IMG/VR virus record: IMGVR_UViG_3300048762_000330
DNA from: a virus
Reading direction: 5' to 3' (one strand)
Length of the DNA stretch: 64,000 nucleotides
Shown here: positions 1 through 64,000 of the stretch, piece after piece
Layout of the letters: the number at the start of each line of letters is the position of its first letter
How positions within the stretch are numbered: position 1 is the stretch's first letter
Position numbers and translations under genes: made by a program
The notes under the pieces: model-generated
Seen by the model: the letters and a program-made list of their open reading frames with translations, nothing else
Database searches by the model: none
What the model was told of the DNA's origin: nothing

Positions 1-71
1 ACATTTCATGTCACCTGGGATTCATATTCTCGGATCATTATTGAATTGAAACCCAAATCGGACTCAAACTA

Positions 72-581
72 ATGCGGTATCATGTCAATGTCATTGGGCG
101 CAAAGTCTTTGTCAATGGAGAAAAATGCGAACCTGTTAGTGAATACGAAGATAATCAGAGCGGCGGTTTTCGTTGGATAACCACAACTCCTGATGGAAAC
201 ATCATCAAACTAGATTTCACTCCAAGAAAATATCATTATGGTGACGATGATAATTACCTTTATCGTCAAACATGGGCCGAAATTCAATTGTGGAATATTC
301 TTGATAGTAAAGACAAGCGATATTTTCCAAAAATATTAGCTCACGGTATTCGTGGCCGCAATCTGTCTTGGCTAATTGAAGAAAATCTAAAGTTAGATCG
401 AAATTTCTATATGACCAAAGTCCAAACAAAAATCGTTCGGATGCTCATGAAAAAATATGGTATTTCCGACATCTGGCCATATGTCGGGAAAAAAAACGAC
501 AATTGGGGAGTGACAATTCGTGGTAGAGTAGTCATATTCGATTTTGGTTGCAACAAATTTAATGACTGTGCATATGACTGA
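72..581 (+). CDS. protein kinase-like fold protein
   Basis: C-terminal D-x-W...N-D-N-W-G...V-I-F-D-F-G resembles kinase catalytic and Mg-binding loops; 'EIQLW' and 'FPKIL' resemble the N-lobe. Confidence 0.45.
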   Translation: MRYHVNVIGRKVFVNGEKCEPVSEYEDNQSGGFRWITTTPDGNIIKLDFTPRKYHYGDDDNYLYRQTWAEIQLWNILDSKDKRYFPKILAHGIRGRNLSWLIEENLKLDRNFYMTKVQTKIVRMLMKKYGISDIWPYVGKKNDNWGVTIRGRVVIFDFGCNKFNDCAYD

Positions 582-789
582 AGGACAAACAATTCGATTT
601 CATGGTGGCTGGAACCACGAAGGTGTCCGTTGCGAAATTTGCAAATTTTCTTGCGTTGTAATTGAAAGGTATCAAATTTGGGATCAGGCGTCCCAAAGGT
701 TTGTCCTTCACTCCAATGATTTATGGGTTGCACGGCTTGAAACGGGCAGCTATGTAGTTGGGTATCCAGAACAGTTTGAAGCATCATGA
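574..789 (+). CDS. hypothetical protein
   Basis: ATG overlaps the upstream stop and its own stop overlaps the next ATG (coupled operon). Confidence 0.5.
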   Translation: MTEGQTIRFHGGWNHEGVRCEICKFSCVVIERYQIWDQASQRFVLHSNDLWVARLETGSYVVGYPEQFEAS

Positions 790-1151
790 TCGTAGCATTT
801 GATATCGGCGGTGTGCTTAGTCGCTACCCCGAAAAAATGAAAGCGTTAATGCACGCTCTCATGGCCGGTGGCGTTGATGTGCGGATTGTTACGGACATCA
901 ACCATTCAAAGGCAATTGAATTGCTGCATTTGAATGGATTTGGTTTTGTGCCAGACGAAAAGGTTCATTCTGGTGATTGGAGTGTCGATGGCGATCTGTG
1001 CAAAACAAATGTGTGTACTGAAATTGGGGTAGATTTTTTGATCGATGATCGGCCAGATTATTGTGCAGAAGGTGATTTTATTGGGATGGTTTTATCGCCT
1101 CGCCCACGGGTTTCATATTACGCAAAGACGTGGATGAATGGCCCGATTTGA
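786..1151 (+). CDS. HAD-superfamily hydrolase-like protein
   Basis: N-terminal AFDIGGVL (motif I-like) and FLIDDR (motif IV-like). Confidence 0.55.
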   Translation: MIVAFDIGGVLSRYPEKMKALMHALMAGGVDVRIVTDINHSKAIELLHLNGFGFVPDEKVHSGDWSVDGDLCKTNVCTEIGVDFLIDDRPDYCAEGDFIGMVLSPRPRVSYYAKTWMNGPI

Positions 1152-1183
1152 CACCACATCTTCGGTAGTGCTATACTTAGGGA

Positions 1184-1528
1184 ATGAGCAACACGAAGAA
1201 ATGTCTGTATGAAATTCTCGTTCCAACGATGCGGAACGACGGACGCCCCGTTCGCACTCGTTTTCATCGGGTTTGGGATGCGAAGGTGCGTGACATTTCA
1301 GGTGGTTTGACCGTCATGCCAGTTGCAAAAGGGCAATGGCTGTTTAAAGATAAACTGTTTCAAGAGCGCATGATACCTGTTCGGGTTATCGCTACGAGAT
1401 CCGAAATGGAAAAGATCATCGCCATGACGATGGAATATTACGAGCAATTAGCGGTTTTGGCATACAAAATTAGTGAAGAAGTCATTTTGCGTCATGCTGA
1501 TGGAAATTCAACTGAAGACATCGGCTAA
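1184..1528 (+). CDS. hypothetical phage protein
   Basis: clean ORF with AGGG-like RBS and upstream TTGACA...TATACT promoter. Confidence 0.6.
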   Translation: MSNTKKCLYEILVPTMRNDGRPVRTRFHRVWDAKVRDISGGLTVMPVAKGQWLFKDKLFQERMIPVRVIATRSEMEKIIAMTMEYYEQLAVLAYKISEEVILRHADGNSTEDIG

Positions 1529-1579
1529 AGCACATTTGATGGTATCCTGATAATTCAGGACAAAAAATAGGAGAACACC

Positions 1580-3331
1580 ATGGCAAAGTCAACCTATGCA
1601 ACTGCATTCGCAACCAAGAAAACTCCACAGACCCAAGCAATTCCGGGTCGTGAAGCGGAAATGAAACAGAATAACGCTGGTGGTGTAACATTCACCATCA
1701 CGCCGGTTCAGATGTTGGAACGTTTCCTGATCCTTGGCAGCAATGCGCCTACGTATTACTCGTCTGCACGCAAACTGACAACAGACAATGCTGACAACAT
1801 CCGTGCGTGTCTGAAGGCCGATGGAAAGCGAACGGTTGACAAAATCGTTGAAATCTCTGTAGCTGGCCGTGCGCCATCGAATGATCCTGCAATTTTCGCT
1901 CTTGCGGTAGCTTCAACACCCGAATTTGGATCTCAAGAAACCGCATTGTATGCTTTATCACAATTAACTAAAGTGTGTCGAATTGGTACCCATTTGTTTC
2001 ATTTTGCTGAATACTTAACCTCAATGAGAGGTTTTGGTCGTGCTGTAAAAAGAGAACTTGGTTTATGGTACACTGACAAGAACGAAGGTCAACTAGCATA
2101 TCAAATTCTTAAATATCAATCAAGAGATGGCTGGAGTCATAAAGATATTTTGTCATTGGCTCATGTAAAAACCTCTGATCCACTTAAATCAGCAGTTTTG
2201 GCTTGGAGTGCAATTGGTGGTCTAGATGCTTTGGCTGAAGCTGAAAAAAATTGGACCAGATCTACAAAAAAGTACAATCTTTCAGAACAAGAAATTAACC
2301 AACGTCGCCATCGTTATGGAAGTGCTTATTCTTTATTGAGTAGTGGTGTTGCGCCAAAGATTATTGTTGGGTACGAGGCAGCTAAAAAAGCAACAACTAC
2401 CAAAGAAATTGTAAAGATTATTCGGGACACTAAACTCAGTCATGAAATGATTCCTACTCAATTTAAAACAGAGCCAGAAGTGTGGATGGCATTGCTAGAA
2501 AATGGGATGCCACTTACCGCAATGGTTCGTAATTTAGGCCAGATGTCGAAAATCGGTCTTTTGAAACCGCTGTCAGATGCATCGAAGTTAGTTGTCTCTC
2601 GCTTGAGTGACCAGCAATTCATTCAGAAGAGCCGTCTACACCCGCTGGCAATCATGCTGGCACAGGGAACCTATCGTCAGGGTCATGGTATGCGTAGTGA
2701 TTCTACATGGGATGTGGTTCCGACTGTTGTTGACGCTTTGGAAGATGCGTTTTACTTGGCGTTCGCAAACGTGATTCCGACTGGCAAAAGTATCTTCATC
2801 GGTCTGGACATTTCAGGTTCGATGAGATGGTCTTACATTGGGGCAACCGGCATTTCAGCGGCGCAAGCCGGTGCTGCAATGGCTTTAGTTATCGCACGTA
2901 CTGAACCAAATTACGCTATCTACGGGTTCAGTACTTCGTTGATTGATTTGGGTATCACAAAGAAGGATACTCTTGAATCAGCAATGAAGAAGACTTCTGA
3001 TCGCAATTTTGGTGGCACCGATTGTGCTCAACCAATGGTCTACGCCGAAAAGAAGGGTTTGACAGTTGATTCTTTTGTTACAATTACAGATTCCGAGACA
3101 TGGGCGGGAAAAATACAGCCGATACAGGCTTTGCAGAGTTACCGCAAGGCACGTGGTAAGAATGATGTGTCTATGATAGTTGTCGGGATGACAAGCACTG
3201 GCTTTAGTATTGCGGACCCTCAAGACCCGTACAATTTGGATGTGGTTGGTTTTGATGCGGCGATACCGTCATTTATATCTGATTTTATTCGTGGCACCAA
3301 TACAGGAATTTCTGAAGATACCGAAGAATAA
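1580..3331 (+). CDS. rsr: Ro60/TROVE-domain RNA-binding protein
   Basis: N-terminal NNAGG-x-x-F, RFLILGS, HEAT-like TROVE region (KYQSRDGWSHKD), C-terminal vWA with MIDAS DISGSM, GGTDCAQPM, TDSETW, VVGFD; GGAG RBS. Confidence 0.95.
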   Translation: MAKSTYATAFATKKTPQTQAIPGREAEMKQNNAGGVTFTITPVQMLERFLILGSNAPTYYSSARKLTTDNADNIRACLKADGKRTVDKIVEISVAGRAPSNDPAIFALAVASTPEFGSQETALYALSQLTKVCRIGTHLFHFAEYLTSMRGFGRAVKRELGLWYTDKNEGQLAYQILKYQSRDGWSHKDILSLAHVKTSDPLKSAVLAWSAIGGLDALAEAEKNWTRSTKKYNLSEQEINQRRHRYGSAYSLLSSGVAPKIIVGYEAAKKATTTKEIVKIIRDTKLSHEMIPTQFKTEPEVWMALLENGMPLTAMVRNLGQMSKIGLLKPLSDASKLVVSRLSDQQFIQKSRLHPLAIMLAQGTYRQGHGMRSDSTWDVVPTVVDALEDAFYLAFANVIPTGKSIFIGLDISGSMRWSYIGATGISAAQAGAAMALVIARTEPNYAIYGFSTSLIDLGITKKDTLESAMKKTSDRNFGGTDCAQPMVYAEKKGLTVDSFVTITDSETWAGKIQPIQALQSYRKARGKNDVSMIVVGMTSTGFSIADPQDPYNLDVVGFDAAIPSFISDFIRGTNTGISEDTEE

Positions 3332-4077
3332 TTTTCTTCACGCCAATCATCAAGGAACTCACAAATATCCAACAATGCGAGTTCTTTGAAACATTCTGTT
3401 CTTCCTCCACTGATACAAGATGGAATGTAACGATAATGTGAAAATTTTTCTATAATATACTGTTCCAAATCGTACAGTTTGTTCAATGCACCATTTAATT
3501 GGAATAAACATGATATAGATAGTTTGTTGTGTCTCCATTTTATTGATCGTTTCGCTATTGATTCTTGTGTTATACCAATTTTAAAAAATGATTCAAAATT
3601 GGAACGAATTAAAATTAAATATAATATTGTGTTTTTATTTTCTCTTGTTTTTCTAACTTCAGGTTGAGAGTAATAACCTCGTGTAACACATTTTGGGCAT
3701 CCGTTTCCGTGCCAATGACCATCTGGTGTTTGTTTGAAGTCACCATGAATTGGACAAGTTATGATGACTTTTGTGGTGCATACAGTATATTTTGATTTGT
3801 CATAATTGTATTTGTTACCATGAATTAATCTACTACGCTGAATGAAAGAATCGGTATTTTTCTTTGTTGGGTGACATAATTTACAGCCCCGACCTCGAAG
3901 ATGTTCACCGGCAATCTGTTGAAAATTTCCATGAATTTTACATGTGATTATTATTGGTAATTTGGCTGTTATATAAAAACTCTTACTGTATTCATATTTG
4001 CTATTATGCACGCTGTTTGCTTTTATAATGAACTCTGTAGTAGTGCGTTTTTTATTTGAATAAATACTTTCAGACAT
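3220..4077 (-). CDS. putative homing endonuclease (repeated H..KY.Y / C..HG.F.Q / GC..C modules + GIY-YIG-like C-terminus)
   Basis: two DUF723-like repeats, then LYLI...FFKIGIT; starts at MSESIY behind a GGAGG RBS; overlaps the Ro60 3' end convergently. Confidence 0.7.
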   Translation of the reverse strand: MSESIYSNKKRTTTEFIIKANSVHNSKYEYSKSFYITAKLPIIITCKIHGNFQQIAGEHLRGRGCKLCHPTKKNTDSFIQRSRLIHGNKYNYDKSKYTVCTTKVIITCPIHGDFKQTPDGHWHGNGCPKCVTRGYYSQPEVRKTRENKNTILYLILIRSNFESFFKIGITQESIAKRSIKWRHNKLSISCLFQLNGALNKLYDLEQYIIEKFSHYRYIPSCISGGRTECFKELALLDICEFLDDWREENYSSVSSEIPVLVPRIKSDINDGIAASKPTTSKLYGS

Positions 4078-4155
4078 GATTTGCTTGCCCTCCAAGCGTT
4101 TGTGTTTAGAGTGAGCGGCGGGTACTGATTATACCTGCCACTCATTCGTATTTAT
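4078..4155 (-). promoter_or_regulatory. late promoter + 5' hairpin leader of the nuclease gene
   Basis: minus strand ATAAATA-N5-GAGTGGCAGGTA(loop)TACCCGCCGCTC-ACTC-TAAACACAA...GGAGG...ATG. Confidence 0.7.
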
Positions 4156-4196
4156 ACTTGACATTCGAAAATTTGATAGTATACTAAATAAAGTTT

Positions 4197-4385
4197 ATGA
4201 TCAAAGCAATTGTTAACGTACTGAAGTTCGATGGGACACTTGTTAGTCATAACGAGTTTGTAACTAATCAGGAAGCTGCTGACTTTATGGTTCCCTTTGT
4301 TATAGAGCATCGACAATTCGATATCAATTATCAGCCGATTGGGGCACTTGACAACCTTGATGAGTGTGCTATACTGAAAGAGTAA
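4197..4385 (+). CDS. hypothetical protein
   Basis: ORF just downstream of TTGACA/TATACT and CTAAATA. Confidence 0.5.
   Translation: MIKAIVNVLKFDGTLVSHNEFVTNQEAADFMVPFVIEHRQFDINYQPIGALDNLDECAILKE
4348..4375 (+). promoter_or_regulatory. sigma70-type promoter of the ncRNA operon
   Basis: TTGACA-16nt-TATACT with TG extended -10. Confidence 0.75.
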
Positions 4386-4438
4386 GAGTGAACGCCAAGC
4401 GATCCGCAAGGGACGTTAAACGACCCAAAGGAACGCAA

Positions 4439-4452
4439 GGATCTTTGACAAT
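4439..4452 (+). promoter_or_regulatory. boxA-like antitermination element
   Basis: GGATCTTTGACAAT resembles rrn-leader boxA and lies about 60 nt after the promoter and ahead of structured RNA. Confidence 0.5.
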
Positions 4453-4462
4453 AAAAATTTCA

Positions 4463-4658
4463 TGGTACGAGCCGCTGGCATTAAGGTTACCTACTTGATG
4501 AAGACCCGGTGAGAAGTTGAAACACCAAATCCGGGAATATTAGCAGTTAGTAACAAGTGCTCCGCAAGGAGTGTAGTAAACAATGCAATGCAAGGGAATG
4601 AAATGCCCAATTTGGAGGCAAGTAATTCCCGGCCTTGAGCTACAATTTGCTCGTACCA
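4463..4658 (+). ncRNA. Y RNA-like RNA 1 (long, with inserted multi-helix domain)
   Basis: 5' TGGTACGAGC pairs with 3' GCTCGTACCA; GAGC-C-G / TTTGCTC bulged helix; GGTTACCT motif; internal CCGGGAAT/ATTCCCGG helix and GCAA tetraloop hairpin. Confidence 0.7.
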
Positions 4659-4662
4659 AATA

Positions 4663-5050
4663 TTCATGTAGAGCTAAAGCTCCATGATCGAGTTCTTCTC
4701 GTCATTAAACCATGAGAAGACGTTCCTGAACTTAACGCATGAAGGAGGCTACTTTGATGCATAGTGGCAAGCGTGACTGTGAAGCAACCGCCGACGATGC
4801 AGAAGGCTATCGCTTCCAATACAGACCTTCTTGTCTACGATAAAGTTCAGCAGTAATTCGCCTGTAAAGCGGGGTCATTTGGTGATGGACGTTAACTAGC
4901 ACTGGTCATTATGGATTAAGACCTTAAATTAATCCTGGTCGCAAGGATCGACAGAAAAATATCCAGTCATTGCCGGTTGCGGCCTTAAATCGGATAGCCT
5001 TGGTGGTGGGCGATATCATCACCCGATTTTTGAATCTCCTTGCGGGAGTT
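4663..5050 (+). ncRNA. unassigned structured RNA domain A
   Basis: no credible ORF; stems TCATG/CATGA, CTTCTC/GAGAAG, CTGAACTT(4726)/AAGTTCAG(4843), GGATTAA/TTAATCC. Confidence 0.5.
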
Positions 5051-5057
5051 GTATTTG

Positions 5058-5119
5058 ACTGAGCCGAAAGTAAGGGTTACCTTCTCATAAAAAGTCTCCT
5101 TACAAAATATTTGCTCAGT
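5058..5119 (+). ncRNA. Y RNA-like RNA 2
   Basis: ACTGAGC/GCTCAGT terminal stem; GAGCCGAAAG...GGGTTACCT...AATATTTGCTC. Confidence 0.7.
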
Positions 5120-5126
5120 ATTTGAG

Positions 5127-5224
5127 TTTTGGATCGAGCCGAAAGGGTAGGGTTATCTCATACCATTTTAATTGAATGCCAGGAAACTGGCTAGCTCCTT
5201 CTCGAATATTTGCTCGTTCCAAAA
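5127..5224 (+). ncRNA. Y RNA-like RNA 3
   Basis: TTTTGGATCGAGC/GCTCGTTCCAAAA stem; GAGCCGAAAGGGTAGGGTTATCTCA; GCCAG-GAAA-CTGGC hairpin; pyrimidine tract; AATATTTGCTC. Confidence 0.75.
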
Positions 5225-5590
5225 ATTTCTGTATTGGCAGAAACGCAGTTTCGCTGTTGTGCGAAAAATAGAACAGCGTGGCGGTGGGTAGAACCGGATG
5301 GCACAATGTGCTCTAAGGCGACTCTCCTGTGACCAGTACACATAAAAGCTGGTGGGAGACCGGGTAGGATAGAACCTATCGGCCTTTTGGGAGAGAAATC
5401 TCCCTAAAGTTTAGTGGTACGTGGCAGCAGATTAATGGAATCGTTGGGATGACGCTGCTTGAGTCATATGTTGAGTAGTGATACTTCAGCATACTTTAGT
5501 GTTGTATATGACGGCGGTATGTAGTATGACATAGGATCTTGAAAATCCTGCTGACGATTCAACCACTTGAGTTTGCCGAAAGGCAAAAAT
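5225..5590 (+). ncRNA. unassigned structured RNA domain B
   Basis: GGGAGA-GAAA-TCTCCC, TTTGCC-GAAA-GGCAAA, GAATCGTT/GACGATTC long-range helix, AGGAT-CTTGAAA-ATCCT anticodon-arm-like hairpin. Confidence 0.5.
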
Positions 5591-5593
5591 GGA

Positions 5594-5775
5594 GCCGATC
5601 ACATTGAACGTCGGGTCTTGCCAGACTGTGATAAACAAGTCGGGGTTGCCGATCACCTAATCCGGGTCTTTCAGAGAGCTAGTGACAACAAGCCATCGGT
5701 TGCCGATCACCTTAATCCGGGTCTTACCAGACTGTGACGACAAGTCGGGGTAGCTGAATCACCTTAATCTCAGGG
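5594..5775 (+). repeat. tandem array of about 54-nt structured repeats (3 full + 1 partial)
   Basis: units start at 5594, 5648, 5702, 5753; shared GCCGATCAC...CGGGTCTT...GTGA..ACAAG...GGT. Confidence 0.85.
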
Positions 5776-5922
5776 AAGCTGAAGAACCTTACTCTTAGCG
5801 TTTTTTTAAGTGTGTACGTTAACATCATTTGAGGTTTATTTGGTCAATCCTTAAAGGCTGGACGTTTCCACTTCACGTCAGAAGTGGTAGGATTCTGTTG
5901 ACCAATAAACAGCAGAGGCTTC

Positions 5923-5957
5923 GGCGGCGGGTGCCAAAACAGCCGCCATTATTATTT
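5923..5957. terminator. hairpin terminator between the ncRNA operon and the convergent gene
   Basis: GGCGGC/GCCGCC stem followed by an AT-rich tract. Confidence 0.5.
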
Positions 5958-7595
5958 TGTGCAAACATTCCAAATCGGATTATAACAAAGATTGCTTGTT
6001 GATGGATCACACGCCGCCCAATCAACTTCTGAGTTAGTCCCATTACCATTCACACATCCACCGGTATAAGGGATAAATCCCGATCCTGTTACTCCCGAAT
6101 CAATTAAGATTCCCACTTGATTGTTGGTTACATTCATTACCCCGATTGCTATATTGGTTAGAGGATCTGGATTCTTTTGAATATGGATTCCGTAACTATT
6201 GCTACTGATGCTTCTAATCAAACCAGTGTTAGGGTCAAGCGCAGAAATATAACTCAAAATTCCCTGATGCATAATGATTCCGGTTCCGCCGCCTCCCGTC
6301 GAACTGGCTATGTGGTTTATAATTGAGTTCCCTTTCAATGCGGTTGAATGCCCATCTATCTCGATAGCATCCACTCCTAAGTCTGGTGTAACCGGGCAGG
6401 AATATCCTGACAGTTGTCCTGATACTCCATTGACGGTTTGAATAATTCCCGTTGCTGGAGTTATTTGTTTATATCCGTTAAGATAGTTACCGTCAATTTC
6501 TACTTTGGAAGCAGAATTCCAAACCGTTAGTTGTCCACCTGGAACTCCATCAGGCTGCTCGTATCGGTTTCCGAGAAATTGATTTCCTGTAATATCGCCC
6601 CATCCACTCATAGTAACACCAGCCGTCCCGTTAAAATTCAAATTACTATTTGCAACGACAACATACCCGTCATTTAAACTACCATTTAAAACCCCATTAG
6701 TTCCACCTTGTATGCCGGTTGTTCTTGCGCTAAACACAGTTGAATTAAGTACAGAGCCGGTGTAGATTCGAACCGCACTTCCGGGAGAATTAATCACTTC
6801 TACATTTTGTAAGAAGGCGTAACTCGCATTACCAAAATCAACATCCCAATTAGCGTAAGCATCGCCGTTGTTAAGAGCACAACCCCAATAAGTTGGTTGG
6901 TCGAAATGAAATGCAAACCTATTTCCATCTATTGTAAGATTTTGTATTCCAACATTTGTGACACCCGCACTGGCGTTCACTACATTGTTTATTTGCTCAT
7001 TGTGACGTTGAATTGTAGTTGCCCATGGAGAATTACTCGAACCTGTCAAAATATAATTTGACTTTGTGAATGTGAGAGGTACATCTGTTGGATATGGAAC
7101 TCCTTGTGCTAAGATGCAATATGTCATTCCATTTGATACATTACCAGGAAGAATTCCAGATAAACAATTTTGTATTGAATTCAAATCGGAATAAACTGTT
7201 CCATAAATTTTACATGCTGCTGGACTTTTCGCATCTGTCATATTGGCATAGTTAGTTACCGTTGTCAATATTTGTGGTCGAAGCGTAGCGAGAAATTGTT
7301 GTGCCACGGTGGTTGTAAGTGTCACACGTTGTGGAACGGTTGCTTTTCGTAGTTGTTGAACAGCAGCGTCTAATGCAGCAACTTCAGTTGAATTAAGTCC
7401 AAATTGCTTCGTATAGCCGTCTTCCATAATGGTGACGAGAGAAGGCACCCAATGTGGATTGGACAAATTTGTGAAAGTGGAATATAGGTAGCTGCATGGT
7501 AACGTATTAGATTGTATTGGTTGTGCCAGACGCTTTGGCGTTTTACCCGGCAGCAGAATCATGAAAATGGTCAGCAATAAAATAAGTTTTCGCAT
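5952..7595 (-). CDS. secreted right-handed beta-helix (pectin-lyase-like) repeat protein
   Basis: signal-peptide-like MRKLILLLTIFMILL; N/G/I-rich beta-helix repeats (IQNLTIDGN, ITGNQF, IDGNYL); start sits 5 nt after CTAAATA. Confidence 0.65.
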   Translation of the reverse strand: MRKLILLLTIFMILLPGKTPKRLAQPIQSNTLPCSYLYSTFTNLSNPHWVPSLVTIMEDGYTKQFGLNSTEVAALDAAVQQLRKATVPQRVTLTTTVAQQFLATLRPQILTTVTNYANMTDAKSPAACKIYGTVYSDLNSIQNCLSGILPGNVSNGMTYCILAQGVPYPTDVPLTFTKSNYILTGSSNSPWATTIQRHNEQINNVVNASAGVTNVGIQNLTIDGNRFAFHFDQPTYWGCALNNGDAYANWDVDFGNASYAFLQNVEVINSPGSAVRIYTGSVLNSTVFSARTTGIQGGTNGVLNGSLNDGYVVVANSNLNFNGTAGVTMSGWGDITGNQFLGNRYEQPDGVPGGQLTVWNSASKVEIDGNYLNGYKQITPATGIIQTVNGVSGQLSGYSCPVTPDLGVDAIEIDGHSTALKGNSIINHIASSTGGGGTGIIMHQGILSYISALDPNTGLIRSISSNSYGIHIQKNPDPLTNIAIGVMNVTNNQVGILIDSGVTGSGFIPYTGGCVNGNGTNSEVDWAACDPSTSNLCYNPIWNVCTK

Positions 7596-7658
7596 GACCA
7601 TATTTAGAAAGCCCTTGACGGCCATTAAAAAATGTGCTATAATAAAAATAGGAGCATT

Positions 7659-7892
7659 ATGACCGGAAAAGATTTGTGGACGATCTTCGATGAAGAGTGC
7701 CGAAAAGACGGTACGATAGCGCTGTTGTTCGGTGTGGAATTTTCCATTGCCAATGGCCGCAGCATCGAACGAAGCGGCCCGCCTGAAGATTTGACGCTGT
7801 GGAATACGATTGCTGCTCGGTTGGAGCGTGGTACAATTGATACCATTGTAGATGTGCTGAAGAAAAAACGAGAAGGATTGCGGCACGCTTGA
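7659..7892 (+). CDS. hypothetical protein
   Basis: GGAG RBS; TTGACG/TATAAT promoter upstream. Confidence 0.6.
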   Translation: MTGKDLWTIFDEECRKDGTIALLFGVEFSIANGRSIERSGPPEDLTLWNTIAARLERGTIDTIVDVLKKKREGLRHA

Positions 7893-7902
7893 AGTGTGCT
7901 TT

Positions 7903-9000
7903 ATGAAAACACTACTCTTCATATGGCTGGCACTGAGTGTACACGCACAGAGTACAACCGAAATTGTACGTCGTGTGAACAATTATTTCAGTATGGATTT
8001 TACGGTGGTAGCAATTCCCGACATCCAAAACCTCGCACAATATTATCCATCGACCTTGAACACGATGATGCAAGCCATCGTGAATAATTCCACAACATGC
8101 GCCGCACCATTCTGTCCTGCGAGCGGACAATGGAACATCGAAGCGGTTTTAGGCGAAGGAGATAATGTCAACGCTACAGATACGGCGCAAATGACTGTTT
8201 CACAGACCGCATGGAATTACATTGCGGCTTCGAATATTCCGTTTTTGATAGCAATCGGAAATCATGACTATGATAATATTTCGGAGCGTAACACAACCAC
8301 CTTTGACAAATTTTTTGGACCGTCATATTATGCTGCTCATTTTTGGTATGGCGGTGGATTCCCTGCCAATTCAAACGCAAATTCATATGCACTTGTCACT
8401 CTTGGCGGCTATCCTTTCGTCCTTCTCAGCATGGAGTTTTATCCACGTTGCACAGCGACGGGAATATTTGCAACTGTGTGCGCCGGATCGACAATAGCTG
8501 TTGACGCTGATGCTGCATCGTGGGCCGAAGGAGTTTTGACCGCAAATAGTGAGCGACAAGCCATTATTGTGACTCATGCATACTTGGATTCTTGGCCCGA
8601 CACCCACAGAATGGACGATTCCGATCCTACTGTCTTTGGGGTTGCTGGTCCCAATTGGCTTAACGGCGTAGAGATGAATAGCACGATTGTGCAGCATAGT
8701 AGTGTTGCGCTTGTAGTGAACGGACATTTTCCAAATGCTTCTTACAGCGCCCATATAGCTCCCCAAGAAACAAACTCGGTGGGAGCGCTGGTATCAGAAG
8801 TTTTCAGCAATTATCAAAATGACATGGCTAATAGTTGGATTGCGTTGTTCAAATTTCGCCCTTCATTGGGCCAAATCGAAGTCTACCATTACTCCGTAAG
8901 CCTTGCAGGATTCGATCCAAATTTTCCGATGTACACGTTGCAATGGAATCCGAAAAGAAACCGGATGGCGGTAGAGAGACCAAAAGACCGGATGAGATAA
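7903..9000 (+). CDS. secreted calcineurin-like metallophosphoesterase
   Basis: signal peptide; PDIQ, GD..N, IGNHDYD, THAYL and NGH motifs. Confidence 0.8.
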   Translation: MKTLLFIWLALSVHAQSTTEIVRRVNNYFSMDFTVVAIPDIQNLAQYYPSTLNTMMQAIVNNSTTCAAPFCPASGQWNIEAVLGEGDNVNATDTAQMTVSQTAWNYIAASNIPFLIAIGNHDYDNISERNTTTFDKFFGPSYYAAHFWYGGGFPANSNANSYALVTLGGYPFVLLSMEFYPRCTATGIFATVCAGSTIAVDADAASWAEGVLTANSERQAIIVTHAYLDSWPDTHRMDDSDPTVFGVAGPNWLNGVEMNSTIVQHSSVALVVNGHFPNASYSAHIAPQETNSVGALVSEVFSNYQNDMANSWIALFKFRPSLGQIEVYHYSVSLAGFDPNFPMYTLQWNPKRNRMAVERPKDRMR

Positions 9001-9007
9001 AAGGCCC

Positions 9008-9036
9008 TTGACAAGCGTTTAAAAGCGTGCTAAACT
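9008..9036 (+). promoter_or_regulatory. sigma70-type promoter of the Y RNA/tRNA cluster
   Basis: TTGACA-17nt-TAAACT. Confidence 0.75.
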
Positions 9037-9050
9037 GGGTTTTGAATGAT

Positions 9051-9115
9051 GATCGAGCCGGAAGATTTGGGTTATCTTATAAAAATCAAACCTATGTCAA
9101 ACAATTTGTTCGGTC
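9051..9115 (+). ncRNA. Y RNA-like RNA 4
   Basis: GATCGAGC/GTTCGGTC stem with G-U covariation; GAGCCGGAAG...GGGTTATCT...ACAATTTGTTC. Confidence 0.7.
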
Positions 9116-9128
9116 TAAATATAGAATT

Positions 9129-9204
9129 GGGCCTGTAGTTTATTACACGAAAACACGTCCCCTGCAAGGATGAGAGTCGGGAGGGAAGCCCGGTGGGTCC
9201 ACCA
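9129..9204 (+). tRNA. tRNA-Ala(UGC), non-canonical
   Basis: 76-nt cloverleaf ending ACCA; G3:U70 pair; loop CCTGCAA; T-loop AGGGAAG; D-loop lacks GG. Confidence 0.75.
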
Positions 9205-9474
9205 GTTTAGAAAGGGTCTTGAGCCAGCAAGCCTTTCCGAATAATCTGGCTATGCAAAGGGTCTGGCTAATTTACGCAGAATGCAAAACAGACCCAGGCT
9301 AAACGCCTTGTAGTACAACGGCGCATCGGTACATCCGGTGCGTCGTTGAAAAGAGTATGATTATGACCTACTTTACAATGATTATGACCTACTTTACATT
9401 GAATTGGCGATTTACCAACGGAACATAACCGCTGTTGATAACCAGCGAGTTGTGTTCTTCACATTGATACACAC

Positions 9475-9550
9475 GGCTGGTAAGCTAATCTAGTGAAAGT
9501 ATCGGTCTGAAAAACCGAGGAGTTGAGAGCGTAACTCAAACCAGCCACCA
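9475..9550 (+). tRNA. tRNA-Phe(GAA), non-canonical T-loop
   Basis: GGCTGGT/ACCAGCC + ACCA; TCGGT-CTGAAAA-ACCGA; T-arm TTGAG-AGCGTAA-CTCAA. Confidence 0.85.
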
Positions 9551-9553
9551 TAT

Positions 9554-9631
9554 AGGGGACGAGTGTTACATAGACAGCATTACAGCCTCCAAAGCTGATA
9601 GGTCGGGCCGCAAGAGTCCGGTCCCCTGCCA
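9554..9631 (+). tRNA. tRNA-Trp(CCA), non-canonical T-loop
   Basis: AGGGGAC/GTCCCCT + GCCA; CAGC-CTCCAAA-GCTG; T-arm CGGGC-CGCAAGA-GTCCG. Confidence 0.8.
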
Positions 9632-9654
9632 TTTTATTAAGTATAAATACTTGC

Positions 9655-10236
9655 ATGGAAAATGCAAATTTCATAATATCCACTCAATACGACGGAAAAC
9701 CTCGTAAACTTTACCGCCATCTGTGTTTGATATGTGATGTGGAATTTTGGGTTCCACGTCATAAAAAAAAGTTATGCTGCTCGCTTACCTGTCGTGGAAA
9801 AGCTAAAACAAAAAATCAAACTGTAATTCTTATTTGTACAAGATGCGGAATTGAATTTCACAAACGACAAAGCAGTTTAGTTAACAGCAAACATCAAAAA
9901 TTTTTTTGTTCAAGAAAATGTAAAGATTTAGCTCAAAGATTAGATGGTGATTGTCCAGAGATCAGACCTTCGCATTACGGAACCGGAACTGGGATTCATG
10001 GATATCGTTTAATAATGGCAAAAGAAATTAAAGATGGATGCATTGATTGTCATGAAACACAATCATATTTTTTGGAAGTTCATCATATAGATGGAAATCG
10101 AAACAATAACGCAAAATCTAATTTGGAGGTTGTTTGCGTGAAAGATCATCGTCGCCGTCATTTACAATTTATAAAGGACACATGGAATTTTAGTTCCCAT
10201 GTGTTAACACCCCGTGAAAATCTGGCTGAAGTTTGA
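9655..10236 (+). CDS. HNH endonuclease with N-terminal zinc-ribbon repeats
   Basis: CxxC...CSxxC repeats; C-terminal CIDC...LEVHHIDGNRNNN...NLEVVC..DH. Confidence 0.85.
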   Translation: MENANFIISTQYDGKPRKLYRHLCLICDVEFWVPRHKKKLCCSLTCRGKAKTKNQTVILICTRCGIEFHKRQSSLVNSKHQKFFCSRKCKDLAQRLDGDCPEIRPSHYGTGTGIHGYRLIMAKEIKDGCIDCHETQSYFLEVHHIDGNRNNNAKSNLEVVCVKDHRRRHLQFIKDTWNFSSHVLTPRENLAEV

Positions 10237-10268
10237 CATTTTCCGCTCCGTATGCTAAACTAAAAGGT

Positions 10269-10808
10269 ATGAAACTCAGAACTGGATTTGTAAGCAACTC
10301 TTCAAGCAGCAGCTTTATTGTCGCATTCTCCGTCCTTCCAAAGACGAAAGAAGAACTTCAAGCTATGCTTTTCGGAGACGAAAAAGTTTATCCTAATCCG
10401 TACATTTTTAATGCCAATGATACGTATGGCTGGACTGCCGAAGAAGTTACCGCAACTGTATGGGCCGATTTGTTTTCCTCAACCAATTCAAAAAGAACCG
10501 GCGTCATTTCCCGTGAAGAAGCCATTGAAGTGGGAATATCTGGTTACCTAGAAGGTGCAGAACGCCCGGAGATGCCGTCTTTCAATCGCAATCGCTCCGA
10601 TAAAGAACGGGCAAAAGATTGGGACGAATATCAAGAACAATGGAATCGTGCCAACGGGAAAGTCATGGAAGCTTTTCTCGCTAGAGTTCCAGAAGGACAC
10701 ATTCTGACTCATTTTGAGTACTGCGACAATGATGGTGATTACTTTCAAGCCTTGGAGCATGGTCCGTTGTTTCGAAATCTCCAAAGTCTTCGTGTCAGCC
10801 ACCACTAG
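10269..10808 (+). CDS. MKLRxGFVSNSSSSSF-motif protein (paralog 1)
   Basis: N-terminal motif shared with four genes at 59.2-61.6 kb. Confidence 0.75.
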   Translation: MKLRTGFVSNSSSSSFIVAFSVLPKTKEELQAMLFGDEKVYPNPYIFNANDTYGWTAEEVTATVWADLFSSTNSKRTGVISREEAIEVGISGYLEGAERPEMPSFNRNRSDKERAKDWDEYQEQWNRANGKVMEAFLARVPEGHILTHFEYCDNDGDYFQALEHGPLFRNLQSLRVSHH

Positions 10809-10827
10809 AAATGTGTTATACTTAGGT

Positions 10828-11079
10828 ATGAGCCATAGACTTGAAGTAACCTACAAAGGAAGTTTTGATACTGAAAAAGACGCCGCTATCGAAAAAGTCA
10901 TCGGCAAGCAATCCGGTGCCAGTGGTTATGGATTTGGTGAGCGGGATTTGGCCTTCTACTTCGACAAATCAAAAAAGGGAAAGACCACAAAGCAATGCGC
11001 CGATGAAGCTCTCGCCAAATTGAAGAGCGCTAAAATTCATGGTGTGAAAGGTGAAGTGGTCGAAGATAAAAAAGAATGA
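10828..11079 (+). CDS. hypothetical protein
   Basis: AGG RBS; coupled to the next gene. Confidence 0.55.
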   Translation: MSHRLEVTYKGSFDTEKDAAIEKVIGKQSGASGYGFGERDLAFYFDKSKKGKTTKQCADEALAKLKSAKIHGVKGEVVEDKKE

Positions 11080-11312
11080 CATTCAACCGAAATATGAAAT
11101 TCGTGACGACGATTTATAAGCAAGGCAGATGGAATTGGAAAAACTGCTGGCGTATCACTTTCATCCTCCTCTTGATAGGTGCGTTCTTTTCCTGTATGGA
11201 TTGGAAAATTGCTGCCAATGTCTTTGGTGGACTTGGTGGCGTAACCTTCATCCTAATGTTCGTCATTCGTTTTAAAGATGTAGGGAGGCTATTACGAGCA
11301 ATGAGCAGATGA
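11076..11312 (+). CDS. small membrane protein
   Basis: two hydrophobic segments. Confidence 0.55.
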   Translation: MTFNRNMKFVTTIYKQGRWNWKNCWRITFILLLIGAFFSCMDWKIAANVFGGLGGVTFILMFVIRFKDVGRLLRAMSR

Positions 11313-11464
11313 CGCTGATTAACTGTTGGCGTATCACTTTCGTATTATTCCTGCTAGGCGTGCTCTTTTCCTGGATGCAATGCAAAGCCATTGCCAACAT
11401 ATTCAGCGACATTGGTGGCATAGCTTTCATACTATATCATGGGTTGGTGGAGATGAATGCCTAA
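11309..11464 (+). CDS. small membrane protein, tandem paralog of the preceding gene
   Basis: [19 protein letters not shown] matches NCWRITFILLLIGAFFSCM; not in the ORF track (51 aa). Confidence 0.5.
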
Positions 11465-11672
11465 AGAAGACGCCATCGAAATGATCGGAATTGTAAAAGA
11501 GAAATTTCCCAGTGGAATGTTCTCCGTGGATTGCGCTGGTCGGATCATCCTCGCAACATTATCTGGTAAGCTTCGTATGAACCGAATACGAATATTGGTA
11601 GGAGATAAAGTGACAGTTGAGCTTTCGCCGTATGATTTAACAAAAGGTCGTATTTCGTTCAGACACAAATGA
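11457..11672 (+). CDS. infA: translation initiation factor IF-1
   Basis: KEDAIEM.G.V...P...F.V...[38 protein letters not shown]. Confidence 0.95.
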
Positions 11673-11794
11673 GAAAATATATGTCAGGCTTACTTTTATT
11701 CGTTGCTGCTCTCGTTGCTATCCCTGTTTCCGTAAGATTGGGAGTGTCTCTTTTAGATTGGTTGGATCGTCGTCGCAAAAATAGGAGATTGTAA

Positions 11795-12700
11795 ATGGGT
11801 CAACAAGAAATGTATTGGTCTCTTCTGGCATTATCAGTTGGTGATGCAAGCGGCGAAAATGAATTGAAGATCCTGCCGCAATCAGAGTACAAAGCTGGTA
11901 ATGTTGCGGCCACACGAGATGGGTCAATTCTTTGGCCCTGGACCGACGACACCGCAATGGCTATAGGAGTCTTCAGGACGCTTTCCCGCTACGGAACCAT
12001 CAATCAGGTCGAGCTTACCAAAGAATTCGCACGTAACGCCAAGCTAGACCCACAGCGTGGTTATGGCAAAGGCACCGCCCGGTTGCTTTTCAATTATCTC
12101 TACGATGCAGAGAATTGGAGAGAACTCAGCGAACATGCATGGGGTCTAACTCCAATGTCAGGTTCTAAAGGCAATGGCAGCGCAATGCGTGATGTCATCA
12201 TCGGGCCGTATTTTGATCGAGATTTTCACCGCATCGCAAATGAAGCACGTCGTTCTGCTGAAGTAACGCATTTCCATTTAGAGTCAATTCATGGTTCTAT
12301 CGCTGTGGCCGTCGCCGCCGCTGTTGCGACATTCGAAGCACATCCTGAAAAATGGTTCTGGTCAGAACTCAACATGCATGTACCGGATGGCGAAATAAAA
12401 ACTCGCATTCAAACCGTCGCTAAAATGGGAAATGAAACCAATTGGAAAGTGGTTGGTGCCGTAGGAAACGGAAGTTCGGTCCTGGCAGTCGATACCGTTC
12501 CATTTGCTTTATGGCTGTCTCATCAAGTACTGACAAAAGGGATGAACTTTGAACAAGCCATGAAGAGTATTATTGAAGTTGGCGGCGACACCGATACTGT
12601 AGCCGCAATGGTAGGCGGAATCATTGGCAACAAAGTTCATCCTACACAGGAAATGATTGACCGGACTGAACCACTTCCAGCAGACATTTGTAAGGAATAA
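11795..12700 (+). CDS. ADP-ribosylglycohydrolase family protein
   Basis: SVGDA, WTDDT, GNGSAMR and GGDTDT..AM.G motifs. Confidence 0.9.
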   Translation: MGQQEMYWSLLALSVGDASGENELKILPQSEYKAGNVAATRDGSILWPWTDDTAMAIGVFRTLSRYGTINQVELTKEFARNAKLDPQRGYGKGTARLLFNYLYDAENWRELSEHAWGLTPMSGSKGNGSAMRDVIIGPYFDRDFHRIANEARRSAEVTHFHLESIHGSIAVAVAAAVATFEAHPEKWFWSELNMHVPDGEIKTRIQTVAKMGNETNWKVVGAVGNGSSVLAVDTVPFALWLSHQVLTKGMNFEQAMKSIIEVGGDTDTVAAMVGGIIGNKVHPTQEMIDRTEPLPADICKE

Positions 12701-12701
12701 A

Positions 12702-12920
12702 ATGCCAAGATATTCAAAAGAAGCTAAAAAATCAATTCAAGATAAGTTGGCTTGTGGTAGAAACTGTGTTCATCCGCAGGATCAGCGCAAGGTTATTGGC
12801 TTTGGTATTTTTTGCATGAAGTGTCAATGTCGTATGGATTTAGTATCCAATAACCCTGGTTTTATTTCTGACGCTAACGCCGAAAAGAAAATTTTGAATG
12901 ATATCCAGAAGGAATTATGA
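12702..12920 (+). CDS. hypothetical protein
   Basis: AGGA RBS; Cys-containing. Confidence 0.5.
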   Translation: MPRYSKEAKKSIQDKLACGRNCVHPQDQRKVIGFGIFCMKCQCRMDLVSNNPGFISDANAEKKILNDIQKEL

Positions 12921-13318
12921 CAACCAAATATTACGCAAAATTTTTGTTCCCCGGACTATTATTTTCCGAATCGGAACGTGTAGAACTGAAAAACCACTCT
13001 TCGCAAGAAGCATTAAAAAAGATGCCAAAAAATGCATTTGCTTTTGAGTTATATGATGTAGAAACACGGAGTTATGTTCTGAGTGAGACAGAAACACATG
13101 ATAAACTAGGAGATGATGCCATTACAAAGGACAAAACTGTCAACCGATCCGGGGTATTCTATCCAGGTGGAGTTTTATTCACTTTAGAAGAAGTCAAATC
13201 TATGGGCAAGAAATATAGCATTCTTGCCAGCAATATGGAAGGGAATTGTTGGGACCCGGTAGTAAAGACTACTGCCGGAAATTTCCAACCATTTGAAAAA
13301 AATGATGTGATTCTTTAA
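12917..13318 (+). CDS. hypothetical protein
   Basis: coupled ORF, AAGGA RBS. Confidence 0.6.
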   Translation: MTTKYYAKFLFPGLLFSESERVELKNHSSQEALKKMPKNAFAFELYDVETRSYVLSETETHDKLGDDAITKDKTVNRSGVFYPGGVLFTLEEVKSMGKKYSILASNMEGNCWDPVVKTTAGNFQPFEKNDVIL

Positions 13319-13377
13319 TTTCTCACGGGTGAAGAACACATACAGCCCATGAGTTTTGAAGGGCACCGTGAAAATTT

Positions 13378-13548
13378 CTAATCTTCGTCGTCCATATAAT
13401 GTTCGCCCATACACAGCCATAGAAAGAAGTCTCGTACACCTACGGCAATCGTCAGAAGTGCCAGCTTTGTGCAAATGAGCGGATGATGCAACCATACCCG
13501 CCAAAACCCCAAATTCAGTTGTCTAATACCATCCAACCAATGAACCAT
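13378..13548 (-). CDS. small hydrophobic protein (56 aa)
   Basis: GGGAG RBS then MVHWLDG...LALLTIAVGVRDFFLWLCM...; not in the ORF track. Confidence 0.45.
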   Translation of the reverse strand: MVHWLDGIRQLNLGFWRVWLHHPLICTKLALLTIAVGVRDFFLWLCMGEHYMDDED

Positions 13549-13575
13549 TTTTGTTCTCCCACATATAGAATAACG

Positions 13576-14259
13576 CTACGGTGTTACAGAGAACGATAAT
13601 CGATAATTTTGGTTCCTTTGCCGCCCATTCCGTTGCAAGTGTGGCATATGATCGTATTCCATGACATAAAGTCGTCCTGTCTGTGGATTTATAGGAAATT
13701 CTGACTCATGCTTTTTGCAACAAAGACATTTGTTGCCATATTTTTCTTTTAAGTCAATTCGTTCTTGTGCTGTGTTGAACCCTTCAGCTTGCGCTCGGTG
13801 GGCACGAATTTTGATTTGCCCAGTTCGCCGGATCTCTCGCCACTTTTCTGGATTGGCTATTGCCCATTTTCGACTTTGATTACGTTTCTTTTCTGCATTG
13901 GCAAGATAATATTTTCGACTGTATTCAAGTTTCTTTTCTATATTGGCTTGATAATATTTTCGAGCATTTTCATAGTATTTTTCTGGATTGGCTTGCCGCC
14001 ACTTTCTAGTTTGTTCACAAACTTTTTCTGGATTTGCTTGATATCGGTTTCGTCCCTGTTCACAAACCCTTTCTCGATTCGCTTGATACCATTTTCGAAG
14101 ATACTCGCATTTCTTTTTGGAATTTTTTTGTGTCCATTTTTGATTTTGTTTGCGATCACAAGCAATACACTTTTTACTGCTTGTATACCTTTTTGGTGAC
14201 CCGCACTTCCGACATGGTTTTCCTTCAAAAAATTTTGGTGATAAATTGTCTTCAGACAT
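13576..14259 (-). pseudogene. repeat-HNH element copy 1, HNH core deleted and frameshifted
   Basis: Zn finger + 7 repeats; after EYDH the VVPLSKGGTNWISNIQPL segment seen in paralogs is missing, and GGKGTKIIDYR lies in another frame. Confidence 0.8.
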
Positions 14260-14330
14260 GACGGTACGCTCCGTTGTGTTTAGGCTGTATTGTGAAGCTC
14301 ATTACTTCACATACAGCCGTTTGTATTTAG
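14260..14330 (-). promoter_or_regulatory. HNH element leader (late promoter + hairpin + RBS hairpin)
   Basis: CTAAATA-CAAAC-GGCTGTATGTGAAG..CTTCACAATACAGCC-TAAACACAACGGAG..CCGTC-ATG. Confidence 0.85.
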
Positions 14331-14358
14331 CATCTATATAAAACCAGGAGTGTGTTAT

Positions 14359-14964
14359 ATGTCGAAATTTTCTGAAGCGATTCCATTCATTTTAAAACAT
14401 GAGGGTGGGTTAGCCGGGCCAACCCCGGCTGGTGAGTACGTGAACATGGGCATCAATACCGATACCCTAATTGCACTCGGTTATAAAGGTACAAAGGATG
14501 AACTGGAAGAAATTATAAAAAATCTCACAATAGAGCAGGCAGTAGATATTTACCAAAAATATTACTGGACTTTTAAAGCACCAAGTATTCCCAATGCTTT
14601 AGATTTGATCCAATCTCAACCTGTAGGCGGAAAGATCCTAGACATGACCGTTCTAAGCGGTCAGCGCACTGCTATAAAGTTGGTACAGCGTGCTGCTAAT
14701 CTCCCGGAGAACGGATACTTCGATCAGGGCACCTTGGATACAGTGAACGGGCTAGGAGACGGCTTTGTGCAGGCATTGATCGCCACCTGGACGGCTTCGC
14801 TGTCATCCATTGCAGATCAAAAAATTGCAGCAGCACAAGCACAGAAAGTTGCAGCCGAAGCCAATAATGACGAAGCTGCTGTAAAGGAAGCCACTACATT
14901 AATAGTCTATTGGACTCGTGTGAAATTGGGCTGGCTTAATCGGGCTGCTTGGACAGGAGTATAA
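14359..14964 (+). CDS. glycoside hydrolase family 108-like lysozyme (endolysin candidate)
   Basis: FSEAIPFILKHEGG...NMGI...LT.EQA..IY..YYW, then AIKLVQRA peptidoglycan-binding-like segment. Confidence 0.7.
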   Translation: MSKFSEAIPFILKHEGGLAGPTPAGEYVNMGINTDTLIALGYKGTKDELEEIIKNLTIEQAVDIYQKYYWTFKAPSIPNALDLIQSQPVGGKILDMTVLSGQRTAIKLVQRAANLPENGYFDQGTLDTVNGLGDGFVQALIATWTASLSSIADQKIAAAQAQKVAAEANNDEAAVKEATTLIVYWTRVKLGWLNRAAWTGV

Positions 14965-14971
14965 TTACATT

Positions 14972-15634
14972 TTAGGTTCTATAATCAATAATTTTAGTTC
15001 CTTTGCCGCCCATTCCATTGCAGATATGGCATAAAGGTTGAATATTTGAAATCCAATTAGTTCCAAGTTTTTGATTTGGACAACAGCAGACTTTATAATT
15101 TTTACTACACCACTGACAAACTGAAAGTGGAACTATGTGATCTCGTTCCATTACATAACATCGTCCTGTTATTGGATTTATAGGAAATTCTGATTCGTGT
15201 TTTTTACAACGAAGACAATGATGCCCATAACATTCGTTAAGATCAATCCATTGTTTTGTTGAGTGATATCCTTCGGCGTTTTTTCGTCTGGCACGATTTT
15301 TTATTCCTGATGTTCGTGTACTTTCACGATACTTCTTTGTATAAGATTGAATCATCTCAGAATTTGATTGTCGCCATTTTCGATGAATTTCATAACACTT
15401 TTCTGGATTTTCTTGTTGCCATTTTCGACTTTTTTCACAAACCTTTTTAAAATTTGATTGATACCATTTTTGACTACGTTCATGACACTTTTCTAGATTT
15501 TTTGTACTCCATTTTCGAATGCGCTCACGACTACAATTAACACATTTTTTGTTGTTAATATACCTCATCAATCCATTACACTTCTTGCATGGTTTTCCTT
15601 CAAAATATTTGGATGATAAATTATTGTTAGACAT
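14972..15634 (-). CDS. repeat-HNH element copy 2 (intact)
   Basis: EGKPCKKC...CVNC; 15-aa repeats; ERDHIVPLS...GTNWISNIQPLCHIC; ends IIDYRT. Confidence 0.85.
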   Translation of the reverse strand: MSNNNLSSKYFEGKPCKKCNGLMRYINNKKCVNCSRERIRKWSTKNLEKCHERSQKWYQSNFKKVCEKSRKWQQENPEKCYEIHRKWRQSNSEMIQSYTKKYRESTRTSGIKNRARRKNAEGYHSTKQWIDLNECYGHHCLRCKKHESEFPINPITGRCYVMERDHIVPLSVCQWCSKNYKVCCCPNQKLGTNWISNIQPLCHICNGMGGKGTKIIDYRT

Positions 15635-15706
15635 TGCGCTCCAAAGGCAGTGCTTTGTTTAGGCTGTATGCGAACTAGAACTTCACATGCAGCCGTTTCT
15701 ATTTAG
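15635..15706 (-). promoter_or_regulatory. HNH element leader
   Basis: CTAAATA-GAAAC-GGCTGCATGTGAAG..TTCGCATACAGCC-TAAACAAAG. Confidence 0.85.
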
Positions 15707-15731
15707 CATCTATATATGTTATAATCATATT

Positions 15732-16319
15732 ATGCAAGAAAATCTTTTTCAAGAAGCGCAAAGGCATTTCAATCAACCAATCCTAATCGGATTCGATTTG
15801 TGCCGGTGTATCGGTTACGGCGAAGACGATGAAGATTGCTACTTGATCGTGCGTGACCCGCATCAAGAAAAATTGAGATGGTGTACATTTGTCGGCGGAT
15901 ACACCTATTTGAATATTCTAAAAGGACAAGATCAGTGCAAATCATCTACTACCGGCGAAGAGTGGAATGATTATACTCGTCTGGATTCACTACTGGAATT
16001 GAATGGGGCACCAAAAGAGAAGGAATTTATTTGCAAAGTCGAAGAAAAGATCGCCTGGGAAATTGATGTTTCAAATGATATTCCGCCTCATGTCGTTGCG
16101 CCAATTAAACCATATGTTTGTAAAGTGATTGATTACGACTCAATAATGAAAAAGCATGGACTTGAAGACAAGATGGTGTTTCATGATGGCGATCTTGTTC
16201 TGATGCTAGGTGAGATTGAACATATGCCTGGACATGTTGTCGTAGTCACAAGAGACGGTATCGTGCGATGGGCCTACCATACAGAGAATTTTCAAAAACT
16301 TACCAAAGATGAAGTATGA
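15732..16319 (+). CDS. hypothetical protein
   Basis: start trimmed because the upstream part is antisense HNH leader. Confidence 0.55.
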   Translation: MQENLFQEAQRHFNQPILIGFDLCRCIGYGEDDEDCYLIVRDPHQEKLRWCTFVGGYTYLNILKGQDQCKSSTTGEEWNDYTRLDSLLELNGAPKEKEFICKVEEKIAWEIDVSNDIPPHVVAPIKPYVCKVIDYDSIMKKHGLEDKMVFHDGDLVLMLGEIEHMPGHVVVVTRDGIVRWAYHTENFQKLTKDEV

Positions 16320-16582
16320 TAGAACACCCAGAAATTCCGCAAGGTTATTACTGCTATCGGAGAGAAGGTCGCATCTCCATCGATCCAAATGAGAAGACCC
16401 ATGGCACATTTCAAGAAGTCAGAAATTTGTGTCCGCATTGGGGTTCTGATCCAACCCAAGATTTTCAAGAGAACGGTTATTGCCGATTGCTTAATCTCCG
16501 AGATTGGGAACACGACACATTGTTGTGGGATCAAGTGAAAGAGTGTAATTTCAACATTGAAGATGACGAAGATAATGTCTAA
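16316..16582 (+). CDS. Cys-rich hypothetical protein
   Basis: IPQGYYCY...CPHW...GYCRLL...LLWDQVKEC. Confidence 0.6.
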   Translation: MIEHPEIPQGYYCYRREGRISIDPNEKTHGTFQEVRNLCPHWGSDPTQDFQENGYCRLLNLRDWEHDTLLWDQVKECNFNIEDDEDNV

Positions 16583-16592
16583 ATTATTAGAC

Positions 16593-17108
16593 ATGAAGAA
16601 ACTCATTTTTATCTTGCTATTTATTTTCTGGGCTGCTTTCGCACAAAATCAAACTCCATCATATGACAAGTATAGCGTGGGCGTCAGCGTGGGATCTACA
16701 TTACTAAGAGAGCCGTTTTCTCCACGACTTTACACTAGTGCAACATTCGGCTACAAGTTCGCAGCAAATTACGATAAGTTTTTTGACAAGGCATACTTCA
16801 CATTCTCGCATTGTGGCGTTGATAAAGGTTCAACCGGCTATGTGATGGGATTGCAGCGCACAATGATAAATGAAAGAGACCGTATGGGACTCATTGGCGT
16901 TGTAGAAGCCGGTACGACTCGAAGCAGTGTGGGTGTATTTCGACCTGAGTTTGCTGTTGGTTTGGGTGTGGGATTCGATTTTAACGGAAACCCATATCCA
17001 AAATTTTTGAACAAGACTACGCTTTCTCTTGTGCCGAAACTCGTTGAAGTCCCTGGAAGACCGGTTTCATTCATACTTCCGATTGGCTTGACAAAGACGT
17101 TCAAGTAG
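16593..17108 (+). CDS. exported, beta-strand-rich protein
   Basis: signal peptide MKKLIFILLFIFWAAFA; alternating hydrophobic strands; terminal F. Confidence 0.5.
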   Translation: MKKLIFILLFIFWAAFAQNQTPSYDKYSVGVSVGSTLLREPFSPRLYTSATFGYKFAANYDKFFDKAYFTFSHCGVDKGSTGYVMGLQRTMINERDRMGLIGVVEAGTTRSSVGVFRPEFAVGLGVGFDFNGNPYPKFLNKTTLSLVPKLVEVPGRPVSFILPIGLTKTFK

Positions 17109-17116
17109 GGTATACT
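17088..17116 (+). promoter_or_regulatory. sigma70-type promoter of ncRNA cluster 2
   Basis: TTGACA-17nt-TATACT. Confidence 0.75.
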
Positions 17117-17128
17117 GAAATTTGTGGC

Positions 17129-17345
17129 GTGTGGCCGCAAGGCGAAGCCGGAATAAGCGCTGTTCGGGTGTGAAAGCATATATATTGGGGCGACAAAGGG
17201 CAGAATGGTTACCAAACGTCTGCTGCTGAACGAACGATGGTTCCAAGGGAGCCGGGAGAGAAGTCTCCAATCGTCATCGTTTACTAAGACAAATCGCCCA
17301 CCTTTGGTAGAGGGACCCGAATCCAATGAGGTTCGGCACTCACAC
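17129..17345 (+). ncRNA. structured RNA, 6S-like architecture (tentative)
   Basis: GTGTG/CACAC, GCCGGA/TTCGGC and TTCGGGT/ACCCGAA stems; AT-rich bubble; GGGCGA/TCGCCC stem; branched tip. Confidence 0.45.
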
Positions 17346-17350
17346 TTTTA

Positions 17351-17430
17351 AGGCTGGCGACGGACAGGCGGGTATTCGGTCGCTCCAGGTTCCAAGGATC
17401 GTAAACGGAGAAATCCGTTACGCCAGTCTT
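17351..17430 (+). ncRNA. unassigned small structured RNA
   Basis: AGGCTGGCG/CGCCAGTCT closing stem; AACGGA-GAAA-TCCGTT; GGTTCCAAGG shared with the preceding RNA. Confidence 0.45.
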
Positions 17431-17579
17431 ATTATTTTGACTTTTTGGTGTGGGAAGCGTGCAACAAATTGGTAGGAGTTGGGATTAAGTTCCCAACATA
17501 GCGTTCAGGGAAAGCGGGTAGTCGGATAGAGTGAACGTACTCCGACATTTTTAAGCTGTATAAATAGGAATTGGATTAT

Positions 17580-17686
17580 GTCTTTCAGCCTACATATGTA
17601 GCTCCGTCCTCTGACACCGGAAACGGGATGTCACGGTGACCACAAGTCGGACACTTCACATCGGGGTTCGATTCCCTGGAGAGCCA
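17580..17686 (+). ncRNA. tRNA-like RNA lacking a normal anticodon loop
   Basis: canonical T-arm CGGGG-TTCGATT-CCCTG; acceptor-like GTCTTTC/GAGAGCC with one mismatch; TGACA-CCG-GAAA-CGG-TGTCA in place of an anticodon; no CCA. Confidence 0.4.
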
Positions 17687-17696
17687 AAATTTTTGT

Positions 17697-17791
17697 TGGA
17701 CGGTCTTCTAATTTGGTAAGAAAACGCACTGTGGTCCGTAAGGACAAAATTAATGCGTAGAATTTGGGTCCGAATCCCAACTGTCCAGCCA
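17697..17791 (+). tRNA. tRNA-Asn(GUU) with an 18-nt insertion in the anticodon loop
   Basis: TGGACGG/CTGTCCA + GCCA (G73); D-arm TTCT/AGAA; ACGCA/TGCGT stem closes a 25-nt loop CTGT[GGTCCGTAAGGACAAAAT]TAA; T-arm TTGGG-TCCGAAT-CCCAA. Confidence 0.75.
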
Positions 17792-17890
17792 TTCTTTTAA
17801 ATTACCTTCTCGAAATCCAAAATTCAACAAAACCTCACCACAAAGTTGGATAAATTCTGGATGTGTGATATTGTGTAAGTAGGCGGAAAA

Positions 17891-18160
17891 ATGACTTGGC
17901 AGAATCAGATTTGGACGAATTACCCACATGCAGTGATTGATAATCTCACCAAAACCTTTGATCCGAATGAAAATGATGACTATTTCGAGCGTTTGGCATC
18001 AGCGGCGGAACTCGATGGTTCAATTCCGTTTTTTGATCATCATATACTAATGCAAATACCAGATCACATCAGAAGGCAAATCCAAATATGGTATGAGGTC
18101 CAACACGGATCTACTGCGATGATAGACGAGATCGTGCAGAGGCTACTCGACAATGACTAG
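17891..18160 (+). CDS. hypothetical protein
   Basis: AGGCGG RBS; coupled ORF. Confidence 0.5.
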   Translation: MTWQNQIWTNYPHAVIDNLTKTFDPNENDDYFERLASAAELDGSIPFFDHHILMQIPDHIRRQIQIWYEVQHGSTAMIDEIVQRLLDND

Positions 18161-18380
18161 AGAAGAATTTATAGAATTGCAGCAGAAGTATCACTCGACG
18201 GCAACTGCCCCGGATGGCTGCGCTGGAAGATATAGGATGAAAATGAGAAATAAATTGGAATTTGTGCTTCAAGAATTTGCAGAACAGAAGAAAAAACAAA
18301 TCAAGATTTCGGTGCCGGATGATATCACAAAGCAGATCACTAGACTCATCGAGCAGATCGAAATTGTCACTGAAGGATGA
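18153..18380 (+). CDS. hypothetical protein
   Basis: coupled ORF. Confidence 0.5.
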   Translation: MTREEFIELQQKYHSTATAPDGCAGRYRMKMRNKLEFVLQEFAEQKKKQIKISVPDDITKQITRLIEQIEIVTEG

Positions 18381-18386
18381 CCGCAA

Positions 18387-18833
18387 ATGAACCCTGCAAA
18401 ATACAACATCCGCCAGCGGTTCAATCATTTTAATAACATTCTCTTCGACGGCACACTCCCGTCTAATTTCAGAATGCAATGGGTTAGTAGAGACGACGCA
18501 TTAGGATATTTTCGGTACTATAATAATAAGCCGTATTCTTTGTGCTTGTCATCAACTCGTTTATCCAAATTACCACAACAAGATAGTGATTGCGTACTAG
18601 TTCATGAGATGACTCATTTGAAATTGTATGTGTTAAAATCTGAAGATAGCTTTCAGAGAGATGATGGATTCTGGATTCACGGCCCGAACTTTTGTGCGCT
18701 GAATGCTTCGTTTAGTAAATATGGCGTGTCGGATATGGACTATTCCAAAACATTTCAAAATCTTTGTTTTTCAAATGTTCCCAAAGCAAAAAGACGAATG
18801 GCACATGTTCGATGGCTACAGATAGGAAAATGA
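18387..18833 (+). CDS. SprT-like zinc metalloprotease domain protein
   Basis: FNHFNNILFDGTLP, LVHEMTH (HExxH), HGPNF. Confidence 0.75.
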   Translation: MNPAKYNIRQRFNHFNNILFDGTLPSNFRMQWVSRDDALGYFRYYNNKPYSLCLSSTRLSKLPQQDSDCVLVHEMTHLKLYVLKSEDSFQRDDGFWIHGPNFCALNASFSKYGVSDMDYSKTFQNLCFSNVPKAKRRMAHVRWLQIGK

Positions 18834-19022
18834 CCATCCACATTGAAATCGACATTGACGCCGAAAACAAAACCGTCAACGAAGTCTCCCAAATCATCAC
18901 CAAAGCTATGCATGTTCCCGGCGTCAATCGCTTTGCCATCTCCCACCGAACCAAAAATAAATTTAGATCTATTGACTTTTTAAGCTAAAATGCGGTAAAC
19001 TAACAATTGAGGACCAAACAAA

Positions 19023-19244
19023 ATGATTCGACAATTGTTAAAAGACTGGTTGAAAACTGTGAAGTGGGACCACACCGGAGCTTTCGGAATTACCATAGCT
19101 CTTACGTGCCCTTACTGCGACCAGCTATCCGAGAGGGTGGACAATTCACCGCATTCTCCACGTCCCGATATTGCCACGATTAAACATACCAACAAGTGCT
19201 TGGTATTCAGGACTATGAATGCTCTGAAGAAAGATTTGGTATGA
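19023..19244 (+). CDS. hypothetical protein
   Basis: GAGGA RBS; promoter TTGACT upstream. Confidence 0.5.
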   Translation: MIRQLLKDWLKTVKWDHTGAFGITIALTCPYCDQLSERVDNSPHSPRPDIATIKHTNKCLVFRTMNALKKDLV

Positions 19245-19855
19245 AGATCAATTGGCCGATGTTCCCCACCCAAATGCCAAGTTGTGCGTTGGAGAAGAGA
19301 AATCCCTGACGGTAGACGAAATCAAGGAAGCCAATGAAATTATAGGCCGCATGTTTACAGATCGAAACCGGCTTGGCCAGATTTTTCATACCGCTCGTAA
19401 ACGGGCACTTGTTTGCCGTCAGATTTTAGGATTTTGATGCAGCATCGTTTTTGCTATTGACACAGGACTTGGAAGTGTGCTATCCTGAAAGCATGATGAC
19501 GGTAGAGCAATTTCCGATGATCCTGGCCGATCCAAAAGCAGCCAGCCTGTTATCCAAAATTCTCGACGTGTTGAATCCTGCCATTGAAGCCGGGTCCATT
19601 CTTGGACCTTTCAATCTCAACAGTGAATACTGGAAGAGAATATGATACTCCTGAAATTCCTTTTATGGGCGGGCTTCTTTTTGGTGGCCTGTATGATAAC
19701 AGCGCCATTCACAAAGCGGGAAAGTAGCTTTCTATACTTTCCGGTGCTTGGTATTAACACAATCGCCTTCTTTGCGTTCCTGATTTGCCTTTGTGGATTC
19801 GCCTGGAATCTTGTCGTAGTATGCTGGCGCTTTATGATTTCGTAGAAAGTAACTC

Positions 19856-20080
19856 ATGCCACAACACATTTTCAAACATATCGACAGCGGCGATCATGTA
19901 TGCTCTATCTGTAAACAATCCGCTGAAGATTGCATTGACATAAAGAAGAACAGCTATACAGAATGCCTTGGTCGCAATGTAGCGCAAGGTGACGCTTTCG
20001 ACCGCACTCTTGATGAAATACTTATGCGTCAAGATATTCAAGAAATGCTTGAAGTAGATCGACTGGAATTTGAAGAATAA
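19856..20080 (+). CDS. hypothetical protein
   Basis: stop overlaps the integrase start. Confidence 0.5.
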   Translation: MPQHIFKHIDSGDHVCSICKQSAEDCIDIKKNSYTECLGRNVAQGDAFDRTLDEILMRQDIQEMLEVDRLEFEE

Positions 20081-21279
20081 TGGCACTCACCTTATACCGC
20101 CGCCATACGGCAAGTTGCATAAAGGGCTATCTACAGAATTTTCGGGTTCATTTTCCAACCACCAAACGAGAGCGTAATAAAGACTGTCAATGCCCGATTA
20201 ATTGCGAAGGCAAGCTCTCTAGCGAATTGCGGGTGTCAAACCGGTCCTTGCATACCTCCGACTGGCTTCAAGCCCAGGAAACGGCTCTAAAGTGGCAAGA
20301 ATGGCGTGCTGTGGCAGAACCGCTACCCAAAGATCCTACGGTTCAATATGCTGTAGATTCGTTTCTTACTTCGCAAGGTTCACAAGGCCGAAATGTGGAG
20401 AAAAACACCTTTCACGGTTTCGATGTTTTATTGCACCAACGGCTGCTTCCGTTTGCCAAGTCGTTTGCCAGCATTCGAGTATTTGATGATCTGGATGTAG
20501 TAAGCAAATTTGTGGAATCTTGGACGAATCTTCAAGCCGGGGGACCGCTGGCTGATTCAACAAAAAAAACGGAAATCGAGCGGCTTCGTTTCTTTTTCAA
20601 CTATTGCAAAGATCGTGAATGGCTGAAAAACAACTATGCCAAAAAAATCAAAATAAGTTTCACTACACAGAAGAAATTTGGGCTTTCACCAAAAGAAGAG
20701 CAGCGTTTGTTTGATGCCATCGACTCTGAAGAACTCAAAGTATTTTGCTTGGTAATGAGACACAGCGGTCTTCGCATTTCCGATGCAACAATGCTCAATG
20801 CATCACAGTTGGTTACTCGTGTTACCAACGGTGAAGGTTTCGCATTGAAGCTCTTCCAGAAAAAAACAAAGGAATTAGTTTATATCCCAATCCCGATGTT
20901 GCTTGCTGATGCGCTTCATGCGCTTCCATACAAAAGTGGTGAATATTGGTTCTGGACCGGTAAAGGAACTCCAGACACCGCCATTGATAATATGTACAAT
21001 CGTTTTAAGGTAGTTGTGAACAAATTGAAATTTGACCGCTCTGTAAGTCCTCACGTGTTAAGACATACATTCAGTATAAACCATTTAAACGCTGGAACGC
21101 CGGTGAAATTTGTTAGTAGATGGTTAGGTCATCACAGCACGACAATTACAGAAAAATCATATTCTCATGCTGTACAAGAAACTTTACTTGCATCAGATGA
21201 AGCATATGATAAATCTATGTTGCGGCAACAAGAGCAACAGTTGAAGTGGAGTCATGCTTCTGGAGCCGTTTCTATTTAG
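20080..21279 (+). CDS. tyrosine recombinase / integrase
   Basis: RHSGLRISDA (R), K, HVLRHTF (HxxR), LGH, Y; SAM-like core-binding domain. Confidence 0.9.
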   Translation: MALTLYRRHTASCIKGYLQNFRVHFPTTKRERNKDCQCPINCEGKLSSELRVSNRSLHTSDWLQAQETALKWQEWRAVAEPLPKDPTVQYAVDSFLTSQGSQGRNVEKNTFHGFDVLLHQRLLPFAKSFASIRVFDDLDVVSKFVESWTNLQAGGPLADSTKKTEIERLRFFFNYCKDREWLKNNYAKKIKISFTTQKKFGLSPKEEQRLFDAIDSEELKVFCLVMRHSGLRISDATMLNASQLVTRVTNGEGFALKLFQKKTKELVYIPIPMLLADALHALPYKSGEYWFWTGKGTPDTAIDNMYNRFKVVVNKLKFDRSVSPHVLRHTFSINHLNAGTPVKFVSRWLGHHSTTITEKSYSHAVQETLLASDEAYDKSMLRQQEQQLKWSHASGAVSI

Positions 21280-21310
21280 ACGTGGTATAATGGAATTTGG
21301 AGTGTAAACT

Positions 21311-21745
21311 ATGACTATTCTTCTTTCTGTTGCCGCAATCATTCTCGTTTTGACCATTGTGTGGTTAATTCGCCGTTCCAACCGGCAAATAACAGCGCTC
21401 CGACCAGCATCACAAGAACCATCTGTCGGTCCAGTTGTGAGTCATGTGAAATACGTCGATACCGATGAAGCCGTTACCGACATTACTGCTACCACCAATG
21501 TCATGATAGATGCTTTTTTGCAATTTGCTGATATATTGGCGCAGGGTCCGGTCAATGACCAGCCTGTTGACGATTCACCCATCTTTGTGCCGGGTGGAGG
21601 CGATTCCGGTGGCGCTGGCGCATCGGATTCGTGGGATCAGCCACAAGAATCTGTCTCAGAACCAGGGACCGATGTTACACTTGAATCGGAACCAGATAGT
21701 TCTGATTCTAGCTCCGATTCTGATAGCAGTTCCGACAACAGTTGA
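21311..21745 (+). CDS. membrane-anchored protein with acidic Ser/Asp-rich tail
   Basis: N-terminal TM helix; GGGDSGGAGAS and DSSDSSSDS low complexity. Confidence 0.65.
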   Translation: MTILLSVAAIILVLTIVWLIRRSNRQITALRPASQEPSVGPVVSHVKYVDTDEAVTDITATTNVMIDAFLQFADILAQGPVNDQPVDDSPIFVPGGGDSGGAGASDSWDQPQESVSEPGTDVTLESEPDSSDSSSDSDSSSDNS

Positions 21746-22128
21746 CAGGACTTTGTAGCCATGCTACACTAAAATTGTACTGGAAACTGAGGCGTCCGGT
21801 TGGGCAAACTGATCGGTTTATGAAAACGTCATGTCTGTATGGTAGGTTGATCCACAGTAGAATAACCCCGGCGATTCCTACCAATAAGCTGACGCAGGGC
21901 GGGTGGATGAACTGCGGTAAAGCAGATTCAGGTAAGTTTTCATACGAGGGTATTGGTTTTCTGGATTGATTAAAATGGGTAACAACGCTGCATTTACGAG
22001 TTTCGAAGCATCGGTAATTGCCGTCTACAATCACAGTCTGGATTATGATTTTGAGATGCGGCATTGGAGAACTTGAAAAAAGTGGGGTTGGGGTTGACAC
22101 CATTCGAAAACTGTGCTAGTATAGATAT

Positions 22129-22200
22129 TAGCAGAACAGATTGGAAAAATCGACAAGTGGTTAGGGCTGTTCGCAGCTTAATATCTGGTCTGTTCTGCTA
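22129..22200 (+). ncRNA. rod-shaped small RNA
   Basis: begins at the predicted +1 of TTGACA-17-TAGTAT; 12-bp TAGCAGAACAGA/TCTGTTCTGCTA stem; GCTG-TTCG-CAGC hairpin. Confidence 0.5.
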
Positions 22201-22236
22201 AAAGAGAACTTCAATGACACACTATTACTATATCGA

Positions 22237-22301
22237 GGGTATGAACGACGGCGCAGACGACTAGTCGCACCGTTAAGCCCTTGCTGTAGTTCGTTCATGC
22301 C
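22237..22301 (+). ncRNA. rod-shaped small RNA
   Basis: 12-bp GGGTATGAACGA/TCGTTCATGCCC stem with a G-U pair and internal hairpins. Confidence 0.45.
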
Positions 22302-22314
22302 CCACCTTAATCAT

Positions 22315-22404
22315 GGACGAATGGGTGAGTCTGGTTAAAACCAATTGCCTGTAAAGCAATCCTCCTTCGGGAGTACAAAGGTTCAAATCCTTTTTCGTCC
22401 ACCA
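22315..22404 (+). tRNA. tRNA-Tyr(GUA) 1
   Basis: GGACGAA/TTCGTCC + ACCA; ATTGC-CTGTAAA-GCAAT; long variable arm with TTCG loop; TTCAAAT. Confidence 0.95.
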
Positions 22405-22414
22405 TCTTTCTTTT

Positions 22415-22503
22415 GGCGCATTAGACCGCTAAGGAGACGGCACCCGCTGTAACCGGGTTGTCCTTTATGGACCCGAGAGGTTCGATACCTTTATGCGCCA
22501 CCA
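22415..22503 (+). tRNA. tRNA-Tyr(GUA) 2
   Basis: GGCGCAT/ATGCGCC + ACCA; ACCCG-CTGTAAC-CGGGT; long variable arm; TTCGATA. Confidence 0.92.
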
Positions 22504-22835
22504 AATTCTTTACCAAATATTGATTATATTTGGGGTACAAAGTAAGAGTGGAGTTATTTTTTGGTTTGGGTAATAAAAATATTTGTCCATTTCCACAAAT
22601 GACAAATAGAAAATCATATTTGAGATCCAACCCACCTTTATGCACAAAATTTTTCTTGCTATTTCCGCCTTTTATACTGAGACCAACTATATAAAATCCA
22701 CTTTTAGATATTTGCGTCGTAGTCTTCACCTGGACCTTTTTCAAGCCATCTTCAAACTCCGCAACGAGATCGTAGTCCTGGCTGTCGGTCAACGGAATGC
22801 ATACCGGCATTCCTTGCGAACAGAGATATTCACGG
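22421..22835 (-). pseudogene. PD-(D/E)XK (group I intron-type) endonuclease, 5'-truncated
   Basis: YLCSQG.PVCIPLTDSQDYDLVAE...VQVKT...YDFLFV; N-terminus replaced by antisense of another gene; reads into antisense tRNA-Tyr2. Confidence 0.65.
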
Positions 22836-23074
22836 AAAAGCCGAAAGTGATGATCGAGCGTGGCGAAATGGCATCCGTCGCAATCCATTTGGTCGGAACA
22901 AAAGGACAAGAGATTGAAGACAACGACTACGAATCGATGGCAAAGATGGTTATCGATGCATTCAAAAAGCATCGGGAAGTAATGAAGGAGCGCTCCTTCG
23001 CACCAGCCACTATCGGCCCAAAGAATGTTCCTGCTCTTCAAGACCTTCGGAAAGCACAAATTGATGGAATGTAA
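22835..23074 (+). pseudogene. 3' fragment of a hypothetical gene
   Basis: protein-like TEKPKVMIERGEMASVAIHL... has no own start; upstream is antisense endonuclease. Confidence 0.4.
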
Positions 23075-23116
23075 GAATAGGCACAAAGCTATTTAGTTTT
23101 TCGACTAAATACCATT

Positions 23117-23599
23117 GTGCTTTCATTTGGTCAATTTTTATCAGAAGCTCTAACTAAAAATCAACGACGCACTGGTTTTGGTGAACGTGGATATCGAGGA
23201 TTCGGTGGAAAGTATTATGCCGAATATGGCTTCATAGATTCTCAAAACGGAAAAGTAATCAAAGGTGCTGGTAACGGAGATCATGAGATGCTTGCAAGAA
23301 CGGCACTTCAAATTAAAGGTACCAAAAACCATCAAGATTCAAGTCAGATAGCCATTATGAATGGATTTATCCGATACATCATTTCTCCGCAGCATGAAGG
23401 TATTTTTCATTGTGTGAACCAATCCAGTTCTAGACACAAAATTGTTGACTTTATGCATAATCATCCAAATCTCACAACCTGTTTAATTACTTTTGAGAAA
23501 CCAAACAGCAATGGTGAATTTGAAAATATAAAGAAGTTAAATAGGGACGATTTGGATGATTTAATTTCTGGCGATTTGTCTAGATACAATTACTACTAA
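23117..23599 (+). CDS. late protein with capsid-targeting-like N-terminus
   Basis: CTAAATA-N5-GTG; MLSFGQFLSEA. Confidence 0.65.
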   Translation: MLSFGQFLSEALTKNQRRTGFGERGYRGFGGKYYAEYGFIDSQNGKVIKGAGNGDHEMLARTALQIKGTKNHQDSSQIAIMNGFIRYIISPQHEGIFHCVNQSSSRHKIVDFMHNHPNLTTCLITFEKPNSNGEFENIKKLNRDDLDDLISGDLSRYNYY

Positions 23600-23600
23600 T

Positions 23601-24347
23601 ATGTTAAGCTTTTCTCAATTTCTCATGCTTCAATCCAAATTCGCTGGTGGTCCATCTGGCGCACGCCCATTCGACAACATTCCAATGGGCGACCGGGGCG
23701 GCAATCCGCAGACGGTTTTTCAGAACGCCACGAAAGGACAATTCGGGAATCTAGAGCGAATGAAGTTTGCTTATGAAGACGTGAAAGAGTGGGATATGCA
23801 ATGGTGCTTCGCAGCGCCGTATAAACCATCGTTAGGTGAGTCTGAAAAAAAGAAAGATCAGTATGCTTACATCGATCATCCAGACAAAGGAATACTTTTG
23901 CGTAAGGTGGGAAGCAATCCAAATGAACACGCACATGAATTAATGACAAAGGAACATGGTTTAGATTGGACTAAAACCTATCCACATGGTCATATTTTCA
24001 TTAACCACACAAAGAAAAGAACATCCATGGTTCATTATCCATTAACGGGAAAACAACGAAGAGATTTACACTCTGATCTTCGTACCAAGTTACAAGTTCC
24101 AAAGTCTTATTTACAAGAGTCCGAAGAACCGCATTTGATTGGTAGGATTCAAGATCATCTGAAAGATCCTAACAATGCAATTGTTGTTCGAACAGCGACA
24201 AAAAATTTTGGACCATACAAAAGCAAACACGCCGGAATGTTTAGCAATCCAAGTCGTAAAGAACCAGGAGTATGGATTCAACACGGCAAGGGAAAAATGT
24301 ACGCTGACCCTTCTCAAGTTAAGTTTGGGCACTACAAGACTTCTTAG
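23601..24347 (+). CDS. late protein with capsid-targeting-like N-terminus
   Basis: MLSFSQFLMLQ; tandem with the previous gene. Confidence 0.6.
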   Translation: MLSFSQFLMLQSKFAGGPSGARPFDNIPMGDRGGNPQTVFQNATKGQFGNLERMKFAYEDVKEWDMQWCFAAPYKPSLGESEKKKDQYAYIDHPDKGILLRKVGSNPNEHAHELMTKEHGLDWTKTYPHGHIFINHTKKRTSMVHYPLTGKQRRDLHSDLRTKLQVPKSYLQESEEPHLIGRIQDHLKDPNNAIVVRTATKNFGPYKSKHAGMFSNPSRKEPGVWIQHGKGKMYADPSQVKFGHYKTS

Positions 24348-25141
24348 ATACAAAGCGGATGCGGGTTTTTACGAAAATCTTTTTGTGCTCCGGTTTTTTG
24401 ATAACGGTGCCAATTTTTTCGATTACATGAAAAACACAAAGGTTGAATGTTCCAAATCCAGTTAGTGCCGCCTTTTGAAAGCGGAATGATATGGTCTGGT
24501 GTCAAGTATCTTTCCGCTACCCGGCGATGAGATAATTCTGATTCATGAATACCGCAGTCAAGACAACGAATTTTATATTGCTCTTTTAAATCAATCCATG
24601 CTTGTGGCGGATATGAACCTTCGGCTCCTGCTCGTTTGGCATTAGATTTTCTGTGCGATGCTCGTTGACTTTCATAAAATTTTTCTGGATTTTCTTGACG
24701 CCATTTTCGGCATTGTTCCTGACACTTTTCTGGATTGGCTTGTGACCATTTTCGACTTGCTTCACGACGCTTTTCTGGATTTTCTTGCACCCATTTTTGT
24801 TTTATTTCATTGCTTCTTCCTGGATTTTCTTGTACCCATTTTTGATATCTCTCACGAACCTTTTCTGGATGAGTTTGTGCCCACATTCGTCTGCTTGCAT
24901 GTGCTTTCTCTAAATTTGCCCAATACCATTTTTGAGACTTCTCACAACACTTTTCAGAATTGTCTTGATACCATTCTTTTTTCTTCTTATGAACTTTTTC
25001 TAAATTTTCTTGTTGATATTTTCGATCTGATTTGTGTTTGCAATTAACACAAGCTTTGCTGCTAATAAGTCTTATCAGTGACCCACATGTTACGCACGGC
25101 TTTCCTTCAAAATATTTCGATGATAAATTCTCGGTAGACAT
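24344..25141 (-). CDS. repeat-HNH element copy 3 (intact, 8 repeats)
   Basis: MSTENLSSKYFEGKPC; TPDHIIPLSKGGTNWIWNIQPLCFSCN; ends QKDFR + borrowed tail. Confidence 0.85.
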   Translation of the reverse strand: MSTENLSSKYFEGKPCVTCGSLIRLISSKACVNCKHKSDRKYQQENLEKVHKKKKEWYQDNSEKCCEKSQKWYWANLEKAHASRRMWAQTHPEKVRERYQKWVQENPGRSNEIKQKWVQENPEKRREASRKWSQANPEKCQEQCRKWRQENPEKFYESQRASHRKSNAKRAGAEGSYPPQAWIDLKEQYKIRCLDCGIHESELSHRRVAERYLTPDHIIPLSKGGTNWIWNIQPLCFSCNRKNWHRYQKTGAQKDFRKNPHPLCI

Positions 25142-25213
25142 GATGGCTAACTCCATTGTGTTTAGGCTGCATTGCGAAGGTAAGAACTTCACATGCAGCC
25201 GTTTCTATTTATA
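25142..25213 (-). promoter_or_regulatory. HNH element leader
   Basis: TATAAATA-GAAAC-GGCTGCATGTGAAG..CTTCGCAATGCAGCC-TAAACACAATGGAG. Confidence 0.85.
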
Positions 25214-25216
25214 CTC

Positions 25217-26977
25217 TTACTTCAATCCGCCGATTTGAACCAAATTTGGTTTTGGTTTTGCATTCAAGTGAACAATCCCATTCTGATCCACGGTATTTGC
25301 AAAGTGGCCTGCTGTTTCGTTACCTATTCCTTTTAAAGCAAGTCCTGAAATTACACCTTGAGTTCTTGGCACACCAATCTGTTCATGTCTTTGAAAAATA
25401 TTATCGTCGGCATCGCCCGCAGCAACCGGGTACATTTTTCCGGTGGCATCATCTTGGTAAAATTTTGCTTGGGGTTCATGCTTGCCCCTGCGGTACACAG
25501 ATGCAACTACACCGCCATTCTCCAAGTGTTTGACAACTTCTTTATCATTACTTTCATCGTGACCCGAGCCGGTATGAGACAAAGCTAAATGGTAATTCTG
25601 AGGCTGATCTTTGTGGCCTAAGCGCCCGTGCATCTTTGTGTAGTCGTAAAAAGTTGTATTTGGATTCTCAGGATCATTTCCCAAATGCGAGTGAAAAAAT
25701 TCTTTCGGCATCAAATGTTCATACGGTAAGTCGGATGTAACATTCATACGAATACCAGATTTATAGTGAACAGGTTGGCCTGCTTTGTCAAAGACAGGTT
25801 CCGTTTTTGGAGCCATTATAGGTTTGCCAGACTTCCGATCAACTTTTCCGGTGGGTTGCATTGCTGGCTTGCCATCTGGACCCATCATCGGTCTTTGGAC
25901 TTGCGCTTCCGAAGCTCCCTTTTCATTGTCCAGAATTTCTTGATGCATAATTCGAGCAGCTTCTTCCGGGTGTTCGTGCATAAAGTGTGTACGCAGTAAT
26001 TTGGCTCTTGTTGTTGAAAATGGAAAATTGACATTGCCGCCAGCAGTGAGACCTAAACAACCTTTTCTGCATTCAGAAGAAGCATTTGGACACATGTCAT
26101 ATTCTTTTCCGGTTGTTGGGTGCTGATATCCAGAATGCAAACCAGGACTCAAAGAAAGACCAATAGTTTTGTAACCTACACCAGCACTTGAAAGTGTTTT
26201 GTGGTTTACACCAAACATATTAGATCCTTTGGCTGTAGCTGGACTCAACTTACCATGTTGCACAAGATGATTCACAAACATCTTTCTTGCATCTTGATAT
26301 TTCTTTTGCCGAGTAGGTTCATCTTCCTGTGCAACTTTTTGACCTGTTTTTGGATCAACACCAAATGCAGCATGGAAACCTCTTCGCATATACTCAAACG
26401 GGTTTGACATGGCTTGAGCTTCGTAATGCTTGCCTTGGGCATGTAGAATTCCTGCTTGTTGCCCTCTAGCATTCATTCTTGCTCTAGCTTCATTTTTTAT
26501 ACGTTCTATTTCTTGAACACCATGTTGTTTTTTTGGATCGACGGCTCCACTTTTCCGTTGTTGAAGCCATGCAGCCCGTCTTTCTTTGGCTCTGGCTGCG
26601 GGATCGGCTGATACAGGTTGTTTAAGTGCAACCTTTTTTGGCTTCATTGCCGGTTTTGCAACAGCAGCAGGTTCTTCAGTAAGATCAAAGAATCCTTTAT
26701 ATGGTTCTAGTTCTTCATTCACACTTGCTTCGCCATATATTTTATGGGATTGACCGGGCATGTAAGAAGGGTGAATCATCGGAGAAGAAAGATGGTGAAG
26801 GAACCGACCGACTGTGCTGTCCATCGGATCATCTTCTTCTGATTCTTCAGGCTCTTCCGGTTCTTCGTCTTTTTGAACTGGATTGACAGCTTCGATAAGC
26901 TCTGGTTCAAGTTCAAGAATAGCGTCTAGAAAAGTCGTGCCGAAGAATTTTTTATAATCTTCTGTTGTTAAAGCCAT
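25217..26977 (-). CDS. GP88-like protein with long acidic/basic N-terminal extension
   Basis: C-terminal LSLSPG..CPNAS..CRKGCL..AG..RAK...IRMNVTSD..FYDYTK..NYHL..S; ATAAATA-N5-ATG. Confidence 0.55.
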   Translation of the reverse strand: MALTTEDYKKFFGTTFLDAILELEPELIEAVNPVQKDEEPEEPEESEEDDPMDSTVGRFLHHLSSPMIHPSYMPGQSHKIYGEASVNEELEPYKGFFDLTEEPAAVAKPAMKPKKVALKQPVSADPAARAKERRAAWLQQRKSGAVDPKKQHGVQEIERIKNEARARMNARGQQAGILHAQGKHYEAQAMSNPFEYMRRGFHAAFGVDPKTGQKVAQEDEPTRQKKYQDARKMFVNHLVQHGKLSPATAKGSNMFGVNHKTLSSAGVGYKTIGLSLSPGLHSGYQHPTTGKEYDMCPNASSECRKGCLGLTAGGNVNFPFSTTRAKLLRTHFMHEHPEEAARIMHQEILDNEKGASEAQVQRPMMGPDGKPAMQPTGKVDRKSGKPIMAPKTEPVFDKAGQPVHYKSGIRMNVTSDLPYEHLMPKEFFHSHLGNDPENPNTTFYDYTKMHGRLGHKDQPQNYHLALSHTGSGHDESNDKEVVKHLENGGVVASVYRRGKHEPQAKFYQDDATGKMYPVAAGDADDNIFQRHEQIGVPRTQGVISGLALKGIGNETAGHFANTVDQNGIVHLNAKPKPNLVQIGGLK

Positions 26978-26995
26978 GATTGTATTTATGCAAAA

Positions 26996-27769
26996 TCAAT
27001 CCAATCCAAGTGCAGTTAAGTGTTTGCAAGCCTTACGTCTGCCATTTACAGGAGCATGTTTCGTCCAGCCAGGACATGAGCATCCATAAGTTCCATTTGA
27101 AGCATTTCGGGCCACAACATATTTTCTGCCGCTTGATCGAGATGTAACTTCGTGCCTATTTTCCCATTCTTTTGAAGGAGGAAGTTCTTTCAAACCTTTA
27201 AAAACCGCTAAAGCCGATCCTGCTTCAGCAACCATGGTTCGTAGTTCCGCCGCTTCTAGTTCTGCAATCTGTTCTTCTTCAGAGAGTTCTTCTTCTTTAA
27301 CTGTTCGATTTGACTTAACCCATTCGCCGCCGCAGCCTGAACATTTTTTTTCAATTGGCTTTGCTCCTGGTACATGAACAGTTAATTTGGCACTACACTT
27401 TGGGTTTGAACAATGATATTTCGTTGCTTCGTCAAGTTCAAATTCTTCGTTGACGGCAGCGACCGGCTTGCCCTGAAGCATAGCTTTCAATTCAAGTTTG
27501 ATGCGCTTGGCGGTCTCGCCTTTCCATTGGCTGGCATTGGAAAGAAAATAACTGACCACCGACTGAGCGCTATCTTGTCCGTAGTTGTCTTCCATCTTGT
27601 CCAAAGAGTGCATGGCAGTGAGGTAAGGTTTTGCAGCGTAATAAACGGAATGCCAATCCTTGGCAATTTCGCCTGCGATGTCGGAAATGCTTCTGTAGTT
27701 GTGATAATTTTCGTCCAACACACAGCAAATCGCTTCAAAAAGACCTTCATCAATATCGTTAATTTTCAT
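26996..27769 (-). CDS. acidic protein with C-terminal SWIM-type zinc finger
   Basis: YVVAR...GCSCPGW...CKHL; internal C-x4-C...CxxC. Confidence 0.55.
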   Translation of the reverse strand: MKINDIDEGLFEAICCVLDENYHNYRSISDIAGEIAKDWHSVYYAAKPYLTAMHSLDKMEDNYGQDSAQSVVSYFLSNASQWKGETAKRIKLELKAMLQGKPVAAVNEEFELDEATKYHCSNPKCSAKLTVHVPGAKPIEKKCSGCGGEWVKSNRTVKEEELSEEEQIAELEAAELRTMVAEAGSALAVFKGLKELPPSKEWENRHEVTSRSSGRKYVVARNASNGTYGCSCPGWTKHAPVNGRRKACKHLTALGLD

Positions 27770-27776
27770 AAAGTAC

Positions 27777-28571
27777 CTACCTTTGTTTATTTATGTCTCT
27801 TCGGTAATCAATAATTTTGGTTCCTTTGCCGCCCATTCCATTACAATCGTGGCAAAGCGGTTGGATGTTCGAAATCCAATTTGTTCCAAGTTTTTGATTT
27901 GGACAACGGCAGACTTTATAATTTTTACTACACCACTGACAAACTGAAAGTGGGATTATATGATCTTGTTCCATTGCATAAGGTCGCCCTGTCCTTGGAT
28001 TTATAGAAAATTCTGATTTGTGTTTTTTACAGCAAAGACAATGGTTGTCATATTGTTCTTTTAGATCAATCCAGTCTTGTGTGGTGTAATAACCTTCGGC
28101 TTGATTTCGTTTTGCACGAGATTTTTCCAATGCAACTCGGTGGATTTCACGATATCGTTCACAATTGTTTTCTCGCCGCTTTAGATCCCTTTTATGATTT
28201 TGCTCACGGACTTTTTCTGGATTCGCTTTCAGCCACTTTAGATGATTCTCACGATTCTTTTCTGGATTTGCTTGTTGCCATTTTCGAGATTGCTTATTAG
28301 CTTTTTCTGAATTTTGTTGATACCACCGTTGAACCTTCTCTGGATTTGCTTGTTGCCATTTTCGAACAATCTCACGAGCCTTTTCTAGATTAGCTCGACG
28401 CCATTTTCGATTTGCTTTAAGAACTTTTTCTGAATTTTCTTGTTGCCATTTTCGAGCCTGATTAAATGCACAATCAACACAGTGTTTATTGCTTGCATAC
28501 CTTTTCGTTGACCCACACTTCTTGCATGGTTTTCCTTCAAAATATTTGGGTGATAAATTATCTTCAGACAT
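27777..28571 (-). CDS. repeat-HNH element copy 4 (intact)
   Basis: MSEDNLSPKYFEGKPCKKC; EQDHIIPLS..GTNWISNIQPLCHDC; IIDYR + tail. Confidence 0.85.
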   Translation of the reverse strand: MSEDNLSPKYFEGKPCKKCGSTKRYASNKHCVDCAFNQARKWQQENSEKVLKANRKWRRANLEKAREIVRKWQQANPEKVQRWYQQNSEKANKQSRKWQQANPEKNRENHLKWLKANPEKVREQNHKRDLKRRENNCERYREIHRVALEKSRAKRNQAEGYYTTQDWIDLKEQYDNHCLCCKKHKSEFSINPRTGRPYAMEQDHIIPLSVCQWCSKNYKVCRCPNQKLGTNWISNIQPLCHDCNGMGGKGTKIIDYRRDINKQR

Positions 28572-28639
28572 GACGGGCACTCCGTTGTGTTTAGGCTGCT
28601 TGAGAAGGTCACACTTCCCATGCAGCCGTTACTATTTAG
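28572..28639 (-). promoter_or_regulatory. HNH element leader
   Basis: CTAAATA-GTAAC-GGCTGCATGGGAAG..CTTCTCAAGCAGCC-TAAACACAACGGAG. Confidence 0.85.
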
Positions 28640-28692
28640 CATTGCAAAAACTATTGACATCTTTCAGCGTTTGTGATATGCTGAAATCTGCT

Positions 28693-28782
28693 GGATTTAG
28701 CGTTGGTTGTGGTGTGCGAGGAAATCTCGCAACGGCGGTTCTCTAATCGTCTTTCCGCTCTTGAATCACCAGCGCTAAATCC
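28693..28782 (+). ncRNA. candidate small RNA (three-way junction)
   Basis: 15-bp GGATTTAGCGTTGGT/ACCAGCGCTAAATCC stem; GCGAG/CTCGC and GCGG/CCGC arms; TTGACA-17-TATGCT promoter just upstream. Confidence 0.5.
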
Positions 28783-28839
28783 TCTGCGGTATTTATCCTT
28801 CCCTCTCTCAACAAATTCCTATTTCTCTCTTGACAATTT

Positions 28840-28849
28840 AGATGCATCT
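28840..28849. promoter_or_regulatory. palindromic AGATGCATCT operator-like site in promoter spacer
   Basis: between TTGACA and TATCCT; recurs at 40370, 40677, 42663, 52070. Confidence 0.6.
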
Positions 28850-28868
28850 ATGGTATCCTAGAATTGTA

Positions 28869-29276
28869 ATGAAGATCAACGATGCAATGAAACTGCCGGA
28901 AGGCACCAACTATTACGAAGTCTCCGAAGAGGTCTGGTATCAAACCGGCCCGGATGACGCTGATCGAGATTTCGACAATTTTCAAACGTTCGACAATTTT
29001 GCGGAAGCCATCGCTGCCGTTTTGAAATCGAACACCCACAATCGCCTCTACATCGACTTGATGGTGCGTACCAACAAAGATGGTCGGTTTGGCGCATACG
29101 GATTGCCGGTGTGGTCTGGTAGCAGACTCATGATGCTCGATTGCAAGCCAACTGGCTGGCTAGTAAACATGCAGCCTGATTTACCCTCTGGACGCACGGA
29201 ATGTATTACAGAACTTGAAGCGTGTGCATCGGCTATCATTTGGAAGTGGTGGAATGCCAGGAAGCGTAATGGGTAA
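28869..29276 (+). CDS. hypothetical protein
   Basis: ATG just downstream of a sigma70 promoter. Confidence 0.55.
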   Translation: MKINDAMKLPEGTNYYEVSEEVWYQTGPDDADRDFDNFQTFDNFAEAIAAVLKSNTHNRLYIDLMVRTNKDGRFGAYGLPVWSGSRLMMLDCKPTGWLVNMQPDLPSGRTECITELEACASAIIWKWWNARKRNG

Positions 29277-29321
29277 ATATCAAGGGCTAAATATCTTGAT
29301 GAACCGGAAGTAAATGACAAT

Positions 29322-30563
29322 ATGCAGACCTTTACACAATTCATAGCGGAGGAAGGTCATGGATCGCATCAAGATGCGTTGCATATCATTCGTACTTTGA
29401 AGTCTCACGGATATGAGCATTCATACATTGCTGGTGGGGCTGTAAGAGATACGCTCCGTGGGCGGCAAGATCAAATCAAAGACTTTGATGTAGCCACCGA
29501 GTGTCCGATGGAAGTGACGCTCAAATTGTTTCCCGGTAGTCAAAAAGTTGGGGCTGCATTTGGTGTATGTCTGTATCGAGGCATTGAGATTGCTCAATTT
29601 CGTCAGGAACAAGGATCTGTCGATTCAAGACACCCTACAAATGTTACCTTTGTACGAGATCCAAAACAAGATCAACAACGGCGTGATTTCACAATCAATT
29701 CTGCCATGATGGATGACAATGGGAAAGTGTTGGATCACTTTGGAGCAAAGCGGGACATTGAAAAAAAGGTTATCAGATTTGTTGGTAATCCAGATGATCG
29801 TTTGTCCGACGATCTTTTGAGAGCATTAAGAGCTTGCCGTTTCGCCACAAAGCTTGGCTTCGAAATTGAACCCGAGAGTTTGGCCGCAATCAAAAAACAT
29901 GCTCCAAATATTCTTAAAATCTCTGCTGAACGTATTACACAAGAAATAACTAAAAGCTTGGAAGCGAATCCGGGTCGGACATTGGAGCTTTTGCAAGCTA
30001 CCAATTTGCTCAAATATATCCTACCCGAAGTGGACAATTTAAGTCCTAAACAGCACAGCACATTAATGAACATCCTAAACCAATCTCATTCCGAGAGCCA
30101 TATGTTCGCTCTGGCTGCTTTGTTCTCTGAACTGGACCAGAACACCGTCCAACGCATTCTGAAGCGCCAAAGGCTATCTAATGACGAACAAAGCCATATT
30201 CTCGCTGTATTGGGATTGCAGCAACGCATTTCCGCCGTCTCTGAACGCACCAGCATGGATGTAATGAAGCGCCTGATGCGGGAGCCGTTCTTTGCAGATG
30301 CCTTGAAATTGTATGGAATGCGAGTTCGAGCCGGTGACGGTGCTGTGAGCCGCCACCCATTCGATTTTTTGACGAAGCTTTTTGGTCGGATGCGGGCGGA
30401 CGATTTGCACCCCGAGAAATTGATATCGGGCGATGATCTCGTAAAACTTGGTATGAAGCCAGGAAAGCAATTCAAAGACATCTTGGATCGAATTGAAAAT
30501 GCCCAACTTCGTGGTGAAATACATTCCAAAGCACAAGCCTTGGCGATGGTTCATTCAATATGA
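29322..30563 (+). CDS. cca: CCA-adding tRNA nucleotidyltransferase / poly(A) polymerase family
   Basis: AGGAVRD..G...KDFDVAT, RRDFTINS, DD.LRALRA.RFA, ISAERI..E; N-terminus MQTFTQFIAEE. Confidence 0.9.
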   Translation: MQTFTQFIAEEGHGSHQDALHIIRTLKSHGYEHSYIAGGAVRDTLRGRQDQIKDFDVATECPMEVTLKLFPGSQKVGAAFGVCLYRGIEIAQFRQEQGSVDSRHPTNVTFVRDPKQDQQRRDFTINSAMMDDNGKVLDHFGAKRDIEKKVIRFVGNPDDRLSDDLLRALRACRFATKLGFEIEPESLAAIKKHAPNILKISAERITQEITKSLEANPGRTLELLQATNLLKYILPEVDNLSPKQHSTLMNILNQSHSESHMFALAALFSELDQNTVQRILKRQRLSNDEQSHILAVLGLQQRISAVSERTSMDVMKRLMREPFFADALKLYGMRVRAGDGAVSRHPFDFLTKLFGRMRADDLHPEKLISGDDLVKLGMKPGKQFKDILDRIENAQLRGEIHSKAQALAMVHSI

Positions 30564-30802
30564 ACCCGCCAAAAGATTACACCATTCAAGAATTAACTCA
30601 TGATGTTCGTGTTCTCATGGACTATCTTCACGAACGTGGAATTTTGAATCGGTTTTACCCAGGTGTTGATTTCAACGCTATGACAATTCTGACAAAAGAT
30701 GGTGAAATCGACGTAGATGTGTTTGATGGTGTGATCGAAATACCGCCAGAGATTGTCAACAAAATTCGTCGGTTTATTTCTTTGCAAGGGCCGACAAGTT
30801 GA
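30560..30802 (+). CDS. hypothetical protein
   Basis: coupled to cca. Confidence 0.5.
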   Translation: MNPPKDYTIQELTHDVRVLMDYLHERGILNRFYPGVDFNAMTILTKDGEIDVDVFDGVIEIPPEIVNKIRRFISLQGPTS

Positions 30803-31304
30803 CAGAAACACCAGCTTGAAGCACTGGGTTCCATCCAGCACTTGCGCCACCTACAAAAAGCATTCTTTCCGGCGCTACGAATGAGACAACCGGCGTAATT
30901 TGTACAACGGTAGTAAACACAAACGAAGACGAAAAATTAATGTTAGTGCCGCTTGGTTGGGCGGAACTAAAACTAGGTCCGATATCACCGCCAAGCAAAA
31001 ATGTAAAGCGACCTGTAGTCAACAAGCTCTTATGTAAACCTTGTCTAATTCCAGCGGATATTCCCCAAAATGCTTGACCTGTTGCCGTTGTCATTTTCTT
31101 TGTAAAAATATCGGCTGTGGTGGTCATATACACACCACTTTGCCCAACTATCGGATAAAGAGCAGTAAGACCTATAGTAAACTTTGGTGAGCCAAGTTGA
31201 TTATACGATTGTACAGCGGAAACAGATGCCGGAAGTGGAAATGTGGGGAAAGTCTGGCAGAACGCAACACTACAAAACGCAAGTAAAAGTAAAAGGTTTT
31301 TCAT
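30774..31304 (-). CDS. exported beta-rich protein
   Basis: signal/lipoprotein-like N-terminus MKNLLLLLAFCSVAFC. Confidence 0.5.
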   Translation of the reverse strand: MKNLLLLLAFCSVAFCQTFPTFPLPASVSAVQSYNQLGSPKFTIGLTALYPIVGQSGVYMTTTADIFTKKMTTATGQAFWGISAGIRQGLHKSLLTTGRFTFLLGGDIGPSFSSAQPSGTNINFSSSFVFTTVVQITPVVSFVAPERMLFVGGASAGWNPVLQAGVSVNLSALAKK

Positions 31305-31666
31305 ACAAATTATATAGGCATTTTATTGTAACTGCGTCGATCTTCACATGCCGATAAGAAGAGTGGCGTAAACACATGCTTGAATTGTGTTTGAAAACAT
31401 ACTTTCGACAAAACCTTTACAGTCACAATTAGGCATAGTACATCGGGATGGTAAGAATTGATCTTCCAATTTTCCACCATTGCCGGCAAAGGTAACATGC
31501 AAAATAGAATGATGACCACATTGACATTTCATAATGTAAAGGCGTACCCGGTTCAACGCCGGGTACGCCGCTGCATTTCCCGTGCAAAAGGAGAGAGACG
31601 GGAAGCTGATCCTATTAAACCACAATTTTAGATTTTGTCAAGCCTATATAAACGCAGGGATGATTT

Positions 31667-31960
31667 ATGGTGCAATTAACAGGAAAAAACTTTGACGCAG
31701 AAGTCTTGCAAAACCAACCATTGCCGGTTCTTTTACTTTGGGGTGCCTGGATGGATGTCAATACAACCAAAATTCGGTTACAAATGATGAAGCTAGATGA
31801 AACAAAAGTGAAATTAGCACAGGCTTATATTGATGATGTGCCGGATCTGGCGATGAAATTCAGTATTAGAAACTGTCCCTATGTTATTTTAATAGTCGAT
31901 GGTATGGTAGTGGCTGAAGGCACAAACCTGACATCCGAAATTCTTCAAAAAATTCAATAG
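31667..31960 (+). CDS. thioredoxin-fold protein lacking CxxC
   Basis: LTGKNFDAEVL...PVLLLWGAW...DDVPDLAMKFSIR.CP. Confidence 0.65.
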   Translation: MVQLTGKNFDAEVLQNQPLPVLLLWGAWMDVNTTKIRLQMMKLDETKVKLAQAYIDDVPDLAMKFSIRNCPYVILIVDGMVVAEGTNLTSEILQKIQ

Positions 31961-31967
31961 GTACATC

Positions 31968-32762
31968 ATGTTTGACAAAATCTATAAGTTTAGCAAATTA
32001 GCAGCAGTGCTTTGTGTGATTCCAATCACATTTTATCTTTGTGTTTTTCTCCATTCTCTGACTGCTACTACGAACCAACTTGCTATAACGGCAAAAGTAT
32101 TACCCACACAAGTAGATGGTCGTATCGGAAAATTGCAGAAAGATGTATTAGACAAAATCGACACTGTTCAAGGGAGCTTGAACACAGAGGTCAACACATT
32201 GGCGCATCTTATTGATACTCGAATGGACAAGTTCACAACGACAACTGATAACCGGCTTGGCGCACTCGAAACGGATACATTCAAAGCTGTTGGTGACATT
32301 CGAGAAACTGCCAATACACAGTTGACTACAGCGAACAATTCTGTAACCACATTGGTTACTGCTTATGCTGAAATTCCAAAGGTTGTTGGCGCAAGATATG
32401 AAAGAGATTTTAATTCATATTTTGATTGTAAAATCAATAAATTATGTTTAACAGGGCAGGCAAGTGATATGTTATTTGCAATGCGGCAAACAAGCCGACA
32501 AATTGAGAAAGCTTCAGATGACTTTGATGCCGCATTACCAATAATTTTAACCAATGTAAAATTAATTACAACTAAGTTTCAAGACACGGAAGATCAATCT
32601 CAATCACTCATGCGTGAAAGTGCCGGGATGATGGCTAATATGCGGAAGGCCACAACGCCGCTTCCAACTTGGTTAAGAATTGTACTTGGTGTAGGACCGC
32701 CAGTTGCTCAAGGCGGTGCAGCAGTGGTAGCTGCCGGGTCGGTGTTAGGATGGTTTAAGTGA
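31968..32762 (+). CDS. membrane-anchored coiled-coil protein
   Basis: N- and C-terminal hydrophobic segments flanking long heptad helices. Confidence 0.55.
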   Translation: MFDKIYKFSKLAAVLCVIPITFYLCVFLHSLTATTNQLAITAKVLPTQVDGRIGKLQKDVLDKIDTVQGSLNTEVNTLAHLIDTRMDKFTTTTDNRLGALETDTFKAVGDIRETANTQLTTANNSVTTLVTAYAEIPKVVGARYERDFNSYFDCKINKLCLTGQASDMLFAMRQTSRQIEKASDDFDAALPIILTNVKLITTKFQDTEDQSQSLMRESAGMMANMRKATTPLPTWLRIVLGVGPPVAQGGAAVVAAGSVLGWFK

Positions 32763-33721
32763 TTTGTTATTTCCTGGCAAATTTGAATGAAATAATTTTG
32801 CGAATAATTATATTTCATAAGTTGAATATCTTTATGCACCCATTGAATATTTCCAGGTATGTAGCCCTTTGTTGAGTCAATACGGTCTAATGACGCCGTT
32901 CCCCAAGATCTACCTCCATGTGTTGATTGTCTTTGCTGTATAGAAAGTCCAGTTAAAGCGCAACATTCATTTTGTTTTTCAAATAATTCCCACCCTTCTT
33001 TGATAGTTACTTCAAATTTCAATTCTCGTTTTTTTGCACCATTTTTTAAACTACTCCAGTAGCGTCTGCTTAAATTTTTATAACCACGCCAAGAATGAGA
33101 TCGATTCTTAAAAGTAGTGGTTTCAACATTTTGATGTATCAATGCTTTATATGATGAAACTTTTTCGCATAACGCAAAAAACTTTTCTTCTGATAACGCC
33201 CATTTCATTCTTTGAATATCTTTATGTATCCATTGAATATTTCCTTTTGTATACCCTTGTGAAGAATCTATCCGATCAAGAGAAGCATTTCCACATCTTT
33301 TTTTATGTATTGTAAAAGGAAGTGTTAATTCTCTTCCAGTCAATGCACATTGTTTATTTTGTTGGGTAAAAATATTCCAGGCATCTTGAATCGTAATTAA
33401 AAATGAAAATTTTCGAAGTTGTGCTTTGCGTCGAACCCCATACCAATATGCTCCTGATAAATCCATATATCCTTTCCACCCATTATTATTTTTCCCGCAA
33501 ACGCTGTGGCGATAACACTGCGGACATCCAGATTTCAATCTGCTATAAATTTTAGCTTTCCATTCGTGTTTACAAATTGAACAAGACCACCAAACAATTT
33601 TATTACTTTGTGTTGTGAATTGATTTGGTGTGTTTGGTGTATTTCGTGAAGGATGCCATTCTTCTGCAATTTTTGGAAAGGCAATATTTAAAAATTGGTG
33701 TTTGTAAATAGAAACAGACAT
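32708..33721 (-). CDS. putative homing endonuclease (zinc ribbon + two tandem His-Me-like domains)
   Basis: EEWHPSRN...VWWSCSICKHEW...CPQC, then 2x CALTG...ASLDRIDS..GY..GNIQW.HKD. Confidence 0.7.
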   Translation of the reverse strand: MSVSIYKHQFLNIAFPKIAEEWHPSRNTPNTPNQFTTQSNKIVWWSCSICKHEWKAKIYSRLKSGCPQCYRHSVCGKNNNGWKGYMDLSGAYWYGVRRKAQLRKFSFLITIQDAWNIFTQQNKQCALTGRELTLPFTIHKKRCGNASLDRIDSSQGYTKGNIQWIHKDIQRMKWALSEEKFFALCEKVSSYKALIHQNVETTTFKNRSHSWRGYKNLSRRYWSSLKNGAKKRELKFEVTIKEGWELFEKQNECCALTGLSIQQRQSTHGGRSWGTASLDRIDSTKGYIPGNIQWVHKDIQLMKYNYSQNYFIQICQEITNHLNHPNTDPAATTAAPP

Positions 33722-33799
33722 TGGGCGCTACCTCCTAAGTAGCGACATGTTCAGGGCAGATGTGATGCTAAAACATTACTTCTGCCCGATTCTATTTAT
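33722..33799 (-). promoter_or_regulatory. late promoter + 5' hairpin + RBS-sequestering hairpin
   Basis: ATAAATA-GAATC-GGGCAGA...TCTGCCC-TGAACAT-GTCGCTAC TTAGGAG GTAGCG..ATG. Confidence 0.7.
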
Positions 33800-33827
33800 A
33801 CTTGACAAATGTAATTTATATGCTCTA

Positions 33828-34402
33828 ATGAATAGTATGCAATTTATTGACGAACATAAAAATCACCCTCCATTACAATTTTATAAAATTATACCAGAAG
33901 CCTTTGCTCCCGTATGGGCTACTAAACATGCTGGATGTTTTGACATCAAAGCATGTCTCATACCAGGACAAAAGATTAAAGGCTATACAGAATTTAACGA
34001 CAAAATTGAGTTAACCGTTAAACTCGGCTCTGATATGATTAATACATCAATTGAGGAAGCAAATTATTATGGAATCATGATTACACCAAATGAAAGAATT
34101 TTAGTACCTACTGGATTAATTTTGGACATTCCGGTGGGGTATAAAGTCAATCTATTTGCTCGTTCCGGTATTTCTCTCAAACAGGGACTTTCGTTAGCAA
34201 ATGGTGTCGGAAAAATTGATTCTGATTATATAGATCCAACTTTTATTTTAATTGTTAACAATAGCAAAAACATTCAAACTATTTTTCATGGTCAAAGAAT
34301 TGCACAATGTCAGACATTTCATACGAAGTGTTAGAGACACCAGATCGACCGCAACAAAAGACTGACCGAATTGGAGGTTTTGGGTCAACTGATAAAAAAT
34401 GA
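33828..34402 (+). pseudogene. dut: dUTPase, frameshifted near 34313
   Basis: AGCFDIKA, ILVPTG, ARSG, GVGKIDSDY, RIAQ; motif V (DRIGGFGST) lies in another frame ending at TGA 34402. Confidence 0.8.
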
Positions 34403-34481
34403 TTTATAAATAAAATTGGAAGCGCTCAACAATGAGGTTTCCGAAAAGCAATTTCTTGCTTTACATTAAAGGAGAAACTAT

Positions 34482-34928
34482 ATGGATTACAACAAAGCAG
34501 TAACAGATATGTTCAAACGAGGGGAAGAAGTTATCGACAACTTCTGGAACGTACTCGAACACAACGAGTTCCCGTTTTTAACTCTTACATCAACAACCAA
34601 CGGATTTCGAAATTTTCCAGTTTACAACATCATTGAAGATAAAGATGGAAATGTGCGATTGGAAATGGCTATCGCCGGATATGCCAAAGATCAGGTCAAA
34701 GTTGAAAAAGAAGGTAACACTCTTATCATTCAAGGTAATAAATGTGTTGCCACTGAAAATGAAGTATATCGGCACAAAGGAATTTCGAGTGCTGCTTTTC
34801 TTCGTACCTTTGATTTAAAAGTGGGTGTTGAAATTGGAGATGTCCAATTGAAAGATGGTATTCTGACAGTTGGGGTGATTTCATCAAAACCAGTTCAACC
34901 GCCTCGTACAACATTTGAAATTAAATAG
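34482..34928 (+). CDS. small heat shock protein (Hsp20)
   Basis: FPVYNII...LEMAIAGY.K....HKGIS..AF.RTF.L....LKDGIL.V. Confidence 0.9.
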   Translation: MDYNKAVTDMFKRGEEVIDNFWNVLEHNEFPFLTLTSTTNGFRNFPVYNIIEDKDGNVRLEMAIAGYAKDQVKVEKEGNTLIIQGNKCVATENEVYRHKGISSAAFLRTFDLKVGVEIGDVQLKDGILTVGVISSKPVQPPRTTFEIK

Positions 34929-34937
34929 TCTGTAAGT

Positions 34938-34974
34938 AAAAAGCCGGAAGTGAAGGTGTGCTTCCGGCTTTTTT
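34938..34974 (+). terminator. intrinsic terminator
   Basis: AAGCCGGAAG/CTTCCGGCTT stem + T-run. Confidence 0.8.
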
Positions 34975-34986
34975 CTAAATATACGT

Positions 34987-35250
34987 ATGGAACTTGAACC
35001 GCTTGAACCTCAATATTTTGATTGTGCTTGTTATTCTTCCGAACACACATTAAAGTTCACTTGGGATGATGAAGACAATGAGATTTATACTGAGGTCTTT
35101 CTGCGTCAGTACCGTAACTTCTTTAAGCGAATCTGGATTGCGATAAAATACATATTTGGTTACAAGTGTCGATACGGGCATTGGGATTGCTTTGTGCTAC
35201 AAAATAAAGATGCTCAACGATTGAAGTGCCTGTTGGACAAATTAAAATGA
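34987..35250 (+). CDS. hypothetical protein
   Basis: CTAAATA-N5-ATG. Confidence 0.6.
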   Translation: MELEPLEPQYFDCACYSSEHTLKFTWDDEDNEIYTEVFLRQYRNFFKRIWIAIKYIFGYKCRYGHWDCFVLQNKDAQRLKCLLDKLK

Positions 35251-36332
35251 ACATCAGTCAGCTTTCTCAGATATGGAAGACATTATTAATCGGTCAAGAT
35301 CAAGCAATCGATAAAATCACACCATACCTCGTCCGGGCACAAGCAAATCTAAATGCACCAGGAAAACCAATTGGCGTATTTTTCCTGATGGGTCCAACAG
35401 GCTGCGGGAAAACAAAAAGCGCTGAGACACTAGCCGAACTACTTCATGGCAACGAAAAAAATATTCTTCGTGTTGATTGCGGCGAATTTCAGATGGAGCA
35501 TGAAGTAGCAAAAATAATTGGTGCGCCTCCTGGATATTTGGGTCATAGAGAAACACAGCCAGTTTTTACACAGCAGAAGCTCAACGCTATTGCATCGGAT
35601 AAAAGTCCGTTCAGTATTATTTTGTTTGATGAAATTGAAAAAGCACATCCTGGTGTCTGGCGTGCTATTCTTGGTATCTTAGATAAAGCCGTCCTGCGCC
35701 TTGGAGACAATTCTCAAACTAATTTTGAGAAGTGTATTATTTTTCTTAGTTCCAATGTGGGAACTAAAGAGATCAGCAATCTTTTATCACCAGGATTCGG
35801 CTTTATGGAAGCACGTCTAGTCAACAAAGTCACTGATACACAGCAAAAGACAATTGAAAAGATTGGACTTGGTGCGATGGCAAAAAAGTTTCCACCTGAA
35901 TTTCAAAATCGTGTAGATGAGATCATTACATACCGCAGTTTGGATAAAAATGCGCTTTCATTAATTACCGAAATTGAACTGACCAAGATACGTAGACATA
36001 TTCAAGAACGTCTTGGAAGTATGTCATTTACTTTCATTTACGAAAAAGACACAATAGATTTCATTACGAATATTGGAACTAGTATAAAATTCGGAGCGAG
36101 AGAACTTAAGCGTACTTTAGGTCGTTATATTTTGAATCCTCTTGCCGATAACTTTGTAGATGGTAAAATTTCACAAGGTAGTTTGGTTAAATGCAAAGTA
36201 GTGAATAACCAAATCGAATGGATTATAGAAGCACCAGCCGCTAAATCAGATGAAGAAGAGTTTGTTTTTTCTACCGCTGCTGCGGAAAGCACGACGGTTA
36301 AAAAGACTCGCCGAGCCAAGATTTCTAATTAA
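35247..36332 (+). CDS. ClpA/ClpB-type AAA+ ATPase (single D2 module)
   Basis: IGQDQAI, GPTGCGKT, GAPPGYLGH, ILFDEIEKAH, PEFQNR.D, GARELKR. Confidence 0.9.
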   Translation: MNISQLSQIWKTLLIGQDQAIDKITPYLVRAQANLNAPGKPIGVFFLMGPTGCGKTKSAETLAELLHGNEKNILRVDCGEFQMEHEVAKIIGAPPGYLGHRETQPVFTQQKLNAIASDKSPFSIILFDEIEKAHPGVWRAILGILDKAVLRLGDNSQTNFEKCIIFLSSNVGTKEISNLLSPGFGFMEARLVNKVTDTQQKTIEKIGLGAMAKKFPPEFQNRVDEIITYRSLDKNALSLITEIELTKIRRHIQERLGSMSFTFIYEKDTIDFITNIGTSIKFGARELKRTLGRYILNPLADNFVDGKISQGSLVKCKVVNNQIEWIIEAPAAKSDEEEFVFSTAAAESTTVKKTRRAKISN

Positions 36333-37465
36333 CAAATCTGTGTGCGTTTTTGTCTTTGCTTTGTAAGTGATATTTTCAGTTTGCTTTCTTCTGAATGATA
36401 ATGCCCTTTGTGAGAATTGCTCATTTTCTGTTTGGTTTCTTCTGAAGGATAACGCCCTTTATGAGATTTACTTATTTTCTTTTTATGTTCATCACTTAGA
36501 AGTTTTCCTGTGTTCCACGGAGTTTGCCCTAAATGTGATTCCCGAAGTTTTACTATCGTCTCGGGTGCGGCTTTTCTTCCCCAATAATTTGGATAATTTG
36601 AAGATGGCTTTCTAACATACACTTTAACAGGACTTATTTTTTCGCACTTATACCCTTTACAAGTTCGATTAACTTGTTGTGAAGTTGAATGAAGATCTCC
36701 TTGATTCATATTATTGTTTCGACACCATTGCGAAAGATTTGTGATCTCAAAAGGATCTCCGGTAGGAGGAATAATACGCCACCGGGTTGAGTGTTTTTCA
36801 ACAAATGATATTGGCATTGACTTTCCTATTTTGGCTTCCGATATTATTTGTTTTGTTTTTTCTGAATGATGTCGTTCTTTAAATGGCGCATTGTAAAAAT
36901 ATCTACCATTTTGGCGTCTGGTTTGTACTCCTCTAATAACAGAGTCTAAGGATTTTTTCTTATGCGGCGGCGCAATTGTTTTCAATTCTTCTAGGCGCTT
37001 GGCGCAACGATAACCTTTATGCGAACGTCCGGTTCCAGCGATCCGAGACATAACAACCATATTAAGAATATGTTCTCGGCAAAATTGACTGAGATTAAAA
37101 ATTCTTTCTTGATGCCCGTCTGGAAATAAAATAATCCAATATTGAGCATTTTGTGGATTTTTAAAAGGAACAAATCCACCACCTTTTCGTGCATTATATC
37201 CGCTTGGAAATAAACTGTTGTACTTGTGTATGAAGTGTGGCTCCATTTCTTGTAAGGTGTGATCTTTATCGAGCGAACAATAAATCACTTCCCACGCAAA
37301 ATCTTCCCATCCATATTGGCGTATCGCTTGATAAAATGGAGTGGTTTTGTTTTTGACTAGCGCCGCATATTTGTGCGTTCTTCGTCTATGATTAAGATCC
37401 GTACAGAAGCCAATGTAATTTTTCTTTGTAGTAATGCTTGTTGCTTTATAAATCGAATAAATCAT
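36329..37465 (-). CDS. GIY-YIG homing endonuclease with NUMOD3-like repeats
   Basis: IYKAT...YIG...R...H; H.EETK.KIS repeats; ATCATACAT/ATGTATGAT hairpin covers the start codon. Confidence 0.85.
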   Translation of the reverse strand: MIYSIYKATSITTKKNYIGFCTDLNHRRRTHKYAALVKNKTTPFYQAIRQYGWEDFAWEVIYCSLDKDHTLQEMEPHFIHKYNSLFPSGYNARKGGGFVPFKNPQNAQYWIILFPDGHQERIFNLSQFCREHILNMVVMSRIAGTGRSHKGYRCAKRLEELKTIAPPHKKKSLDSVIRGVQTRRQNGRYFYNAPFKERHHSEKTKQIISEAKIGKSMPISFVEKHSTRWRIIPPTGDPFEITNLSQWCRNNNMNQGDLHSTSQQVNRTCKGYKCEKISPVKVYVRKPSSNYPNYWGRKAAPETIVKLRESHLGQTPWNTGKLLSDEHKKKISKSHKGRYPSEETKQKMSNSHKGHYHSEESKLKISLTKQRQKRTQIC

Positions 37466-37517
37466 ACATTCATATATAGCGTCCTTTTGCGTATGTATGA
37501 TAAACCGTTTACATTCA

Positions 37518-38765
37518 TTACTTTGGAAACGGTACGAGTGAACTGTCCTTTATCAAAAGTAAATGCGTCAAAAATTTGTCTCTGTTGATTGTGTGCCGAA
37601 CGCTCTGAACCAAAAATCTTCCATTGTAATACTTGTCATCAATTTGTTGATCTTGAATGGTAGGCTCTGGCGACGGGAGTCTCAATTCGATAACTTCTCC
37701 TATGGTGCGGTCGGAATCGCCAGGAATGGTAAGTGAAATTTTAACATTCTGCAATTGCTGAAGTTGTGAAATTCTGCATGGTATCCATTTTTCAGGCATT
37801 GTTGGATACCCATCTTGATCATGCCCGGTTGAATGAAATTTCAATCTACTGTCTGGTTTATCGTCATTAAATTTTGCATTGAAAAGATAGTTACCCGGAT
37901 AAAGATGTTTGTATTTGTCAAATGATTGAGGGTAATCGAATGTGTAATCCTTCCAAAGTTTTCTTGTTTGGCTGTATGTGATTAGCTCGTTCCCATACAT
38001 TCCGCTTTGTAGGTTCTCTAAAATGTTGCTGGAGTTTTCGAAAGTATAAGTTTGCATCGCAATGACATCTGCTGGAAGATCTGGAGCGTGGTGAGTTAAT
38101 CCGTCTTTACGAATATTAGCAGGCTGAAAAGTATAGTGCTGTGCGACTGGTTGCGCTAATCTCGATTCCATTGACACAAATTGAAATTGATCTTTGTCTT
38201 CGTAGTAAAGGTAATTTGCACCTTCATACATTGCGGAATTGGCTCTCATGGCAAGCCAGTTAATTGCATGGCAAGGATTCAGCTTGGGAATGATAATGTG
38301 TTGTTGAAACTTAGTTGGCTCGATAATAATTGAACCACCTTTGAGCCAATTTTTGTGCAAGTCATATACAATATCACTCACCAGCGCTCCTTTATACGAC
38401 TTGCTTACCCGCACTTTCAAATTGTTGATGGCTTCCACGCTGACGAAATGAAGAATGTATGCAGCACACCGTTCTTTGAGTAATGTCCGATTGGAAATGT
38501 TGAACAAACGGAAAGTTTTTTTGAAAGTGGTGTTTTTGTGTGGGGTTTTAAATTCGAGCAGCAACGTCTCGAATCCAAAAAGCGGAAGATTTTGAATCAT
38601 GTTCGTGGTGTCGGTCACGAGTATGTCAGCGGTTGTTTGGTTGTTGAATAAATCTTGATAAACGTTGCATTCACTTTGTACAAAACGAATATTATGTTTT
38701 ACTTCATCCACGGTTGTTAAAACCATTTGGATAATTTCGTAAGCCCCAACATAATTATTGGCCAT
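37518..38765 (-). CDS. baseplate hub / tail-associated protein (T4-like)
   Basis: D..NMIQNLPL.G.E.L...F.TP; IPGDS...IGEVI; YYNGRFLV..VRH. Confidence 0.6.
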   Translation of the reverse strand: MANNYVGAYEIIQMVLTTVDEVKHNIRFVQSECNVYQDLFNNQTTADILVTDTTNMIQNLPLFGFETLLLEFKTPHKNTTFKKTFRLFNISNRTLLKERCAAYILHFVSVEAINNLKVRVSKSYKGALVSDIVYDLHKNWLKGGSIIIEPTKFQQHIIIPKLNPCHAINWLAMRANSAMYEGANYLYYEDKDQFQFVSMESRLAQPVAQHYTFQPANIRKDGLTHHAPDLPADVIAMQTYTFENSSNILENLQSGMYGNELITYSQTRKLWKDYTFDYPQSFDKYKHLYPGNYLFNAKFNDDKPDSRLKFHSTGHDQDGYPTMPEKWIPCRISQLQQLQNVKISLTIPGDSDRTIGEVIELRLPSPEPTIQDQQIDDKYYNGRFLVQSVRHTINRDKFLTHLLLIKDSSLVPFPK

Positions 38766-38962
38766 TTACACAACCCTCAAATTACGATAGGTTTGTCCGA
38801 CATAGCCGTTTCCGGTGATTCGATTTCGCAGCAAATATATCATTCCGACCATATTTATTATGTAGACTGCCGTCCAGAGCAAATTTCCTGAACAGTTTTA
38901 AAATCGCTATTGACAAAAAGGAATCCAATCTGTTATTCTGAAATTGAAAGGAAATAAATTTC

Positions 38963-39721
38963 ATGGCAACTGCAACAGCAACCCTAGTGGCCCATAGCGG
39001 GGCCGTCAAAGTGCAGCGTGAAGATTTGATGTCCATCTACACGCCGCCAAGTACCAGATCTTTCATGCCGGTTCCCCACAGCAGGCTCGTAGAACTCGTG
39101 GAAAACAATCTGACATCGAATGGCTACGGCATCTCCAAATCGGAATTCGCCGTACAGGACGGCAAGCTGGACGGCCAGATGCTTTCTGGTGCGAAGCTTT
39201 TCGCCACCTTCATTCTGAAACACACCTGTGAAGATTTCGCTTTTGCTCTCGGCCTTCGTGCGGCCAATGACAAGAGCATGGCAATCGAATTGGTCGCCGG
39301 GGCCAGCGTTTTCGTGTGCGACAATCTCGCACTCTGCGGAGATGCCGATCTTTTGTGGCGCAAGCACACTTCTGGTTTGAGTCAGGATTCGCTTCAGGAA
39401 TCCGTCACTGTCGGCATTGCCAAGGTCATCGCTCGCTTCAGCGGTTTTGAAGTAGGCGTCAATCGGCTGAAGGCAACCTTCATCAGCGACAACGAAGCGA
39501 AGGCCAACATTTACGACGCCGTTGTTAAGGGCGTCATTCCGCAGCACTTCCTTCCGAAAGTCGGAGCCGCTTATTTCGAGCCGCTGCACCCGGAGTTTGA
39601 GCCACGCAATTCGTGGAGTCTTCAGAACGCCTACACTGAGGTCATTCGTACCGAGTATGACACAAAGCCGCATCTGGCGTTGGAATGTTCACAATCAGTT
39701 GGTGCCTTGTTTGGTCTATAA
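38963..39721 (+). CDS. DUF932-like protein
   Basis: T.SFMPVPH..LV; LGLRAANDKS.....AG.SVFVCDNL; WSL.NA.TE. Confidence 0.65.
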   Translation: MATATATLVAHSGAVKVQREDLMSIYTPPSTRSFMPVPHSRLVELVENNLTSNGYGISKSEFAVQDGKLDGQMLSGAKLFATFILKHTCEDFAFALGLRAANDKSMAIELVAGASVFVCDNLALCGDADLLWRKHTSGLSQDSLQESVTVGIAKVIARFSGFEVGVNRLKATFISDNEAKANIYDAVVKGVIPQHFLPKVGAAYFEPLHPEFEPRNSWSLQNAYTEVIRTEYDTKPHLALECSQSVGALFGL

Positions 39722-39724
39722 CAC

Positions 39725-39753
39725 AAAGGGCCGGGACTACAAACCGGCCCTTT
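39725..39753. terminator. hairpin terminator
   Basis: AAAGGGCCGG/CCGGCCCTTT. Confidence 0.65.
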
Positions 39754-39769
39754 CGAATCGAAAAATATT

Positions 39770-40069
39770 ATGAACCTGAACGATAGATACAACGCTATTT
39801 GGGAAGCAAATCCAGTGCTCATTTATCACTTCGATGAAGCACCGATATGTTTGAAGGATCTGGCAGTGACGTTTAAGGAACACAAATACATCATTCTAAT
39901 TCCGACTGGAATTTACGCCAATGCTGAATCGTTCGAGCGCCGCCTTAACATCGTTCGAGCCGAAGATATTCTCAAAAGATTTGGTGTAGAGGACAAATGT
40001 TATGCCGGTACAGTAAATCTCCAAATCACTCCGGTCAAAAATATCAGTTGCCGGGTCTTCATCGTTTGA
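39770..40069 (+). CDS. hypothetical protein
   Basis: clean ORF after the hairpin. Confidence 0.45.
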   Translation: MNLNDRYNAIWEANPVLIYHFDEAPICLKDLAVTFKEHKYIILIPTGIYANAESFERRLNIVRAEDILKRFGVEDKCYAGTVNLQITPVKNISCRVFIV

Positions 40070-40080
40070 AAGGAAAATTT

Positions 40081-40368
40081 ATGAAAGCTGAAGTTCACAT
40101 TCGCAGCCAGCACGCCAAAAAAGGACGCTCTGGATTTTCGGGGCCGGATGCTTACATAGCGGTCACCATTGCGCCGGAAGGTGTGGAAGTTCCATACCCT
40201 CTCAATCAAACTGTTCTCGCCAAACGGGGTATCGAAATTCATTATTTTGGCGAAGGCTACAGAGAACATCAAGGGCCGAAATCTTCATTGGGTCGTGCAA
40301 TTGCCGCTGCCCAAAATTTTGCGAACGAAAAAAACGACATCCAGAAAAATCTTTTCGCTACCGCTTGA
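40081..40368 (+). CDS. hypothetical protein
   Basis: AAGGA RBS. Confidence 0.55.
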   Translation: MKAEVHIRSQHAKKGRSGFSGPDAYIAVTIAPEGVEVPYPLNQTVLAKRGIEIHYFGEGYREHQGPKSSLGRAIAAAQNFANEKNDIQKNLFATA

Positions 40369-40727
40369 CAGATGTATCTATTTTGTGGTATAGTAAAAGA
40401 GTAATGAAAAACTCTACTGCGGATTACGTTGATCTTCCGTTTCCGGCGAAGATGGAAATCGTCGGTATACCTTCAACTCCGTTTGATTGGTGGTTTGGTC
40501 ATCTCGGCGAAACTATTGTTGTGGTTTCATACCGGGAAAATTGGGATGATTTTATTTTAGACAACGGAGATGCCATTGATCGGAATCAAGTAAAGGTGTT
40601 GACAAAGTAGATGGTGAAAATTAAAAGTTTCGTCGCCAGGGATACCAAAAAAATTTGGTGTCCCTCTTGACAAAGTAGATGCATCTGTTGTATAGTAAAA
40701 GAGTAAACAATTTTCGAGGAGCAAATC

Positions 40728-41645
40728 GTGATTAAACTCGCAGTTCAGACTTACGGCAAGAAAGACAACATCGGGTTTTTGCCCGCTGACCTTCTCGCCA
40801 ACCTACCCGCCTTCACCGGACGCAAAAAGCGCACCCCGCAGCAGATTCAGAAAATGGTCGATTCGCTTTTGAAGGAAGGCCAGATTCAGGATGTGGTCTA
40901 CCGCATCAGCTTTGACCGCAAGCCTGTCCTTGTCGCTGGTGTGACTCGTGCGATGGCTGGTGACCGTATCAACAAAGAAGGTCTTACTGACGCCAAGGGC
41001 AACACCTACACCGAAGCAAATCCCTTCATTCTGACCGGGCGCTGCAAATCTTTCAAGCAGGATCGTTCCGGCGAACTGGATGCCCTTTGCATGACATGGT
41101 TCGAGAACGCCGAAGATACCCGCACACCGCTGAACGACGTGGATGTTTCCGCATTCATCGAAGTTCTGAGCGAAAACTACGGTCTCACGGATGCCCAAAT
41201 CGCAGAACGTCTGCGTCAGGAAGTTTCTTGGGTGATCTCTCGCAAGCGGGTCGCCACACTGGATACCGCCACGCAGACCGCTCTGGCTGCTGGCTCCATC
41301 AGTTTCGATGCCGCAATGGTTGCGGGTGAAATTGATCCCGCTGTTCGTTCCGCTGCTTTTGCCAAGGCTGCTGCCGCTGTTGGTGACGGTAAGAAGGTCA
41401 CCGCTTCCGCTCTAGCCGAAGCTGCCCGTGATCTCGGCGCTGCTACCGGCAAACCTTTGAGGCGCACCGAAAAGCAGGTCAAGGATTGGATGAAGGCGAA
41501 GGCCAAGGAAGCACCCGAAAGCTGCGCTACGGACTTCCTGTTGGCTCTGTTCGACTACCGCCAGGGCACCAATACCACCGAAGACCTGGACGCCGCATTT
41601 GCTGCGCTCCTGCCCAGTAACGGCCCCAATCTCTGCCGCTGCTAA
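40728..41645 (+). CDS. ParB-like protein (ParB N-terminal + HTH)
   Basis: SLLKEGQIQ.V...LVAG..R..A; R..L...D; GLTDAQIAERL. Confidence 0.7.
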   Translation: MIKLAVQTYGKKDNIGFLPADLLANLPAFTGRKKRTPQQIQKMVDSLLKEGQIQDVVYRISFDRKPVLVAGVTRAMAGDRINKEGLTDAKGNTYTEANPFILTGRCKSFKQDRSGELDALCMTWFENAEDTRTPLNDVDVSAFIEVLSENYGLTDAQIAERLRQEVSWVISRKRVATLDTATQTALAAGSISFDAAMVAGEIDPAVRSAAFAKAAAAVGDGKKVTASALAEAARDLGAATGKPLRRTEKQVKDWMKAKAKEAPESCATDFLLALFDYRQGTNTTEDLDAAFAALLPSNGPNLCRC

Positions 41646-41695
41646 CTACAACATCGAATTTGGGCCGGTGAAATTCCGGCCCAAAGGATAATTGC

Positions 41696-41902
41696 ATGAT
41701 TCCCGAACAAATCGCCGAACAACTCAAAGCCAGAAATGACAAGATCGAATACCGTGTGTTCATGACGATCAACATCATCATTCTGTTGGCAATACTTGCT
41801 CTTGCCGTCGCCTTCATCGTGCATGTGTTCAAAGCGCAATGGGGCATGGCCGCTGGTTTCGGTATCATCACCTACATTATATGGCGGTCATGGAGAAGTT
41901 GA
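41696..41902 (+). CDS. small membrane protein
   Basis: two TM segments; AAGGA RBS. Confidence 0.55.
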   Translation: MIPEQIAEQLKARNDKIEYRVFMTINIIILLAILALAVAFIVHVFKAQWGMAAGFGIITYIIWRSWRS

Positions 41903-42082
41903 CGGTGAGCGTGGGTATTCCGCCGTGTGCCGTGGCCGAAAACTGCCGCTGAAAAGAAAGCCGCCGAAAGAAGCCTTGAACTGGCGGCAATCATGGAACG
42001 ATTCCGCCAGTACCTACCGCCAGAGTAGATTTACCAATGTGTATATACCTTTGGAGTGCGAAAGCACAAAAGGTAAAATACA

Positions 42083-42304
42083 ATGGTAAGATCAGTCAAA
42101 TTTGAAAATTACGAAGAAGAAAAAGCCAAGAAAGTATTTCAATTCATGGCAGTTACATACGGCAAGACGGTACTTGACACACTTCAGGAAATGCAAGTAT
42201 CGTTCAAAAATAGTCCTGGCATGACATTTGTTTTCGTAGGTTCGATTCAGGAAATGCTGAGTCAAGCTACGGCGGTTCAACGGGATTTGGCAAATTTGAA
42301 ATAG
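42083..42304 (+). CDS. hypothetical protein
   Basis: AAGGT RBS. Confidence 0.5.
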   Translation: MVRSVKFENYEEEKAKKVFQFMAVTYGKTVLDTLQEMQVSFKNSPGMTFVFVGSIQEMLSQATAVQRDLANLK

Positions 42305-42317
42305 AAAGCAGCAACGA

Positions 42318-42548
42318 ATGACAAGAGCGGACAAACCGACCACTCGACTTACATACAGCACATACCGAGGCCGGGAAATAGCTGTCACTATTCACTCCAC
42401 GTGGTTGGGATTGCGATTGAAGGGCACAAGAAAGGTGCATCAGATGAACGTGCTTGCCGCTTTTCAACGTGCTTGCATGGATGAAGCGAATAAACTTCGA
42501 GCCGAGCGCATCGCAGTCAAACAAAACCGTCGCAGAAAGAAGCTCTAA
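42318..42548 (+). CDS. hypothetical basic protein
   Basis: clean ORF. Confidence 0.5.
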   Translation: MTRADKPTTRLTYSTYRGREIAVTIHSTWLGLRLKGTRKVHQMNVLAAFQRACMDEANKLRAERIAVKQNRRRKKL

Positions 42549-43153
42549 ATGTTTGCCGCAATCAAAGTTATCTTCAAACTTCTGATGGTGATTTTGTTTT
42601 TGTGGCTGCTGGTGAATGGTCTCTATCTCTGTATGCTGCACTTCACGCCCATGAAACTTTTTTGATGCATCTATTGACATTCGAGTTCTGTTGTGGTATC
42701 CTTAAATCATGACTGGAATGACATTAAAACAGTTTGCAGCCGTTCAATTCTACGCCGCTTTGGACAACTACCGTTTACGGCTTGACAAAAACAACGATTG
42801 GAGGGAGAATAGCAAATGGACAGAGGGCCGCTAGCTTTAGGCCAACAGCCCTCCGCATGGCACTACCATCGCAAGCTGGTGGTGCTGGTGACTCTACTGC
42901 GTCCACCATGGGCCACAGCGACCGGTCGCTCAAAGTCAGCGCTGTGGTCCTTCCGGTTTCGGCCTCAACCGTCGGTGAACTTGAACGGTAGAGGCTATTA
43001 CTCTCGGTGGGTTTGCGACGACTGCAAATCAGCCAGCGAAAATCTGGTAGACTTCAAGCATGAGCCGGGATGTAAACACGCATGATAATCATAGGAAACA
43101 TTCTCAGTGTTGTTTTCCTTGCGGTAGCCGGTTATTGGTAGGAATCGCCGGGG

Positions 43154-44041
43154 TTATACCATTGCTTGTTTCTCATTCTCATATCGTTCGTTCGAGAGCT
43201 TGATGTATTCCGGTTTCAATTCAATTCCTACATATTTTCGTCCATGTTGGATTGCTACAATTCCAGTCGTAGCTGCACCTGAGAATGGATCAAGTACAAC
43301 GCCACCTTCAGGACATCCGGCCAACAAGCATGTTCTAGGCAGTTCTGGCGTAAACACGGCGAAATGAGCACCCTTATAGGAAGATGTGTTCATTGTCCAG
43401 ACAGATCTTTTATTCCTACCTAAAGGGTTTCCTGGCATCACACCATCGTAGCGATAACTCATTGACGGCTTGCGATCACTACGAGTCGTCCCTTGATCGC
43501 TAAACGCTGTCTTGGTAAATCGACGCTGTGGTTTTGTCGTCATTGGCTCTCTGATAGAGTCCTGATTATAGAAATACTTTTCAGACTTGCTCAAGAGGAA
43601 GATCTGTTCATGCGCCCTCGTAGGCCGATCTTTTACGCTTTCCGGCATTGGGTTAGGTTTGTGCCAGATGATTTCACTTCGCAAATACCAACCGTCTTTC
43701 CGCAAAGCAAACGCCAACATCCACGGAATGCCGATCAGGTCTTTCGGTTTACATCCTTCCGGCACTTGATACGTCCGGTTCGCTGCGTAACTGTCACCAA
43801 TGTTGACCCACAAAGTTCCATCGTCCCGAAGCACTCGACGGACTTCACGAAAAACGCAGACAAGGTTATCGACATACTGTTCCGGTGTCTCTTCAAGGCC
43901 GATTTGTCCCTCTACGCCATAATCTCTCAAACCGTAGTATGGCGGGGATGTAATGCAACAATGAATCGACTCTGACGGTAACGTTTTCAATACTTCCAAG
44001 GCATCACCACAATGAATGACAAAAGCGTTCTGTTCCTGCAA
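43154..44041 (-). CDS. beta-class DNA methyltransferase (N4-C/N6-A)
   Basis: ITSPPYY; HFAVF; VLDPFSGAATT; GIEL. Confidence 0.92.
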   Translation of the reverse strand: MQEQNAFVIHCGDALEVLKTLPSESIHCCITSPPYYGLRDYGVEGQIGLEETPEQYVDNLVCVFREVRRVLRDDGTLWVNIGDSYAANRTYQVPEGCKPKDLIGIPWMLAFALRKDGWYLRSEIIWHKPNPMPESVKDRPTRAHEQIFLLSKSEKYFYNQDSIREPMTTKPQRRFTKTAFSDQGTTRSDRKPSMSYRYDGVMPGNPLGRNKRSVWTMNTSSYKGAHFAVFTPELPRTCLLAGCPEGGVVLDPFSGAATTGIVAIQHGRKYVGIELKPEYIKLSNERYENEKQAMV

Positions 44042-44232
44042 CTCCTTCTCCCGGCGTTATTGCTACGCCGAAGATATGTAGTCCTACTGGATCAGGATGC
44101 TTTCTCGGTTCTTTCTTGTCATCATTGTAGCCGGACATGACGGGTCATCTACTGCAAAGGCAGAGCCGATCAACAAGACCATTGCGTTCAGTGTCATGTA
44201 TCCGCCCGCCCATTCTCGAAAAGTTTGAACAA

Positions 44233-44784
44233 TCATACAATGGCTTGTTTCATGATCTGATCGGCTTCGTTGTCCACTTGACTCACAAATTTTTTATCTA
44301 GCAGCCGAATGGTGCGTTTCGCTTCATTGGCAGCAACTTCTGCATCATAGATCATAACCACGCTACGCTCAGATGCGGGTAGATGTAAGTAGGTGGTTTC
44401 GTCAATCGGATTGCCCCACTTATCTTCATAATGGTCAACGGTTTGATAAGCGTATACAAGTCCATCTCGAATAGATGTACTATATTTTTTCTGAATTGTG
44501 GCGATGAGATCGTCTTGATTCATCGGCCAATCATACACCGGATCAACGATGTTGTTTGCAAGAAGTACCAACCAATGATATTGGCTTGAGCCATACAGCT
44601 TGTCAGCAATGATTTCCGGCGTGTCGTTTTCTTTTATTTGATATGTGTAAAACACAAGATAATCGTTGATTAAAATGTCCCGCATTTTAATTCGTTGGAG
44701 AATGTTAACAGCAATGGTCTTCTGTCCATCACCATTGATATCGTATCCCAAAAGTTGAAATTTGCTAAAGAAAGGATTAGGCAC
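44233..44784 (-). CDS. baseplate wedge protein (T4 gp53-like, LysM-like)
   Basis: FFSKF....Y; YQIKENDTPEIIADKLYGS..YHWLVLLANNIVDP.YDWP; CTAAATA-N5-GTG. Confidence 0.8.
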   Translation of the reverse strand: MPNPFFSKFQLLGYDINGDGQKTIAVNILQRIKMRDILINDYLVFYTYQIKENDTPEIIADKLYGSSQYHWLVLLANNIVDPVYDWPMNQDDLIATIQKKYSTSIRDGLVYAYQTVDHYEDKWGNPIDETTYLHLPASERSVVMIYDAEVAANEAKRTIRLLDKKFVSQVDNEADQIMKQAIV

Positions 44785-45325
44785 AAAACTATTTAGAACC
44801 AAAAGATACATCTGTCGAAGCAACTTGACAGTTTTCGGAATGCGTGCGATGATAGAAAGTATGTTGGACAAATATCGTGAGGTTGAAGACCATTTTGAAT
44901 GTGTGAAATGTGGAGCCATCATTCTCGCAGCTACGGTTGCCCATCCAATATGGGACGGACCATTTCCTTGTTCTGGTAGCGGCCAGTGTCAATACGAAGA
45001 TGTCCATATTGTCCCACATGCGAGAAAGTGCCTTCTTACAACGGGCGTCCCATTACAATTCCATTCACTTTAACACACATGATGAAGACGGAGCCAAAAC
45101 TCTGTCGCCGGAAGACGAAGCAATCTGGAACTCTCAATTACACGCTGGTGGATTTGTCGCTCATCAACTTGATTCTAAACACGGAAAGGGGTTTTATAAA
45201 TTGATGGATGCTATTTTGTCGTATGAAGATACCTTTCGAGACGGAAAATATCACTCCACGGATGAAGTGCTTGCCGCATTGTTGGAATTGATTCGTGTTG
45301 GTTTGGTGCGCTACGAGGTTGTGCC

Positions 45326-45673
45326 ATGAGTGAACCAAGACAGTACACGGAAGACGAAGTACGAAAAATCTTCATCCAACAAATTTGGGCAGAGCTTAAT
45401 TGGTGGGAAAAGGAAAGTCGTGCAGTTACTATTCATGAGAAACTAAGAGGACTTGCATTTTCCATATTGGTCACTCTTGATGGTGCATCAGCGATACCCG
45501 GTTTCCATGTGGTTCCCTGTGTAGCACCAGAAGACAAAGCCTACTACATAGAAAATGGAGAAAACTGGTATCCTGAACTTTCCAAAGAACAAGCCAAAAA
45601 AATGTGCGACATCGGCGGGGATCTCCATGAAGTTTTTCATGAACTCGATCCCGCTGCAACGAAATGGATTTAG
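45326..45673 (+). CDS. hypothetical protein
   Basis: coupled ORF. Confidence 0.55.
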   Translation: MSEPRQYTEDEVRKIFIQQIWAELNWWEKESRAVTIHEKLRGLAFSILVTLDGASAIPGFHVVPCVAPEDKAYYIENGENWYPELSKEQAKKMCDIGGDLHEVFHELDPAATKWI

Positions 45674-45785
45674 AAAATGGACGAAGAGATCTGTCCGCTA
45701 TGTAGATCTTGCCGTTCCAGCCAAAAAGAGTTTTTTGTAAGAAATGCAATCCGAACTACTAGATATATTCTGGATAAGTACATTT

Positions 45786-46211
45786 ATGGAAGAAGAAAAA
45801 AAACCTACCCTTGAAAATCCTTTCGGCCCCCGGAAATTCACACCGCCGCCAATAGTCAAACCAGAACCGAAACCGTCGTACAAGCCGCCGTATTATGTGT
45901 CGCAAGCTACGCTCAATTTTCTAGCAAAGCAGATTGAAACCGGCGCATTAACTGTAGACGAATTACCGATTGTGTATAAACTTTCATTGGGCATTGGCAA
46001 AGCTATGAACCGTGCTACTCCCACGGTTTCTGATGTAGAGATTGCCGTTATGTTTCGCAACTTGGAGCACACCCAAAAAATTGCTGCTGGTGAAGAAACG
46101 GTAGAAAAATTACGGCATACTTCGCAACAGGAAGTCATGCCCCGCAAAGAACGTATCGAATTTTGGAAACTGTTGGCGCAACGAGTTGTTGAAAATTACG
46201 AAACGCTTTAA
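45786..46211 (+). CDS. hypothetical protein
   Basis: MEEEKKP start within the predicted ORF. Confidence 0.5.
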   Translation: MEEEKKPTLENPFGPRKFTPPPIVKPEPKPSYKPPYYVSQATLNFLAKQIETGALTVDELPIVYKLSLGIGKAMNRATPTVSDVEIAVMFRNLEHTQKIAAGEETVEKLRHTSQQEVMPRKERIEFWKLLAQRVVENYETL

Positions 46212-46285
46212 ATACAGAGAGGTTGACATATTTAAAAAGTGCGGTATTCTAGTAATGGTCATTGTATCAAAGGTCAATAACATTC

Positions 46286-47254
46286 ATGCGAGACAATTAT
46301 TTTAACGGACCAGAAGATGACGGAGATGGAGATGAATCCCCAGTGCCAAATACCAAGATAAGTTCCAAGACCGAAACAGACATGGATTATAGTCAATGGC
46401 AAGTAGGTCCAAATGGAAAATATCGTGCAGCCGCCAGGACCGTTGTTAATTTACCATCTGGCGTTTACAAAATTGAACAAGACGATGCTGGTTTATATCT
46501 TCAACTTCAAAACGTCATCAGCGATAATATCGTTGAGTTGCCGGAAACTGCTAACACAACTGTTCTAAGTGGAATGAAAATTTTTTGGACACGTAAGGAC
46601 CGTTATGAGAAATACGGCTTTGTGTACAAGCGTGGCGTGCTGCTTTGGGGTCCAGCCGGGAGCGGGAAGACAGTAACTTTGAATCTGTTGATGAAAGAAC
46701 TTATCAATCTCAATGGAATTGTATTGCTTTGTGGGCATCCCGAATTTCTGTCTCATATGCTCCAACGCATTCGGCAAATGGAACCAGATCGGCCCATCAT
46801 TGTGGTCATGGAAGATATTGATGAGATCATTGAGAAGCATGGTGAGCATTCAATTCTTTCGATGCTTGACGGCGAAAATTCTATTGCCAATGTCGTATAT
46901 CTCGCCACGACTAACTTTCCAGAACGTTTAGGCGCACGTATTGTAAATCGCCCATCTCGTTTTGATGAAAGAATTTTTGTCGGTATGCCTTCTGAAGCTG
47001 CACGCAGAACATATTTGAAATTTGCAGCACCGGATTTGACCGAAGAAGAATTGGACAAGTGGGTGAAAGATACAGAGAATTTCAGTATCGCCCATTTGCG
47101 TGAATTAGTTGCAGCTTGTTATTGTTTGGATCAAGAGTATAAGGTTACTCTAAAACGTCTGCGTAGCATGACTGAGAAACCACGTGGCGGCGGTGATGGA
47201 TTCCGTAAGGGCAATGTGGGCTTCAATGAAGACGAAAAGGAAACAACAATATGA
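46286..47254 (+). CDS. AAA+ ATPase
   Basis: RGVLLWGPAGSGKT; VVMEDID; ATTN.PERL...NRPSRFD. Confidence 0.9.
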   Translation: MRDNYFNGPEDDGDGDESPVPNTKISSKTETDMDYSQWQVGPNGKYRAAARTVVNLPSGVYKIEQDDAGLYLQLQNVISDNIVELPETANTTVLSGMKIFWTRKDRYEKYGFVYKRGVLLWGPAGSGKTVTLNLLMKELINLNGIVLLCGHPEFLSHMLQRIRQMEPDRPIIVVMEDIDEIIEKHGEHSILSMLDGENSIANVVYLATTNFPERLGARIVNRPSRFDERIFVGMPSEAARRTYLKFAAPDLTEEELDKWVKDTENFSIAHLRELVAACYCLDQEYKVTLKRLRSMTEKPRGGGDGFRKGNVGFNEDEKETTI

Positions 47255-47535
47255 GCTTGCGAACATTTTTTGAACCTTTATACCGAGATTGTCCCAGTAA
47301 AAGAATGCAATCCGAAATCGAAGGAGAGTTACCCTTGACAAACGAATCAGATTCCCAATCACCACATACCCACGAATGGGGTTTGTGGGAAATTGTAAAA
47401 GAAGATGCACTCATTCGTTACAATTCCGAAACTTGGACGGACGATGAAATTGGTTCTTATCTTGACCAACGACGGCGCTGTGCAACATGTGGTAAATATG
47501 AACTTGATACACAAGTGACATACATAAATGACTAA
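47251..47535 (+). CDS. hypothetical protein
   Basis: coupled ORF. Confidence 0.45.
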   Translation: MSLRTFFEPLYRDCPSKRMQSEIEGELPLTNESDSQSPHTHEWGLWEIVKEDALIRYNSETWTDDEIGSYLDQRRRCATCGKYELDTQVTYIND

Positions 47536-47860
47536 TATGTTCGATCAAAACGAACCCGATATTTTTGGAGATGCGGAACGGCTTCATGAAAGTGAACCCT
47601 TTCAAGAAGTACAAAACGATTTTTCTAAAATTTCGGAAGAAGAATTTTTATATCGCTACAAAGCTACTAAGTTGCAATACCAAATTATCTTCACTGCTAT
47701 CCAAGAACTTCATAAAGTTAATGAAGTTCTCTCTGAAATGGGAGCACTCTCCATTGATCCTGAAATCGTAGAAAACACAACTTTACTAATTGAAGATTAT
47801 GCTCAGTTACTTGAACAAATGAATTCATCAAACTACTGGTATAATGAAGAAAATCGATAA
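47528..47860 (+). CDS. hypothetical acidic protein
   Basis: its stop lies inside the end of the convergent HNH element. Confidence 0.55.
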   Translation: MTNMFDQNEPDIFGDAERLHESEPFQEVQNDFSKISEEEFLYRYKATKLQYQIIFTAIQELHKVNEVLSEMGALSIDPEIVENTTLLIEDYAQLLEQMNSSNYWYNEENR

Positions 47861-48525
47861 TCTATCTGCGATCCGGTTTTTAAATAATGATGCCAATTTT
47901 TTCTGTTGCATGGAAAACACAAAGGTTGAATATTAGTAATGTAATCTGTGCCGCCTCTTGAAAGTGGAATGATATGATCTGGTGTTAAATGTCTTTCCGC
48001 TATATTAAGACGAGTTGCTAATTCTGATTCATGGACACCGCAATCCAAACATCGATTGTTATACTGTTCTTTTAGGTCGATCCAAGCTTGTGAAAGATAT
48101 GAACCTTCGGCTCCTGCTCGTTTGACCCGTTGACGATGCCCATATTCAAGACATTTTCCTGGATTATTTCGTTTCCACTTTCGGTGATTTTCAATATTCT
48201 TTTTTGAATTTATCTGTTGCCATAAAAGAGTCTGCTCGCATTTTTTTCTAGAATTTTTCTGATACCAGTTTTGATTTATGTTGCGTCTCTTTTCAGAGTT
48301 TTCTTTTGCCCATTTTTGTTTTTGTTTACTATGTTTTTCTTGATTAACTTTTGCCCACTTTCGTTTTGCTCCACAACTCTTTTCTGGATTATCTCGTGCC
48401 CATTCTTGACTCTGTTTGCGTGTGCAATTAACGCAATTTTTGCCGTTGACATATCTTTCTATTGATCCACACTTTACACAAGGTTTTCCTTCGTAATATT
48501 TTGGTGATAAATTATTTTCAGACAT
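47833..48525 (-). CDS. repeat-HNH element copy 5 (intact)
   Basis: MSENNLSPKYYEGKPC; TPDHIIPLSRGGTDYITNIQPLCFPCN; QIDYR + tail. Confidence 0.85.
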   Translation of the reverse strand: MSENNLSPKYYEGKPCVKCGSIERYVNGKNCVNCTRKQSQEWARDNPEKSCGAKRKWAKVNQEKHSKQKQKWAKENSEKRRNINQNWYQKNSRKKCEQTLLWQQINSKKNIENHRKWKRNNPGKCLEYGHRQRVKRAGAEGSYLSQAWIDLKEQYNNRCLDCGVHESELATRLNIAERHLTPDHIIPLSRGGTDYITNIQPLCFPCNRKNWHHYLKTGSQIDYRFSSLYQ

Positions 48526-48595
48526 GACGGGTCACTCCGTTGTGTTTAGGCTGCTTGCGAAGGTCAATACTTCACATGCAGCCGTTTGTATTTAG
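48526..48595 (-). promoter_or_regulatory. HNH element leader
   Basis: CTAAATA-CAAAC-GGCTGCATGTGAAG..CTTCGCAAGCAGCC-TAAACACAACGGAG. Confidence 0.85.
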
Positions 48596-48632
48596 CGCTT
48601 GACAAATCTTAATTCTATGGTTTAATAAAATT

Positions 48633-48944
48633 ATGACAAACACAAAACGACATCAATCAGAACTTGATAGAGTACAAACAAAGTACCACGAAGAAGATAG
48701 AGACCCTTGCACCACGGAAAAGGCAGAAGAAACCATAAGCATGACTCTAGATCGACTATTGGGAGAGTTAAGTGCCACTGCTCTTATGGTAGACGATCTT
48801 CGTGGCAAATCTTTTTCTGAAGGCGAAGCTAAAGCGGAAGCAAAGGATATTGAAAGCAACTGTCTTCAATCCCAGGCATGTCGTGCGGCAGCTAAAGCTA
48901 CAGAGATCAATCGCAGATTAAAATCAATTTTAGCTCGTCTGTAA
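48633..48944 (+). CDS. hypothetical coiled-coil protein
   Basis: sigma70 promoter TTGACA upstream; sits between two HNH elements. Confidence 0.55.
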   Translation: MTNTKRHQSELDRVQTKYHEEDRDPCTTEKAEETISMTLDRLLGELSATALMVDDLRGKSFSEGEAKAEAKDIESNCLQSQACRAAAKATEINRRLKSILARL

Positions 48945-49535
48945 ATGGTTACGAAAATTTATCTGTGCTCCAGTTTTCAAGTAGTGGTGCCAATTTTTTC
49001 TATTACAATCATGACATAACGGCTGTATGTTCCAAATCCAATTTGTACCTCCTCTTGAAAGCGGAACGATGTGATCTGGTTCCACTGGGCGCTGTCGTCC
49101 TGTTCTTGGATTTATAGGAAATTCTGATTTGTGTTTTTTGCAGTCAAGACAATGGTGCCCATATTGTTCGTTTAGGTCAACCCATTGCTTTGTGGAGTGA
49201 AAGCCTTCGGCTTGACGACGATTTGCTCGCTGTTTTGTTCTGGATATTCGCATACTTTCTCGATATTTTTCTGGATTGTTTTGTCTCCATTTTCTACTAC
49301 TTTCTTGATCTTTTTCTGAATTTTCTTGTTGCCAACTTTTAACTTTTTCTGGATTTTCTTTACGCCATTCATGAACTCTTTTACGAACTCTTTCTGGATT
49401 CACTTGATATGCTTGGTTAACATATTTGTGGGCACAATCAACACAACATTTACTTTTAACATACCTTTTTGTTGATCCACACTTCCGGCAAGGCTTCCCT
49501 TCATAAAATTTCGATGCTAAATTATCGTCAGACAT
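48930..49535 (-). CDS. repeat-HNH element copy 6 (intact, 4 repeats)
   Basis: MSDDNLASKFYEGKPC; EPDHIVPLSRGGTNWIWNIQPLCHDCN; QINFR + tail. Confidence 0.85.
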   Translation of the reverse strand: MSDDNLASKFYEGKPCRKCGSTKRYVKSKCCVDCAHKYVNQAYQVNPERVRKRVHEWRKENPEKVKSWQQENSEKDQESSRKWRQNNPEKYRESMRISRTKQRANRRQAEGFHSTKQWVDLNEQYGHHCLDCKKHKSEFPINPRTGRQRPVEPDHIVPLSRGGTNWIWNIQPLCHDCNRKNWHHYLKTGAQINFRNHLQTS

Positions 49536-49607
49536 TGCGCTCTCCAAAGTGCTTTGTTCAGGCTGTGTGCGAAGGTCAATACTTCACTCACAGCCGTCTC
49601 TATTTAG
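49536..49607 (-). promoter_or_regulatory. HNH element leader
   Basis: CTAAATA-GAGAC-GGCTGTGAGTGAAG..CTTCGCACACAGCC-TGAACAAAG. Confidence 0.85.
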
Positions 49608-49651
49608 CACTAACCAAACACTCAAACAAACGACCTTGAAGATATAAATAA

Positions 49652-50119
49652 ATGCAGGAAGATAAACTTATGTTGTCAAATTCGTATTACGCCAAATTTT
49701 TTGGGGATGCCCTTTTGAAAGAAATATTTCATCTAGACGAAGAGCTAACACAGGCAATTGCCACCAAACAAGACCCGGTAGTTGAAGATGAATTAGAACA
49801 CTCTTTGGATGTTGCTTTATCCGAAGCTGATGTTGAAGGCACTAAACTTTTGAGCGAAGCCAAGAAGCCTAAATACCACGTCTATTCGGCATATGGTGGA
49901 ACTCGGTTATCCTCACATCACTCTTTAGCAGCCGCCCACAAAGCTGCCGTTAAGCACAGCGATAAACAGCCAGTACATGTTTGGACCGCAACAGGCGGTG
50001 AATTAGGGATGGGTAAGCCGGTGGCTCATTATAGTAATGGGAAGAAAACTGTCTTTGAAGATGTGAAGTTTGAAAAAGATCTTGATTCTATGATGAAATT
50101 GATAATCGGTAATCAATAA
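49652..50119 (+). CDS. late acidic protein, possibly virion-internal
   Basis: TATAAATA upstream; LSEA motifs; last codons (IGNQ*) derive from the antisense HNH end. Confidence 0.55.
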   Translation: MQEDKLMLSNSYYAKFFGDALLKEIFHLDEELTQAIATKQDPVVEDELEHSLDVALSEADVEGTKLLSEAKKPKYHVYSAYGGTRLSSHHSLAAAHKAAVKHSDKQPVHVWTATGGELGMGKPVAHYSNGKKTVFEDVKFEKDLDSMMKLIIGNQ

Positions 50120-50670
50120 TTTTTGTTCCTTTATGTGCCATATCATTGCAAGTGTGGCACAACGGTTGTATGTTTGAAATCCAATTTGTTCCACCTTTTG
50201 AAAGTGGAACAACATGATCGTATTCCATTGAATGCGGTCGTCCTGTTCTTGGGTTTACGGGAAATTCTGACTCATGAATTTTACAACAAAGACATTTATT
50301 GCCGTACTTTTCTTTTAGGTCAATTCGTTCCTGTGCCGTGTTAAATCCTTCTGCTCCTGCTCGTCTTGCACGAGCTTTTATATTCCCATTTCGATGTAGT
50401 TCTCGATAGCGTTCAGGATTATTTTTCTTCCACTTTTGTTGTTTCTCAAATACTTTGTCCGGGTTGGCTTGATCCCACTTCCGATTATTCTTACGAACCT
50501 TTTCTGGATTTTCTTGTTGCCATTTTTTAACACTCTTATAATGTTTTTCTAAATTTGCTTGGACCCATTTTCGCTTCTGTTCACGATTCTTTTCTGGATT
50601 TGCTTGCACCCATTTCTGTTGTGATTCATGTTTCTTTTCTGGATTTTCTTGCGCCCATTTTTGAGCATTT
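50088..50670 (-). pseudogene. repeat-HNH element copy 7, 5'-truncated
   Basis: repeats + EYDHVVPLSKGGTNWISNIQPLCHTC + KGTKIIDYR; no Zn finger or leader. Confidence 0.75.
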
Positions 50671-51223
50671 CTATCATGGCTTAGAGCACATCAAAGAGTG
50701 CTTTGCCGAATTATACAAACTCATCGATGCTGGTCTAATTGAAAACGAAGAAAGTATGCGAATCGCTTTGTGGTACCATGATTACTTTCAAAACCACACA
50801 GCCGACGATGAAGAACGGTCTGCTTTAAAAGCCTACGATGCTGCCATTTCGTTGGGCTACGATGAAGCATTTGCAAAAATCGTGCGGCGGCTAGTCCTGG
50901 TGACGAAGCATGGTATGTATTTTCCAGAAACGAATGATGAACAATTTATGTGCGACATTGATCTGACCGGGTTCGCCGCCGAAGATTTCCAAGCCCGAAC
51001 TGATCGAGTCCGCATGGAGTACCCAGATGTGCCATTAGAAGCCTTCATAGTGGCACGCAGAGGCATTCTGAGAGGCTTTATGGACCGTCCGCATATCTAC
51101 TACACCCCTTACTATCAAAAGCGCTGTGAGGCTAAAGCACGCCAAAACTTGAATGATGCAATTGATGGCTGTAGGCACGGTGTTTCTTACGAGCATCGTT
51201 GCTTTGAATGCAAAGTAGAATAA
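50665..51223 (+). pseudogene. HD-domain phosphohydrolase, N-terminus lost
   Basis: YHGLEHI...ALWYHD...EERSA...TKH...DIDL; upstream in-frame sequence is antisense HNH repeats. Confidence 0.7.
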
Positions 51224-51271
51224 CTTCATACATCTATTGACTTTTGAACTTAGATTTGGTACACTTGAGAC

Positions 51272-51586
51272 ATGGAAATACCTAATCTTTGTGATCGCAT
51301 CCTTTACGACGGTCATACTTACAGGGTCAATGGTTATCTCAAAACCGTTACCTTTGCTATTGCCCCTTTCGCAATAAACGGTGTCAATATCGTTGATGCA
51401 ACGACGGTTACCCGGCAAGTCTTTTGCAGCCGGGAAGAAGCCGAACTCGTTACCGCTGTTGGCGTTTGTGGCGTGCAAATACCTGTAAACGAAGCAGTTG
51501 TGGTTGGTCGAGTCGAATGGACCGATGCACAAATTGCTTGTGAAAAAGCGGACTATGCCCTGTTTATGGGACTCTTCGTTTTTTAA
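51272..51586 (+). CDS. hypothetical protein
   Basis: downstream of a TTGACT promoter. Confidence 0.5.
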   Translation: MEIPNLCDRILYDGHTYRVNGYLKTVTFAIAPFAINGVNIVDATTVTRQVFCSREEAELVTAVGVCGVQIPVNEAVVVGRVEWTDAQIACEKADYALFMGLFVF

Positions 51587-52266
51587 GGTACATCTATTGA
51601 CTTTTTGGTCGAAATCTGCTATTATGAAGCTGAAGGTATGAAAACCATGAAAACCAAGATTTGCGAAGTTTGCGAAAAAAGAAAACCGATCAACCAACTC
51701 AAATCGGGCCGCTATTGCGCTATGTTGGTCTGCGATACCTGCCGTGAAACCGCTGAACCCAATGAAGAATGGCCGGAAGAGTGGTCGGACGCCGAATAAA
51801 GTAGGTCATGAAAACCATTTTCAACAACGGCATTTTCTGGCGCTATCGTCCTGGTATCGTCTACACAGCGATGTATTACGGATGGAATATCAACATCCGT
51901 TTCATTCCTGCCCGCCACCCGGTAACTAAAAAAGCCGGATGCTGGCGGCTATTTGTGAGCAAGGGAATCGGCGGCGGGATCGGTCTTTCGTTTTCTCATC
52001 AATTTCACGAAACCATTGAAGCTGCACGCAAATATGGTAAAAAGCTAGTAGACGAAGCCAAATAAGATTTGATGCATCTATTGACTTCCGTTGCCGAAAT
52101 CTGGTAAGATAAAATTATGAAACTGACAAAAGACCAACGTGAGGATCTTCAAAGGACCCTCCAAGAAGACGAAGATCGGTTCTGCGACGAAGACGTAATG
52201 CGTGATCTTTGCCCAGAGCCGGATTTCGATGAAGATTACACCGAATTGGACAGGTGGTAACAACCC

Positions 52267-52458
52267 ATGACAAAGAAACCGAAGGTGAAGCTCATAGGTC
52301 GTGACGGAAACGCTTTCAGCATCCTGGGGTTCTGTCACCAAGCCGCAAAAAAGGCTAACTGGACAGACGAACAATGGAAGCTCGTTCAGACTGAAATGAT
52401 GAGCGGAGATTACGATAATCTTCTCCGAACGGCCACAGAGCATTTCAAGGTGTCCTAA
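52267..52458 (+). CDS. small conserved hypothetical protein
   Basis: VKLIGRDGNAFSILG...SGDYDNLL. Confidence 0.65.
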   Translation: MTKKPKVKLIGRDGNAFSILGFCHQAAKKANWTDEQWKLVQTEMMSGDYDNLLRTATEHFKVS

Positions 52459-52805
52459 TGAAACTGATGACGAAAGAAGTCGCCGCCCGAATTCCTACTC
52501 TCTATTCCCAAGAGCACAATTCCAATCCGACCGTCCAGGCAAAGTTTTTCACGCCATGGACGAATTGGACATGGTATGTAATCGAAGGCGAAAAGACTTC
52601 CGAGTGGGTGGAAGGCAAGCAGCAAAAAGTCGCCGACTGGCTATTTTTCGGCTATGTGGTTGGGCACGAATGCGAGCTTGGCTACTTCACGCTGAATGAG
52701 CTTGCCAGTGTTCGTGGACCGGCTGGCCTGAAAATCGAGCGGGACATGTATTTTAAACCCACTCCGTTGTCCGACATCAAAGCGAAGCATCTCGATGAAA
52801 AATAA
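52458..52805 (+). CDS. DUF2958-like protein
   Basis: P.LYSQE...V..KFFTPW.NWTWY..E...FGYV.G.E.ELGYF.L.EL. Confidence 0.7.
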   Translation: MKLMTKEVAARIPTLYSQEHNSNPTVQAKFFTPWTNWTWYVIEGEKTSEWVEGKQQKVADWLFFGYVVGHECELGYFTLNELASVRGPAGLKIERDMYFKPTPLSDIKAKHLDEK

Positions 52806-53706
52806 ACCCACCTGCGAAGACATGCTCACCGCCGCCGAATGGCTGGATGTCAATGGCAGTCAAGCCAAAGACGGCGATAATGAAGATGAAATGGCATCTT
52901 GCACCAAGGTCGCTGAATGGCTTCGTGCCAAGGTTGAAAAGGCTGACAAAAAACGGCTCGAAGAAACTGCCGTTGAAGAGATTTTATTGCGGCTTGAAGG
53001 TACGGGCACAACCAAGCAGGAAGCAAGAGCTAAAAAATTCCTTTCTGTGTGCGAACAAGAACAGGTTCGAAAACTCTTTCTTACCGGGCAGACCGCCGAT
53101 GGCCTTCAATACAAATTTCTCGATGAACTCATAGATGCTTTGCAGAGCAGAGGATTTGAAGTTGGCGTGAGAACCAACGGGTATCTTGCAAAAAAGAAAC
53201 TCACCGCCATTCAAAAAATGCAGGGCGAAATCGGCTATTCAATCCATACGATTCGGCCAGAAACTAACAAGCTAATCATGGGCCGAAGAGATCTGCCGGA
53301 TTGGGAAACAATCATTCCAGCCAGCGGCTCGAATGTGCGGGTCGCCATCGTGCTCAACCGCTACAATGTTACGGAATTTGACGAGATTGTCAAGTACATT
53401 GCAAAATTCCCGAATGTGCGCTACATTCAAGTAAGACGAATTTCAACGGATACTCGTCTTGCTTTGTTGCAAGAAGACATAGCGCTTTTTGAAAAATTCT
53501 ACACACAGTTTTCGGCCACGCATGAACAAACCGGAAGGTATTACAAAGCTCAACAATTTGAAGTGGAAGGAAAAGAAGTAGTCTTCTGGCGAACGATTGA
53601 GACATCAGTCAACAGCCTCAACTATTTTACTGACGGTACGGTCAGTGATGAATACTTTATTATTGAAGGGTACTTGAAGAACTTGGAGAGACCAAAATGC
53701 CAGTGA
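52795..53706 (+). pseudogene. chimera of a hypothetical N-terminus and a radical-SAM-like C-terminus lacking CxxxCxxC
   Basis: after about 53030: LFLTGQTAD, VRTNGY, IGYSIH, VRYIQVRRISTD; no Fe-S motif. Confidence 0.5.
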
Positions 53707-53911
53707 ACTGGAGAAAACTAAAACATCTCATGAGTCGTCGTGAGATCAAATACATGGAGCGGTTTGAACGCTTGGCTCTCGCAGTTTCCGTTACTCAAAA
53801 GGCAGCAGATAAAGCTTGGTCCAAGTACAAGGTCATGACCACCAAAGACGGCTTTCCAAAGTGTTTACAAGACGAATATGATCGTCTCAGAAAAGAAAGG
53901 GTAACAACAAA

Positions 53912-54211
53912 ATGAGAACGAGAACGGTTAAATTATCAGAAATCGCTGCATCGCCGGAATTACGATTCGACGCTGAGTATTGGTTAGCACATAAGACGCC
54001 GGAACAACCGAAACAAGAACAGACGCCGGATGAAGCGATTGATTTGCTCCGCTCACTGGTATTCGAGTATGAGCGCAAATTAACCGAACAGGTGAGCCAA
54101 GATACCGCTGAAAATATCACCGAAGACTACCACGCTGCTTTGGTTATGCTTCAGCGCTTTGTGGATGACCAAATACTCGAAGGCGGCAGCGACGAAGAAA
54201 CATTACCGTAA
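53912..54211 (+). CDS. hypothetical protein
   Basis: RFDAEYW motif; clean ORF. Confidence 0.5.
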   Translation: MRTRTVKLSEIAASPELRFDAEYWLAHKTPEQPKQEQTPDEAIDLLRSLVFEYERKLTEQVSQDTAENITEDYHAALVMLQRFVDDQILEGGSDEETLP

Positions 54212-54212
54212 A

Positions 54213-54233
54213 TGCAGCCGTTTCTATATTTAG
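54213..54233 (-). mobile_element. scar of the HNH element 5' end
   Basis: minus strand CTAAATA-TAGAAAC-GGCTGCA, then homology stops. Confidence 0.55.
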
Positions 54234-54473
54234 AACCGTTTTAATTTGATATACTTAAATCTAGGACAATAATGACACACAAAAAGTTAAACGAAATTCA
54301 TCAAGCTCTAGACTTATAGCTACCAACTGTCAGAAACACATTAGCGCCGGTCACAATGACGATCAACTGGATGTTGACGTGTGGTTGCGCCGTGGCATTG
54401 CTGACCTGGACTTTGATCCCGTTTATTTTTTGGCGTCAGGTAAGACATCGCCGGAAGGATGGGCAGTAAATAA

Positions 54474-54875
54474 ATGATTTACATCGACAGAATTTCCAAA
54501 GACAAGTTGTCCAAGGTTCGTTTTGGATTCGATCTTAATGGCAATACTTTACAATACGTAGAGCATTACACATTCAACCGAGACACGGTGAAAGAGCCGT
54601 GGGGAGATCGCTGGCCGAAGGCACTCTCATACGATGCTTGGTGCAAATCGCATGATCTGGAGCCTTCCTATTGCGAATGCGACCATAATGGTTTGCAAGA
54701 TCAATATCATGAATACCAGGAGAAAATGAATCCTGTGTGCCATCGCACAAAAAACGGCAAATCCAAGATGTCTGGTGTGTGGTGCATGGATACAAAAGTG
54801 CTGCCACCGTGCCCCGACGTGAGCAAAGAAGCATTGGTAAAGTACACCACGTCTCTTAGGGTGAAATGCAAGTAA
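54474..54875 (+). CDS. hypothetical protein
   Basis: clean ORF. Confidence 0.5.
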   Translation: MIYIDRISKDKLSKVRFGFDLNGNTLQYVEHYTFNRDTVKEPWGDRWPKALSYDAWCKSHDLEPSYCECDHNGLQDQYHEYQEKMNPVCHRTKNGKSKMSGVWCMDTKVLPPCPDVSKEALVKYTTSLRVKCK

Positions 54876-54882
54876 AGGATTT

Positions 54883-55107
54883 ATGACCGACAAAACGATA
54901 CAAAGAAAACTGAACCAACTCCGCAAGATTGCAAATGAATTGAATGAAGAAGCTATACTTCGGTTCGAACATGGCTCATTATTTTACGAGTCTGGAGGAA
55001 CTTTTTACATGATGGATGGAGATTCCGATAGTGGAACAGCAGAACGTCAAGCACACATTCAATTCAATTCTGACGGATATTGTCACATGGGTTGTGGATC
55101 TTGGTAA
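54883..55107 (+). CDS. hypothetical protein
   Basis: AAGGA RBS. Confidence 0.55.
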   Translation: MTDKTIQRKLNQLRKIANELNEEAILRFEHGSLFYESGGTFYMMDGDSDSGTAERQAHIQFNSDGYCHMGCGSW

Positions 55108-55262
55108 CACCTAAATACTCTTAATGCACACACATGAATTATTTTTGGAATTGGAGTGACCAGACTTCCTTTCCGTTGATGGTGTAATTGCAGAGTTTCA
55201 TTCTGTTTGCAACGAAAACGTGATAAAATAGAAAGGTATTTGAGACAAAAAGGGAGGATTTT

Positions 55263-55859
55263 ATGAAGTTTTCACTCTGGATCGATTCGGACGGAGTTTT
55301 GGCCTCATATGAAGAGATGTACAAAAAGCTTGGTGGTGATTTATTAGAAAAAGGCAAAGTGAAGGCGATGCGGTTTAAATCAATGCCACATTTTTTTGCA
55401 ACGCTCCCATTATGCCCGGACGCCAGAAAATTGTGGAATTTTTGTAAATCGCTTGATCCAGATTTTTATGTATTAACCGCTGCTTCTAATTATTCGCCTA
55501 CTAGTCGTGAAGATAAAGAACATTGGTATCGTAAAAATTTCAATTTCGGCGGATCTCATTTGGTTATAACTGCCTATCCCACAGACAAGCAAAAATACGC
55601 AGGTCCAAACAAAATTCTTGTCGATGACAACCCTAAAAATTGTTCTGAATGGGAGCGTGCTGGTGGCATTGCCATCGAACATAAAACGGTAGATAACACA
55701 ATTAACCAATTAAAGGCGCTGTATGGGCACGGAGAAGCCTTCCACGCCGTCGAAGCGGTTCAGCCTACCTACGAGACTCCAAATCTCATTGAAGCCTTCC
55801 AGCGCCTTCCTACATCCAATGTGGTGGAAACGATCAACAACATCAACGACTTGGATTAG
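55263..55859 (+). CDS. HAD-family 5'(3')-deoxyribonucleotidase-like protein
   Basis: WIDSDGVLA; VLTA; K..W; ILVDDNPKN..EW...GG.AI. Confidence 0.8.
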   Translation: MKFSLWIDSDGVLASYEEMYKKLGGDLLEKGKVKAMRFKSMPHFFATLPLCPDARKLWNFCKSLDPDFYVLTAASNYSPTSREDKEHWYRKNFNFGGSHLVITAYPTDKQKYAGPNKILVDDNPKNCSEWERAGGIAIEHKTVDNTINQLKALYGHGEAFHAVEAVQPTYETPNLIEAFQRLPTSNVVETINNINDLD

Positions 55860-55913
55860 TGATCTCCATAAATAGTATGGATGCTTTCTTTTTAGGGATC
55901 ACTCGCTCCATAT

Positions 55914-56288
55914 TTGGACGATGGATTAAACGTCATGGCCGATGCTCACGACTTCCTACTCGATTCGGTTTTCTGTGAGTATGCCTACATCGTCAATTTG
56001 GACGATATGACGCTCGAATTCTATGGTGGATTCAACGATAAAAAATTTCCTGCCGGTGTTGGTGGTCGTTATGCCGCAATGCAACAACCGCCAATAAAAC
56101 GGGCAGATGGCACTATACACCAATCTGAATATTATGGTGTTGTTCTAATGGACGCTATTCTACTAGCCGACCTTCCGAAGACGAAACGTTGCAAGATGTT
56201 CGTCAACAAAACCATTGGTCGGTGGAGTAAACTCTGTCATGAAGCCGCTAGGAGTGAAAGTGAAAACTTTATATTTGAGACACTATGA
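55914..56288 (+). pseudogene. C-terminal part of a hypothetical protein
   Basis: DSVFCEYAYIVNLD...LEFY.G; no credible start. Confidence 0.4.
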
Positions 56289-56694
56289 ATTATTCGGTTG
56301 GTGGTTAATGGAGTCAGATCAGATAGGACTGAATTGTACAGACCCCGGATATTTCAGAAACGGGGAAACAGACACATTCCCAGTTTGTCCTACTTGGTTT
56401 AACACCAACAAAGAGGCTAAAGAAGCAGCACAAACGATGGGATTTGATGTGGTTGAAAGGTTATGTGATACACGGAGGCAGAAGGCAACGATGATCAATT
56501 CAGAAACGATACTTGGAAATTTTGATGGGCATCATGGAGCAACCATCAAAGACCACATAAAGTGGTTAGAATCTGAACTAACTCCTCCTTATGCAGAGGT
56601 CTGCAATAGTGAAGAAGGCAGGTATGTCGTGTCTTGCTACCTACAACTATGTAAGCTTGTTGTATCGCAGCAGGACTAAATACAAATATAAAGC

Positions 56695-57225
56695 ATGTCT
56701 TTCAAAAAACCGTATCAAAAACAGCAATTCAACCCCAACCTAAACACCGGCATTCGTGCAAGAGAATTACGAGTAATTTTCCCGGATGACACTCATCAAA
56801 CACTACCAATCTCAACCGCTCTCCAATCAGCGAAGAACATCGGATTAGATCTTGTTTTAATAGCTCCCAATTCCGTCCCACCAGTGGCTCGCATAATTGA
56901 CTACAACAAGTATTTGTATCAACAAAAAAAGCAGAAACAGCAGGCAAAAGCAAACCAACATGTCACGAAAGTAAAGGAGCTTAAGTTTTCTCCTAACACT
57001 GATGAACACGATTACAATTTCAAAAAAGCCCACGCAATTGAATTTCTCAAAGACAAAAACAAATGCAAGGTTGTCGTTCAATTCCGAGGTAGAGAAGTAG
57101 TTCACGCTAATCTCGGTATCGCATTACTCAACCGGCTGCTGGCTGATCTCGATGCGGTTGGTAAAGCAGAGTTCCCGCCAAGACAAGAAGGCAAATCAGC
57201 ATTTGTCTTGGTAGCGCCAAAATGA
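56695..57225 (+). CDS. infC: translation initiation factor IF-3
   Basis: N..IRARELRVI; A...GLDLVLIAPNSVPPVARIIDY.KY.Y; KELKFSP.TDEHDY.FK...A..FL; FRGRE. Confidence 0.95.
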   Translation: MSFKKPYQKQQFNPNLNTGIRARELRVIFPDDTHQTLPISTALQSAKNIGLDLVLIAPNSVPPVARIIDYNKYLYQQKKQKQQAKANQHVTKVKELKFSPNTDEHDYNFKKAHAIEFLKDKNKCKVVVQFRGREVVHANLGIALLNRLLADLDAVGKAEFPPRQEGKSAFVLVAPK

Positions 57226-57443
57226 AGTATCTGACCGATGACGCACGACATTTGATTTGCTTGCCGTATTCAAAAGAAAACTTACACATTATGGCCGAAG
57301 CACTCGGAATTAAGCGCTGTTGGTACCACGGCGGAAAATTCCCGCATTTTGACATCCCAAAGCGCCGGGTCAAAGAAATTGAAGCAAAGTGTGGAAGAGT
57401 CTCAGCAAGAGACATTGTATCAATCACTCGTGGGATTCACTAA
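57222..57443 (+). CDS. DUF4031-like protein
   Basis: LH.MA..LGIKR.WY.....PHFDI. Confidence 0.7.
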   Translation: MKYLTDDARHLICLPYSKENLHIMAEALGIKRCWYHGGKFPHFDIPKRRVKEIEAKCGRVSARDIVSITRGIH

Positions 57444-57975
57444 ATAAGGATGGAAATTTGAAACTACACTTTGATTCGTGGCGCACCTTCTAAACTCTCA
57501 CCACACTCCGGGCAAATTAGCGTATCTGACGTGACCGGAGGTAATAAGCACATCATACAATGTGGTTTCTCAGAGCCACACTTACAAAGCACAAAGCGCT
57601 TACAATCTGATTGTAGCGTGCAGTAACCGTGAGAAATGCATTCATTCATACATTACCTCCAAGATGTTCAAAAGTGAGCAGGAAGCACGTGCCTTTGCCA
57701 CATGTTGGGCATGTCCATTCTTGGTCTTTGATGAGCTTTGGTGGAACTATGATATCAAGTTCAATCAAGCATAACGCCATCATCCGCTCTCTAAAATCAT
57801 CGTCCATATGTCTTCAATTTATTTACAATGTGTGTTGGCACTGTCACTGTTATTGGAGAACCGATTACAATTCCATTCTTTACATAAATTGTTCCGCTTA
57901 CAATTTGAGATGCTTGAATTGATTGAAAAAATTGGTTTATCCGCTTTATTTTTCCTACATAAGTCAAATTAGACA

Positions 57976-58260
57976 TTAAAATCCCAACCAACTATTGATC
58001 TCAGTTTCAGCCTGAAGCGCATTAACAAACAAAATTCCGATACCACCGTTTTTTATCCAATTGGCGATATTTCGATCCATGTCATCAACCAGCATGTTGC
58101 CTGCCGCATGAAGCACTTTATCACGTTTGCGTAAGACGATCAGACGATTCTCTTTCGCAATCCAAGGTGTCTCACGTTCAAGCCATTCGAGCTTTTGTTC
58201 TTTATGATGTACTTTGTCGAATTTTCCATGAAAAAGCTTCATGGTAAAATCGCCGTGCTT
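57976..58260 (-). pseudogene. C-terminal half of a second HAD nucleotidase-like gene
   Basis: QKLEWL...K...A...MLVDD..RNI.NW...GG.GI; N-terminal DxD motif absent. Confidence 0.55.
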
Positions 58261-58444
58261 CCCGGAGATTTTGACATCGAAATAGCACCGTCTAACAAAG
58301 CGCATTCCAAGGAGCAGTAGATGTATGGAGGATCAATATACTGTGTTCCACGTTCTGTGTACGGGTCCTCAAAATGCCGCCTTCTTTTACCACAGTCAGC
58401 GTATTTACAAGGTCTTTTTTCTTCCTTCTTTTCTGCCATATCTT

Positions 58445-58993
58445 TTATTTTACCACAGTTAGCCGGTCAAGTAGATTTTCAAAATCCTGTTGCAAGTCTG
58501 GCTGCTTGAATTTTCCATCACCCATCACGAAAGCAAACGAAATTGCGAATAGCTCATCATATTGATATTGAAAACCCGAATGTGAGAATGAATACTTCCA
58601 CTCACCAAGTTCAATCCAAAGATAGCGAGTACCGGTCTGTTGCTTCAACCATTCATGAGATGGACGACATGCAACTTTGATCCGATCTAGCAACGGTTTG
58701 ATAGTACTTTCAATAAAGTCTTTGTCAGTGTGGGTCAAAATTTCGTGTCCCAATTCATGAAAAAAGTTCTCGATACTATCACCGGGCCGCATCGCAATAA
58801 TTCCATCGGGAGAATTGGTTTCAATTTCGTAGGAATGTTTGAATTGTTTGCTATTAAGTTGCACCCATTTGATATGACTCCATAATCCAAATCGTGCCGC
58901 CGCCGCTTCCACTGTTTTAGGTGGTCTGACATCCGGTAACCCGGCGTAATATTCCAGCGGGTACTCGATAATAAACTGAGCGAATGTAATCAC
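58445..58993 (-). CDS. late protein with HExxH motif and capsid-targeting-like N-terminus
   Basis: CTAAATA-N5-GTG; MITFAQFIIE; FFHELGHE; ELFA.SF. Confidence 0.65.
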   Translation of the reverse strand: MITFAQFIIEYPLEYYAGLPDVRPPKTVEAAAARFGLWSHIKWVQLNSKQFKHSYEIETNSPDGIIAMRPGDSIENFFHELGHEILTHTDKDFIESTIKPLLDRIKVACRPSHEWLKQQTGTRYLWIELGEWKYSFSHSGFQYQYDELFAISFAFVMGDGKFKQPDLQQDFENLLDRLTVVK

Positions 58994-59008
58994 AGGTATA
59001 TTTAGAGT

Positions 59009-59110
59009 CTAAATACTAACGGCTGCGTGTGAAGTTCTTACCTTCGCAAGCAGCCTAAACACAACGGAGTGCCCGTCATGTCTGAAGACAATTCAATCCA
59101 CATGTCATGA
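59009..59110 (+). mobile_element. solo HNH element leader + first codons only
   Basis: CTAAATA-CTAAC-GGCTGCGTGTGAAG..CTTCGCAAGCAGCC-TAAACACAACGGAG..ATGTCTGAAGACAAT, then unrelated sequence with a stop after 10 codons. Confidence 0.8.
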
Positions 59111-59216
59111 CCACAAGAACATGTGGTGTTGAAGCCACTGTCTTACCAATGACATTATTTCAGGTTCGAGAGTAGAATACCAATCACTCATTTTTTGTGA
59201 ATCAGTTTAATGTTGA

Positions 59217-59507
59217 TTATCGATAACCGCCATTACTGTGCCACCAATCACCAATAACAGAATCGTTGACGCCAATTTTTTCAAGGAACTCTATCATATC
59301 GAAATTATCCATTTCAGTGGAGAAACGAACATTTTCTGAATCTACTTCGATGTTCCAATAATCCGAATCTGCGTAATCAATGCCTAGTTGTGCGCCTATG
59401 GTAGCGTGATTCACGATCTTCTCAAGCTGTTCAGCCGTGATGTCCTTCAATTGGATTACAAAGCTGCTGCTACTTGAATTTGAAACGAAACCGCATCTTA
59501 TCTTCAT
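59217..59507 (-). CDS. FVSNSSSSSF-motif protein (paralog 2)
   Basis: MKIRCGFVSNSSSSSFVI; GAGGA RBS. Confidence 0.75.
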   Translation of the reverse strand: MKIRCGFVSNSSSSSFVIQLKDITAEQLEKIVNHATIGAQLGIDYADSDYWNIEVDSENVRFSTEMDNFDMIEFLEKIGVNDSVIGDWWHSNGGYR

Positions 59508-59742
59508 ATTTCCTCATGCAATATTCAAACCGTTGGCAAAAAATACATTTCTATTATACCAGCGGTTTTAGCTTTGTCAAGTATTTAGGTATACCAACTG
59601 TAAACCTCTTTCAATTCCACCACCGAATACGTTGGCACTTGGCGCAATAACTAGTCGGTCGCAATGGCCACCGACTAGTTGGTTCGTGCGACCAAAAACA
59701 ACACCACGCCTGCCATACTTGCAAAATCCAATTCATTATTAC

Positions 59743-60090
59743 TTAAGTATACCAACTGTCAATACAAGTATTGCATTCCACTTCTTTGCCAAGTGCTTTG
59801 GCAACTTTAGTCGTGGCGTCTGCTTTAAATTGAGCACCGGTTTCGGCATCGCCCAATGTGTTGTAGCTGCGCCCGACTGCAACATTGCATTCCTCGTCAA
59901 TGTAATATTCCAACTTTGTTCCTTCAGTAATCTTGGACAAAGCTTCATAGATACATTCCGGGTCGTCATCATTGATTTCAATATTTTGGGCCTTCATTAA
60001 ACTCTCAAATTCGGTGTAGTCCAGAATTGCGCCAAAGATTGCGAAACTGGAACTTGAGCTATTTGAAACAAATCCATTACGGAACTTCAT
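59743..60090 (-). CDS. FVSNSSSSSF-motif protein (paralog 3)
   Basis: MKFRNGFVSNSSSSSFAI. Confidence 0.75.
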   Translation of the reverse strand: MKFRNGFVSNSSSSSFAIFGAILDYTEFESLMKAQNIEINDDDPECIYEALSKITEGTKLEYYIDEECNVAVGRSYNTLGDAETGAQFKADATTKVAKALGKEVECNTCIDSWYT

Positions 60091-60124
60091 GCTGTTTCTC
60101 CTACACTAACCAGTATATCACATG

Positions 60125-60193
60125 CTAAATAGAAACGGCAGCACGTGAAGTTCTTGGCTTCGCAAGCTGCCTAAACACAACGGAGTGACCGTC
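60125..60193 (+). promoter_or_regulatory. HNH element leader with compensatory stem change
   Basis: CTAAATA-GAAAC-GGCAGC...GCTGCC (versus GGCTGC...GCAGCC). Confidence 0.85.
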
Positions 60194-60952
60194 ATGTCTG
60201 AAGACAATTTAGCATCGAAATTTTACGAAGGAAAGCCGTGCCGAAAATGCGGGTCTACGAGACGATATGTTCGTAAAAAAGCTTGTGTTAATTGCCACCA
60301 CGATCAAGGACGAAAATGGCAACAAGCAAATCCAGAAAAGGTTCGTAAGCAAACTCAAAAGTGGAAACAAACTAATCCAGAAAAATATCGTGAATCAAAA
60401 CAAAAGTGGGAACAAACAAATCGACAAAAATGCCGTGATAAACTTCAAAGATGGCGGAAAGCGAATCTAGAAAAATGTCGTAATTATGATAGGAAACGGT
60501 ATCAAGCTAATCCAGAAAAGTACCGTGAATATGGTTTAAGGTGGAAGAAAAATAATCCAGAGGCATACAGGCAATCAAGTTTAAATGGAAGTATAAAAAA
60601 CCGTGCCAGACGAATGCAAGCTGAAGGTTCAAACACAGCACAAGAACGGATTGATTTAAACGAAGAGTACGGGCATCATTGTCTTCGTTGCAAAAAGCAC
60701 GAGTCAGAATTTCCTATACATCCACGAACAGGACGACCATATTCAATGGAATACGATCATGTCATTCCACTTTCAGTCTGCCAGTGATGTAGCAAAAATT
60801 ATAAAGTATGCCGTTGCCCGAATCAAAAACTTGGAACGAATTGGATTAGCAACATTCAGCCGTTATGTCATGATTGCAATGGAATGGGCGGCAAAGGAAC
60901 CAAAATTATTGACTACAGAATAGATTACTTCACCGCCCACGCACTCAACTAG
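60194..60952 (+). pseudogene. repeat-HNH element copy 8 with a nonsense mutation (TGG>TGA at 60785-60787)
   Basis: paralogs read VCQWCSKNYK; the frame continues in phase to GTNWISNIQPLCHDC...KIIDYR. Confidence 0.8.
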
Positions 60953-61284
60953 CAAGGATACTCACCGCTCATCATTTCAAGGTCTTTGTCTTTTATCTGA
61001 GTGCCGAAAACACTTTCAATTTGTGTCTTAACCCGAGCTTTGAAAGCCCGCAATGTTTCATCCTCACCGATGGTTATGAGACTAACACCGACTATATCGT
61101 TCCATTCCGTCTCGGCAAAGTACTCAAGTCCCGATTCTTCAAGAGCTTCATAAAGATCAAAGTCTTCTTTGTCGCCTTCTTGTTTTGCTTCCAATAGCTT
61201 GCTGAACTTTGGGGTCATCTCCATTCCATAAATCAAAAAACTGGATGTGCTTGAATTGCTAACAAAGCCGCTTCGTAGTTTCAT
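60949..61284 (-). CDS. FVSNSS-motif protein (paralog 4)
   Basis: MKLRSGFVSNSSTSSFLI. Confidence 0.75.
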   Translation of the reverse strand: MKLRSGFVSNSSTSSFLIYGMEMTPKFSKLLEAKQEGDKEDFDLYEALEESGLEYFAETEWNDIVGVSLITIGEDETLRAFKARVKTQIESVFGTQIKDKDLEMMSGEYPC

Positions 61285-61312
61285 TTGTTACCTCAATTAT
61301 AAATTATACCAC

Positions 61313-61639
61313 TTAACAAAGTCTCGTTCCAGTGAACACGCCTCGTTCGCCAGTCAATCCCGTTTTTGTTTCTACATCAGCAATCAGTTGTACAATCTGA
61401 TCCAATGAGAATGCTCCATAATCCAAGTAGCTCTCATCGCTGTGTACATCGGCCAGGGCTTTACCAATTACTGTGAAGCCCTTTGGAACGCCGTCTTCTG
61501 ACCCCGTAATAATCAGATTACCGTCATCATACAACTCGTCCAATTTCTCATGAGACAAAGCTGTATTTGGAATCTTTATTCCAGCAATGACAAAGCTGCT
61601 GCTGCTTGAATTACTTACGAACCCACTCCGAAATTTCAT
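61313..61639 (-). CDS. FVSNSSSSSF-motif protein (paralog 5)
   Basis: MKFRSGFVSNSSSSSFVI. Confidence 0.75.
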   Translation of the reverse strand: MKFRSGFVSNSSSSSFVIAGIKIPNTALSHEKLDELYDDGNLIITGSEDGVPKGFTVIGKALADVHSDESYLDYGAFSLDQIVQLIADVETKTGLTGERGVFTGTRLC

Positions 61640-61925
61640 GTTGTTATTACCTTCCTAATTACAAAAGACCACACCAATCATAACATTCTTTGTCGGAAAG
61701 ATAGATGTGTCGCTTCGATACAGACTTTGGTTTCCTTCCGTATACCCGCTCTCGATAGCTTTTATTTTGTCCACAGACCGGGCAATTTCCCCAGTAAAAA
61801 CGAATCCAATAACGCTTCTTCATAATTTCATTATAACACAACTAAAAACAGAACGCTAAATACAATTCCTCATGTGTAAACCGTCCATATGTGGGTCAGT
61901 TCGAGGACGGAAAAGGAGAAAATTT

Positions 61926-62102
61926 ATGTCATTTGTTGCTGTTTTGTGTTTATTGCTGCTCTTCATTGCGGCGCTTGGTCAATCATGGTGGTGGAGAAGT
62001 GCTCAAGGCCCATGGTATGGAAATGCTGCGTTCTGTTGGGGCGTGTTTCTTTTGGCTCTCTACATAGTGTGGCCCATAATTAAACCTTTGCTAGAGAGAT
62101 AA
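61926..62102 (+). CDS. small membrane protein
   Basis: AAGGAG RBS; two TM segments. Confidence 0.55.
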   Translation: MSFVAVLCLLLLFIAALGQSWWWRSAQGPWYGNAAFCWGVFLLALYIVWPIIKPLLER

Positions 62103-62104
62103 AC

Positions 62105-62251
62105 ATGCTCTTACTTCTAATTGTATTACTATTGTTATTCGGAGGTTTCGGCGGTGGATACTATGGATATCATTCATACGGACTACCGGGCGGCGTTGGA
62201 GTAATCCTATTTGTAATCCTTATAGTTTGGCTGCTAAGTCGTTATCGTTGA
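62105..62251 (+). CDS. DUF3309-like small membrane protein (48 aa)
   Basis: MLLLLIVLLLLFGGFGGGYYGY..YG..GG.G.IL.VILIVWLL; not in the ORF track. Confidence 0.6.
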   Translation: MLLLLIVLLLLFGGFGGGYYGYHSYGLPGGVGVILFVILIVWLLSRYR

Positions 62252-62494
62252 AACCTGCCCGAGACCTCGATCCGGTCTCTTACATTTTTCGGCACATGAA
62301 CTATAATTTTTTATTATAAACTTCATCATAATTTGGTAATTCCACCTAATTCCACCCAATAGAAGTATGATGTTATTATCGGAACATTGCCCCAATACAT
62401 CAAAAATCTTCCTTACTGGAAATGCGTATAATTGTGCCGACGCCGAAGCTTTCAGTTCCAATTGACTGTGGACTGGAGAAACCAACCACTTCTG

Positions 62495-62836
62495 TCATAA
62501 CTCTGTCCTGCAAAACTCAAGCAGTTTCTCTCGCACAATCTCATTTTTGCGCCGATCCATTTCTTCACAATACGCCATATGCCGTTCTCGTATTTCTTCA
62601 AAATCTGTTGATGTAATCAGCATCCTGCAATCGCATTGCACTACTTCTGTTGTGTAAGTCGCAAGAATTGGTGTATCTATGTCTAACGAACCAAATACCG
62701 GCATCTCGTTCATCTTAGGTAAGCAAATATAATTCTGGTGCGAACAAATCAATTGTCCAGCCATTTGCCCTAATACATGCTGTATTGTTGGATGCTTACA
62801 CAAAGGACAAACAAAATTGTAGCAACTATCCATCAA
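62495..62836 (-). CDS. hypothetical protein
   Basis: part of a coupled minus-strand run. Confidence 0.45.
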   Translation of the reverse strand: MMDSCYNFVCPLCKHPTIQHVLGQMAGQLICSHQNYICLPKMNEMPVFGSLDIDTPILATYTTEVVQCDCRMLITSTDFEEIRERHMAYCEEMDRRKNEIVREKLLEFCRTEL

Positions 62837-63071
62837 TTTATTGTTTCAGCAACAAACAAGTCGTAAGGCAAAAATGCCATCTCTTTTTTATTCGTCTGCG
62901 ATGCGTCAATAAGCATGACAGCCTGCCATGTATTGCAACCCCCGCAATAATAATCACCAGGACCAATCGATTCCAAATCGATTGTATATTCGTGTCCAAG
63001 CTTAATCGATTCTTTCAACACTGTGTGCCCACACGGGCAAATCGATAATTGAAGGATAGGCTTAACGACTT

Positions 63072-63401
63072 TCATAATTCTCCCGTTTCTACTGGCGTAT
63101 TGTCCTTGTAGACCAAATACGGCTTTGTGTTTACCTCATATGAGGTAATATGATTTCGATTGTAGTAAGTGTTATTGTCAGCATGTACCCACCTACAAGC
63201 CATCGCTTGACTCAACTCGAAGGTTGACTCACAATAATTATCACTTGCTTCAAAGACTCTGCCTTTACATGTAATCGTAATGAGCGTACCATCGAGTAAT
63301 ATCGCTTCCGCTACGCTAATGCCTACAGGGAATTTTTTGGGCGGGCCTGACTTGAACCAAGGCCAACAAAGCCACCATTTCATTGAGTCTAGTAGCGTCA
63401 T
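63072..63401 (-). CDS. hypothetical protein
   Basis: MTLLDSMKWW start behind a GAGGA RBS. Confidence 0.45.
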   Translation of the reverse strand: MTLLDSMKWWLCWPWFKSGPPKKFPVGISVAEAILLDGTLITITCKGRVFEASDNYCESTFELSQAMACRWVHADNNTYYNRNHITSYEVNTKPYLVYKDNTPVETGEL

Positions 63402-63596
63402 GTTATTCCTCTTCGCAATCCTGCCCGTTCTCACCAAAAAATTCTTGAAGGATTTTGAGAACTGTATCCGACTTTACATGATTACCAAGCAACACTTCAG
63501 CCAAATTATTAGCACGACCATATTCATGGTGCTCGTTTTCTGACTCGCAATACATATCGTAATTATTGATAAATTGCTCTATCTTTTTATTCATCT

Positions 63597-63986
63597 TCAT
63601 CGCAGCACCCGTTCTAACAGCTTTGCTTGTACAGCCGCTAACCGGTTCGACTCTTTCAATTCATCAGTTACCGATTTCAATGCTTCTACAATGGCTTGGC
63701 TTTGTGCGCCTGTCTCTGGTTGAATGACCGTTACCGGATCGCTCCCTACACCTTTGATAATTATGTAAGATAGGTTTGTTTTATTATCTTTGACAACAAT
63801 AAAATCCACAAGATCTCTGGATTCAGAAGAAACCGTTGTTGCATTGGTCGTTTGAAATCGTGCTGGTGGCTTTGGTGACGACGTGGCCGAAGAAACGTGG
63901 CAACCTATTGTGAATAATATTGCACATAGAACCACACAAAAAATGATCGCTACTTCCAATTCTCGATTACGCCCAACAACTCTCAT
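63597..63986 (-). CDS. putative lipoprotein / membrane protein
   Basis: hydrophobic N-terminus with TIGC; AAGGA RBS. Confidence 0.5.
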   Translation of the reverse strand: MRVVGRNRELEVAIIFCVVLCAILFTIGCHVSSATSSPKPPARFQTTNATTVSSESRDLVDFIVVKDNKTNLSYIIIKGVGSDPVTVIQPETGAQSQAIVEALKSVTDELKESNRLAAVQAKLLERVLR

Positions 63987-64000
63987 TCAGCATATTCCTT

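Follow-up and report, generated by a model that had tools for sequence, protein, structure and literature searches.

How does a giant phage initiate translation of genes whose promoters abut their start codons, and do its own copies of IF-1 and IF-3 explain how ribosomes would read them? The window, by which we mean the whole 64,000-nucleotide stretch analyzed here, comes from a giant phage that has not been cultured (own contig, ~69 kb). A sequence-only reading of it proposed that the phage uses its own initiation factors to shift translation toward leaderless late mRNAs. The promoter geometry, the reality of the genes, and the presence of both factor genes have stood up; the causal role of IF-1 and IF-3 has not. 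We consider it probable that early and late promoters alike are fused to start codons and give leaderless-type mRNAs, and that the phage initiation factors are not the basis of this arrangement. This proposal rests on the statistics of the motifs and their spacing, on evidence that the genes are real, on conservation among relatives, and on a gp55 gene in a complete relative.

In the proposed mechanism, an early class of host sigma-70-type promoters ([catcta]TTGACw, 16-18 nt, TAnnnT) and a late class of T4/Aeh1-type promoters, (C/A)TAAATA, read by a putative gp55-like late sigma factor, would each, in about a quarter of copies, be positioned so that transcription is predicted to begin at the A or G of a start codon. 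The mRNAs of such fused genes, leaderless or with 1- to 7-nt leaders and beginning AUG or GUG, would be taken up by ribosomes directly via the leaderless pathway. At other late promoters, +1 would open a stabilizing 5'-terminal hairpin, with a normal Shine-Dalgarno sequence downstream, and many further genes would use ordinary Shine-Dalgarno sites. We infer transcription start sites, timing classes, and translation mode, with every +1 taken from the promoter geometry of T4, Aeh1, and E. coli.

Late promoters and the genes behind them

The window holds 38 copies of (C/A)TAAATA versus 20.9 +/- 4.5 in shuffles, none of which (0/100) reached 38, and 30 of the 38 fall within the ~21% of the window that is non-coding by a rough gene map. 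When a fusion is counted as a start codon that opens an ORF of 60 aa or more at a given motif spacing, 7/38 copies are fused at spacing 5 versus 0.33 expected per spacing (Poisson P = 6e-8); other spacings have at most two each, except 53, where the excess consists of paralogous HNH leaders. None of the 17 [TG]TAAATA copies is fused at spacing 5. (C/A)TAAATA agrees in sequence with the late promoter of T4 and Aeh1, whose motif spans -12 to -6: in T4, TATAAATA covers -13 to -6, and CTAAATA of Aeh1 begins at -12 (PMC1524935). By these positions, +1 would fall 6 nt past the motif, where 32 of the 38 copies have a purine. A gp55 gene is encoded in G002, a complete syntenic relative of 405 kb (phrog_234, E = 1.3e-54). 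It was not found in the window or in the fragments of the closest relatives, as expected for fragments, and G002 gave no match to the gp45 clamp C-domain family. Sequence and comparison support the view that (C/A)TAAATA behaves as a T4/Aeh1-type late promoter, with a geometry predicted to make the initial base of the start codon +1.

All seven starts named at the outset, 7595(-), 9655(+), 23117(+), 26977(-), 34987(+), 44784(-), and 58993(-), follow the motif by 5 nt, and none leaves room for a Shine-Dalgarno sequence. CTAAATA at 7601..7607(-) precedes ATG 7595 of a predicted leaderless late gene (5952..7595, minus strand; 547 aa, no family match) with a signal peptide-like N terminus, MRKLILLLTIFMILL. 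ATAAATA at 9643..9649(+) serves ATG 9655 of an HNH endonuclease gene (9655..10236, plus strand; 193 aa), and ATAAATA at 26983..26989(-) serves ATG 26977 of a GP88-family gene (25217..26977, minus strand; 586 aa), for which a public gene call has the identical start; both are predicted to be leaderless late genes. So is the gene for a gp53-like baseplate wedge subunit (44233..44784, minus strand), which lies behind CTAAATA at 44790..44796(-); its GTG start, 44784, is supported by gp53 profile alignments that begin at residue 5, and its orthologue in G002 also has TAAATA, 5 nt, and ATG.

Could these genes acquire leaders from transcripts that begin upstream? At two sites this is difficult. A terminator-like hairpin (34941..34974, plus strand; -17.7 kcal/mol) with a TTTTTT run abuts the CTAAATA (34975..34981, plus strand) of ATG 34987, so read-through leaders are unlikely for this predicted leaderless late gene, which encodes a virion structural protein (34987..35250, plus strand; 87 aa) and remains fused, at spacing 5 or 6, in its orthologues from L010 and L011. 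Likewise, two motifs stand back to back in the 32-bp divergent gap 23084/23117, leaving little room for upstream leaders. CTAAATA at 23105..23111(+) is 5 nt ahead of GTG 23117, the start of a predicted leaderless late gene (23117..23599, plus strand; 160 aa) whose N terminus, (M/V)LSFGQFLSE, resembles the T4 capsid-targeting sequence. CTAAATA at 23090..23096(-) is 5 nt ahead of GTG 23084, where a 24-codon remnant ORF (23010..23084, minus strand; VPILTFHQFVLSE...) begins at the predicted +1 and is followed by a PD-(D/E)XK nuclease ORF in a different frame. Further upstream promoters may nonetheless yield leadered transcripts at most sites.

The seventh gene (58445..58993, minus strand; 182 aa; N terminus, (M/V)ITFAQFIIEYP), also predicted to be late and leaderless, has CTAAATA at 58999..59005(-), 5 nt ahead of GTG 58993, and its orthologues keep the fusion in L013 (GTG, spacing 5) and L014 (ATG, spacing 6). 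Paralogues and orthologues share a conserved N-terminal motif, M/V-x-(S/T)-F-x-Q-F, whose first residue is that of the start codon. Taken together, these observations support the reality of the genes served by the late motif, some of them structural. A third of late fusions start with GUG, and TTG starts number 0 among the 40 late and 37 early fusions recorded in G002 and 0 among the 48 fusions listed in the window and five relatives. Two points weigh against the proposal. As a leaderless start, GUG is poor in E. coli and Caulobacter, although it works in actinobacteria (PMC9031893), and RNA structure at the predicted leaderless starts is not lower than at other gene starts.

Early promoters, relatives, and predicted start positions

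The arrangement proved wider than first noted, extending to early promoters and to relatives in the clade. The sigma-70 -10 hexamer occupies -12 to -7, which puts +1 at 7 nt after its last base. Among early-type promoters in the window (TTGACA, 16-18 nt, TAnnnT), 5/30 sites lie exactly 6 nt before a start codon. Thus, two independent promoter classes, each at its own spacing (late, 5 nt; early, 6 nt), have their predicted +1 on the start codon. All early examples are on the plus strand. With TTGACA, they are N18-TATACT at 1148..1177 (6 nt ahead of ATG 1184; gene 1184-1528), N17-TAAACT at 10233..10261 (7 nt ahead of ATG 10269; gene 10269-10808), N18-TATCCT at 19457..19486 (6 nt ahead of ATG 19493, a fusion kept in the L010 and L011 orthologues), and, preceded by catcta, N17-TATCCT at 42674..42702 (6 nt ahead of ATG 42709). 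With catcta and TTGACT, they are N17-TACACT at 51237..51265 (6 nt ahead of ATG 51272; gene 51272-51586) and N18-TAAGAT at 52081..52110 (6 nt ahead of ATG 52117; gene 52117-52260). In support of their starts, PHROG profile alignments of genes 10269 and 1184 begin at residues 1 and 10, respectively. At one site the classes meet: CTAAATA at 4184..4190(+) overlaps a TTGACA-N16-TATACT promoter, with ATG 4197 at spacing 6. Shine-Dalgarno sequences are used by the host ribosome too, since a clear AGGAG or GGAGG stands ahead of many other window genes.

Is the pattern particular to this phage? In the pooled relatives set (window, L010, L011, L013, and L014; 146 kb), 24/103 TAAATA sites are fused at spacing 5, with 7 more at 6 and at most 5 at any other spacing, and 12/46 early-type sites are fused at spacing 6. 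G002 has 32/112 late and 37/134 early fusions, affecting ~64 of 528 rough genes, and no other spacing exceeds 7 in either class (Poisson P below 1e-30). In orthologue sets the fusion is kept although the flanking DNA has diverged. The control genome G001, a complete but unrelated gp55 phage of 202 kb, lacks the pattern: early fusions number 0/65, and start codons stand 21-38 nt after TATAAATA, unlike the 5-nt late fusions of the window. On this sequence comparison, promoter-start codon fusion is a feature shared within the clade.

The claim that nuclease leader hairpins begin at the predicted +1 also holds: in 11 stem-loops (-16 to -22 kcal/mol), pairing begins exactly 6 nt past a late motif. 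Three on the plus strand are at 59021..59055 (-20.7 kcal/mol; promoter, 59009-59015), 60137..60171 (-20.3 kcal/mol; promoter, 60125-60131), and 34418..34442 (leader of gene 34482-34928; promoter, 34406-34412). On the minus strand, HNH gene leaders carry those at 49561..49595 (promoter, 49601-49607), 48549..48583 (48589-48595), and 25165..25200 (25206-25212), a zinc-finger nuclease-like gene leader that at 33754..33787 (33793-33799), and a T5orf172-domain gene leader that at 4113..4143 (4149-4155); others are at 28594..28627 (28633-28639), 15662..15694 (15700-15706), and 14283..14318 (14324-14330).

Might the promoters be real but transcription start a few bases off the predicted +1, or also further upstream, giving short (1-10 nt) or mixed leaders? 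Spacing does vary: 6 predominates in L014 and L108, the CCA-adding enzyme gene of G002 is at spacing 4, leaders of 4-7 nt are predicted at infC (56695) and genes 61872 and 16606, and early-type sites occur at 7-9 nt too. Against this, the sharp single-spacing peaks in G002, together with the 11 hairpins that start at an exact base, argue for selection on exact position, and mRNAs with leaders of 1-7 nt, too short for a Shine-Dalgarno sequence, would be translated as leaderless type anyway. We regard this alternative as unlikely.

The phage initiation factors

Both factor genes are present as first reported. infA (11457-11672, plus strand) encodes a canonical IF-1 of 71 aa (Pfam IF-1, E = 1.5e-22), has a GGAG Shine-Dalgarno sequence, and lies in an apparently early operon, probably also driven by the promoter at 10233..10261. 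infC (56695-57225, plus strand; ATG start) encodes a canonical two-domain IF-3 of 176 aa (IF3_N, 9e-21; IF3_C, 4e-29); CTAAATA at 56676..56682(+) gives a predicted +1 of 56688 and a 7-nt leader without a Shine-Dalgarno sequence. The late promoter recurs at infC in G002 (5-nt leader) and L013 (31-nt leader and Shine-Dalgarno sequence).

Do these factors turn ribosomes toward leaderless late mRNAs, for example, by a permissive phage IF-3 displacing a discriminating host IF-3? Several observations are consistent with this idea. IF-3 is conserved in the clade (54-75% identity across the window, L013, L014, L108, and G002) and has a late promoter in three of these genomes. In clade IF-3s, E. coli positions 115/116 lack a basic residue, R168 is replaced by K, and R131 is mostly K as well, while R99 is S in the window copy; the Thermus thermophilus equivalents Arg91, Arg123, and Arg159 adjoin the start codon (PMC5037330), and relaxed infC mutants of E. 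coli increase leaderless expression (PMC9031893). G001, though a single genome, has neither the factor genes nor the fusion design.

Other evidence weighs against it. Fusion to ATG is no less frequent among early host-type promoters than among late ones, so leaderless phage mRNAs must be translated while phage factors are still absent, by a host translation apparatus able to read them unaided. The complete relative G002 has the full design and lacks an IF-1 gene. Nor does IF-3 look special: the hallmark residues Y75, K79, Y107, K110, R133, H137, and R147 are kept, and the same substitutions are found among ordinary bacterial IF-3s (Bacteroidales have G99 and K168; several phyla have K115-E116). 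In E. coli, raising IF-3 lowers leaderless translation (PMC9031893). Huge phages widely carry genes for IF-1 and IF-3, with no leaderless program reported (PMC7162821). A phage initiator tRNA was not found in the window or G002; the only tRNA genes in the window are two for tRNA-Tyr, and the single tRNA-Met(CAT) of G002 has 1:72 paired and lacks the GGG/CCC anticodon stem. We therefore find it doubtful that the factors drive the shift. Most likely, IF-3, which is conserved in the clade, and IF-1, which is not, are part of the gene set with which huge phages support translation in general; both may influence initiation, but the fusion design does not rest on them.

Readings of the motif without a promoter

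Could TAAATA instead act in translation, as an A/U-rich enhancer or ribosome-binding element placed at a fixed distance from the start codon inside longer transcripts? Its distance from the start codon is like Shine-Dalgarno spacing, and the sites have no Shine-Dalgarno sequence. However, the motif stands at equal spacing before the 11 hairpins, where there is no start codon; it matches the T4/Aeh1 late promoter, with gp55 in a syntenic relative; a purine is preferred at the sixth base downstream; a terminator adjoins one copy; and the sigma-70 -10 hexamer is fused equivalently at its own spacing. We judge an enhancer very improbable. Chance or gene-calling artifact, conceivable given the abundance of short AT-rich motifs and the permissiveness of ORF lists, is effectively refuted by the Poisson probabilities in the window and G002, the intergenic bias, starts confirmed by profile and orthologue alignments, and the lack of a peak in G001.

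Under the preferred reading of promoters fused to start codons, the CCA-adding enzyme gene presents a variant. At 29287..29313(+) in the window, CTAAATA, 5 nt, and a 4-codon mini-ORF (ATG 29299) stand ahead of the gene, which starts at ATG 29322; its orthologues in L010 and L011 are fused directly, with GTG at spacing 5.

Promoter geometry and predicted 5' ends

The late motif (C/A)TAAATA, followed by exactly 5 nt and then by an ATG or GTG that opens a gene (a late fusion), is present at all seven sites that the sequence-only reading had proposed as leaderless, i.e., 7595(-), 9655, 23117, 26977(-), 34987, 44784(-) and 58993(-). The window holds 38 copies of [CA]TAAATA versus 20.9 +/- 4.5 expected from dinucleotide-preserving shuffles, and 30 of the 38 are intergenic, that is, within the noncoding fifth of the window on a rough gene map. 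We counted every motif-to-start spacing from 0 to 60 nt in the window, accepting a start codon if it opened at least 60 codons; this count, which that reading had suggested as its own check, bore it out, with seven at spacing 5 against 0.33 expected (Poisson P = 6e-8). All other spacings scored two or fewer, save spacing 53, which represents a paralogous HNH leader family, and TAAATA preceded by T or G gave 0 of 17 at spacing 5 in the window. The arrangement of the seven sites recurs at a 24-codon remnant open reading frame (ORF) at 23084(-) and at 29299, where a mini-ORF of 4 codons precedes the CCA-adding enzyme gene, and a further motif lies at spacing 6 from the ATG at 4197.

No upstream element common to the motif copies, including a -35 element, was seen in the window; a TGTCAAG close to some late motifs corresponds to a divergent TTGACA read on the opposite strand. 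At 4149-4190, promoters stand back to back, a (-) ATAAATA beside a (+) TTGACA-N16-TATACT that overlaps a CTAAATA. The motif has the form of a T4-type late-promoter core, (T/C/A)TAAATA at (by analogy) about -12 to -6 with no -35, and it precedes late (virion) genes, namely those for a gp53-like baseplate wedge (PF11246, phrog_232) and a virion structural protein (phrog_12660).

We predicted 5' ends by combining promoter geometry with the purine and the hairpins seen at the expected +1 and with an abutting terminator. The T4 late promoter TATAAATA spans -13 to -6, and its variant in Aeh1, CTAAATA, starts at -12 (PMC1524935); because of these positions, the sixth base after the late motif would, by analogy, be +1. 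A purine occupies this predicted +1 in 32 of 38 motif copies. Moreover, pairing in 11 stem-loops (-16 to -22 kcal/mol) begins at precisely this base. They head nuclease genes of three unrelated families plus one further gene, uphold the earlier claim that the nuclease leader hairpins begin at motif plus 5 nt, and would mark the 5' end independently. Ahead of 34987, a -17.7 kcal/mol hairpin (34941-34969; supported by folding, though unflagged in the terminator scan) plus TTTTTT abuts the CTAAATA, and the divergent starts 23084 and 23117 lie 32 bp apart with both motifs in between, so there is scant room for leaders arising from upstream. Among the fusions whose codons were listed, no TTG start is recorded, as expected if the first base must double as the initiating purine. 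The prediction of leaderless mRNAs starting at ATG or GTG is well supported by sequence and comparison.

Early-type promoters, of host type, show a second, different geometry. A (catcta)TTGACw, 16-18 nt, and TAnnnT promoter ends exactly 6 nt before the ATG (an early fusion) at 1184, 19493, 42709, 51272 and 52117, and at 10269 the ATG lies at 7 nt. In sigma-70 promoters, a gap of 6 nt likewise separates the -10 hexamer from +1. PHROG profiles align from residue 10 of the 1184 product and from residue 1 of the 10269 product. The design thus appears not to be confined to late genes; rather, in both promoter classes, despite their differing geometry, +1 would coincide with the start codon. The catcta directly upstream of the -35 is found in many early-type promoters (in the window at 42668-42673, 51231-51236, 51591-51596 and 52075-52080), is conserved in the window and in the relatives' contigs L010, L011, L013 and L014, and may be a clade-specific upstream element.

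Fused genes and their conservation

Are the fused starts real? The gene at 44784 encodes a gp53-like baseplate wedge subunit that aligns with its Pfam and PHROG profiles from residue 5 onward, and for this reason we take the GTG as the true start and not the upstream ATG of a longer ORF. Other fused genes encode the virion structural protein (34987), an HNH endonuclease (9655), and a GP88-family protein (26977), for which the public gene call has the identical start. The start codons of 23117, of 58993 and of the 23084 remnant each open an N-terminal M/V-x-(S/T)-F-x-Q-F, which is found also at the N terminus of the CCA-adding enzyme and many orthologues. The fused starts have no ribosome-binding site, as had been claimed, there being only 5-6 nt from promoter element to start codon; this absence is a real contrast because the phage otherwise uses clear Shine-Dalgarno sites (AGGAG, GGAGG) at many other genes. 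In folding energy over the first 30-50 nt (P = 0.29-0.48) and in base composition after the start codon, the leaderless genes did not differ from other gene starts.

Relatives were found via the GP88-like and IF-3 proteins; Logan run SRR35911405 and JGI samples 3300086552 and 3300072490 contain members of the clade. Over the window plus L010, L011, L013 and L014 (146 kb), 24 of 103 TAAATA sites stand at spacing 5 and 7 at spacing 6, with five or fewer at any other spacing, and 12 of 46 early promoters are fused at spacing 6. The complete syntenic relative, G002 (IMG/VR contig UViG_3300050821_002957; 405,631 bp; CheckV 100%), shares with the window a collinear stretch of about 55 kb, in which proteins are 35-74% identical. 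It has 32 of 112 late motifs at spacing 5 (25 ATG, 7 GTG) and 7 at spacing 6, where about 1.2 are expected per spacing, and 37 of 134 early promoters at spacing 6. Of its 528 rough genes, about 64 (12%) are fused, and its fusion start codons are 33 ATG and 8 GTG for late genes and 36 ATG and 1 GTG for early genes, with no TTG. In the control G001, a 202-kb phage with gp55 (E = 2e-59) whose sole link to the clade is a 37%-identical GP88-like protein, TATAAATA is followed by starts at 21-38 nt, and 0 of 65 early promoters are fused at spacing 6. In L001-L008, more distant IMG/VR relatives of the GP88-like gene, the leader is of the usual kind and includes a Shine-Dalgarno site.

Fusions are kept in orthologues whose flanks have diverged: late fusions at 34987 in L010 and L011, at 58993 in L013 and L014, and at gp53 in G002, and early fusions at 1184 in G002 (with GTG) and at 19493 in L010 and L011. 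The CCA-adding enzyme gene has its promoter fused directly with a GTG start in L010 and L011 and has a leader in the window; for the GP88-like gene it is the other way round, with fusion in the window and a leader in L010 and L011. Based on these comparisons, the predicted design is a property of the clade, within which individual fusions appear to be gained and lost. In L014 and L108, two related contigs (IF-3 identity, 74%), late fusions are mostly at spacing 6, i.e., TAAATA, five bases, C/G, and ATG, so that this sublineage would have either leaders of 1 nt or a start site that has shifted.

At 22421-23096(-), the promoter at 23090-23096 starts the 24-codon remnant, which has a capsid-targeting-like N terminus (VPILTFHQFVLSE) and is followed in another frame by a PD-(D/E)XK endonuclease ORF; it looks as if an older gene's promoter and 5' end had been taken over by a nuclease gene. 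Tandem tRNA-Tyr(GTA) genes occupy 22315-22404 and 22415-22503(+), the second overlapping the 3' end of the opposite-strand ORF 22421-23086. At 29287-29322(+), the mini-ORF MNRK* runs from the late promoter's predicted +1, just before the CCA-adding enzyme gene. Finally, late promoters with 5' hairpin leaders precede every member of a nuclease gene family (13576-15634, 24344-25192, 27777-28580, 47833-50661 and 60185-60787) whose genes contain 4-8 tandem repeats of 45 nt (15 amino acids).

Relation to known promoter and leaderless systems

T4-family late promoters are read by gp55 together with gp33 and the gp45 clamp. The promoters described here share with those of T4 and Aeh1 the same core motif, including the C at -12 of Aeh1, and the lack of a conserved -35 element; as in T4, they drive structural genes (the gp53-like wedge and virion protein) and homing-endonuclease genes. 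A gp55 homologue (phrog_234, E = 1.3e-54) is encoded at 321996-322520 of the syntenic G002, which also has a second, weak gp55-like match at 5353-5586 with a TAG stop inside. Unlike T4, gp55 was not found in the window's 64 kb (a T4 gp55 phmmer query of the window and of fragments of close relatives gave no match below E = 0.8), and the gp45 C domain, PF09116, was not found in G002 at E <= 0.01. Another difference is one of geometry: in T4 and G001, 20-40 nt including a Shine-Dalgarno site separate the promoter from the downstream start codon, whereas here about 29% of motif copies are fused. We found no report in the literature of T4-type late promoters fused to start codons.

The lambda cI mRNA from PRM is the classic single leaderless case. 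As there and in bacterial leaderless mRNAs, a -10 element stands directly before the ORF and the predicted transcript begins with AUG, or with GUG as in actinobacteria; for Actinobacteria and Deinococcus-Thermus, the arrangement has been described as a "-10 region adjacent to ORFs" (PMC12340547). However, lambda offers one regulatory gene and the bacterial cases a host-genome-wide habit, whereas the design here is specific to a giant-phage clade. A close phage parallel is provided by the Thermus phages phiYS40 and P23-45, in which, according to the review PMC3594737 (citing Sevostyanova 2007), most middle and late mRNAs are leaderless, and infection raises host IF2 and lowers IF3, changes discussed together with the leaderless program. 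These phages likewise have a phage-wide leaderless program linked in discussion to initiation factors; they differ in using host -10-type promoters within a host phylum that routinely makes leaderless mRNAs, and in changing host factor levels where the present clade encodes IF-3 and the window phage also IF-1. By comparison with the phiYS40/P23-45 program, both early and late classes are fused here, the late class is gp55 type, and Shine-Dalgarno sites are heavily used as well. The giant phages phiKZ and AR9 also have defined early and late promoter classes but use their own multisubunit RNA polymerases; mapped 5' ends gave no leaderless transcripts in phiKZ (PMC8244752) and 5' untranslated regions of 26-491 nt in AR9 (PMC5312081).

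If 5'-end mapping confirms the predictions, large-scale leaderless expression would extend beyond Thermus phages and host phyla rich in leaderless mRNAs, and a clade of T4-related giant phages would have it as a built-in design, served by host-type and gp55-type promoters alike. The design suggests that a share of phage mRNAs is kept independent of Shine-Dalgarno pairing, and such mRNAs could withstand nucleases or defenses that act on leaders. There are practical consequences too: gene finders reliant on ribosome-binding sites will misplace such starts (e.g., 7595 and 44784, inside longer ORFs), and promoter fusion yields exact transcription start predictions for uncultured phages.

Phage-encoded initiation factors

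Given this design, what does a phage-encoded IF-3 do? The infA and infC genes noted from sequence are genuine and canonical. IF-1 is a single S1-like OB domain of about 71 amino acids (PF01176, E = 1.5e-22) that aligns over its full length with solved IF-1 structures. IF-3 has IF3_N and IF3_C, both above Pfam cutoffs, joined by a basic linker; it aligns end to end with the E. coli and T. thermophilus proteins and retains Y75, K110, R133, H137 and R147. Its gene starts with ATG at 56695, not AUU. The noncanonical AUU start of E. coli infC is used for autoregulation and marks regulation, not protein family. IF-3 is kept in the clade at 54-75% identity, and infC lies behind CTAAATA in three members, with predicted leaders of 7 nt (window), 5 nt (G002), and 31 nt plus a Shine-Dalgarno site (L013); infA has a GGAG site in an apparent early operon.

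The sequence-only reading had gone further, proposing that these factors shift translation toward leaderless late mRNAs, and here it found no support. The causal link does not stand: early genes are predicted to be leaderless too, G002 has the full design without IF-1, neither the window nor G002 carries an initiator tRNA gene, leaderless translation in E. coli is inhibited when IF-3 is raised (PMC9031893), and huge phages commonly carry genes for IF-1 and IF-3 (PMC7162821). Indirectly, the evidence also weighs against a specific link through an altered IF2/IF3 balance of the phiYS40 type.

Compared with the nearest bacterial group, the clade IF-3s have no basic residue at 115/116, have K168 and mostly K131, and, in the window phage, have S99; the corresponding positions neighbor the start codon in T. 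thermophilus 30S complexes (PMC5037330). Ordinary bacterial IF-3s share these states (K115-E116 in many bacteria, G99 with K168 in Bacteroidales), so the signature is weak and only a lead. A clade-specific loss of R116, suggested by a first set (12 of 12 clade members without R versus R in 103 of 108 others), was overturned by a wider set, and a search for residue-level literature on IF-3 R116 and R131 yielded nothing usable. We can speculate that clade IF-3, made late from a near-leaderless mRNA, without the 115/116 basic residue and with R99S (window phage), R131K and R168K, would be a permissive competitor of host IF-3, letting ribosomes accept a 5'-terminal AUG, and especially GUG, as a private channel for about one-eighth of genes; we consider this quite improbable. 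Among cellular proteins, Acidobacteriota supply the best IF-3 matches, but an identity of 54-55% is not close enough to point to a host.

As in the huge phages of Al-Shayeb et al. 2020 (PMC7162821), infA and infC are canonical and full length and stand beside tRNAs, a CCA-adding enzyme, and other translation-related genes; that study draws no link from these factor genes to leaderless mRNAs, whereas here infC combines a late promoter with a 5- to 7-nt predicted leader in two members. G002 itself carries 44 tRNA genes and a tmRNA (tag ANAPAFAFAAAA) along with gp55 and IF-3.

Follow-up and report, generated by a model that had tools for sequence, protein, structure and literature searches.

Predicted phage tRNA genes for alanine, phenylalanine and tryptophan carry A18 with G55 in place of G18 with U55

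G18, U55 and C56 are usually presented as almost invariant positions of tRNA. The canonical elbow is formed by a contact between G18 and U55 and by a G19–C56 pair (PMC7912444, PMC10424219), and G18, U54, U55 and Y60 are counted among the conserved or semi-conserved positions (PMC10424219, PMC7912444). A stretch of virus DNA of 64,000 nucleotides, called the window below, belongs to a large phage and contains three tRNA-like genes with neither the GG of the D-loop nor the TTC of the T-loop. This raises the question of whether they are decayed genes, mimics of tRNA or tRNAs with another elbow. The genes are as follows:

9129–9204, plus strand: tRNA-Ala(UGC), 76 nt, with G3:U70, A73 and encoded CCA; elbow A18 (9147)/G55 (9183) with a flipped C19 (9148)–G56 (9184); other loop bases A54, A58 and G60, U15/G48 and C33 (9162)
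9475–9550, plus strand: tRNA-Phe(GAA), 76 nt, with U20, A73 and encoded CCA; elbow A18 (9492)/G55 (9529) with G19–C56; other core bases A54/U58, A60, A8 and U15/G48
9554–9631, plus strand: tRNA-Trp(CCA), 78 nt, with A1–U72, G2–C71, G3–C70, G73 and encoded CCA; elbow A18 (9572)/G55 (9610) with G19–C56; other core bases C54/A58, A60, G8/U14 and an A27.A43 mismatch

The coordinates, lengths and encoded CCA agree with a first-pass annotation of the window, and re-reading of the letters also confirmed its T-loops (AGGGAAG in Ala, AGCGTAA in Phe, CGCAAGA in Trp), the lack of GG in the D-loops and the G3:U70 and C33 of Ala. All three genes form a four-stem cloverleaf with standard spacing and end in a 3' NCCA, and their identity bases match the anticodon. 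These identity-base assignments for Ala, Phe and Trp rest on E. coli rules. The first-pass annotation did not mention that the loop changes are matched: A18 is found with G55, not G18 with U55, in all three genes, and C19 with G56 in Ala. Position 19–56 is G–C in Phe and Trp and C–G in Ala, a purine is retained at position 57 in each gene, and none of them has U54–A58 together with a pyrimidine at position 60. The G8/U14 combination of tRNA-Trp is rare (2/1477), and of the three assignments that of tRNA-Trp is the weakest.

As had been stated earlier, the remaining tRNA-like genes in the window (at 22315, 22415, ~17600 and ~17700) retain TTC or TCC. The element at 22415–22503 was called Tyr(GUA) by ARAGORN and was not reported by Rfam; it looks Leu/Ser-like in its variable arm and long D-loop. 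The elements at ~17598–17690 and 17697–17794 are irregular and tRNA-like, with TTC and TCC T-loops.

The ARAGORN run proposed in the first-pass annotation found 0/3 genes. The Rfam model RF00005 (gathering threshold of 29 bits) gave 42.8 bits for Phe, and Ala and Trp were unreported even at E 5. A cloverleaf scanner that scores stems and spacing, and uses no D- or T-loop consensus except one point for A58, gave 33–34.5 for the three genes; on both strands of 20 windows of 64 kb made by Markov resampling, its maximum was 31.5. After in silico restoration of GG and TTC, ARAGORN accepted Ala and Phe, and Trp only at a lowered threshold. Because this restoration brings the genes back, the loops are the main cause of the ARAGORN miss. 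Within the same phage and mobile-element loci, ARAGORN found 914/933 U55 tRNAs but 66/199 G55 tRNAs, so phage tRNA sets are undercounted. The minimum-free-energy fold of Ala is not a cloverleaf, and this kind of folding is uninformative for Ala.

Then, the D- and T-loops of 1,404 distinct tRNAs were compared. They came from some 200 loci of phages and mobile elements, and pattern-selected genes were left out. In this unselected set, where kinship among the sequences inflates the counts and where the loci had been picked for holding one G55 tRNA, so that frequencies are not phage-wide rates, T-loop U55–C56 was accompanied by D-loop GG in 1,033/1,078 tRNAs and G55–C56 by AG in 217/227 (GG in 13). 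The background of D-loop AG among U55–C56 tRNAs was 119/1,078. The predicted 19–56 pair covaries as well: U55–U56 occurs with GA (38/42), U55–A56 with GT (10/12), G55–A56 with AT (7/8), U55–G56 with GC (5/6) and G55–G56 with AC (1/1). Mismatched states are scarce (GG/G55 in 5 and AG/U55 in 9 of about 1,000). Two one-sided tests gave the same picture, since Phe genes picked by the A18 D arm alone had G55 in 11/11 cases and other Trp genes picked by G55 alone had D-loop AG in 23/23. Matched variation was also seen at other core contacts (19–56, 54–58, 54–60 and 15–48); a purine at 54 accompanies a purine at 60, and 54–58 is U–A, A–U, G–G, A–A or C–A. G55 was seen in 33 anticodon types, and its spread over isotypes indicates several origins. 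Stem mismatches are similarly few in both kinds (0.39 in G55 versus 0.33 in U55 tRNAs), and CCA is encoded about equally often (88% versus 85%). The comparison of D- and T-loops in homologues had been named in the first-pass annotation as a way to check its reading, with random drift as the mark of pseudogenes; the loop changes were found to be matched, not random.

For the Phe type, 77 distinct homologous A18/G55 cloverleaves were found. In an alignment of 20 sequences, 98.5% of the stem cells are paired, with 123 two-sided changes, and the stem covariation is 0.856 versus 0.20 in shuffled and at most 0.17 in slid alignments. A canonical Phe was also present in only 3/77 Phe-type loci; most loci are fragments, so the lack of a canonical Phe nearby means little outside G001. 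Exact-motif searches of viral contigs for close homologues of the window Ala and Trp gave nothing or chance matches. About half of the Trp pattern matches failed the scanner (some of them chance matches, some odd tRNAs) and were excluded. The pattern matches L122, L123 and L126–L128 were not cloverleaves, and BLAST matches to Salmonella phage Munch were due to chance and lay inside a CDS. A Logan contig identical to positions 1–5112 of the window ends before the three tRNAs.

Sisters with G18·U55 on a similar scaffold were found in cultured phages for all three genes. The Phe sister belongs to Pseudomonas phage Boevelstad (PQ464592), with a D arm and T-loop identical to those of the window Phe except for G18 and U55. 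Boevelstad was found with an A18/G55 query, and further cultured phages were found with the Boevelstad query, which leans towards G18/U55. The Phe genes of Boevelstad, vB_PseuGesM_254, phiK7A1, UNO-G1W1, Bacillus phage Kioshi and the T5-like phage GSW6 have A54, C56, G57, U58 and A60 as in the window Phe, and those of Boevelstad and 254 additionally match it in the D arm, A8 and U15/G48. This A54-type Phe of cultured phages keeps G18 and U55, and the window Phe differs from it at exactly these two loop positions. In cultured Pseudomonas phages, tRNA-Phe genes with the A54 T-loop were seen unannotated (L199 3495–3570; L201 and L202; L209 4990–5071).

The Ala sister, also in Boevelstad, has the D stem, the anticodon stem and nearly the whole acceptor in common with the window gene and carries GG and TTC. 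The A18–C19/G55–G56 elbow together with C33 was found on other stems in a metagenome Ala (L197/L198), using a pattern that fixed the elbow and permitted C or T at position 33, and an Arg gene with the same elbow was met unselected. C33 recurs among other Ala(UGC) genes and Ile genes. The Trp sister is an unannotated gene in GSW6 with an almost identical D arm, GG and TTC; its acceptor stem is weaker, with two U.U mismatches. The GSW6 record has no tRNA annotated across the stretch fetched. In two phage clusters, tRNAs with an amber anticodon (CUA) were noticed (L008 2902–2977 and L009 9816–9892), which suggests recoding or suppression.

The closest relative found is a virus contig of 405,631 bases rated complete, whose Ro60 is 67% identical to that of the window. 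It has a near-full tRNA set, in which the G55 Phe is the sole Phe found. Of its 35 scanned tRNAs, 5 have G55, all with D-loop AG, and 26 retain TTC. It shares the leader and the G55 Phe with the window, but its adjoining Trp, and its Ala after a Y-like RNA, are canonical, and a jointly conserved Ala–Phe–Trp unit was rejected on this ground. Two tRNA-Ala-like genes of the relative (L001 2834–2906 and 2998–3076, minus strand) lie by Y-like RNAs and have canonical elbows and irregular stems, one with a bulged acceptor.

Over 57 independent locus groups, G55 was clumped: 19 groups had none versus 3.1 expected, and in 8/57 it occurred in at least half of the tRNAs (X2 323, df 56). This points to some genome-level pressure, which is incomplete in this lineage. 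The first-pass annotation had spoken of coordinated elbow remodelling. Selection on the elbow is supported by the covariation. Each single tRNA shows coordination, and so, as a statistical trend, do genomes, but the trio as such does not. Several virus contigs were mostly G55, namely L166 (14/15), L181 (16/20), L075 (7/10), L042 (6/9), L137 (6/9) and L109 (7/11).

The window encodes Ro60 (1580–3331), an ADP-ribosylglycohydrolase and a CCA-adding enzyme. Around the tRNAs, the order is a sigma-70-like site, a Y-RNA-like stem, Ala, a spacer, a hairpin leader, Phe, Trp and an HNH gene:

9008–9036, plus strand: sigma-70-like promoter (TTGACA, 17 nt, TG-TAAACT; consensus match only), probable start of an RNA operon
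9051–9115, plus strand: Y-RNA-like stem ('Y RNA 4'), ending 13 nt before tRNA-Ala; fold z −2.2
9358–9398, plus strand: exact tandem duplication of 20 nt; it overlaps a promoter-like site (9372–9400, weak) ahead of the Phe–Trp unit
9404–9458, plus strand: conserved leader with a small and a long hairpin, separated from tRNA-Phe by 16 nt
9655–10236, plus strand: HNH endonuclease ORF directly after tRNA-Trp, with weak Pfam HNH_3/HNH matches; probably selfish

The Y-RNA-like stem belongs to a repeat family with other members at ~4468, 5061 and 5137 in the window and four copies in the relative (L001), and its motifs recur in two of the window copies and in two from the relative. Besides the terminal stem, the repeats in the window and L001 have an internal GGTTAYCT motif in common. 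The Rfam search gave no Y RNA match. The stem, lying downstream of the Ro60 gene, is a candidate Y RNA, and its binding by Ro60 is putative. The leader is also present in the relative (L001 1305–1361, minus strand), where the fold is the same and the stem sequence different (fold z −3.9 and −6.6 for the two leaders); this two-hairpin leader has no Rfam match. At about the matching place in the relative, a TTGACA...TATAAA is visible by eye, and it fails the promoter scanner. The spacer at 9205–9345 has possible long stems that are not conserved in the relative, and 9205–9302 alone folds no better than shuffled sequences. Other hairpin leaders are repeated at 14278–14341, 15660–15716, 25160–25223, 28590–28649, 48543–48606 and 49555–49618 of the window, where they precede minus-strand ORFs that form a family and contain internal repeats of 45 nt. 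A convincing terminator was not found in the Y-RNA/tRNA stretch. The co-transcription with the Y-like RNA that had been suggested earlier is plausible from this layout, and a weak second promoter-like site precedes the Phe leader.

Comparison with known systems places the genes as follows. With canonical class I elongator tRNAs (RF00005) they share the cloverleaf geometry, a 7-nt T-loop closed by 53–61, the purine at 57 and a Watson–Crick 19–56, as well as anticodons, discriminators, CCA and synthetase identity bases. They differ in replacing G18, U54, U55 and Y60, and Ala is also without G19, C56 and U33. Eukaryotic initiator tRNA retains G18 and U55. Its T-loop with A54–A58 (PMC7912444) indicates that A54 is tolerated, and the window Ala likewise has A54/A58; however, the window genes are bacterial-type elongators, unlike this initiator. 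Suppressors selected in the laboratory from randomised D and T loops, in the work of Zagryadskaya in 2003 and 2004 and of Doyon in 2004, reportedly indicate that non-standard combinations can work in E. coli; those suppressors are artificial, whereas the window genes are natural. The genes do not fall under the YrlA type of Y RNA, which combines a Ro60-binding stem with a tRNA-like body whose T-loop is canonical, as they have plain 7-bp acceptor stems, CCA and no TTC, and the Y-like stem is separate. Judged by all these features, the genes are tRNAs, but not canonical-elbow tRNAs.

The characteristics listed allow us to assume, with high but not full confidence, that all three genes encode functional phage tRNAs and that these follow a second design of the elbow. 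The sequence comparison shows a joint replacement of G18 and U55 by A18 and G55, with stems, anticodons, discriminators and CCA kept, and the Watson–Crick cap at 19–56 is retained as G–C in Phe and Trp and as a flipped C–G in Ala. On the geometry suggested by covariation, the purine at 18 would still insert in the T-loop and contact G55, in which case the L shape and the flat 19–56 face for RNase P and the ribosome would survive. The RNAs would then be released from a transcript shared with the Y RNA, aminoacylated by synthetases of the host and employed in translation. TruB acts on U55 and TrmA on U54 (PMC7430675), and as U54 and U55 are absent, these tRNAs can bear neither m5U54 nor pseudouridine 55 and have no UUC site for T-loop nucleases.

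If the genes are working tRNAs, an elbow that is equally good or independent of modification is nearly an even bet as the reason for the swap, escape from host enzymes that read the T-loop is a real but lesser contender, and some other reason is unlikely. In its full form, the first of these explanations holds that A18.G55 serves just as well as an elbow and may be stable when TruB and TrmA do not modify it, and that weakly selected, often-exchanged tRNA genes switch between states with no role in defence. The patchy distribution of G55 over isotypes, its mixture with U55 inside genomes and the matched variation of the other core contacts argue for it, as does the absence of the TruB and TrmA targets (PMC7430675). 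Nevertheless, a switch requires two matched changes with rare mismatched states, and the loci in which 14/15 or 16/20 tRNAs of differing types are switched point to genome-level pressure. This explanation is tentative, falling short of an even chance overall.

Phage tRNAs can escape host anticodon nucleases, in the context of PARIS/AriB, PrrC and retron PtuAB, and the phage tRNAs known to do so alter the anticodon arm. The window genes alter the elbow, not the anticodon arm, and their resistance to nucleases is putative. The publication that names PARIS/AriB, PrrC and retron PtuAB (PMC13462974) describes Cash, a type III CRISPR Schlafen effector that cuts the T-loop UUC; single U54 or U55 changes abolish cutting, and the targeting of phage tRNAs by Cash is called open there. 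Cash is a concrete candidate for the host tRNA-targeting defence that the first-pass annotation supposed to be evaded; such evasion is plausible. Loss of U54 and U55 may confer resistance to T-loop UUC nucleases, so that translation outlasts the destruction of host tRNAs, which would be a reason for the working tRNAs and not an alternative to them. Cash requires U54 and U55, and all three genes are without both; G55 is clustered by genome (57 locus groups, X2 323), and the window carries the Ro60 and CCA-adding enzyme genes. On the other hand, Cash cut 28 E. coli tRNAs, and a few protected types should not rescue translation. TTC is kept in most tRNAs of the relative (26/35) and in the window Tyr genes, and the anticodon loop of tRNA-Trp still has UC, a motif that Cash also cuts there. 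General UUC avoidance was tested in the G55 loci and was unsupported: other UUC-losing variants were not enriched (68/459 vs 52/307, p 0.48; rho −0.05). Counter-defence was ranked slightly below the neutral or modification-independent design because of the few tRNAs protected, the negative UUC-avoidance test and the UC of Trp, and as an explanation of these genes it is possible rather than probable. The broader proposal that A18.G55 elbows with optional 19–56 flips are a widespread, largely unannotated phage counter-defence, giving working tRNAs uncut by Cash-like nucleases, is held with the same reserve.

Bacterial Y RNAs can be tRNA-shaped, and the genes adjoin Y-like RNAs downstream of Ro60; together with C33 instead of U33 in Ala, this could indicate decoys or non-translating tRNA mimics that absorb a host toxin, a synthetase or Ro60, as the first-pass annotation had also considered. 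That idea fits poorly and is very unlikely, since a decoy should retain the recognised motif, and these genes have lost the motif of T-loop readers and kept the synthetase identity bases, consistent with the anticodons; moreover, the Phe type lies mostly within ordinary tRNA clusters, not by Ro60, and C33 is not peculiar to the window Ala. An equally improbable sole function is that of processing marks, in which the Y-like RNA would be freed at its 3' end by RNase P at Ala, and the hairpin leader by a cut at Phe. The spacing agrees with it, as Ala begins 13 nt past the Y-like stem, a Y-like RNA of the relative directly precedes a tRNA-Ala with a bulged acceptor, and the leader hairpin adjoins Phe in both phages. 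However, a role in processing would by itself leave anticodon loops and identity bases free to change, and most Phe homologues are neighboured by other tRNAs; the function can hold as a side role. Decay into pseudogenes, in line with the ARAGORN rejection of all three, the Ala fold and the one stem mismatch of Trp, is the most doubtful explanation, given the matched changes in both loops, the intact stems and CCA, the independent recurrence of the same states and the strong conservation of the Phe family, for which this reading is already largely refuted.

A limited literature search found no description of a natural A18–G55 swap, and an earlier mention is possible. The window contributes the doubly swapped Ala, a G18/U55 sister in a cultured phage for each of the three genes and the negative UUC-avoidance test. 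The finding should surprise a tRNA specialist and is directly testable. Each gene forms a ready matched pair with its sister, suited to the questions of whether Cash cuts phage tRNAs and whether tRNA requires T54/pseudouridine-55 chemistry at all. If the counter-defence explanation is true, there would be a hidden layer of phage tRNA genes. Since a matched natural alternative occurs in 33 anticodon types, the elbow appears to have a second solution, and Ala suggests that all four bases at the tip of the elbow are exchangeable at once.

Follow-up and report, generated by a model that had tools for sequence, protein, structure and literature searches.

The free-standing mob (HNH) and seg (GIY-YIG) genes of phage T4 have late promoters and hairpins that occlude the ribosome-binding site, and T4 endonuclease genes have made transposition-like insertions, with illegitimate repair at microhomology (Edgell, Gibb and Belfort 2010, PMC2988022). 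Six to eight dispersed free-standing HNH(-AP2) genes per genome are found in the Xanthomonas oryzae phages Xop411, Xp10, and OP1 (PMC2248197), and homing endonuclease gene islands sit at boundaries of genetic exchange (Barth, Dunham and Seed 2023, PMC10448857). Here, we describe an HNH endonuclease gene present as eight paralogs in a 64,000-nucleotide (nt) stretch of viral DNA (the window). The source is a large uncultivated phage that carries an AAA ATPase and a T4-like baseplate gene and has relatives of up to about 405 kb. In our judgment, the copies probably form a paralogous set of free-standing HNH homing endonuclease genes, of the T4 mob/seg kind, shaped by ectopic repair, conversion, and decay.

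Searches with tblastn, using two copies as queries, located the gene at exactly eight places, which are those listed in an earlier sequence-only reading of the window; as in that reading, five copies are intact and three broken. Copies c1 to c7 lie on the minus strand. Copy c1 (13576 to 14338; leader 14260 to 14338, open reading frame [ORF] 13576 to 14259) is a pseudogene that lost its reading frame through a deletion in the HNH core, between DH and CxxC; its conserved block ends at 13585. Copy c2 (14972 to 15714) has a leader and an open ORF (14972 to 15634) with a 19-amino-acid (aa) Cys-rich insert in the HNH loop, and its conservation runs to 14978, which leaves 14 nt to the end of a convergent GH108 gene. 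Leaders and open ORFs likewise make up c3 (24344 to 25221; TATAAATA box in the leader; ORF 24344 to 25141, 265 aa), c4 (27777 to 28647; ORF 27777 to 28571, carrying the 19-aa insert), c5 (47833 to 48603; ORF 47833 to 48525), and c6 (48930 to 49615; ORF 48930 to 49535). Copy c7 (50088 to 50690) is 5' truncated, with homology to about 50672, and lacks the leader, the start, and about 36 codons; the same deletion took about 20 codons of gene 50555 to 51223. On the plus strand, c8 (60117 to 60952; leader plus ORF 60194 to 60952, conserved block to 60919) is interrupted by an in-frame TAG at 60785 to 60787, inside the 19-aa insert. Seven of the eight copies are convergent with a neighbor's 3' end.

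Each ORF is laid out as a zinc finger, four to eight helical 15-aa repeats, and an HNH domain, which is the sole catalytic domain in the repeated unit (Pfam and PHROG); the repeat arrays vary among copies in number and sequence. Copies c3, c5, c6, and c7 matched Pfam HNH/HNH_5 above the gathering score, c2 and c4 missed the Pfam HNH model only through the 19-aa loop insert, and c4 and c5 matched the PHROG HNH and "endonuclease VII" families. The catalytic motifs (CxxC...DH...N...CxxC) align in all open copies. An AlphaFold model of c5 gave confident repeat helices and a poor HNH core, and the placement of DYR in the fold was not readable from it. Protein searches of phage collections returned only distant HNH homologs or weak matches, and megablast of 16 kb of the window against known phages returned no match.

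Nucleotide identity between copies is 66 to 84%, and synonymous divergence (pS) is 0.5 to 0.65 for most pairs, with local patches of 0.18 to 0.34; across the insert region, c2 and c4 show 1 difference in about 75 nt. Leader type, insert, and C-terminal type are found in all combinations. By these measures the copies are old and mosaic, with synonymous sites near saturation, so that homology would survive only where selection or gene conversion maintains it, and unconstrained flanks would be unalignable under any mechanism.

The repeated unit had been described as running from the late promoter to the codons for (D/N)-(Y/F)-R with sharp ends, and the alignment of copies agrees on its extent and its abrupt 3' end. 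Some 72 nt ahead of the ATG, homology sets in at (G/T)(C/A)TAAATA, a late-promoter-like box, and takes in the TAAATA box with 3 to 11 nt upstream of it. This 5' edge is slightly ragged, c1 and c2 having 9 further upstream bases in common, whereas the 3' edge falls directly after the R codon. Tails past that codon are 1 to 10 codons long and unrelated among copies; c3/c5 and c2/c4/c8 are about 80% identical up to it and have nothing in common beyond. All eight tails measure 10 codons or fewer, whereas random positions give a median of 16; some factor keeps tails short. A D(Y/F)R ending also occurs in seven further family members on three other viral contigs, followed by tails of 0 to 33 codons, and in none of the 15 family members examined does the element-side 3' boundary shift. 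Distant database homologs end in ...(I/V)DYR and then an unrelated tail of 8 to 17 aa. The DYR boundary is thus family-wide, extending beyond the window genome, and (I/V)DYR is the last conserved motif of the wider protein family.

Just before the 3' end, about 30 nt are identical in c1, c2, c4, and c8, synonymous sites included, a conservation that the type-2 C-termini (c3, c5, and c6) lack. Host sequence joins c5 and c7 right at or within the DYR codons: the last codons of c5 overlap the R-stop of a neighbor at 47855 to 47860, and the IIDYR codons of c7, read antisense, are the last codons of neighbor gene 49652 to 50119. The stops of these neighbors (47860 and 50119), which had been taken as supplied by the element, do fall inside the conserved block, but the origin of the one at 47860 is ambiguous because relatives without the element have the same R-stop ending there. 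Within 30-nt flanks, no target-site duplications or terminal inverted repeats were found beyond chance, the longest direct or inverted matches (4 to 7 nt) being within the random distribution.

The folded leader has two hairpins, and both helices covary through compensatory changes, as the sequence-only reading had proposed for the leader hairpin: 93% of cells are paired (at most 42% in slid controls), and 9 of 19 pairs have changed on both sides. A covariance model found the leader before a GIY-YIG/NUMOD3 gene in another phage (G001) and likewise ahead of two more nuclease genes within the window, both on the minus strand. One of these leaders (33716 to 33808) consists of TATAAATA, a hairpin, a CUGAACA linker, a Shine-Dalgarno (SD) hairpin, and AUGUCU, and precedes an unrelated nuclease gene (32708 to 33721; DUF4379 zinc finger and endonuclease PHROGs); the other (4072 to 4169), with the same architecture as the HNH leader, precedes a T5orf172-type nuclease gene (3220 to 4077). 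Since it stands before these genes as well, the leader is an expression module, homologous across HNH and GIY-YIG genes and with an architecture common to two further nuclease families. No Rfam family matched it, and a simple terminator scan flagged the leader hairpin on neither strand. The TAAATA box would serve as a late-type promoter; hairpin 1, which would lie at the transcript's 5' end or close to it, may stabilize the transcript, and hairpin 2, which pairs with part of the SD sequence and the start codon, may throttle translation. For I-TevI of T4, the placement of the late promoter prevents the inhibitory fold; here, in contrast, both hairpins are downstream of the late-type box, and a late transcript should therefore retain them.

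Beyond the eight copies, the window holds three remnants of the HNH cassette. Scar x3 (59001 to 59093, plus strand) comprises a complete leader that runs into coding sequence, with homology gone past the first 16 nt of the latter; a VDYR-stop 135 nt downstream was considered as its 3' remnant and rejected as not significant (local alignments versus shuffles). Scar x2 (54214 to 54230, minus strand) corresponds to the first ~17 to 20 nt of the leader (15/17 match) and abuts the stop codon of gene 53912 to 54211. Scar x1 (21262 to 21278, minus strand; 16/17 match to the leader start) overlaps the last codons and stop codon of a tyrosine recombinase gene (20080 to 21279).

The same sites were compared in two syntenic relatives, G003 and L041 (a short contig from a metagenome scan, with 86% amino-acid identity), which are both too distant for nucleotide-level empty-site alleles and, in the case of L041, for nucleotide-level junctions. 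Synteny with both places c5, c6, and c7 between orthologous genes. At the c5 site the relatives have a 93-aa gene in place of c5, and G003 also has a different HNH gene; the c6 intergenic site is taken by a gene of another subfamily, whose leader is short and lacks a hairpin (a pseudogene in L041); and the c7 site has a longer neighbor protein and a 93-aa gene, neither of which the window retains. A further G003 copy (728 to 1320) has no counterpart in the window, where a deletion of ~1.3 kb also took half of a nucleotidase-like gene, which rules out this locus as an occupied/empty pair. For the c1 to c4 sites, flanking genes (Gp88-like and GH108) gave relatives of at most 43% identity or none in viral-contig scans. 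Overall, the relatives show replacement, swapping, and ragged host-side deletions with collateral loss of host genes.

The family thus has an HNH domain with catalytic motifs, its own ORFs between conserved phage genes and outside any intron or intein (c5, c6, and c7, by synteny), and presence/absence or replacement polymorphism among related genomes (c5, c6, and c7 sites; G003 728 to 1320), as free-standing HNH homing endonuclease genes do. The view of it as a self-spreading selfish nuclease gene is borne out by many unrelated sites within one genome, presence/absence among related phages, and decaying copies. Two other classes were rejected: a DNA transposon or insertion sequence (no terminal inverted repeats or target-site duplications; HNH as sole catalytic domain; no near-identical recent copies at 66 to 84% identity) and a retro-copied element (promoter in the copied unit; no reverse transcriptase among roughly 30 ORFs scanned). 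IscB/HEARO proteins are RNA-guided HNH nucleases of IS200/605-type elements, with RuvC and HNH domains and a guide scaffold of 200 to 300 nt. The window family resembles them in that a structured RNA is encoded ahead of an ORF with an HNH domain, but it has no RuvC domain and a leader of about 60 nt that matches nothing in Rfam, and c5 scored 21.6 bits on NF040563 (cut-off, 175) over the HNH part only, so this class was rejected as well. An integron-like system, in which the tyrosine recombinase moves hairpin-bearing cassettes, is scarcely credible: the recombinase gene is present, a leader fragment overlaps its stop codon, and the cassettes carry an imperfect hairpin, but the protein scores far under curated integron integrase (IntI)/Xer cut-offs (34 bits versus 265), the cassettes are dispersed with no array and are 16 to 34% diverged, and the hairpin-flanking bases are direct, not inverted, hence there is no attC-like R''/R' pair.

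A discrete mobile cassette, running from promoter to R codon with its 3' end set mechanistically (by a self-nick at the DYR codons or by a transposition-like or RNA-templated step via the leader hairpin), would suit the constant element-side boundary (15/15), the c5 and c7 junctions at or inside the DYR codons, and the ~30 nt that are identical even synonymously in four copies, and self-cutting that yields a donor end is a possibility noted for some homing endonucleases (PMC10448857). We nonetheless hold it improbable. DYR with a variable tail occurs also in distant homologs on unrelated contigs, the synonymous-site conservation is absent from type-2 C-termini, the copies are old and mosaic, and host-side junctions are ragged; target-site duplications and terminal inverted repeats are lacking, as are reverse transcriptases and transposases among the roughly 30 ORFs scanned; the leader is common to GIY-YIG and other nuclease genes; and the promoter lies inside the repeated unit, so that an RNA copy could not explain its 5' end. 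On these grounds and that of near-saturated pS, the earlier proposal, which read the defined ends as signs of transposition-like or RNA-assisted movement via the 5' hairpin, is not upheld, and hairpin-assisted movement also fits poorly with a leader that serves unrelated nuclease genes and with the replacement and ragged deletions in relatives. The c5 and c7 junctions, the identity that stops at R, and the shortness of the tails weigh against the favored reading; the first two are explained by gene conversion, as they would be by a mechanistically fixed 3' end; the latter, a minority reading, would give homing endonuclease genes a new route to ectopic sites. More doubtful still is that the TAAATA-to-R unit is the true unit of ectopic movement, with the enzyme or the recombination it triggers making a donor end at the 3' end of the enzyme's own coding sequence and the target lending the stop; such a self-delimiting homing endonuclease cassette would fall between homing and transposition.

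Also unlikely is domestication, in which the phage keeps nucleases with different repeat arrays, for example for late degradation of host or competitor DNA, and copy number reflects duplication under selection. Five open copies have conserved regulation, the arrays look diversified in repeat number and sequence, and homing endonucleases serving interference competition are reported in a preprint (bioRxiv 10.1101/2023.09.30.560319). Against this, three of the eight copies are broken and three scars remain, sites are gained, lost, and swapped among related phages, and neighboring genes are truncated by insertions; all of these belong to the usual life cycle of selfish endonuclease genes (PMC2248197).

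We therefore favor homing endonuclease genes, apparently a new family of free-standing genes like T4 mob and seg, with presumed homing activity. Each copy would be a compact cassette of TAAATA box, 5' hairpin, second hairpin, and ORF. New sites would be reached by rare ectopic (illegitimate) double-strand-break repair, a route already proposed for T4-type endonuclease genes, and resident copies may swap patches by gene conversion and later undergo decay and deletion. The "sharp ends" would be the limits of preservation by selection and homology-dependent conversion, the promoter box on one side and (I/V)DYR on the other, and any stop codon soon after R would suffice, so that local DNA supplies the tail.

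Like T4 mob/seg, the family comprises multicopy nuclease genes between conserved phage genes, with late-type promoters and hairpins that would occlude the RBS, occasional antisense orientation (segD in T4), pseudogenized members, and transposition-like insertion at new sites, at times splitting or truncating host genes (PMC2988022). Unlike them, it has a leader whose sequence is homologous between HNH and GIY-YIG genes, most copies (seven of eight) converge on a neighbor's 3' end, and the DNA-binding part, a zinc finger with 15-aa helical repeats, departs from the mob architecture. The genes of Xop411, Xp10, and OP1 similarly have sites that vary among sister phages, nonconserved flanks, and an intact-to-degenerate series, but they belong to another HNH subfamily with another DNA-binding domain, and no common promoter-leader module was reported there (PMC2248197). 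As in endonuclease gene islands, different nuclease genes replace each other at the same intergenic hot spots, here the c5-c6-c7 cluster (PMC10448857). Ectopic, transposition-like insertion by free-standing homing endonuclease genes, like the occurrence of multicopy HNH families, has precedent (PMC2988022 and PMC2248197), which also tells against the mechanism proposed in the sequence-only reading.

The window would thus offer a natural example, in a little-known large-phage lineage, of the full life cycle of a free-standing homing endonuclease gene: invasion, hot-spot replacement, patchwise gene conversion, decay, and deletion that damages host genes. The more useful by-product may be the promoter-plus-two-hairpin leader, a candidate portable expression module for toxic selfish genes that is directly testable.

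Exactly eight HNH gene copies were returned when the window was searched by tblastn with two of the ORFs as queries, the same eight as in the sequence-only reading: c1 (13576–14259, minus strand), c2 (14972–15634, minus), c3 (24344–25141, minus), c4 (27777–28571, minus), c5 (47833–48525, minus), c6 (48930–49535, minus), c7 (50088 to ~50672, minus), and c8 (60194–60952, plus). Translation and alignment bore out its split into five intact (c2, c3, c4, c5, and c6) and three inactivated copies: in c1, sequence separating the DH motif from the second CxxC is deleted out of frame, c7 is without its leader and ~36 codons, and c8 has a TAG at 60785–60787 (c8 was translated across the break with X, and its second piece is one codon late, leaving its alignment row short of one Cys). 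Three additional remnants were found, namely, a complete leader with 16 nt of coding sequence (x3; 59001–59093, plus strand) and two leader fragments (x2, 54214–54230, and x1, 21262–21278, both minus strand).

Pfam HNH/HNH_5 models matched c3, c5, c6, and c7 and missed c2, c4, and c8 because only these three carry a 19-amino-acid (aa) Cys-rich insert (CxxC...CxC) in the HNH loop. This insert, over which c2 and c4 have 1 difference in ~75 nt, is possibly an additional zinc knuckle that gene conversion has spread. PHROGs assigned c4 and c5 to HNH and “endonuclease VII” families; the AlphaFold model was weak in the HNH core. Elsewhere in the annotation, a tRNA at 9475–9547 matched Rfam and was absent from the ARAGORN list, and a second tRNA-Tyr (22415–22503) was in the ARAGORN list and absent from the Rfam table.

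DNA identity among copies was 66 to 84%, and the proportion of synonymous differences was 0.5 to 0.65 in most pairs, with the NIQPLC block saturated. Synonymous differences were locally low in the N termini of c2-c4 (0.18) and c3-c8 (0.23) and in the middle of c2-c4-c6 (0.31 to 0.34), and the leader types, the insert, and the C-terminal types are combined in every way. On this divergence, near saturation, and patchwork, the family is old, and its members trade patches through gene conversion.

The claim that the repeated unit has abrupt ends held in part. In pairwise BLASTN and alignments, homology began ~72 nt 5′ of the ATG, at the promoter box (G/T)(C/A)TAAATA, and ended directly past the R codon of D/N-Y/F-R; c1 and c2 share 9 additional upstream bases, so the 5′ edge is inexact. 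The final R is conserved at the protein level, since its codon varies (CGT, CGA, or AGA). The D(Y/F)R ending also occurs in seven further family members from three other viral contigs (G001, G002, and G003), with tails of 0 to 33 codons, and distant database homologs on unrelated contigs end in (I/V)DYR and then an unrelated tail (8 to 17 aa); DYR is thus the last motif conserved across the protein family. All tails in the window are ≤10 codons, against a median of 16 at random positions, which suggests that selection favors an early stop, without preference for any particular one. With unconstrained flanks unalignable at this divergence and conversion tracts confined to homology, abrupt edges would follow under any insertion mechanism. 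Comparison of the element flanks for target-site duplications found no direct or inverted repeats beyond chance, and the repeated unit contains the promoter box, which speaks against a unit copied from RNA.

Four sites were comparable in two syntenic relatives, G003 (31.6 kb; window 30.8–58.4 kb) and L041 (window 45.7–50 kb). At the c5 site, a 93-aa gene is present in L041 and in a jumbo contig (L040) and missing from the window, which carries c5; G003 combines the 93-aa gene with a different HNH endonuclease (183 aa), encoded on the opposite strand (G3rc 16610–17161; contigs L029/L032). The c5 site is an intergenic hot spot for unrelated nuclease genes. The R-stop end of the c5 neighbor is kept in relatives, using other codons. 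None of the three phages has an empty c6 site: the occupant in G003 and L041 belongs to another subfamily, whose leader is short and lacks the hairpin, and the L041 gene is a pseudogene. At the c7 site, relatives encode a neighbor protein with a ~60-aa C-terminal Zn ribbon, followed by a 93-aa gene; both are gone from the window, where the neighbor’s last codons come from the antisense of c7, and the 5′ truncation of c7 also took the start of gene 50555. The G003 copy at 728–1320 (region 728–1870 of L029) lies between a nucleotidase-like gene, complete there (163 aa), and a small ORF. Its window counterpart is a ~1.3-kb deletion that removed the HNH copy, a 74-aa ORF, and the catalytic N-terminal half of the nucleotidase-like gene, of which gene 57976–58305 is the C-terminal 74 aa (NT5C/HAD-like; window 57976–58305, 58198–58238). 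The four sites therefore show replacement, swapping, and ragged host-side loss rather than clean insertion or excision. Four viral contigs (L036 to L039; e.g., L036 8651–10552) carry an ortholog of the window's AAA ATPase gene (46262–47254) in which ~1.06 kb, probably an intron, intein, or endonuclease insertion, separates residue 133 from residue 134.

Every leader has the same fold. Hairpin 1 begins 5 to 6 nt past the TAAATA box, and a CUAAACA linker separates it from hairpin 2, in which the GG of the Shine-Dalgarno sequence (GGAG) and the UGU of AUGU are base paired. The covariation already noticed in the hairpin was confirmed across 12 leaders from three phages, with 93% of cells paired, both-side changes in 9 of 19 pairs, and a maximum of 42% in slid controls, a score somewhat favorable to itself, as the structure was derived from the same 12 sequences. 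Rfam holds no family for this leader. When a covariance model derived from these leaders was run on the window, G001, and G003, it recovered every one of the window's eight HNH-type leaders (x3 among them), four leaders in the 166-kb G001 (three of HNH genes and an extra one), and one in G003; also matched were the leaders that precede two unrelated nuclease genes of the window (33716–33808 and 4072–4169). The extra G001 leader, nearly identical to those of the HNH genes (69 bits with this model), sits 5′ of a GIY-YIG/NUMOD3 endonuclease gene (L023:10921–11507; G001 70921–71507, minus strand). Because it also precedes these other genes, the leader is an expression module common to selfish nuclease genes, not the end of an HNH-specific element.

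On the opposite strand, a TTGACA box abuts the TAAATA box in three cassettes (gtcaag immediately 5′ of the box; 48595–48633, 4157–4165, and 33801–33808) and may be a −35 element for the divergent neighbor gene. Also on that strand (e.g., 48543–48603), the complement of the late box and spacer forms a U-rich run after hairpin 1, and hairpin and run together could terminate transcription antisense through the HNH gene; a simple terminator scan did not flag the leader hairpin. In several genes, a TATAAATA box lies merely 0 to 5 nt 5′ of the ATG (window 9642–9657 and 49643–49654), so these genes look leaderless or nearly so.

As an observation, the sequence-only reading is confirmed; the transposition-like or RNA-assisted mechanism that it put forward is unsupported, given the lack of flank repeats, the internal promoter, the sharing of the leader with other nucleases, and the ragged host-side loss. 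An integron-type recombinase was rejected, as the window's tyrosine recombinase is of a generic type, and so was an IscB reading, as c5 is not IscB-like. Comparable elements are known. T4 has 12 free-standing endonuclease genes, with late promoters, hairpins that occlude the ribosome-binding site, one antisense member, transposition-like insertions, and illegitimate repair at microhomology as the way to ectopic sites (PMC2988022); Xanthomonas phages have 6 to 8 HNH genes that are dispersed, decaying, and not flanked by conserved sequence (PMC2248197), and islands of endonuclease genes are known (PMC10448857). The HNH copies are a new family of this already known kind of element, with a regulatory leader that merits its own test.

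Follow-up and report, generated by a model that had tools for sequence, protein, structure and literature searches.

A tRNA-Asn(GUU)-derived gene whose anticodon is split by an 18-nt insert is the last element of a ~700-nt ORF-free stretch in the window (the whole piece of viral DNA that was analysed, 64,000 nucleotides from IMG/VR record IMGVR_UViG_3300048762_000330). Its parts are as follows.

17697..17791, + strand: tRNA-Asn(GUU)-derived gene, 95 nt (ARAGORN -i; RNAfold cloverleaf), with encoded CCA at 17789-17791, G73 and U1-A72
17697..17732, + strand: 5' part of the gene, running from the acceptor strand through the D arm, in which G18 G19 are retained, to the 5' strand of the anticodon stem (ACGCA) and the loop bases C32 U33 G34 U35
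17733..17750, + strand: 18-nt insert (ARAGORN -i), with an equivalent placement at 17732-17749, the anticodon being split at 35/36 or 34/35
17734..17745, + strand: GUCC-GUAA-GGAC hairpin, 4 bp and a GNRA tetraloop, -6.0 kcal/mol alone (RNAfold)
17751..17791, + strand: 3' part of the gene, comprising U36 A37 A38, 3' anticodon stem, 5-nt variable loop, T arm (loop UCCGAAU, C55), acceptor strand, G73 and CCA

The insert-bearing gene is not detected by default ARAGORN, and in an 800-nt slice the Rfam tRNA model RF00005 (gathering threshold 29 bits) leaves it unmatched even at E <= 10. With introns allowed, ARAGORN reports a tRNA-Asn(gtt) with an 18-nt intron, GGTCCGTAAGGACAAAAT, at 17733-17750 and, once the insert is deleted in silico, the resulting 77-nt cloverleaf with the loop CTGTTAA is called as tRNA-Asn by the default program. 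All the exon stem pairs are intact (21/21), with ARAGORN giving seven pairs in the acceptor stem (U1-A72 and one G-U included), four in the D stem and five each in the anticodon and T stems. U1-A72 together with G73 is a signature of bacterial tRNA-Asn, while the T-loop UCCGAAU has C at position 55 where U is near-universal. The anticodon loop as encoded is 25 nt long, and a 7-nt loop with G34 U35 U36 arises solely after removal of the 18 nt. A repeated T at the boundary allows two equivalent placements of the insert, both of them within the anticodon (34/35 or 35/36) rather than at 37/38. The minimum-energy fold of the 95 nt computed by RNAfold is a cloverleaf that carries the GUCC-GUAA-GGAC hairpin in its loop (-27.2 kcal/mol, z = -2.3). 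The original prediction of a complete cloverleaf with U1-A72, G73 and CCA, originating from a true bacterial-type tRNA-Asn, is borne out by the sequence of the body, by ARAGORN -i and by RNAfold, as are the tetraloop hairpin in the insert (RNAfold) and the 25-nt loop that upon excision gives CTGTTAA, i.e. Asn GUU (ARAGORN on the insert-deleted gene).

Chance is a poor source of such calls, with 30 block-shuffled windows (1.92 Mb) yielding two ARAGORN -i hits, none of which had a short intron. The insert has the support of a second assembly, in which Logan contig SRR35911405_355898 (run SRR35911405) shows 100% identity over 5014 nt, insert included; this assembly probably derives from the same reads, which leaves room for a minority of insert-less genomes. 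The two assemblies agree base for base over 5 kb, and the insert-bearing tRNA-Asn gene at 17697-17791 (+) is confirmed as real, with every element described for it present.

The insert itself has few distinguishing marks. When 18-mers are shuffled or drawn at random, about 6% of them form an anticodon arm of equal or greater stability (p about 0.06), so that its hairpin is weakly non-random, and the idea that it is a designed element was not retained on the strength of that p value. A repeat or a copy of nearby DNA was likewise considered and rejected, the insert being single-copy in the window and showing no above-chance match to the tRNA's own exons. Its exact 18-mer has one other match in IMG/VR, in coding DNA, which was judged to be due to chance. 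Searches for homologues with or without the insert, which the original prediction had called for, found none in IMG/VR, JGI metagenomes or GTDB genomes: a T-arm pattern retrieved a single, unrelated tRNA-Lys from IMG/VR, a T-arm plus acceptor pattern had no match in the JGI metagenomes and neither did an anticodon arm with any 0-30-nt insert in the GTDB genomes. The proteins flanking the tRNA-Asn gene are orphans with no IMG/VR match, the upstream one matching only itself among 5.8 billion clusters and the downstream one (89 aa) having no family and no Atlas lead. When the DNA of the window was compared with 50,697 phage records, the only match was one of 59 nt to Myxococcus phage Mx1, in a different RNA. 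In the absence of a homologue, there is no sign of selection on either the insert or the exons.

The tRNA-Asn gene is preceded by a series of non-coding elements.

17088..17116, + strand: sigma70-type promoter TTGACA-17-TATACT, 11/12 consensus, at the start of the non-coding stretch
17123..17560, + strand: structured non-coding RNA, ~440 nt, separating the promoter from the tRNA-like genes, ORF-free and without an Rfam match
17472..17546 (core 17500-17540), + strand: copy of a conserved, putatively pseudoknotted RNA motif, 83% identity to Myxococcus phage Mx1
17559..17566, + strand: T4-type late-promoter consensus TATAAATA, 14 nt upstream of the tRNA-shaped RNA
17580..17686, + strand: tRNA-shaped RNA, 107 nt (sequence, folds), ending 10 nt before the tRNA-Asn gene

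The octamer TATAAATA occurs seven times in the window versus 2.5 expected and, by analogy with T4 biology, is likely to act as a late promoter. The 107-nt RNA next to the tRNA-Asn gene forms 6/7 acceptor-stem pairs and a mini D hairpin, has a T arm of canonical type, GGGGTTCGATTCCC, and lacks CCA; Rfam gives it a weak partial match confined to the T arm. Its anticodon arm is replaced by ~55 nt of hairpins, one of them GAAA-capped. Since this RNA has no anticodon loop, non-decoding tRNA shapes are a feature of this operon and, given the insert in the tRNA-Asn gene, both adjacent tRNA-derived genes are altered at the anticodon arm.

The motif upstream of these two genes, which was found via the 59-nt Mx1 match, is ~85 nt long with an invariant core, CAUAGCGUUCAGGGA ... 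UAGAGUGAACGUAC. Besides the window, it is present in Mx1 (L002 2480-2570), in three IMG/VR contigs (L004-L006) and in 19 metagenome contigs (L010-L028), and it was not found in 185,579 GTDB species genomes. At the loci with tRNA calls (four have none), it usually occupies a gap the size of a tRNA, with a tRNA on either side, in the dense arrays of large phages. Compensatory changes are seen at 16 of the 25 proposed pairs and 94% of cells pair, versus 40-50% in slid controls. Its segment CGUUCA can pair with UGAACG in the loop of the last hairpin, which would create a pseudoknot, although the search pattern fixed the sequence of this helix and covariation is unreadable there. The motif has no Rfam family and its core sequence was not found in the literature searched; on the alignment of these copies, it can be regarded as a new covarying RNA family, even if the copy of the window shows no clear 5' strand for the first helix. 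In a survey of 22 other phage tRNA arrays, no tRNA (0/229) has a short anticodon-loop insert. The ARAGORN 'intron' calls in these arrays were discarded as Leu-type RNAs with a ~70-nt variable arm, four of which, misread as tRNA-Arg with a 46-nt intron (L013 4236-4379, L014 918-1061, L018 11465-11608 and L025 920-1063), sit directly 3' of the motif. In one of the IMG/VR contigs, of 363 kb, the tRNA array includes a gene for a complete bacterial RNase P RNA of class A (L006 8153-8517, - strand; 299.5 bits).

The window is phage DNA of 42% G+C with many small genes, in which Pfam domains identify a T4 gp53 baseplate protein, IF3, a DNA methylase, a dUTPase, a tyrosine integrase, Ro60 and a CCA-adding enzyme, as well as homing-type nucleases (HNH in four ORFs and one GIY-YIG/NUMOD3 gene). 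By its tail protein, the closest phages are T4-like viruses with about 25% identity; since this is the best that is found, the phage has no close relative, and the sequence places it as a distant T4-like myovirus. Its host is bacterial, because both tRNA-Tyr genes have a bacterial-type long variable arm, in line with the sigma70 promoters and IF3. Asn codons occur at 55 per 1000 in this phage. No second tRNA-Asn is present in the available 81 kb, and no further tRNA in the flanks. The other tRNAs of the phage (Phe, Tyr, Ala and Trp) have normal 7-nt anticodon loops, that of tRNA-Ala with C33 (by eye). Some of these tRNAs are otherwise odd: tRNA-Phe (9475-9550) has the T-loop AGCGUAA, with A54-U58 in place of T54-A58, and no G18; a tRNA-Trp-like cloverleaf (about 9554-9630) has the T-loop CGCAAGA; and a tRNA-Ala-like gene recognized by eye (about 9129-9205) has G3-U70 in addition to C33. 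An RNase P-like RNA guessed by eye at 9130-9470 received no Rfam support, the odd tRNAs lying there instead, and low-stringency ARAGORN calls of a tRNA-Val with a 657-nt intron and of Asp and Ser tRNAs inside ORFs were judged false. A PTH2-type (archaeal/eukaryal-type) peptidyl-tRNA hydrolase is encoded about 10 kb to the right of the window end (L029 13049-13435). Two dissimilar tRNA-Tyr(GUA) genes stand in tandem at 22315-22404 and 22415-22503, the second of which is overlapped antisense by the 3' end of the following gene.

22421-23086, - strand: I-Ssp6803I-like PD-(D/E)XK homing endonuclease (PF11645, E = 7.6e-11; PDB 2OST is the best solved relative, E = 6e-4)

I-Ssp6803I, the solved relative, cleaves a tRNA gene that has no intron, in the DNA of its anticodon stem-loop. 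The nuclease genes nearest to the tRNA-Asn gene are 2 kb and 4.7 kb away, the latter distance being that of this endonuclease gene.

A Ro60 gene (TROVE and vWA domains in Pfam) is found in the same phage, 14 kb from the tRNA-Asn gene. Near it, at 5058-5224 and 9051-9115 of the window, are Y-like RNAs that share the helix GAGC-C-GAAAG / UUUGCUC with a bulged C and a G-U pair, a layout that we take to be that of the Ro-binding site of Y RNAs. Neither these RNAs nor the tRNA-Asn gene match Y_RNA or YrlA in Rfam at gathering score. In the hairpin of the insert the second C is paired rather than bulged, and GAGC-C-GAAAG/UUUGCUC has no counterpart in the tRNA-Asn gene. The insert does contain the 7-mer UGGUCCG, presumably the sequence of the 5' strand at the Ro site of vertebrate Y RNAs; a Ro60 site was nonetheless rejected, with partner strand and bulged C both missing, and the match is treated as a coincidence. 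The link to Ro60 repair that the original prediction had envisaged comes down to a proximity of 14 kb, the insert having no Ro-binding helix of the type seen in the Y-like RNAs of this phage.

How such an insert might be removed was assessed against each of the known classes of intron. The catalytic core of group I introns (P3-P9) needs about 200 nt or more. The insert, in contrast, has 18 nt, ends in A or U with no terminal G and contains no P1 partner for CUGU, and no Rfam intron or ribozyme family matches the tRNA-Asn region at E <= 10. Because it is too short, has no terminal G and matches no Rfam family, it is not a group I or II intron, as had been anticipated. As for proteins, a bulge-helix-bulge (BHB; two 3-nt bulges on opposite strands of a 4-bp helix) could not be drawn by manual pairing for either pair of splice sites (after gene bases 35/53 or 36/54), the four bases 5' of each would-be bulge being unpairable (C-A, A-A and G-A clashes). 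The sole 4-bp helix, GUCC/GGAC, is closed by a tetraloop and its use in a BHB would put both cuts inside the insert. The two boundaries of the insert share no motif. A role of its loop as guide target of the phage's other non-coding RNAs was considered and dropped, duplex energies being no better than those of shuffles. The search for RtcB, RNA ligase, polynucleotide kinase and EndA-type domains, which had been suggested together with protein splicing, returned none among the 107 ORFs of the window or in ~17.5 kb of flanks, i.e. in ~81 kb of contiguous phage DNA comprising the window, 2.4 kb to its left and about 15 kb to its right (precomputed Pfam hits being used for the flanks). With no BHB geometry, a site other than 37/38 and no splicing enzyme in ~81 kb, a protein-spliced intron is not supported.

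Since no known splicing route fits the insert, the gene probably encodes a non-decoding tRNA-shaped RNA. The scenario that we favour, tentatively, is that this RNA is an unspliced mimic or decoy of tRNA. The tRNA-Asn(GUU) gene of a distant T4-like phage would have taken up an 18-bp insertion inside its anticodon that is, most likely, not removed. Two promoters, the sigma70 one at 17088 and the late one at 17559, would supply the transcript. Like any tRNA, the RNA would be released from the non-coding operon by RNase P and 3' trimming, and a 95-nt tRNA-shaped RNA would remain. Its anticodon arm would be a long irregular hairpin (5 bp, U-A and G-U, an internal loop and 4 bp capped by GUAA). The displacement of U36 from G34 U35 would leave this RNA unable to decode and, probably, beyond charging by asparaginyl-tRNA synthetase. 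With the U33-G34-U35 face of the loop retained, it might act together with the neighbouring tRNA-shaped RNA as a look-alike that occupies a factor reading tRNA-Asn or GUN loops, such as an anticodon nuclease. The unspliced state, the stability and the decoy role of the 95-nt RNA are what we infer from an intact tRNA body with the Asn identity marks U1-A72 and G73, from the two promoters upstream, from the lack of a BHB, of an Rfam intron or ribozyme match and of a splicing or repair enzyme domain in the 107 ORFs or flanks, and from the presence, 10 nt upstream, of a neighbour in which a GAAA-capped hairpin stands in place of an anticodon loop. The phage is rich in tRNA functions (Ro60, CCA-adding enzyme, Y-like RNAs and tRNAs with rewired T-loops), which would be in accord with such a role. 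On the other hand, no homologue exists in the databases searched, the hairpin is barely above random inserts (p about 0.06) and we know of no RNA decoy of a tRNA nuclease that has been described. The frequent Asn codons and the normal loops of the other tRNAs, which make it seem that working decoders are wanted, would fit better with splicing or a recent loss, and the neighbouring mimic could be an older wreck. Documented phage tRNAs whose anticodon-loop changes let them escape anticodon nucleases (van den Berg et al., 2023; PMC10264068) count in favour of the scenario. The original suggestion of a nuclease-resistant decoy stands as a viable idea with some support from the adjacent RNA at 17580-17686 that has no anticodon loop, the present evidence being compatible with a decoy and a dead gene alike.

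Such a dead gene, a phage tRNA-Asn gene recently disabled by the insertion and giving an RNA without a role, is a possibility that we regard as rather unlikely but that accounts for several observations. The insertion is confined to a single lineage, has no homologue and forms a hairpin that is not significantly non-random, and C55 in place of the near-universal U55 could be early decay. The window is also crowded with homing-type nucleases (HNH in four ORFs, GIY-YIG/NUMOD3 and the I-Ssp6803I-like gene at 22421-23086 (-)). The insert could then be filler DNA from double-strand-break repair in the DNA of the anticodon loop, and it could have been kept since it destroys the target of a homing endonuclease that reads the DNA of the tRNA anticodon stem-loop. 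However, no nuclease gene is adjacent (the nearest being those at 2 kb and 4.7 kb), the insert is not repetitive, and 21 of the 21 exon stem pairs are intact, so that any inactivation must be very recent. Dead DNA is usually deleted from phage genomes, and there is no intact second tRNA-Asn in 81 kb.

Less probable still is a true mini-intron, in which proteins would excise the 18 nt and rejoin the halves, yielding a functional tRNA-Asn(GUU). In its favour are flawless exons and the heavy use of Asn codons with no other tRNA-Asn in 81 kb. Excision would bring back the canonical CUGUUAA, but any insertion into a normal loop restores that loop on removal, so that this carries no weight for splicing and reveals no more than the origin of the gene as a normal tRNA-Asn. 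The enzymes could be a phage or host endonuclease together with RtcB or a T4 Rnl/Pnkp-type ligase encoded outside the ~81 kb; RNA ligase and kinase genes are common in T4-like phages and most of the genome lies beyond the 81 kb. The preference of RNase E would fit the 3' boundary, where AA is followed by UUA, although the two boundaries have no common motif and a colicin E5-type cut between G and U would also strike the GUAA loop and leave the wrong 3' end. The non-canonical position (34/35 or 35/36), the lack of a BHB, of guide-like complementarity and of a ligase, kinase or splicing-type endonuclease in 81 kb, and the score of 0/229 among the tRNAs of 22 phage arrays all seem difficult to reconcile with excision. 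There is a published precedent in the 'enigmatic introns' of Lak megaphages (PMC6784885), but those inserts are of 70-100 nt and often tRNA-shaped, i.e. of a different design. The more specific proposal that the mini-intron is cut out by a BHB-free protein endonuclease-ligase route, which would amount to a new kind of bacterial tRNA splicing and possibly keep the tRNA inactive or nuclease-proof until needed, is quite improbable. Finally, although the support for the insert is contig-level, the identity of two assemblies over 5 kb and the cleanness of an 18-bp insertion without end repeats, which is atypical as an assembly error, make it extremely doubtful that it is an assembly artefact or a minority allele absent from most genomes of the population.

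Each of these possibilities would be of consequence. Self-splicing introns are, to our knowledge, the only kind of tRNA intron known from bacteria and their viruses. Were the insert spliced, it would reveal an RNA-processing route of a previously unknown kind, by which a phage could hide a tRNA from host anticodon nucleases. Were the RNA an unspliced decoy, an RNA sponge of tRNA shape would for the first time be known to take part in the conflict over tRNAs, while a scar would show how tRNA genes are lost in nuclease-rich phage genomes. In any case, with its Ro60, Y-like RNAs, CCA-adding enzyme, elbow-rewired tRNAs, tRNA mimics and conserved motif, this phage offers a compact system for the study of tRNA-centred conflict between phage and host.

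How the insert-bearing tRNA-Asn gene relates to known systems can be summarized as follows. Bacterial group I introns occur in the anticodon loops of tRNA-Leu, tRNA-fMet and tRNA-Ile, and the present case resembles them in that the insertion is within the anticodon after U, with an I-Ssp6803I-like gene 4.7 kb away; it differs in that 18 nt cannot hold the core and in having no terminal G, no P1 and no Rfam match. Archaeal tRNA introns can be shorter than 20 nt, and the insert shares with archaeal and eukaryal introns, which depend on a BHB and on EndA and RtcB, a small size and a location in the anticodon loop, whereas it has no BHB, is not at 37/38 and occurs in a phage with a bacterial host and no EndA or RtcB in ~81 kb. 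The phage tRNAs that escape host anticodon nucleases (van den Berg et al., 2023; PMC10264068) are, like the present one, altered precisely in the anticodon loop and found in a phage with other non-standard tRNAs. Their alterations are reported to be point changes that keep both the 7-nt loop and decoding, while here 18 nt have been inserted and decoding is impossible without their removal.

YrlA is a bacterial Y RNA, a tRNA mimic that is bound by Ro60 (Chen et al., 2014; PMC4201824). What the two share is a tRNA shape that does not decode, in a genome with a Ro60 gene. YrlA opens at the anticodon end, where its 5' and 3' ends pair into the Ro stem, and is closed on the acceptor side, whereas the tRNA-Asn RNA, which has no bulged-C Ro helix, is open at the acceptor end with CCA and closed at the anticodon end. 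The 'enigmatic introns' in tRNAs of Lak megaphages are of about 70-100 nt and in some cases themselves tRNA-shaped; their site is immediately 3' of the anticodon, and different cohorts carry identical copies (Devoto et al., 2019; PMC6784885). Here, the insert is of 18 nt, consists of nothing but a tetraloop hairpin and an A-rich tail, interrupts the anticodon itself and is not known to occur a second time. What the two have in common is an anticodon-loop insert in a tRNA of a large bacterial virus that belongs to neither group I nor group II, comes without a known splicing route and is found only by a tRNA finder with introns allowed.
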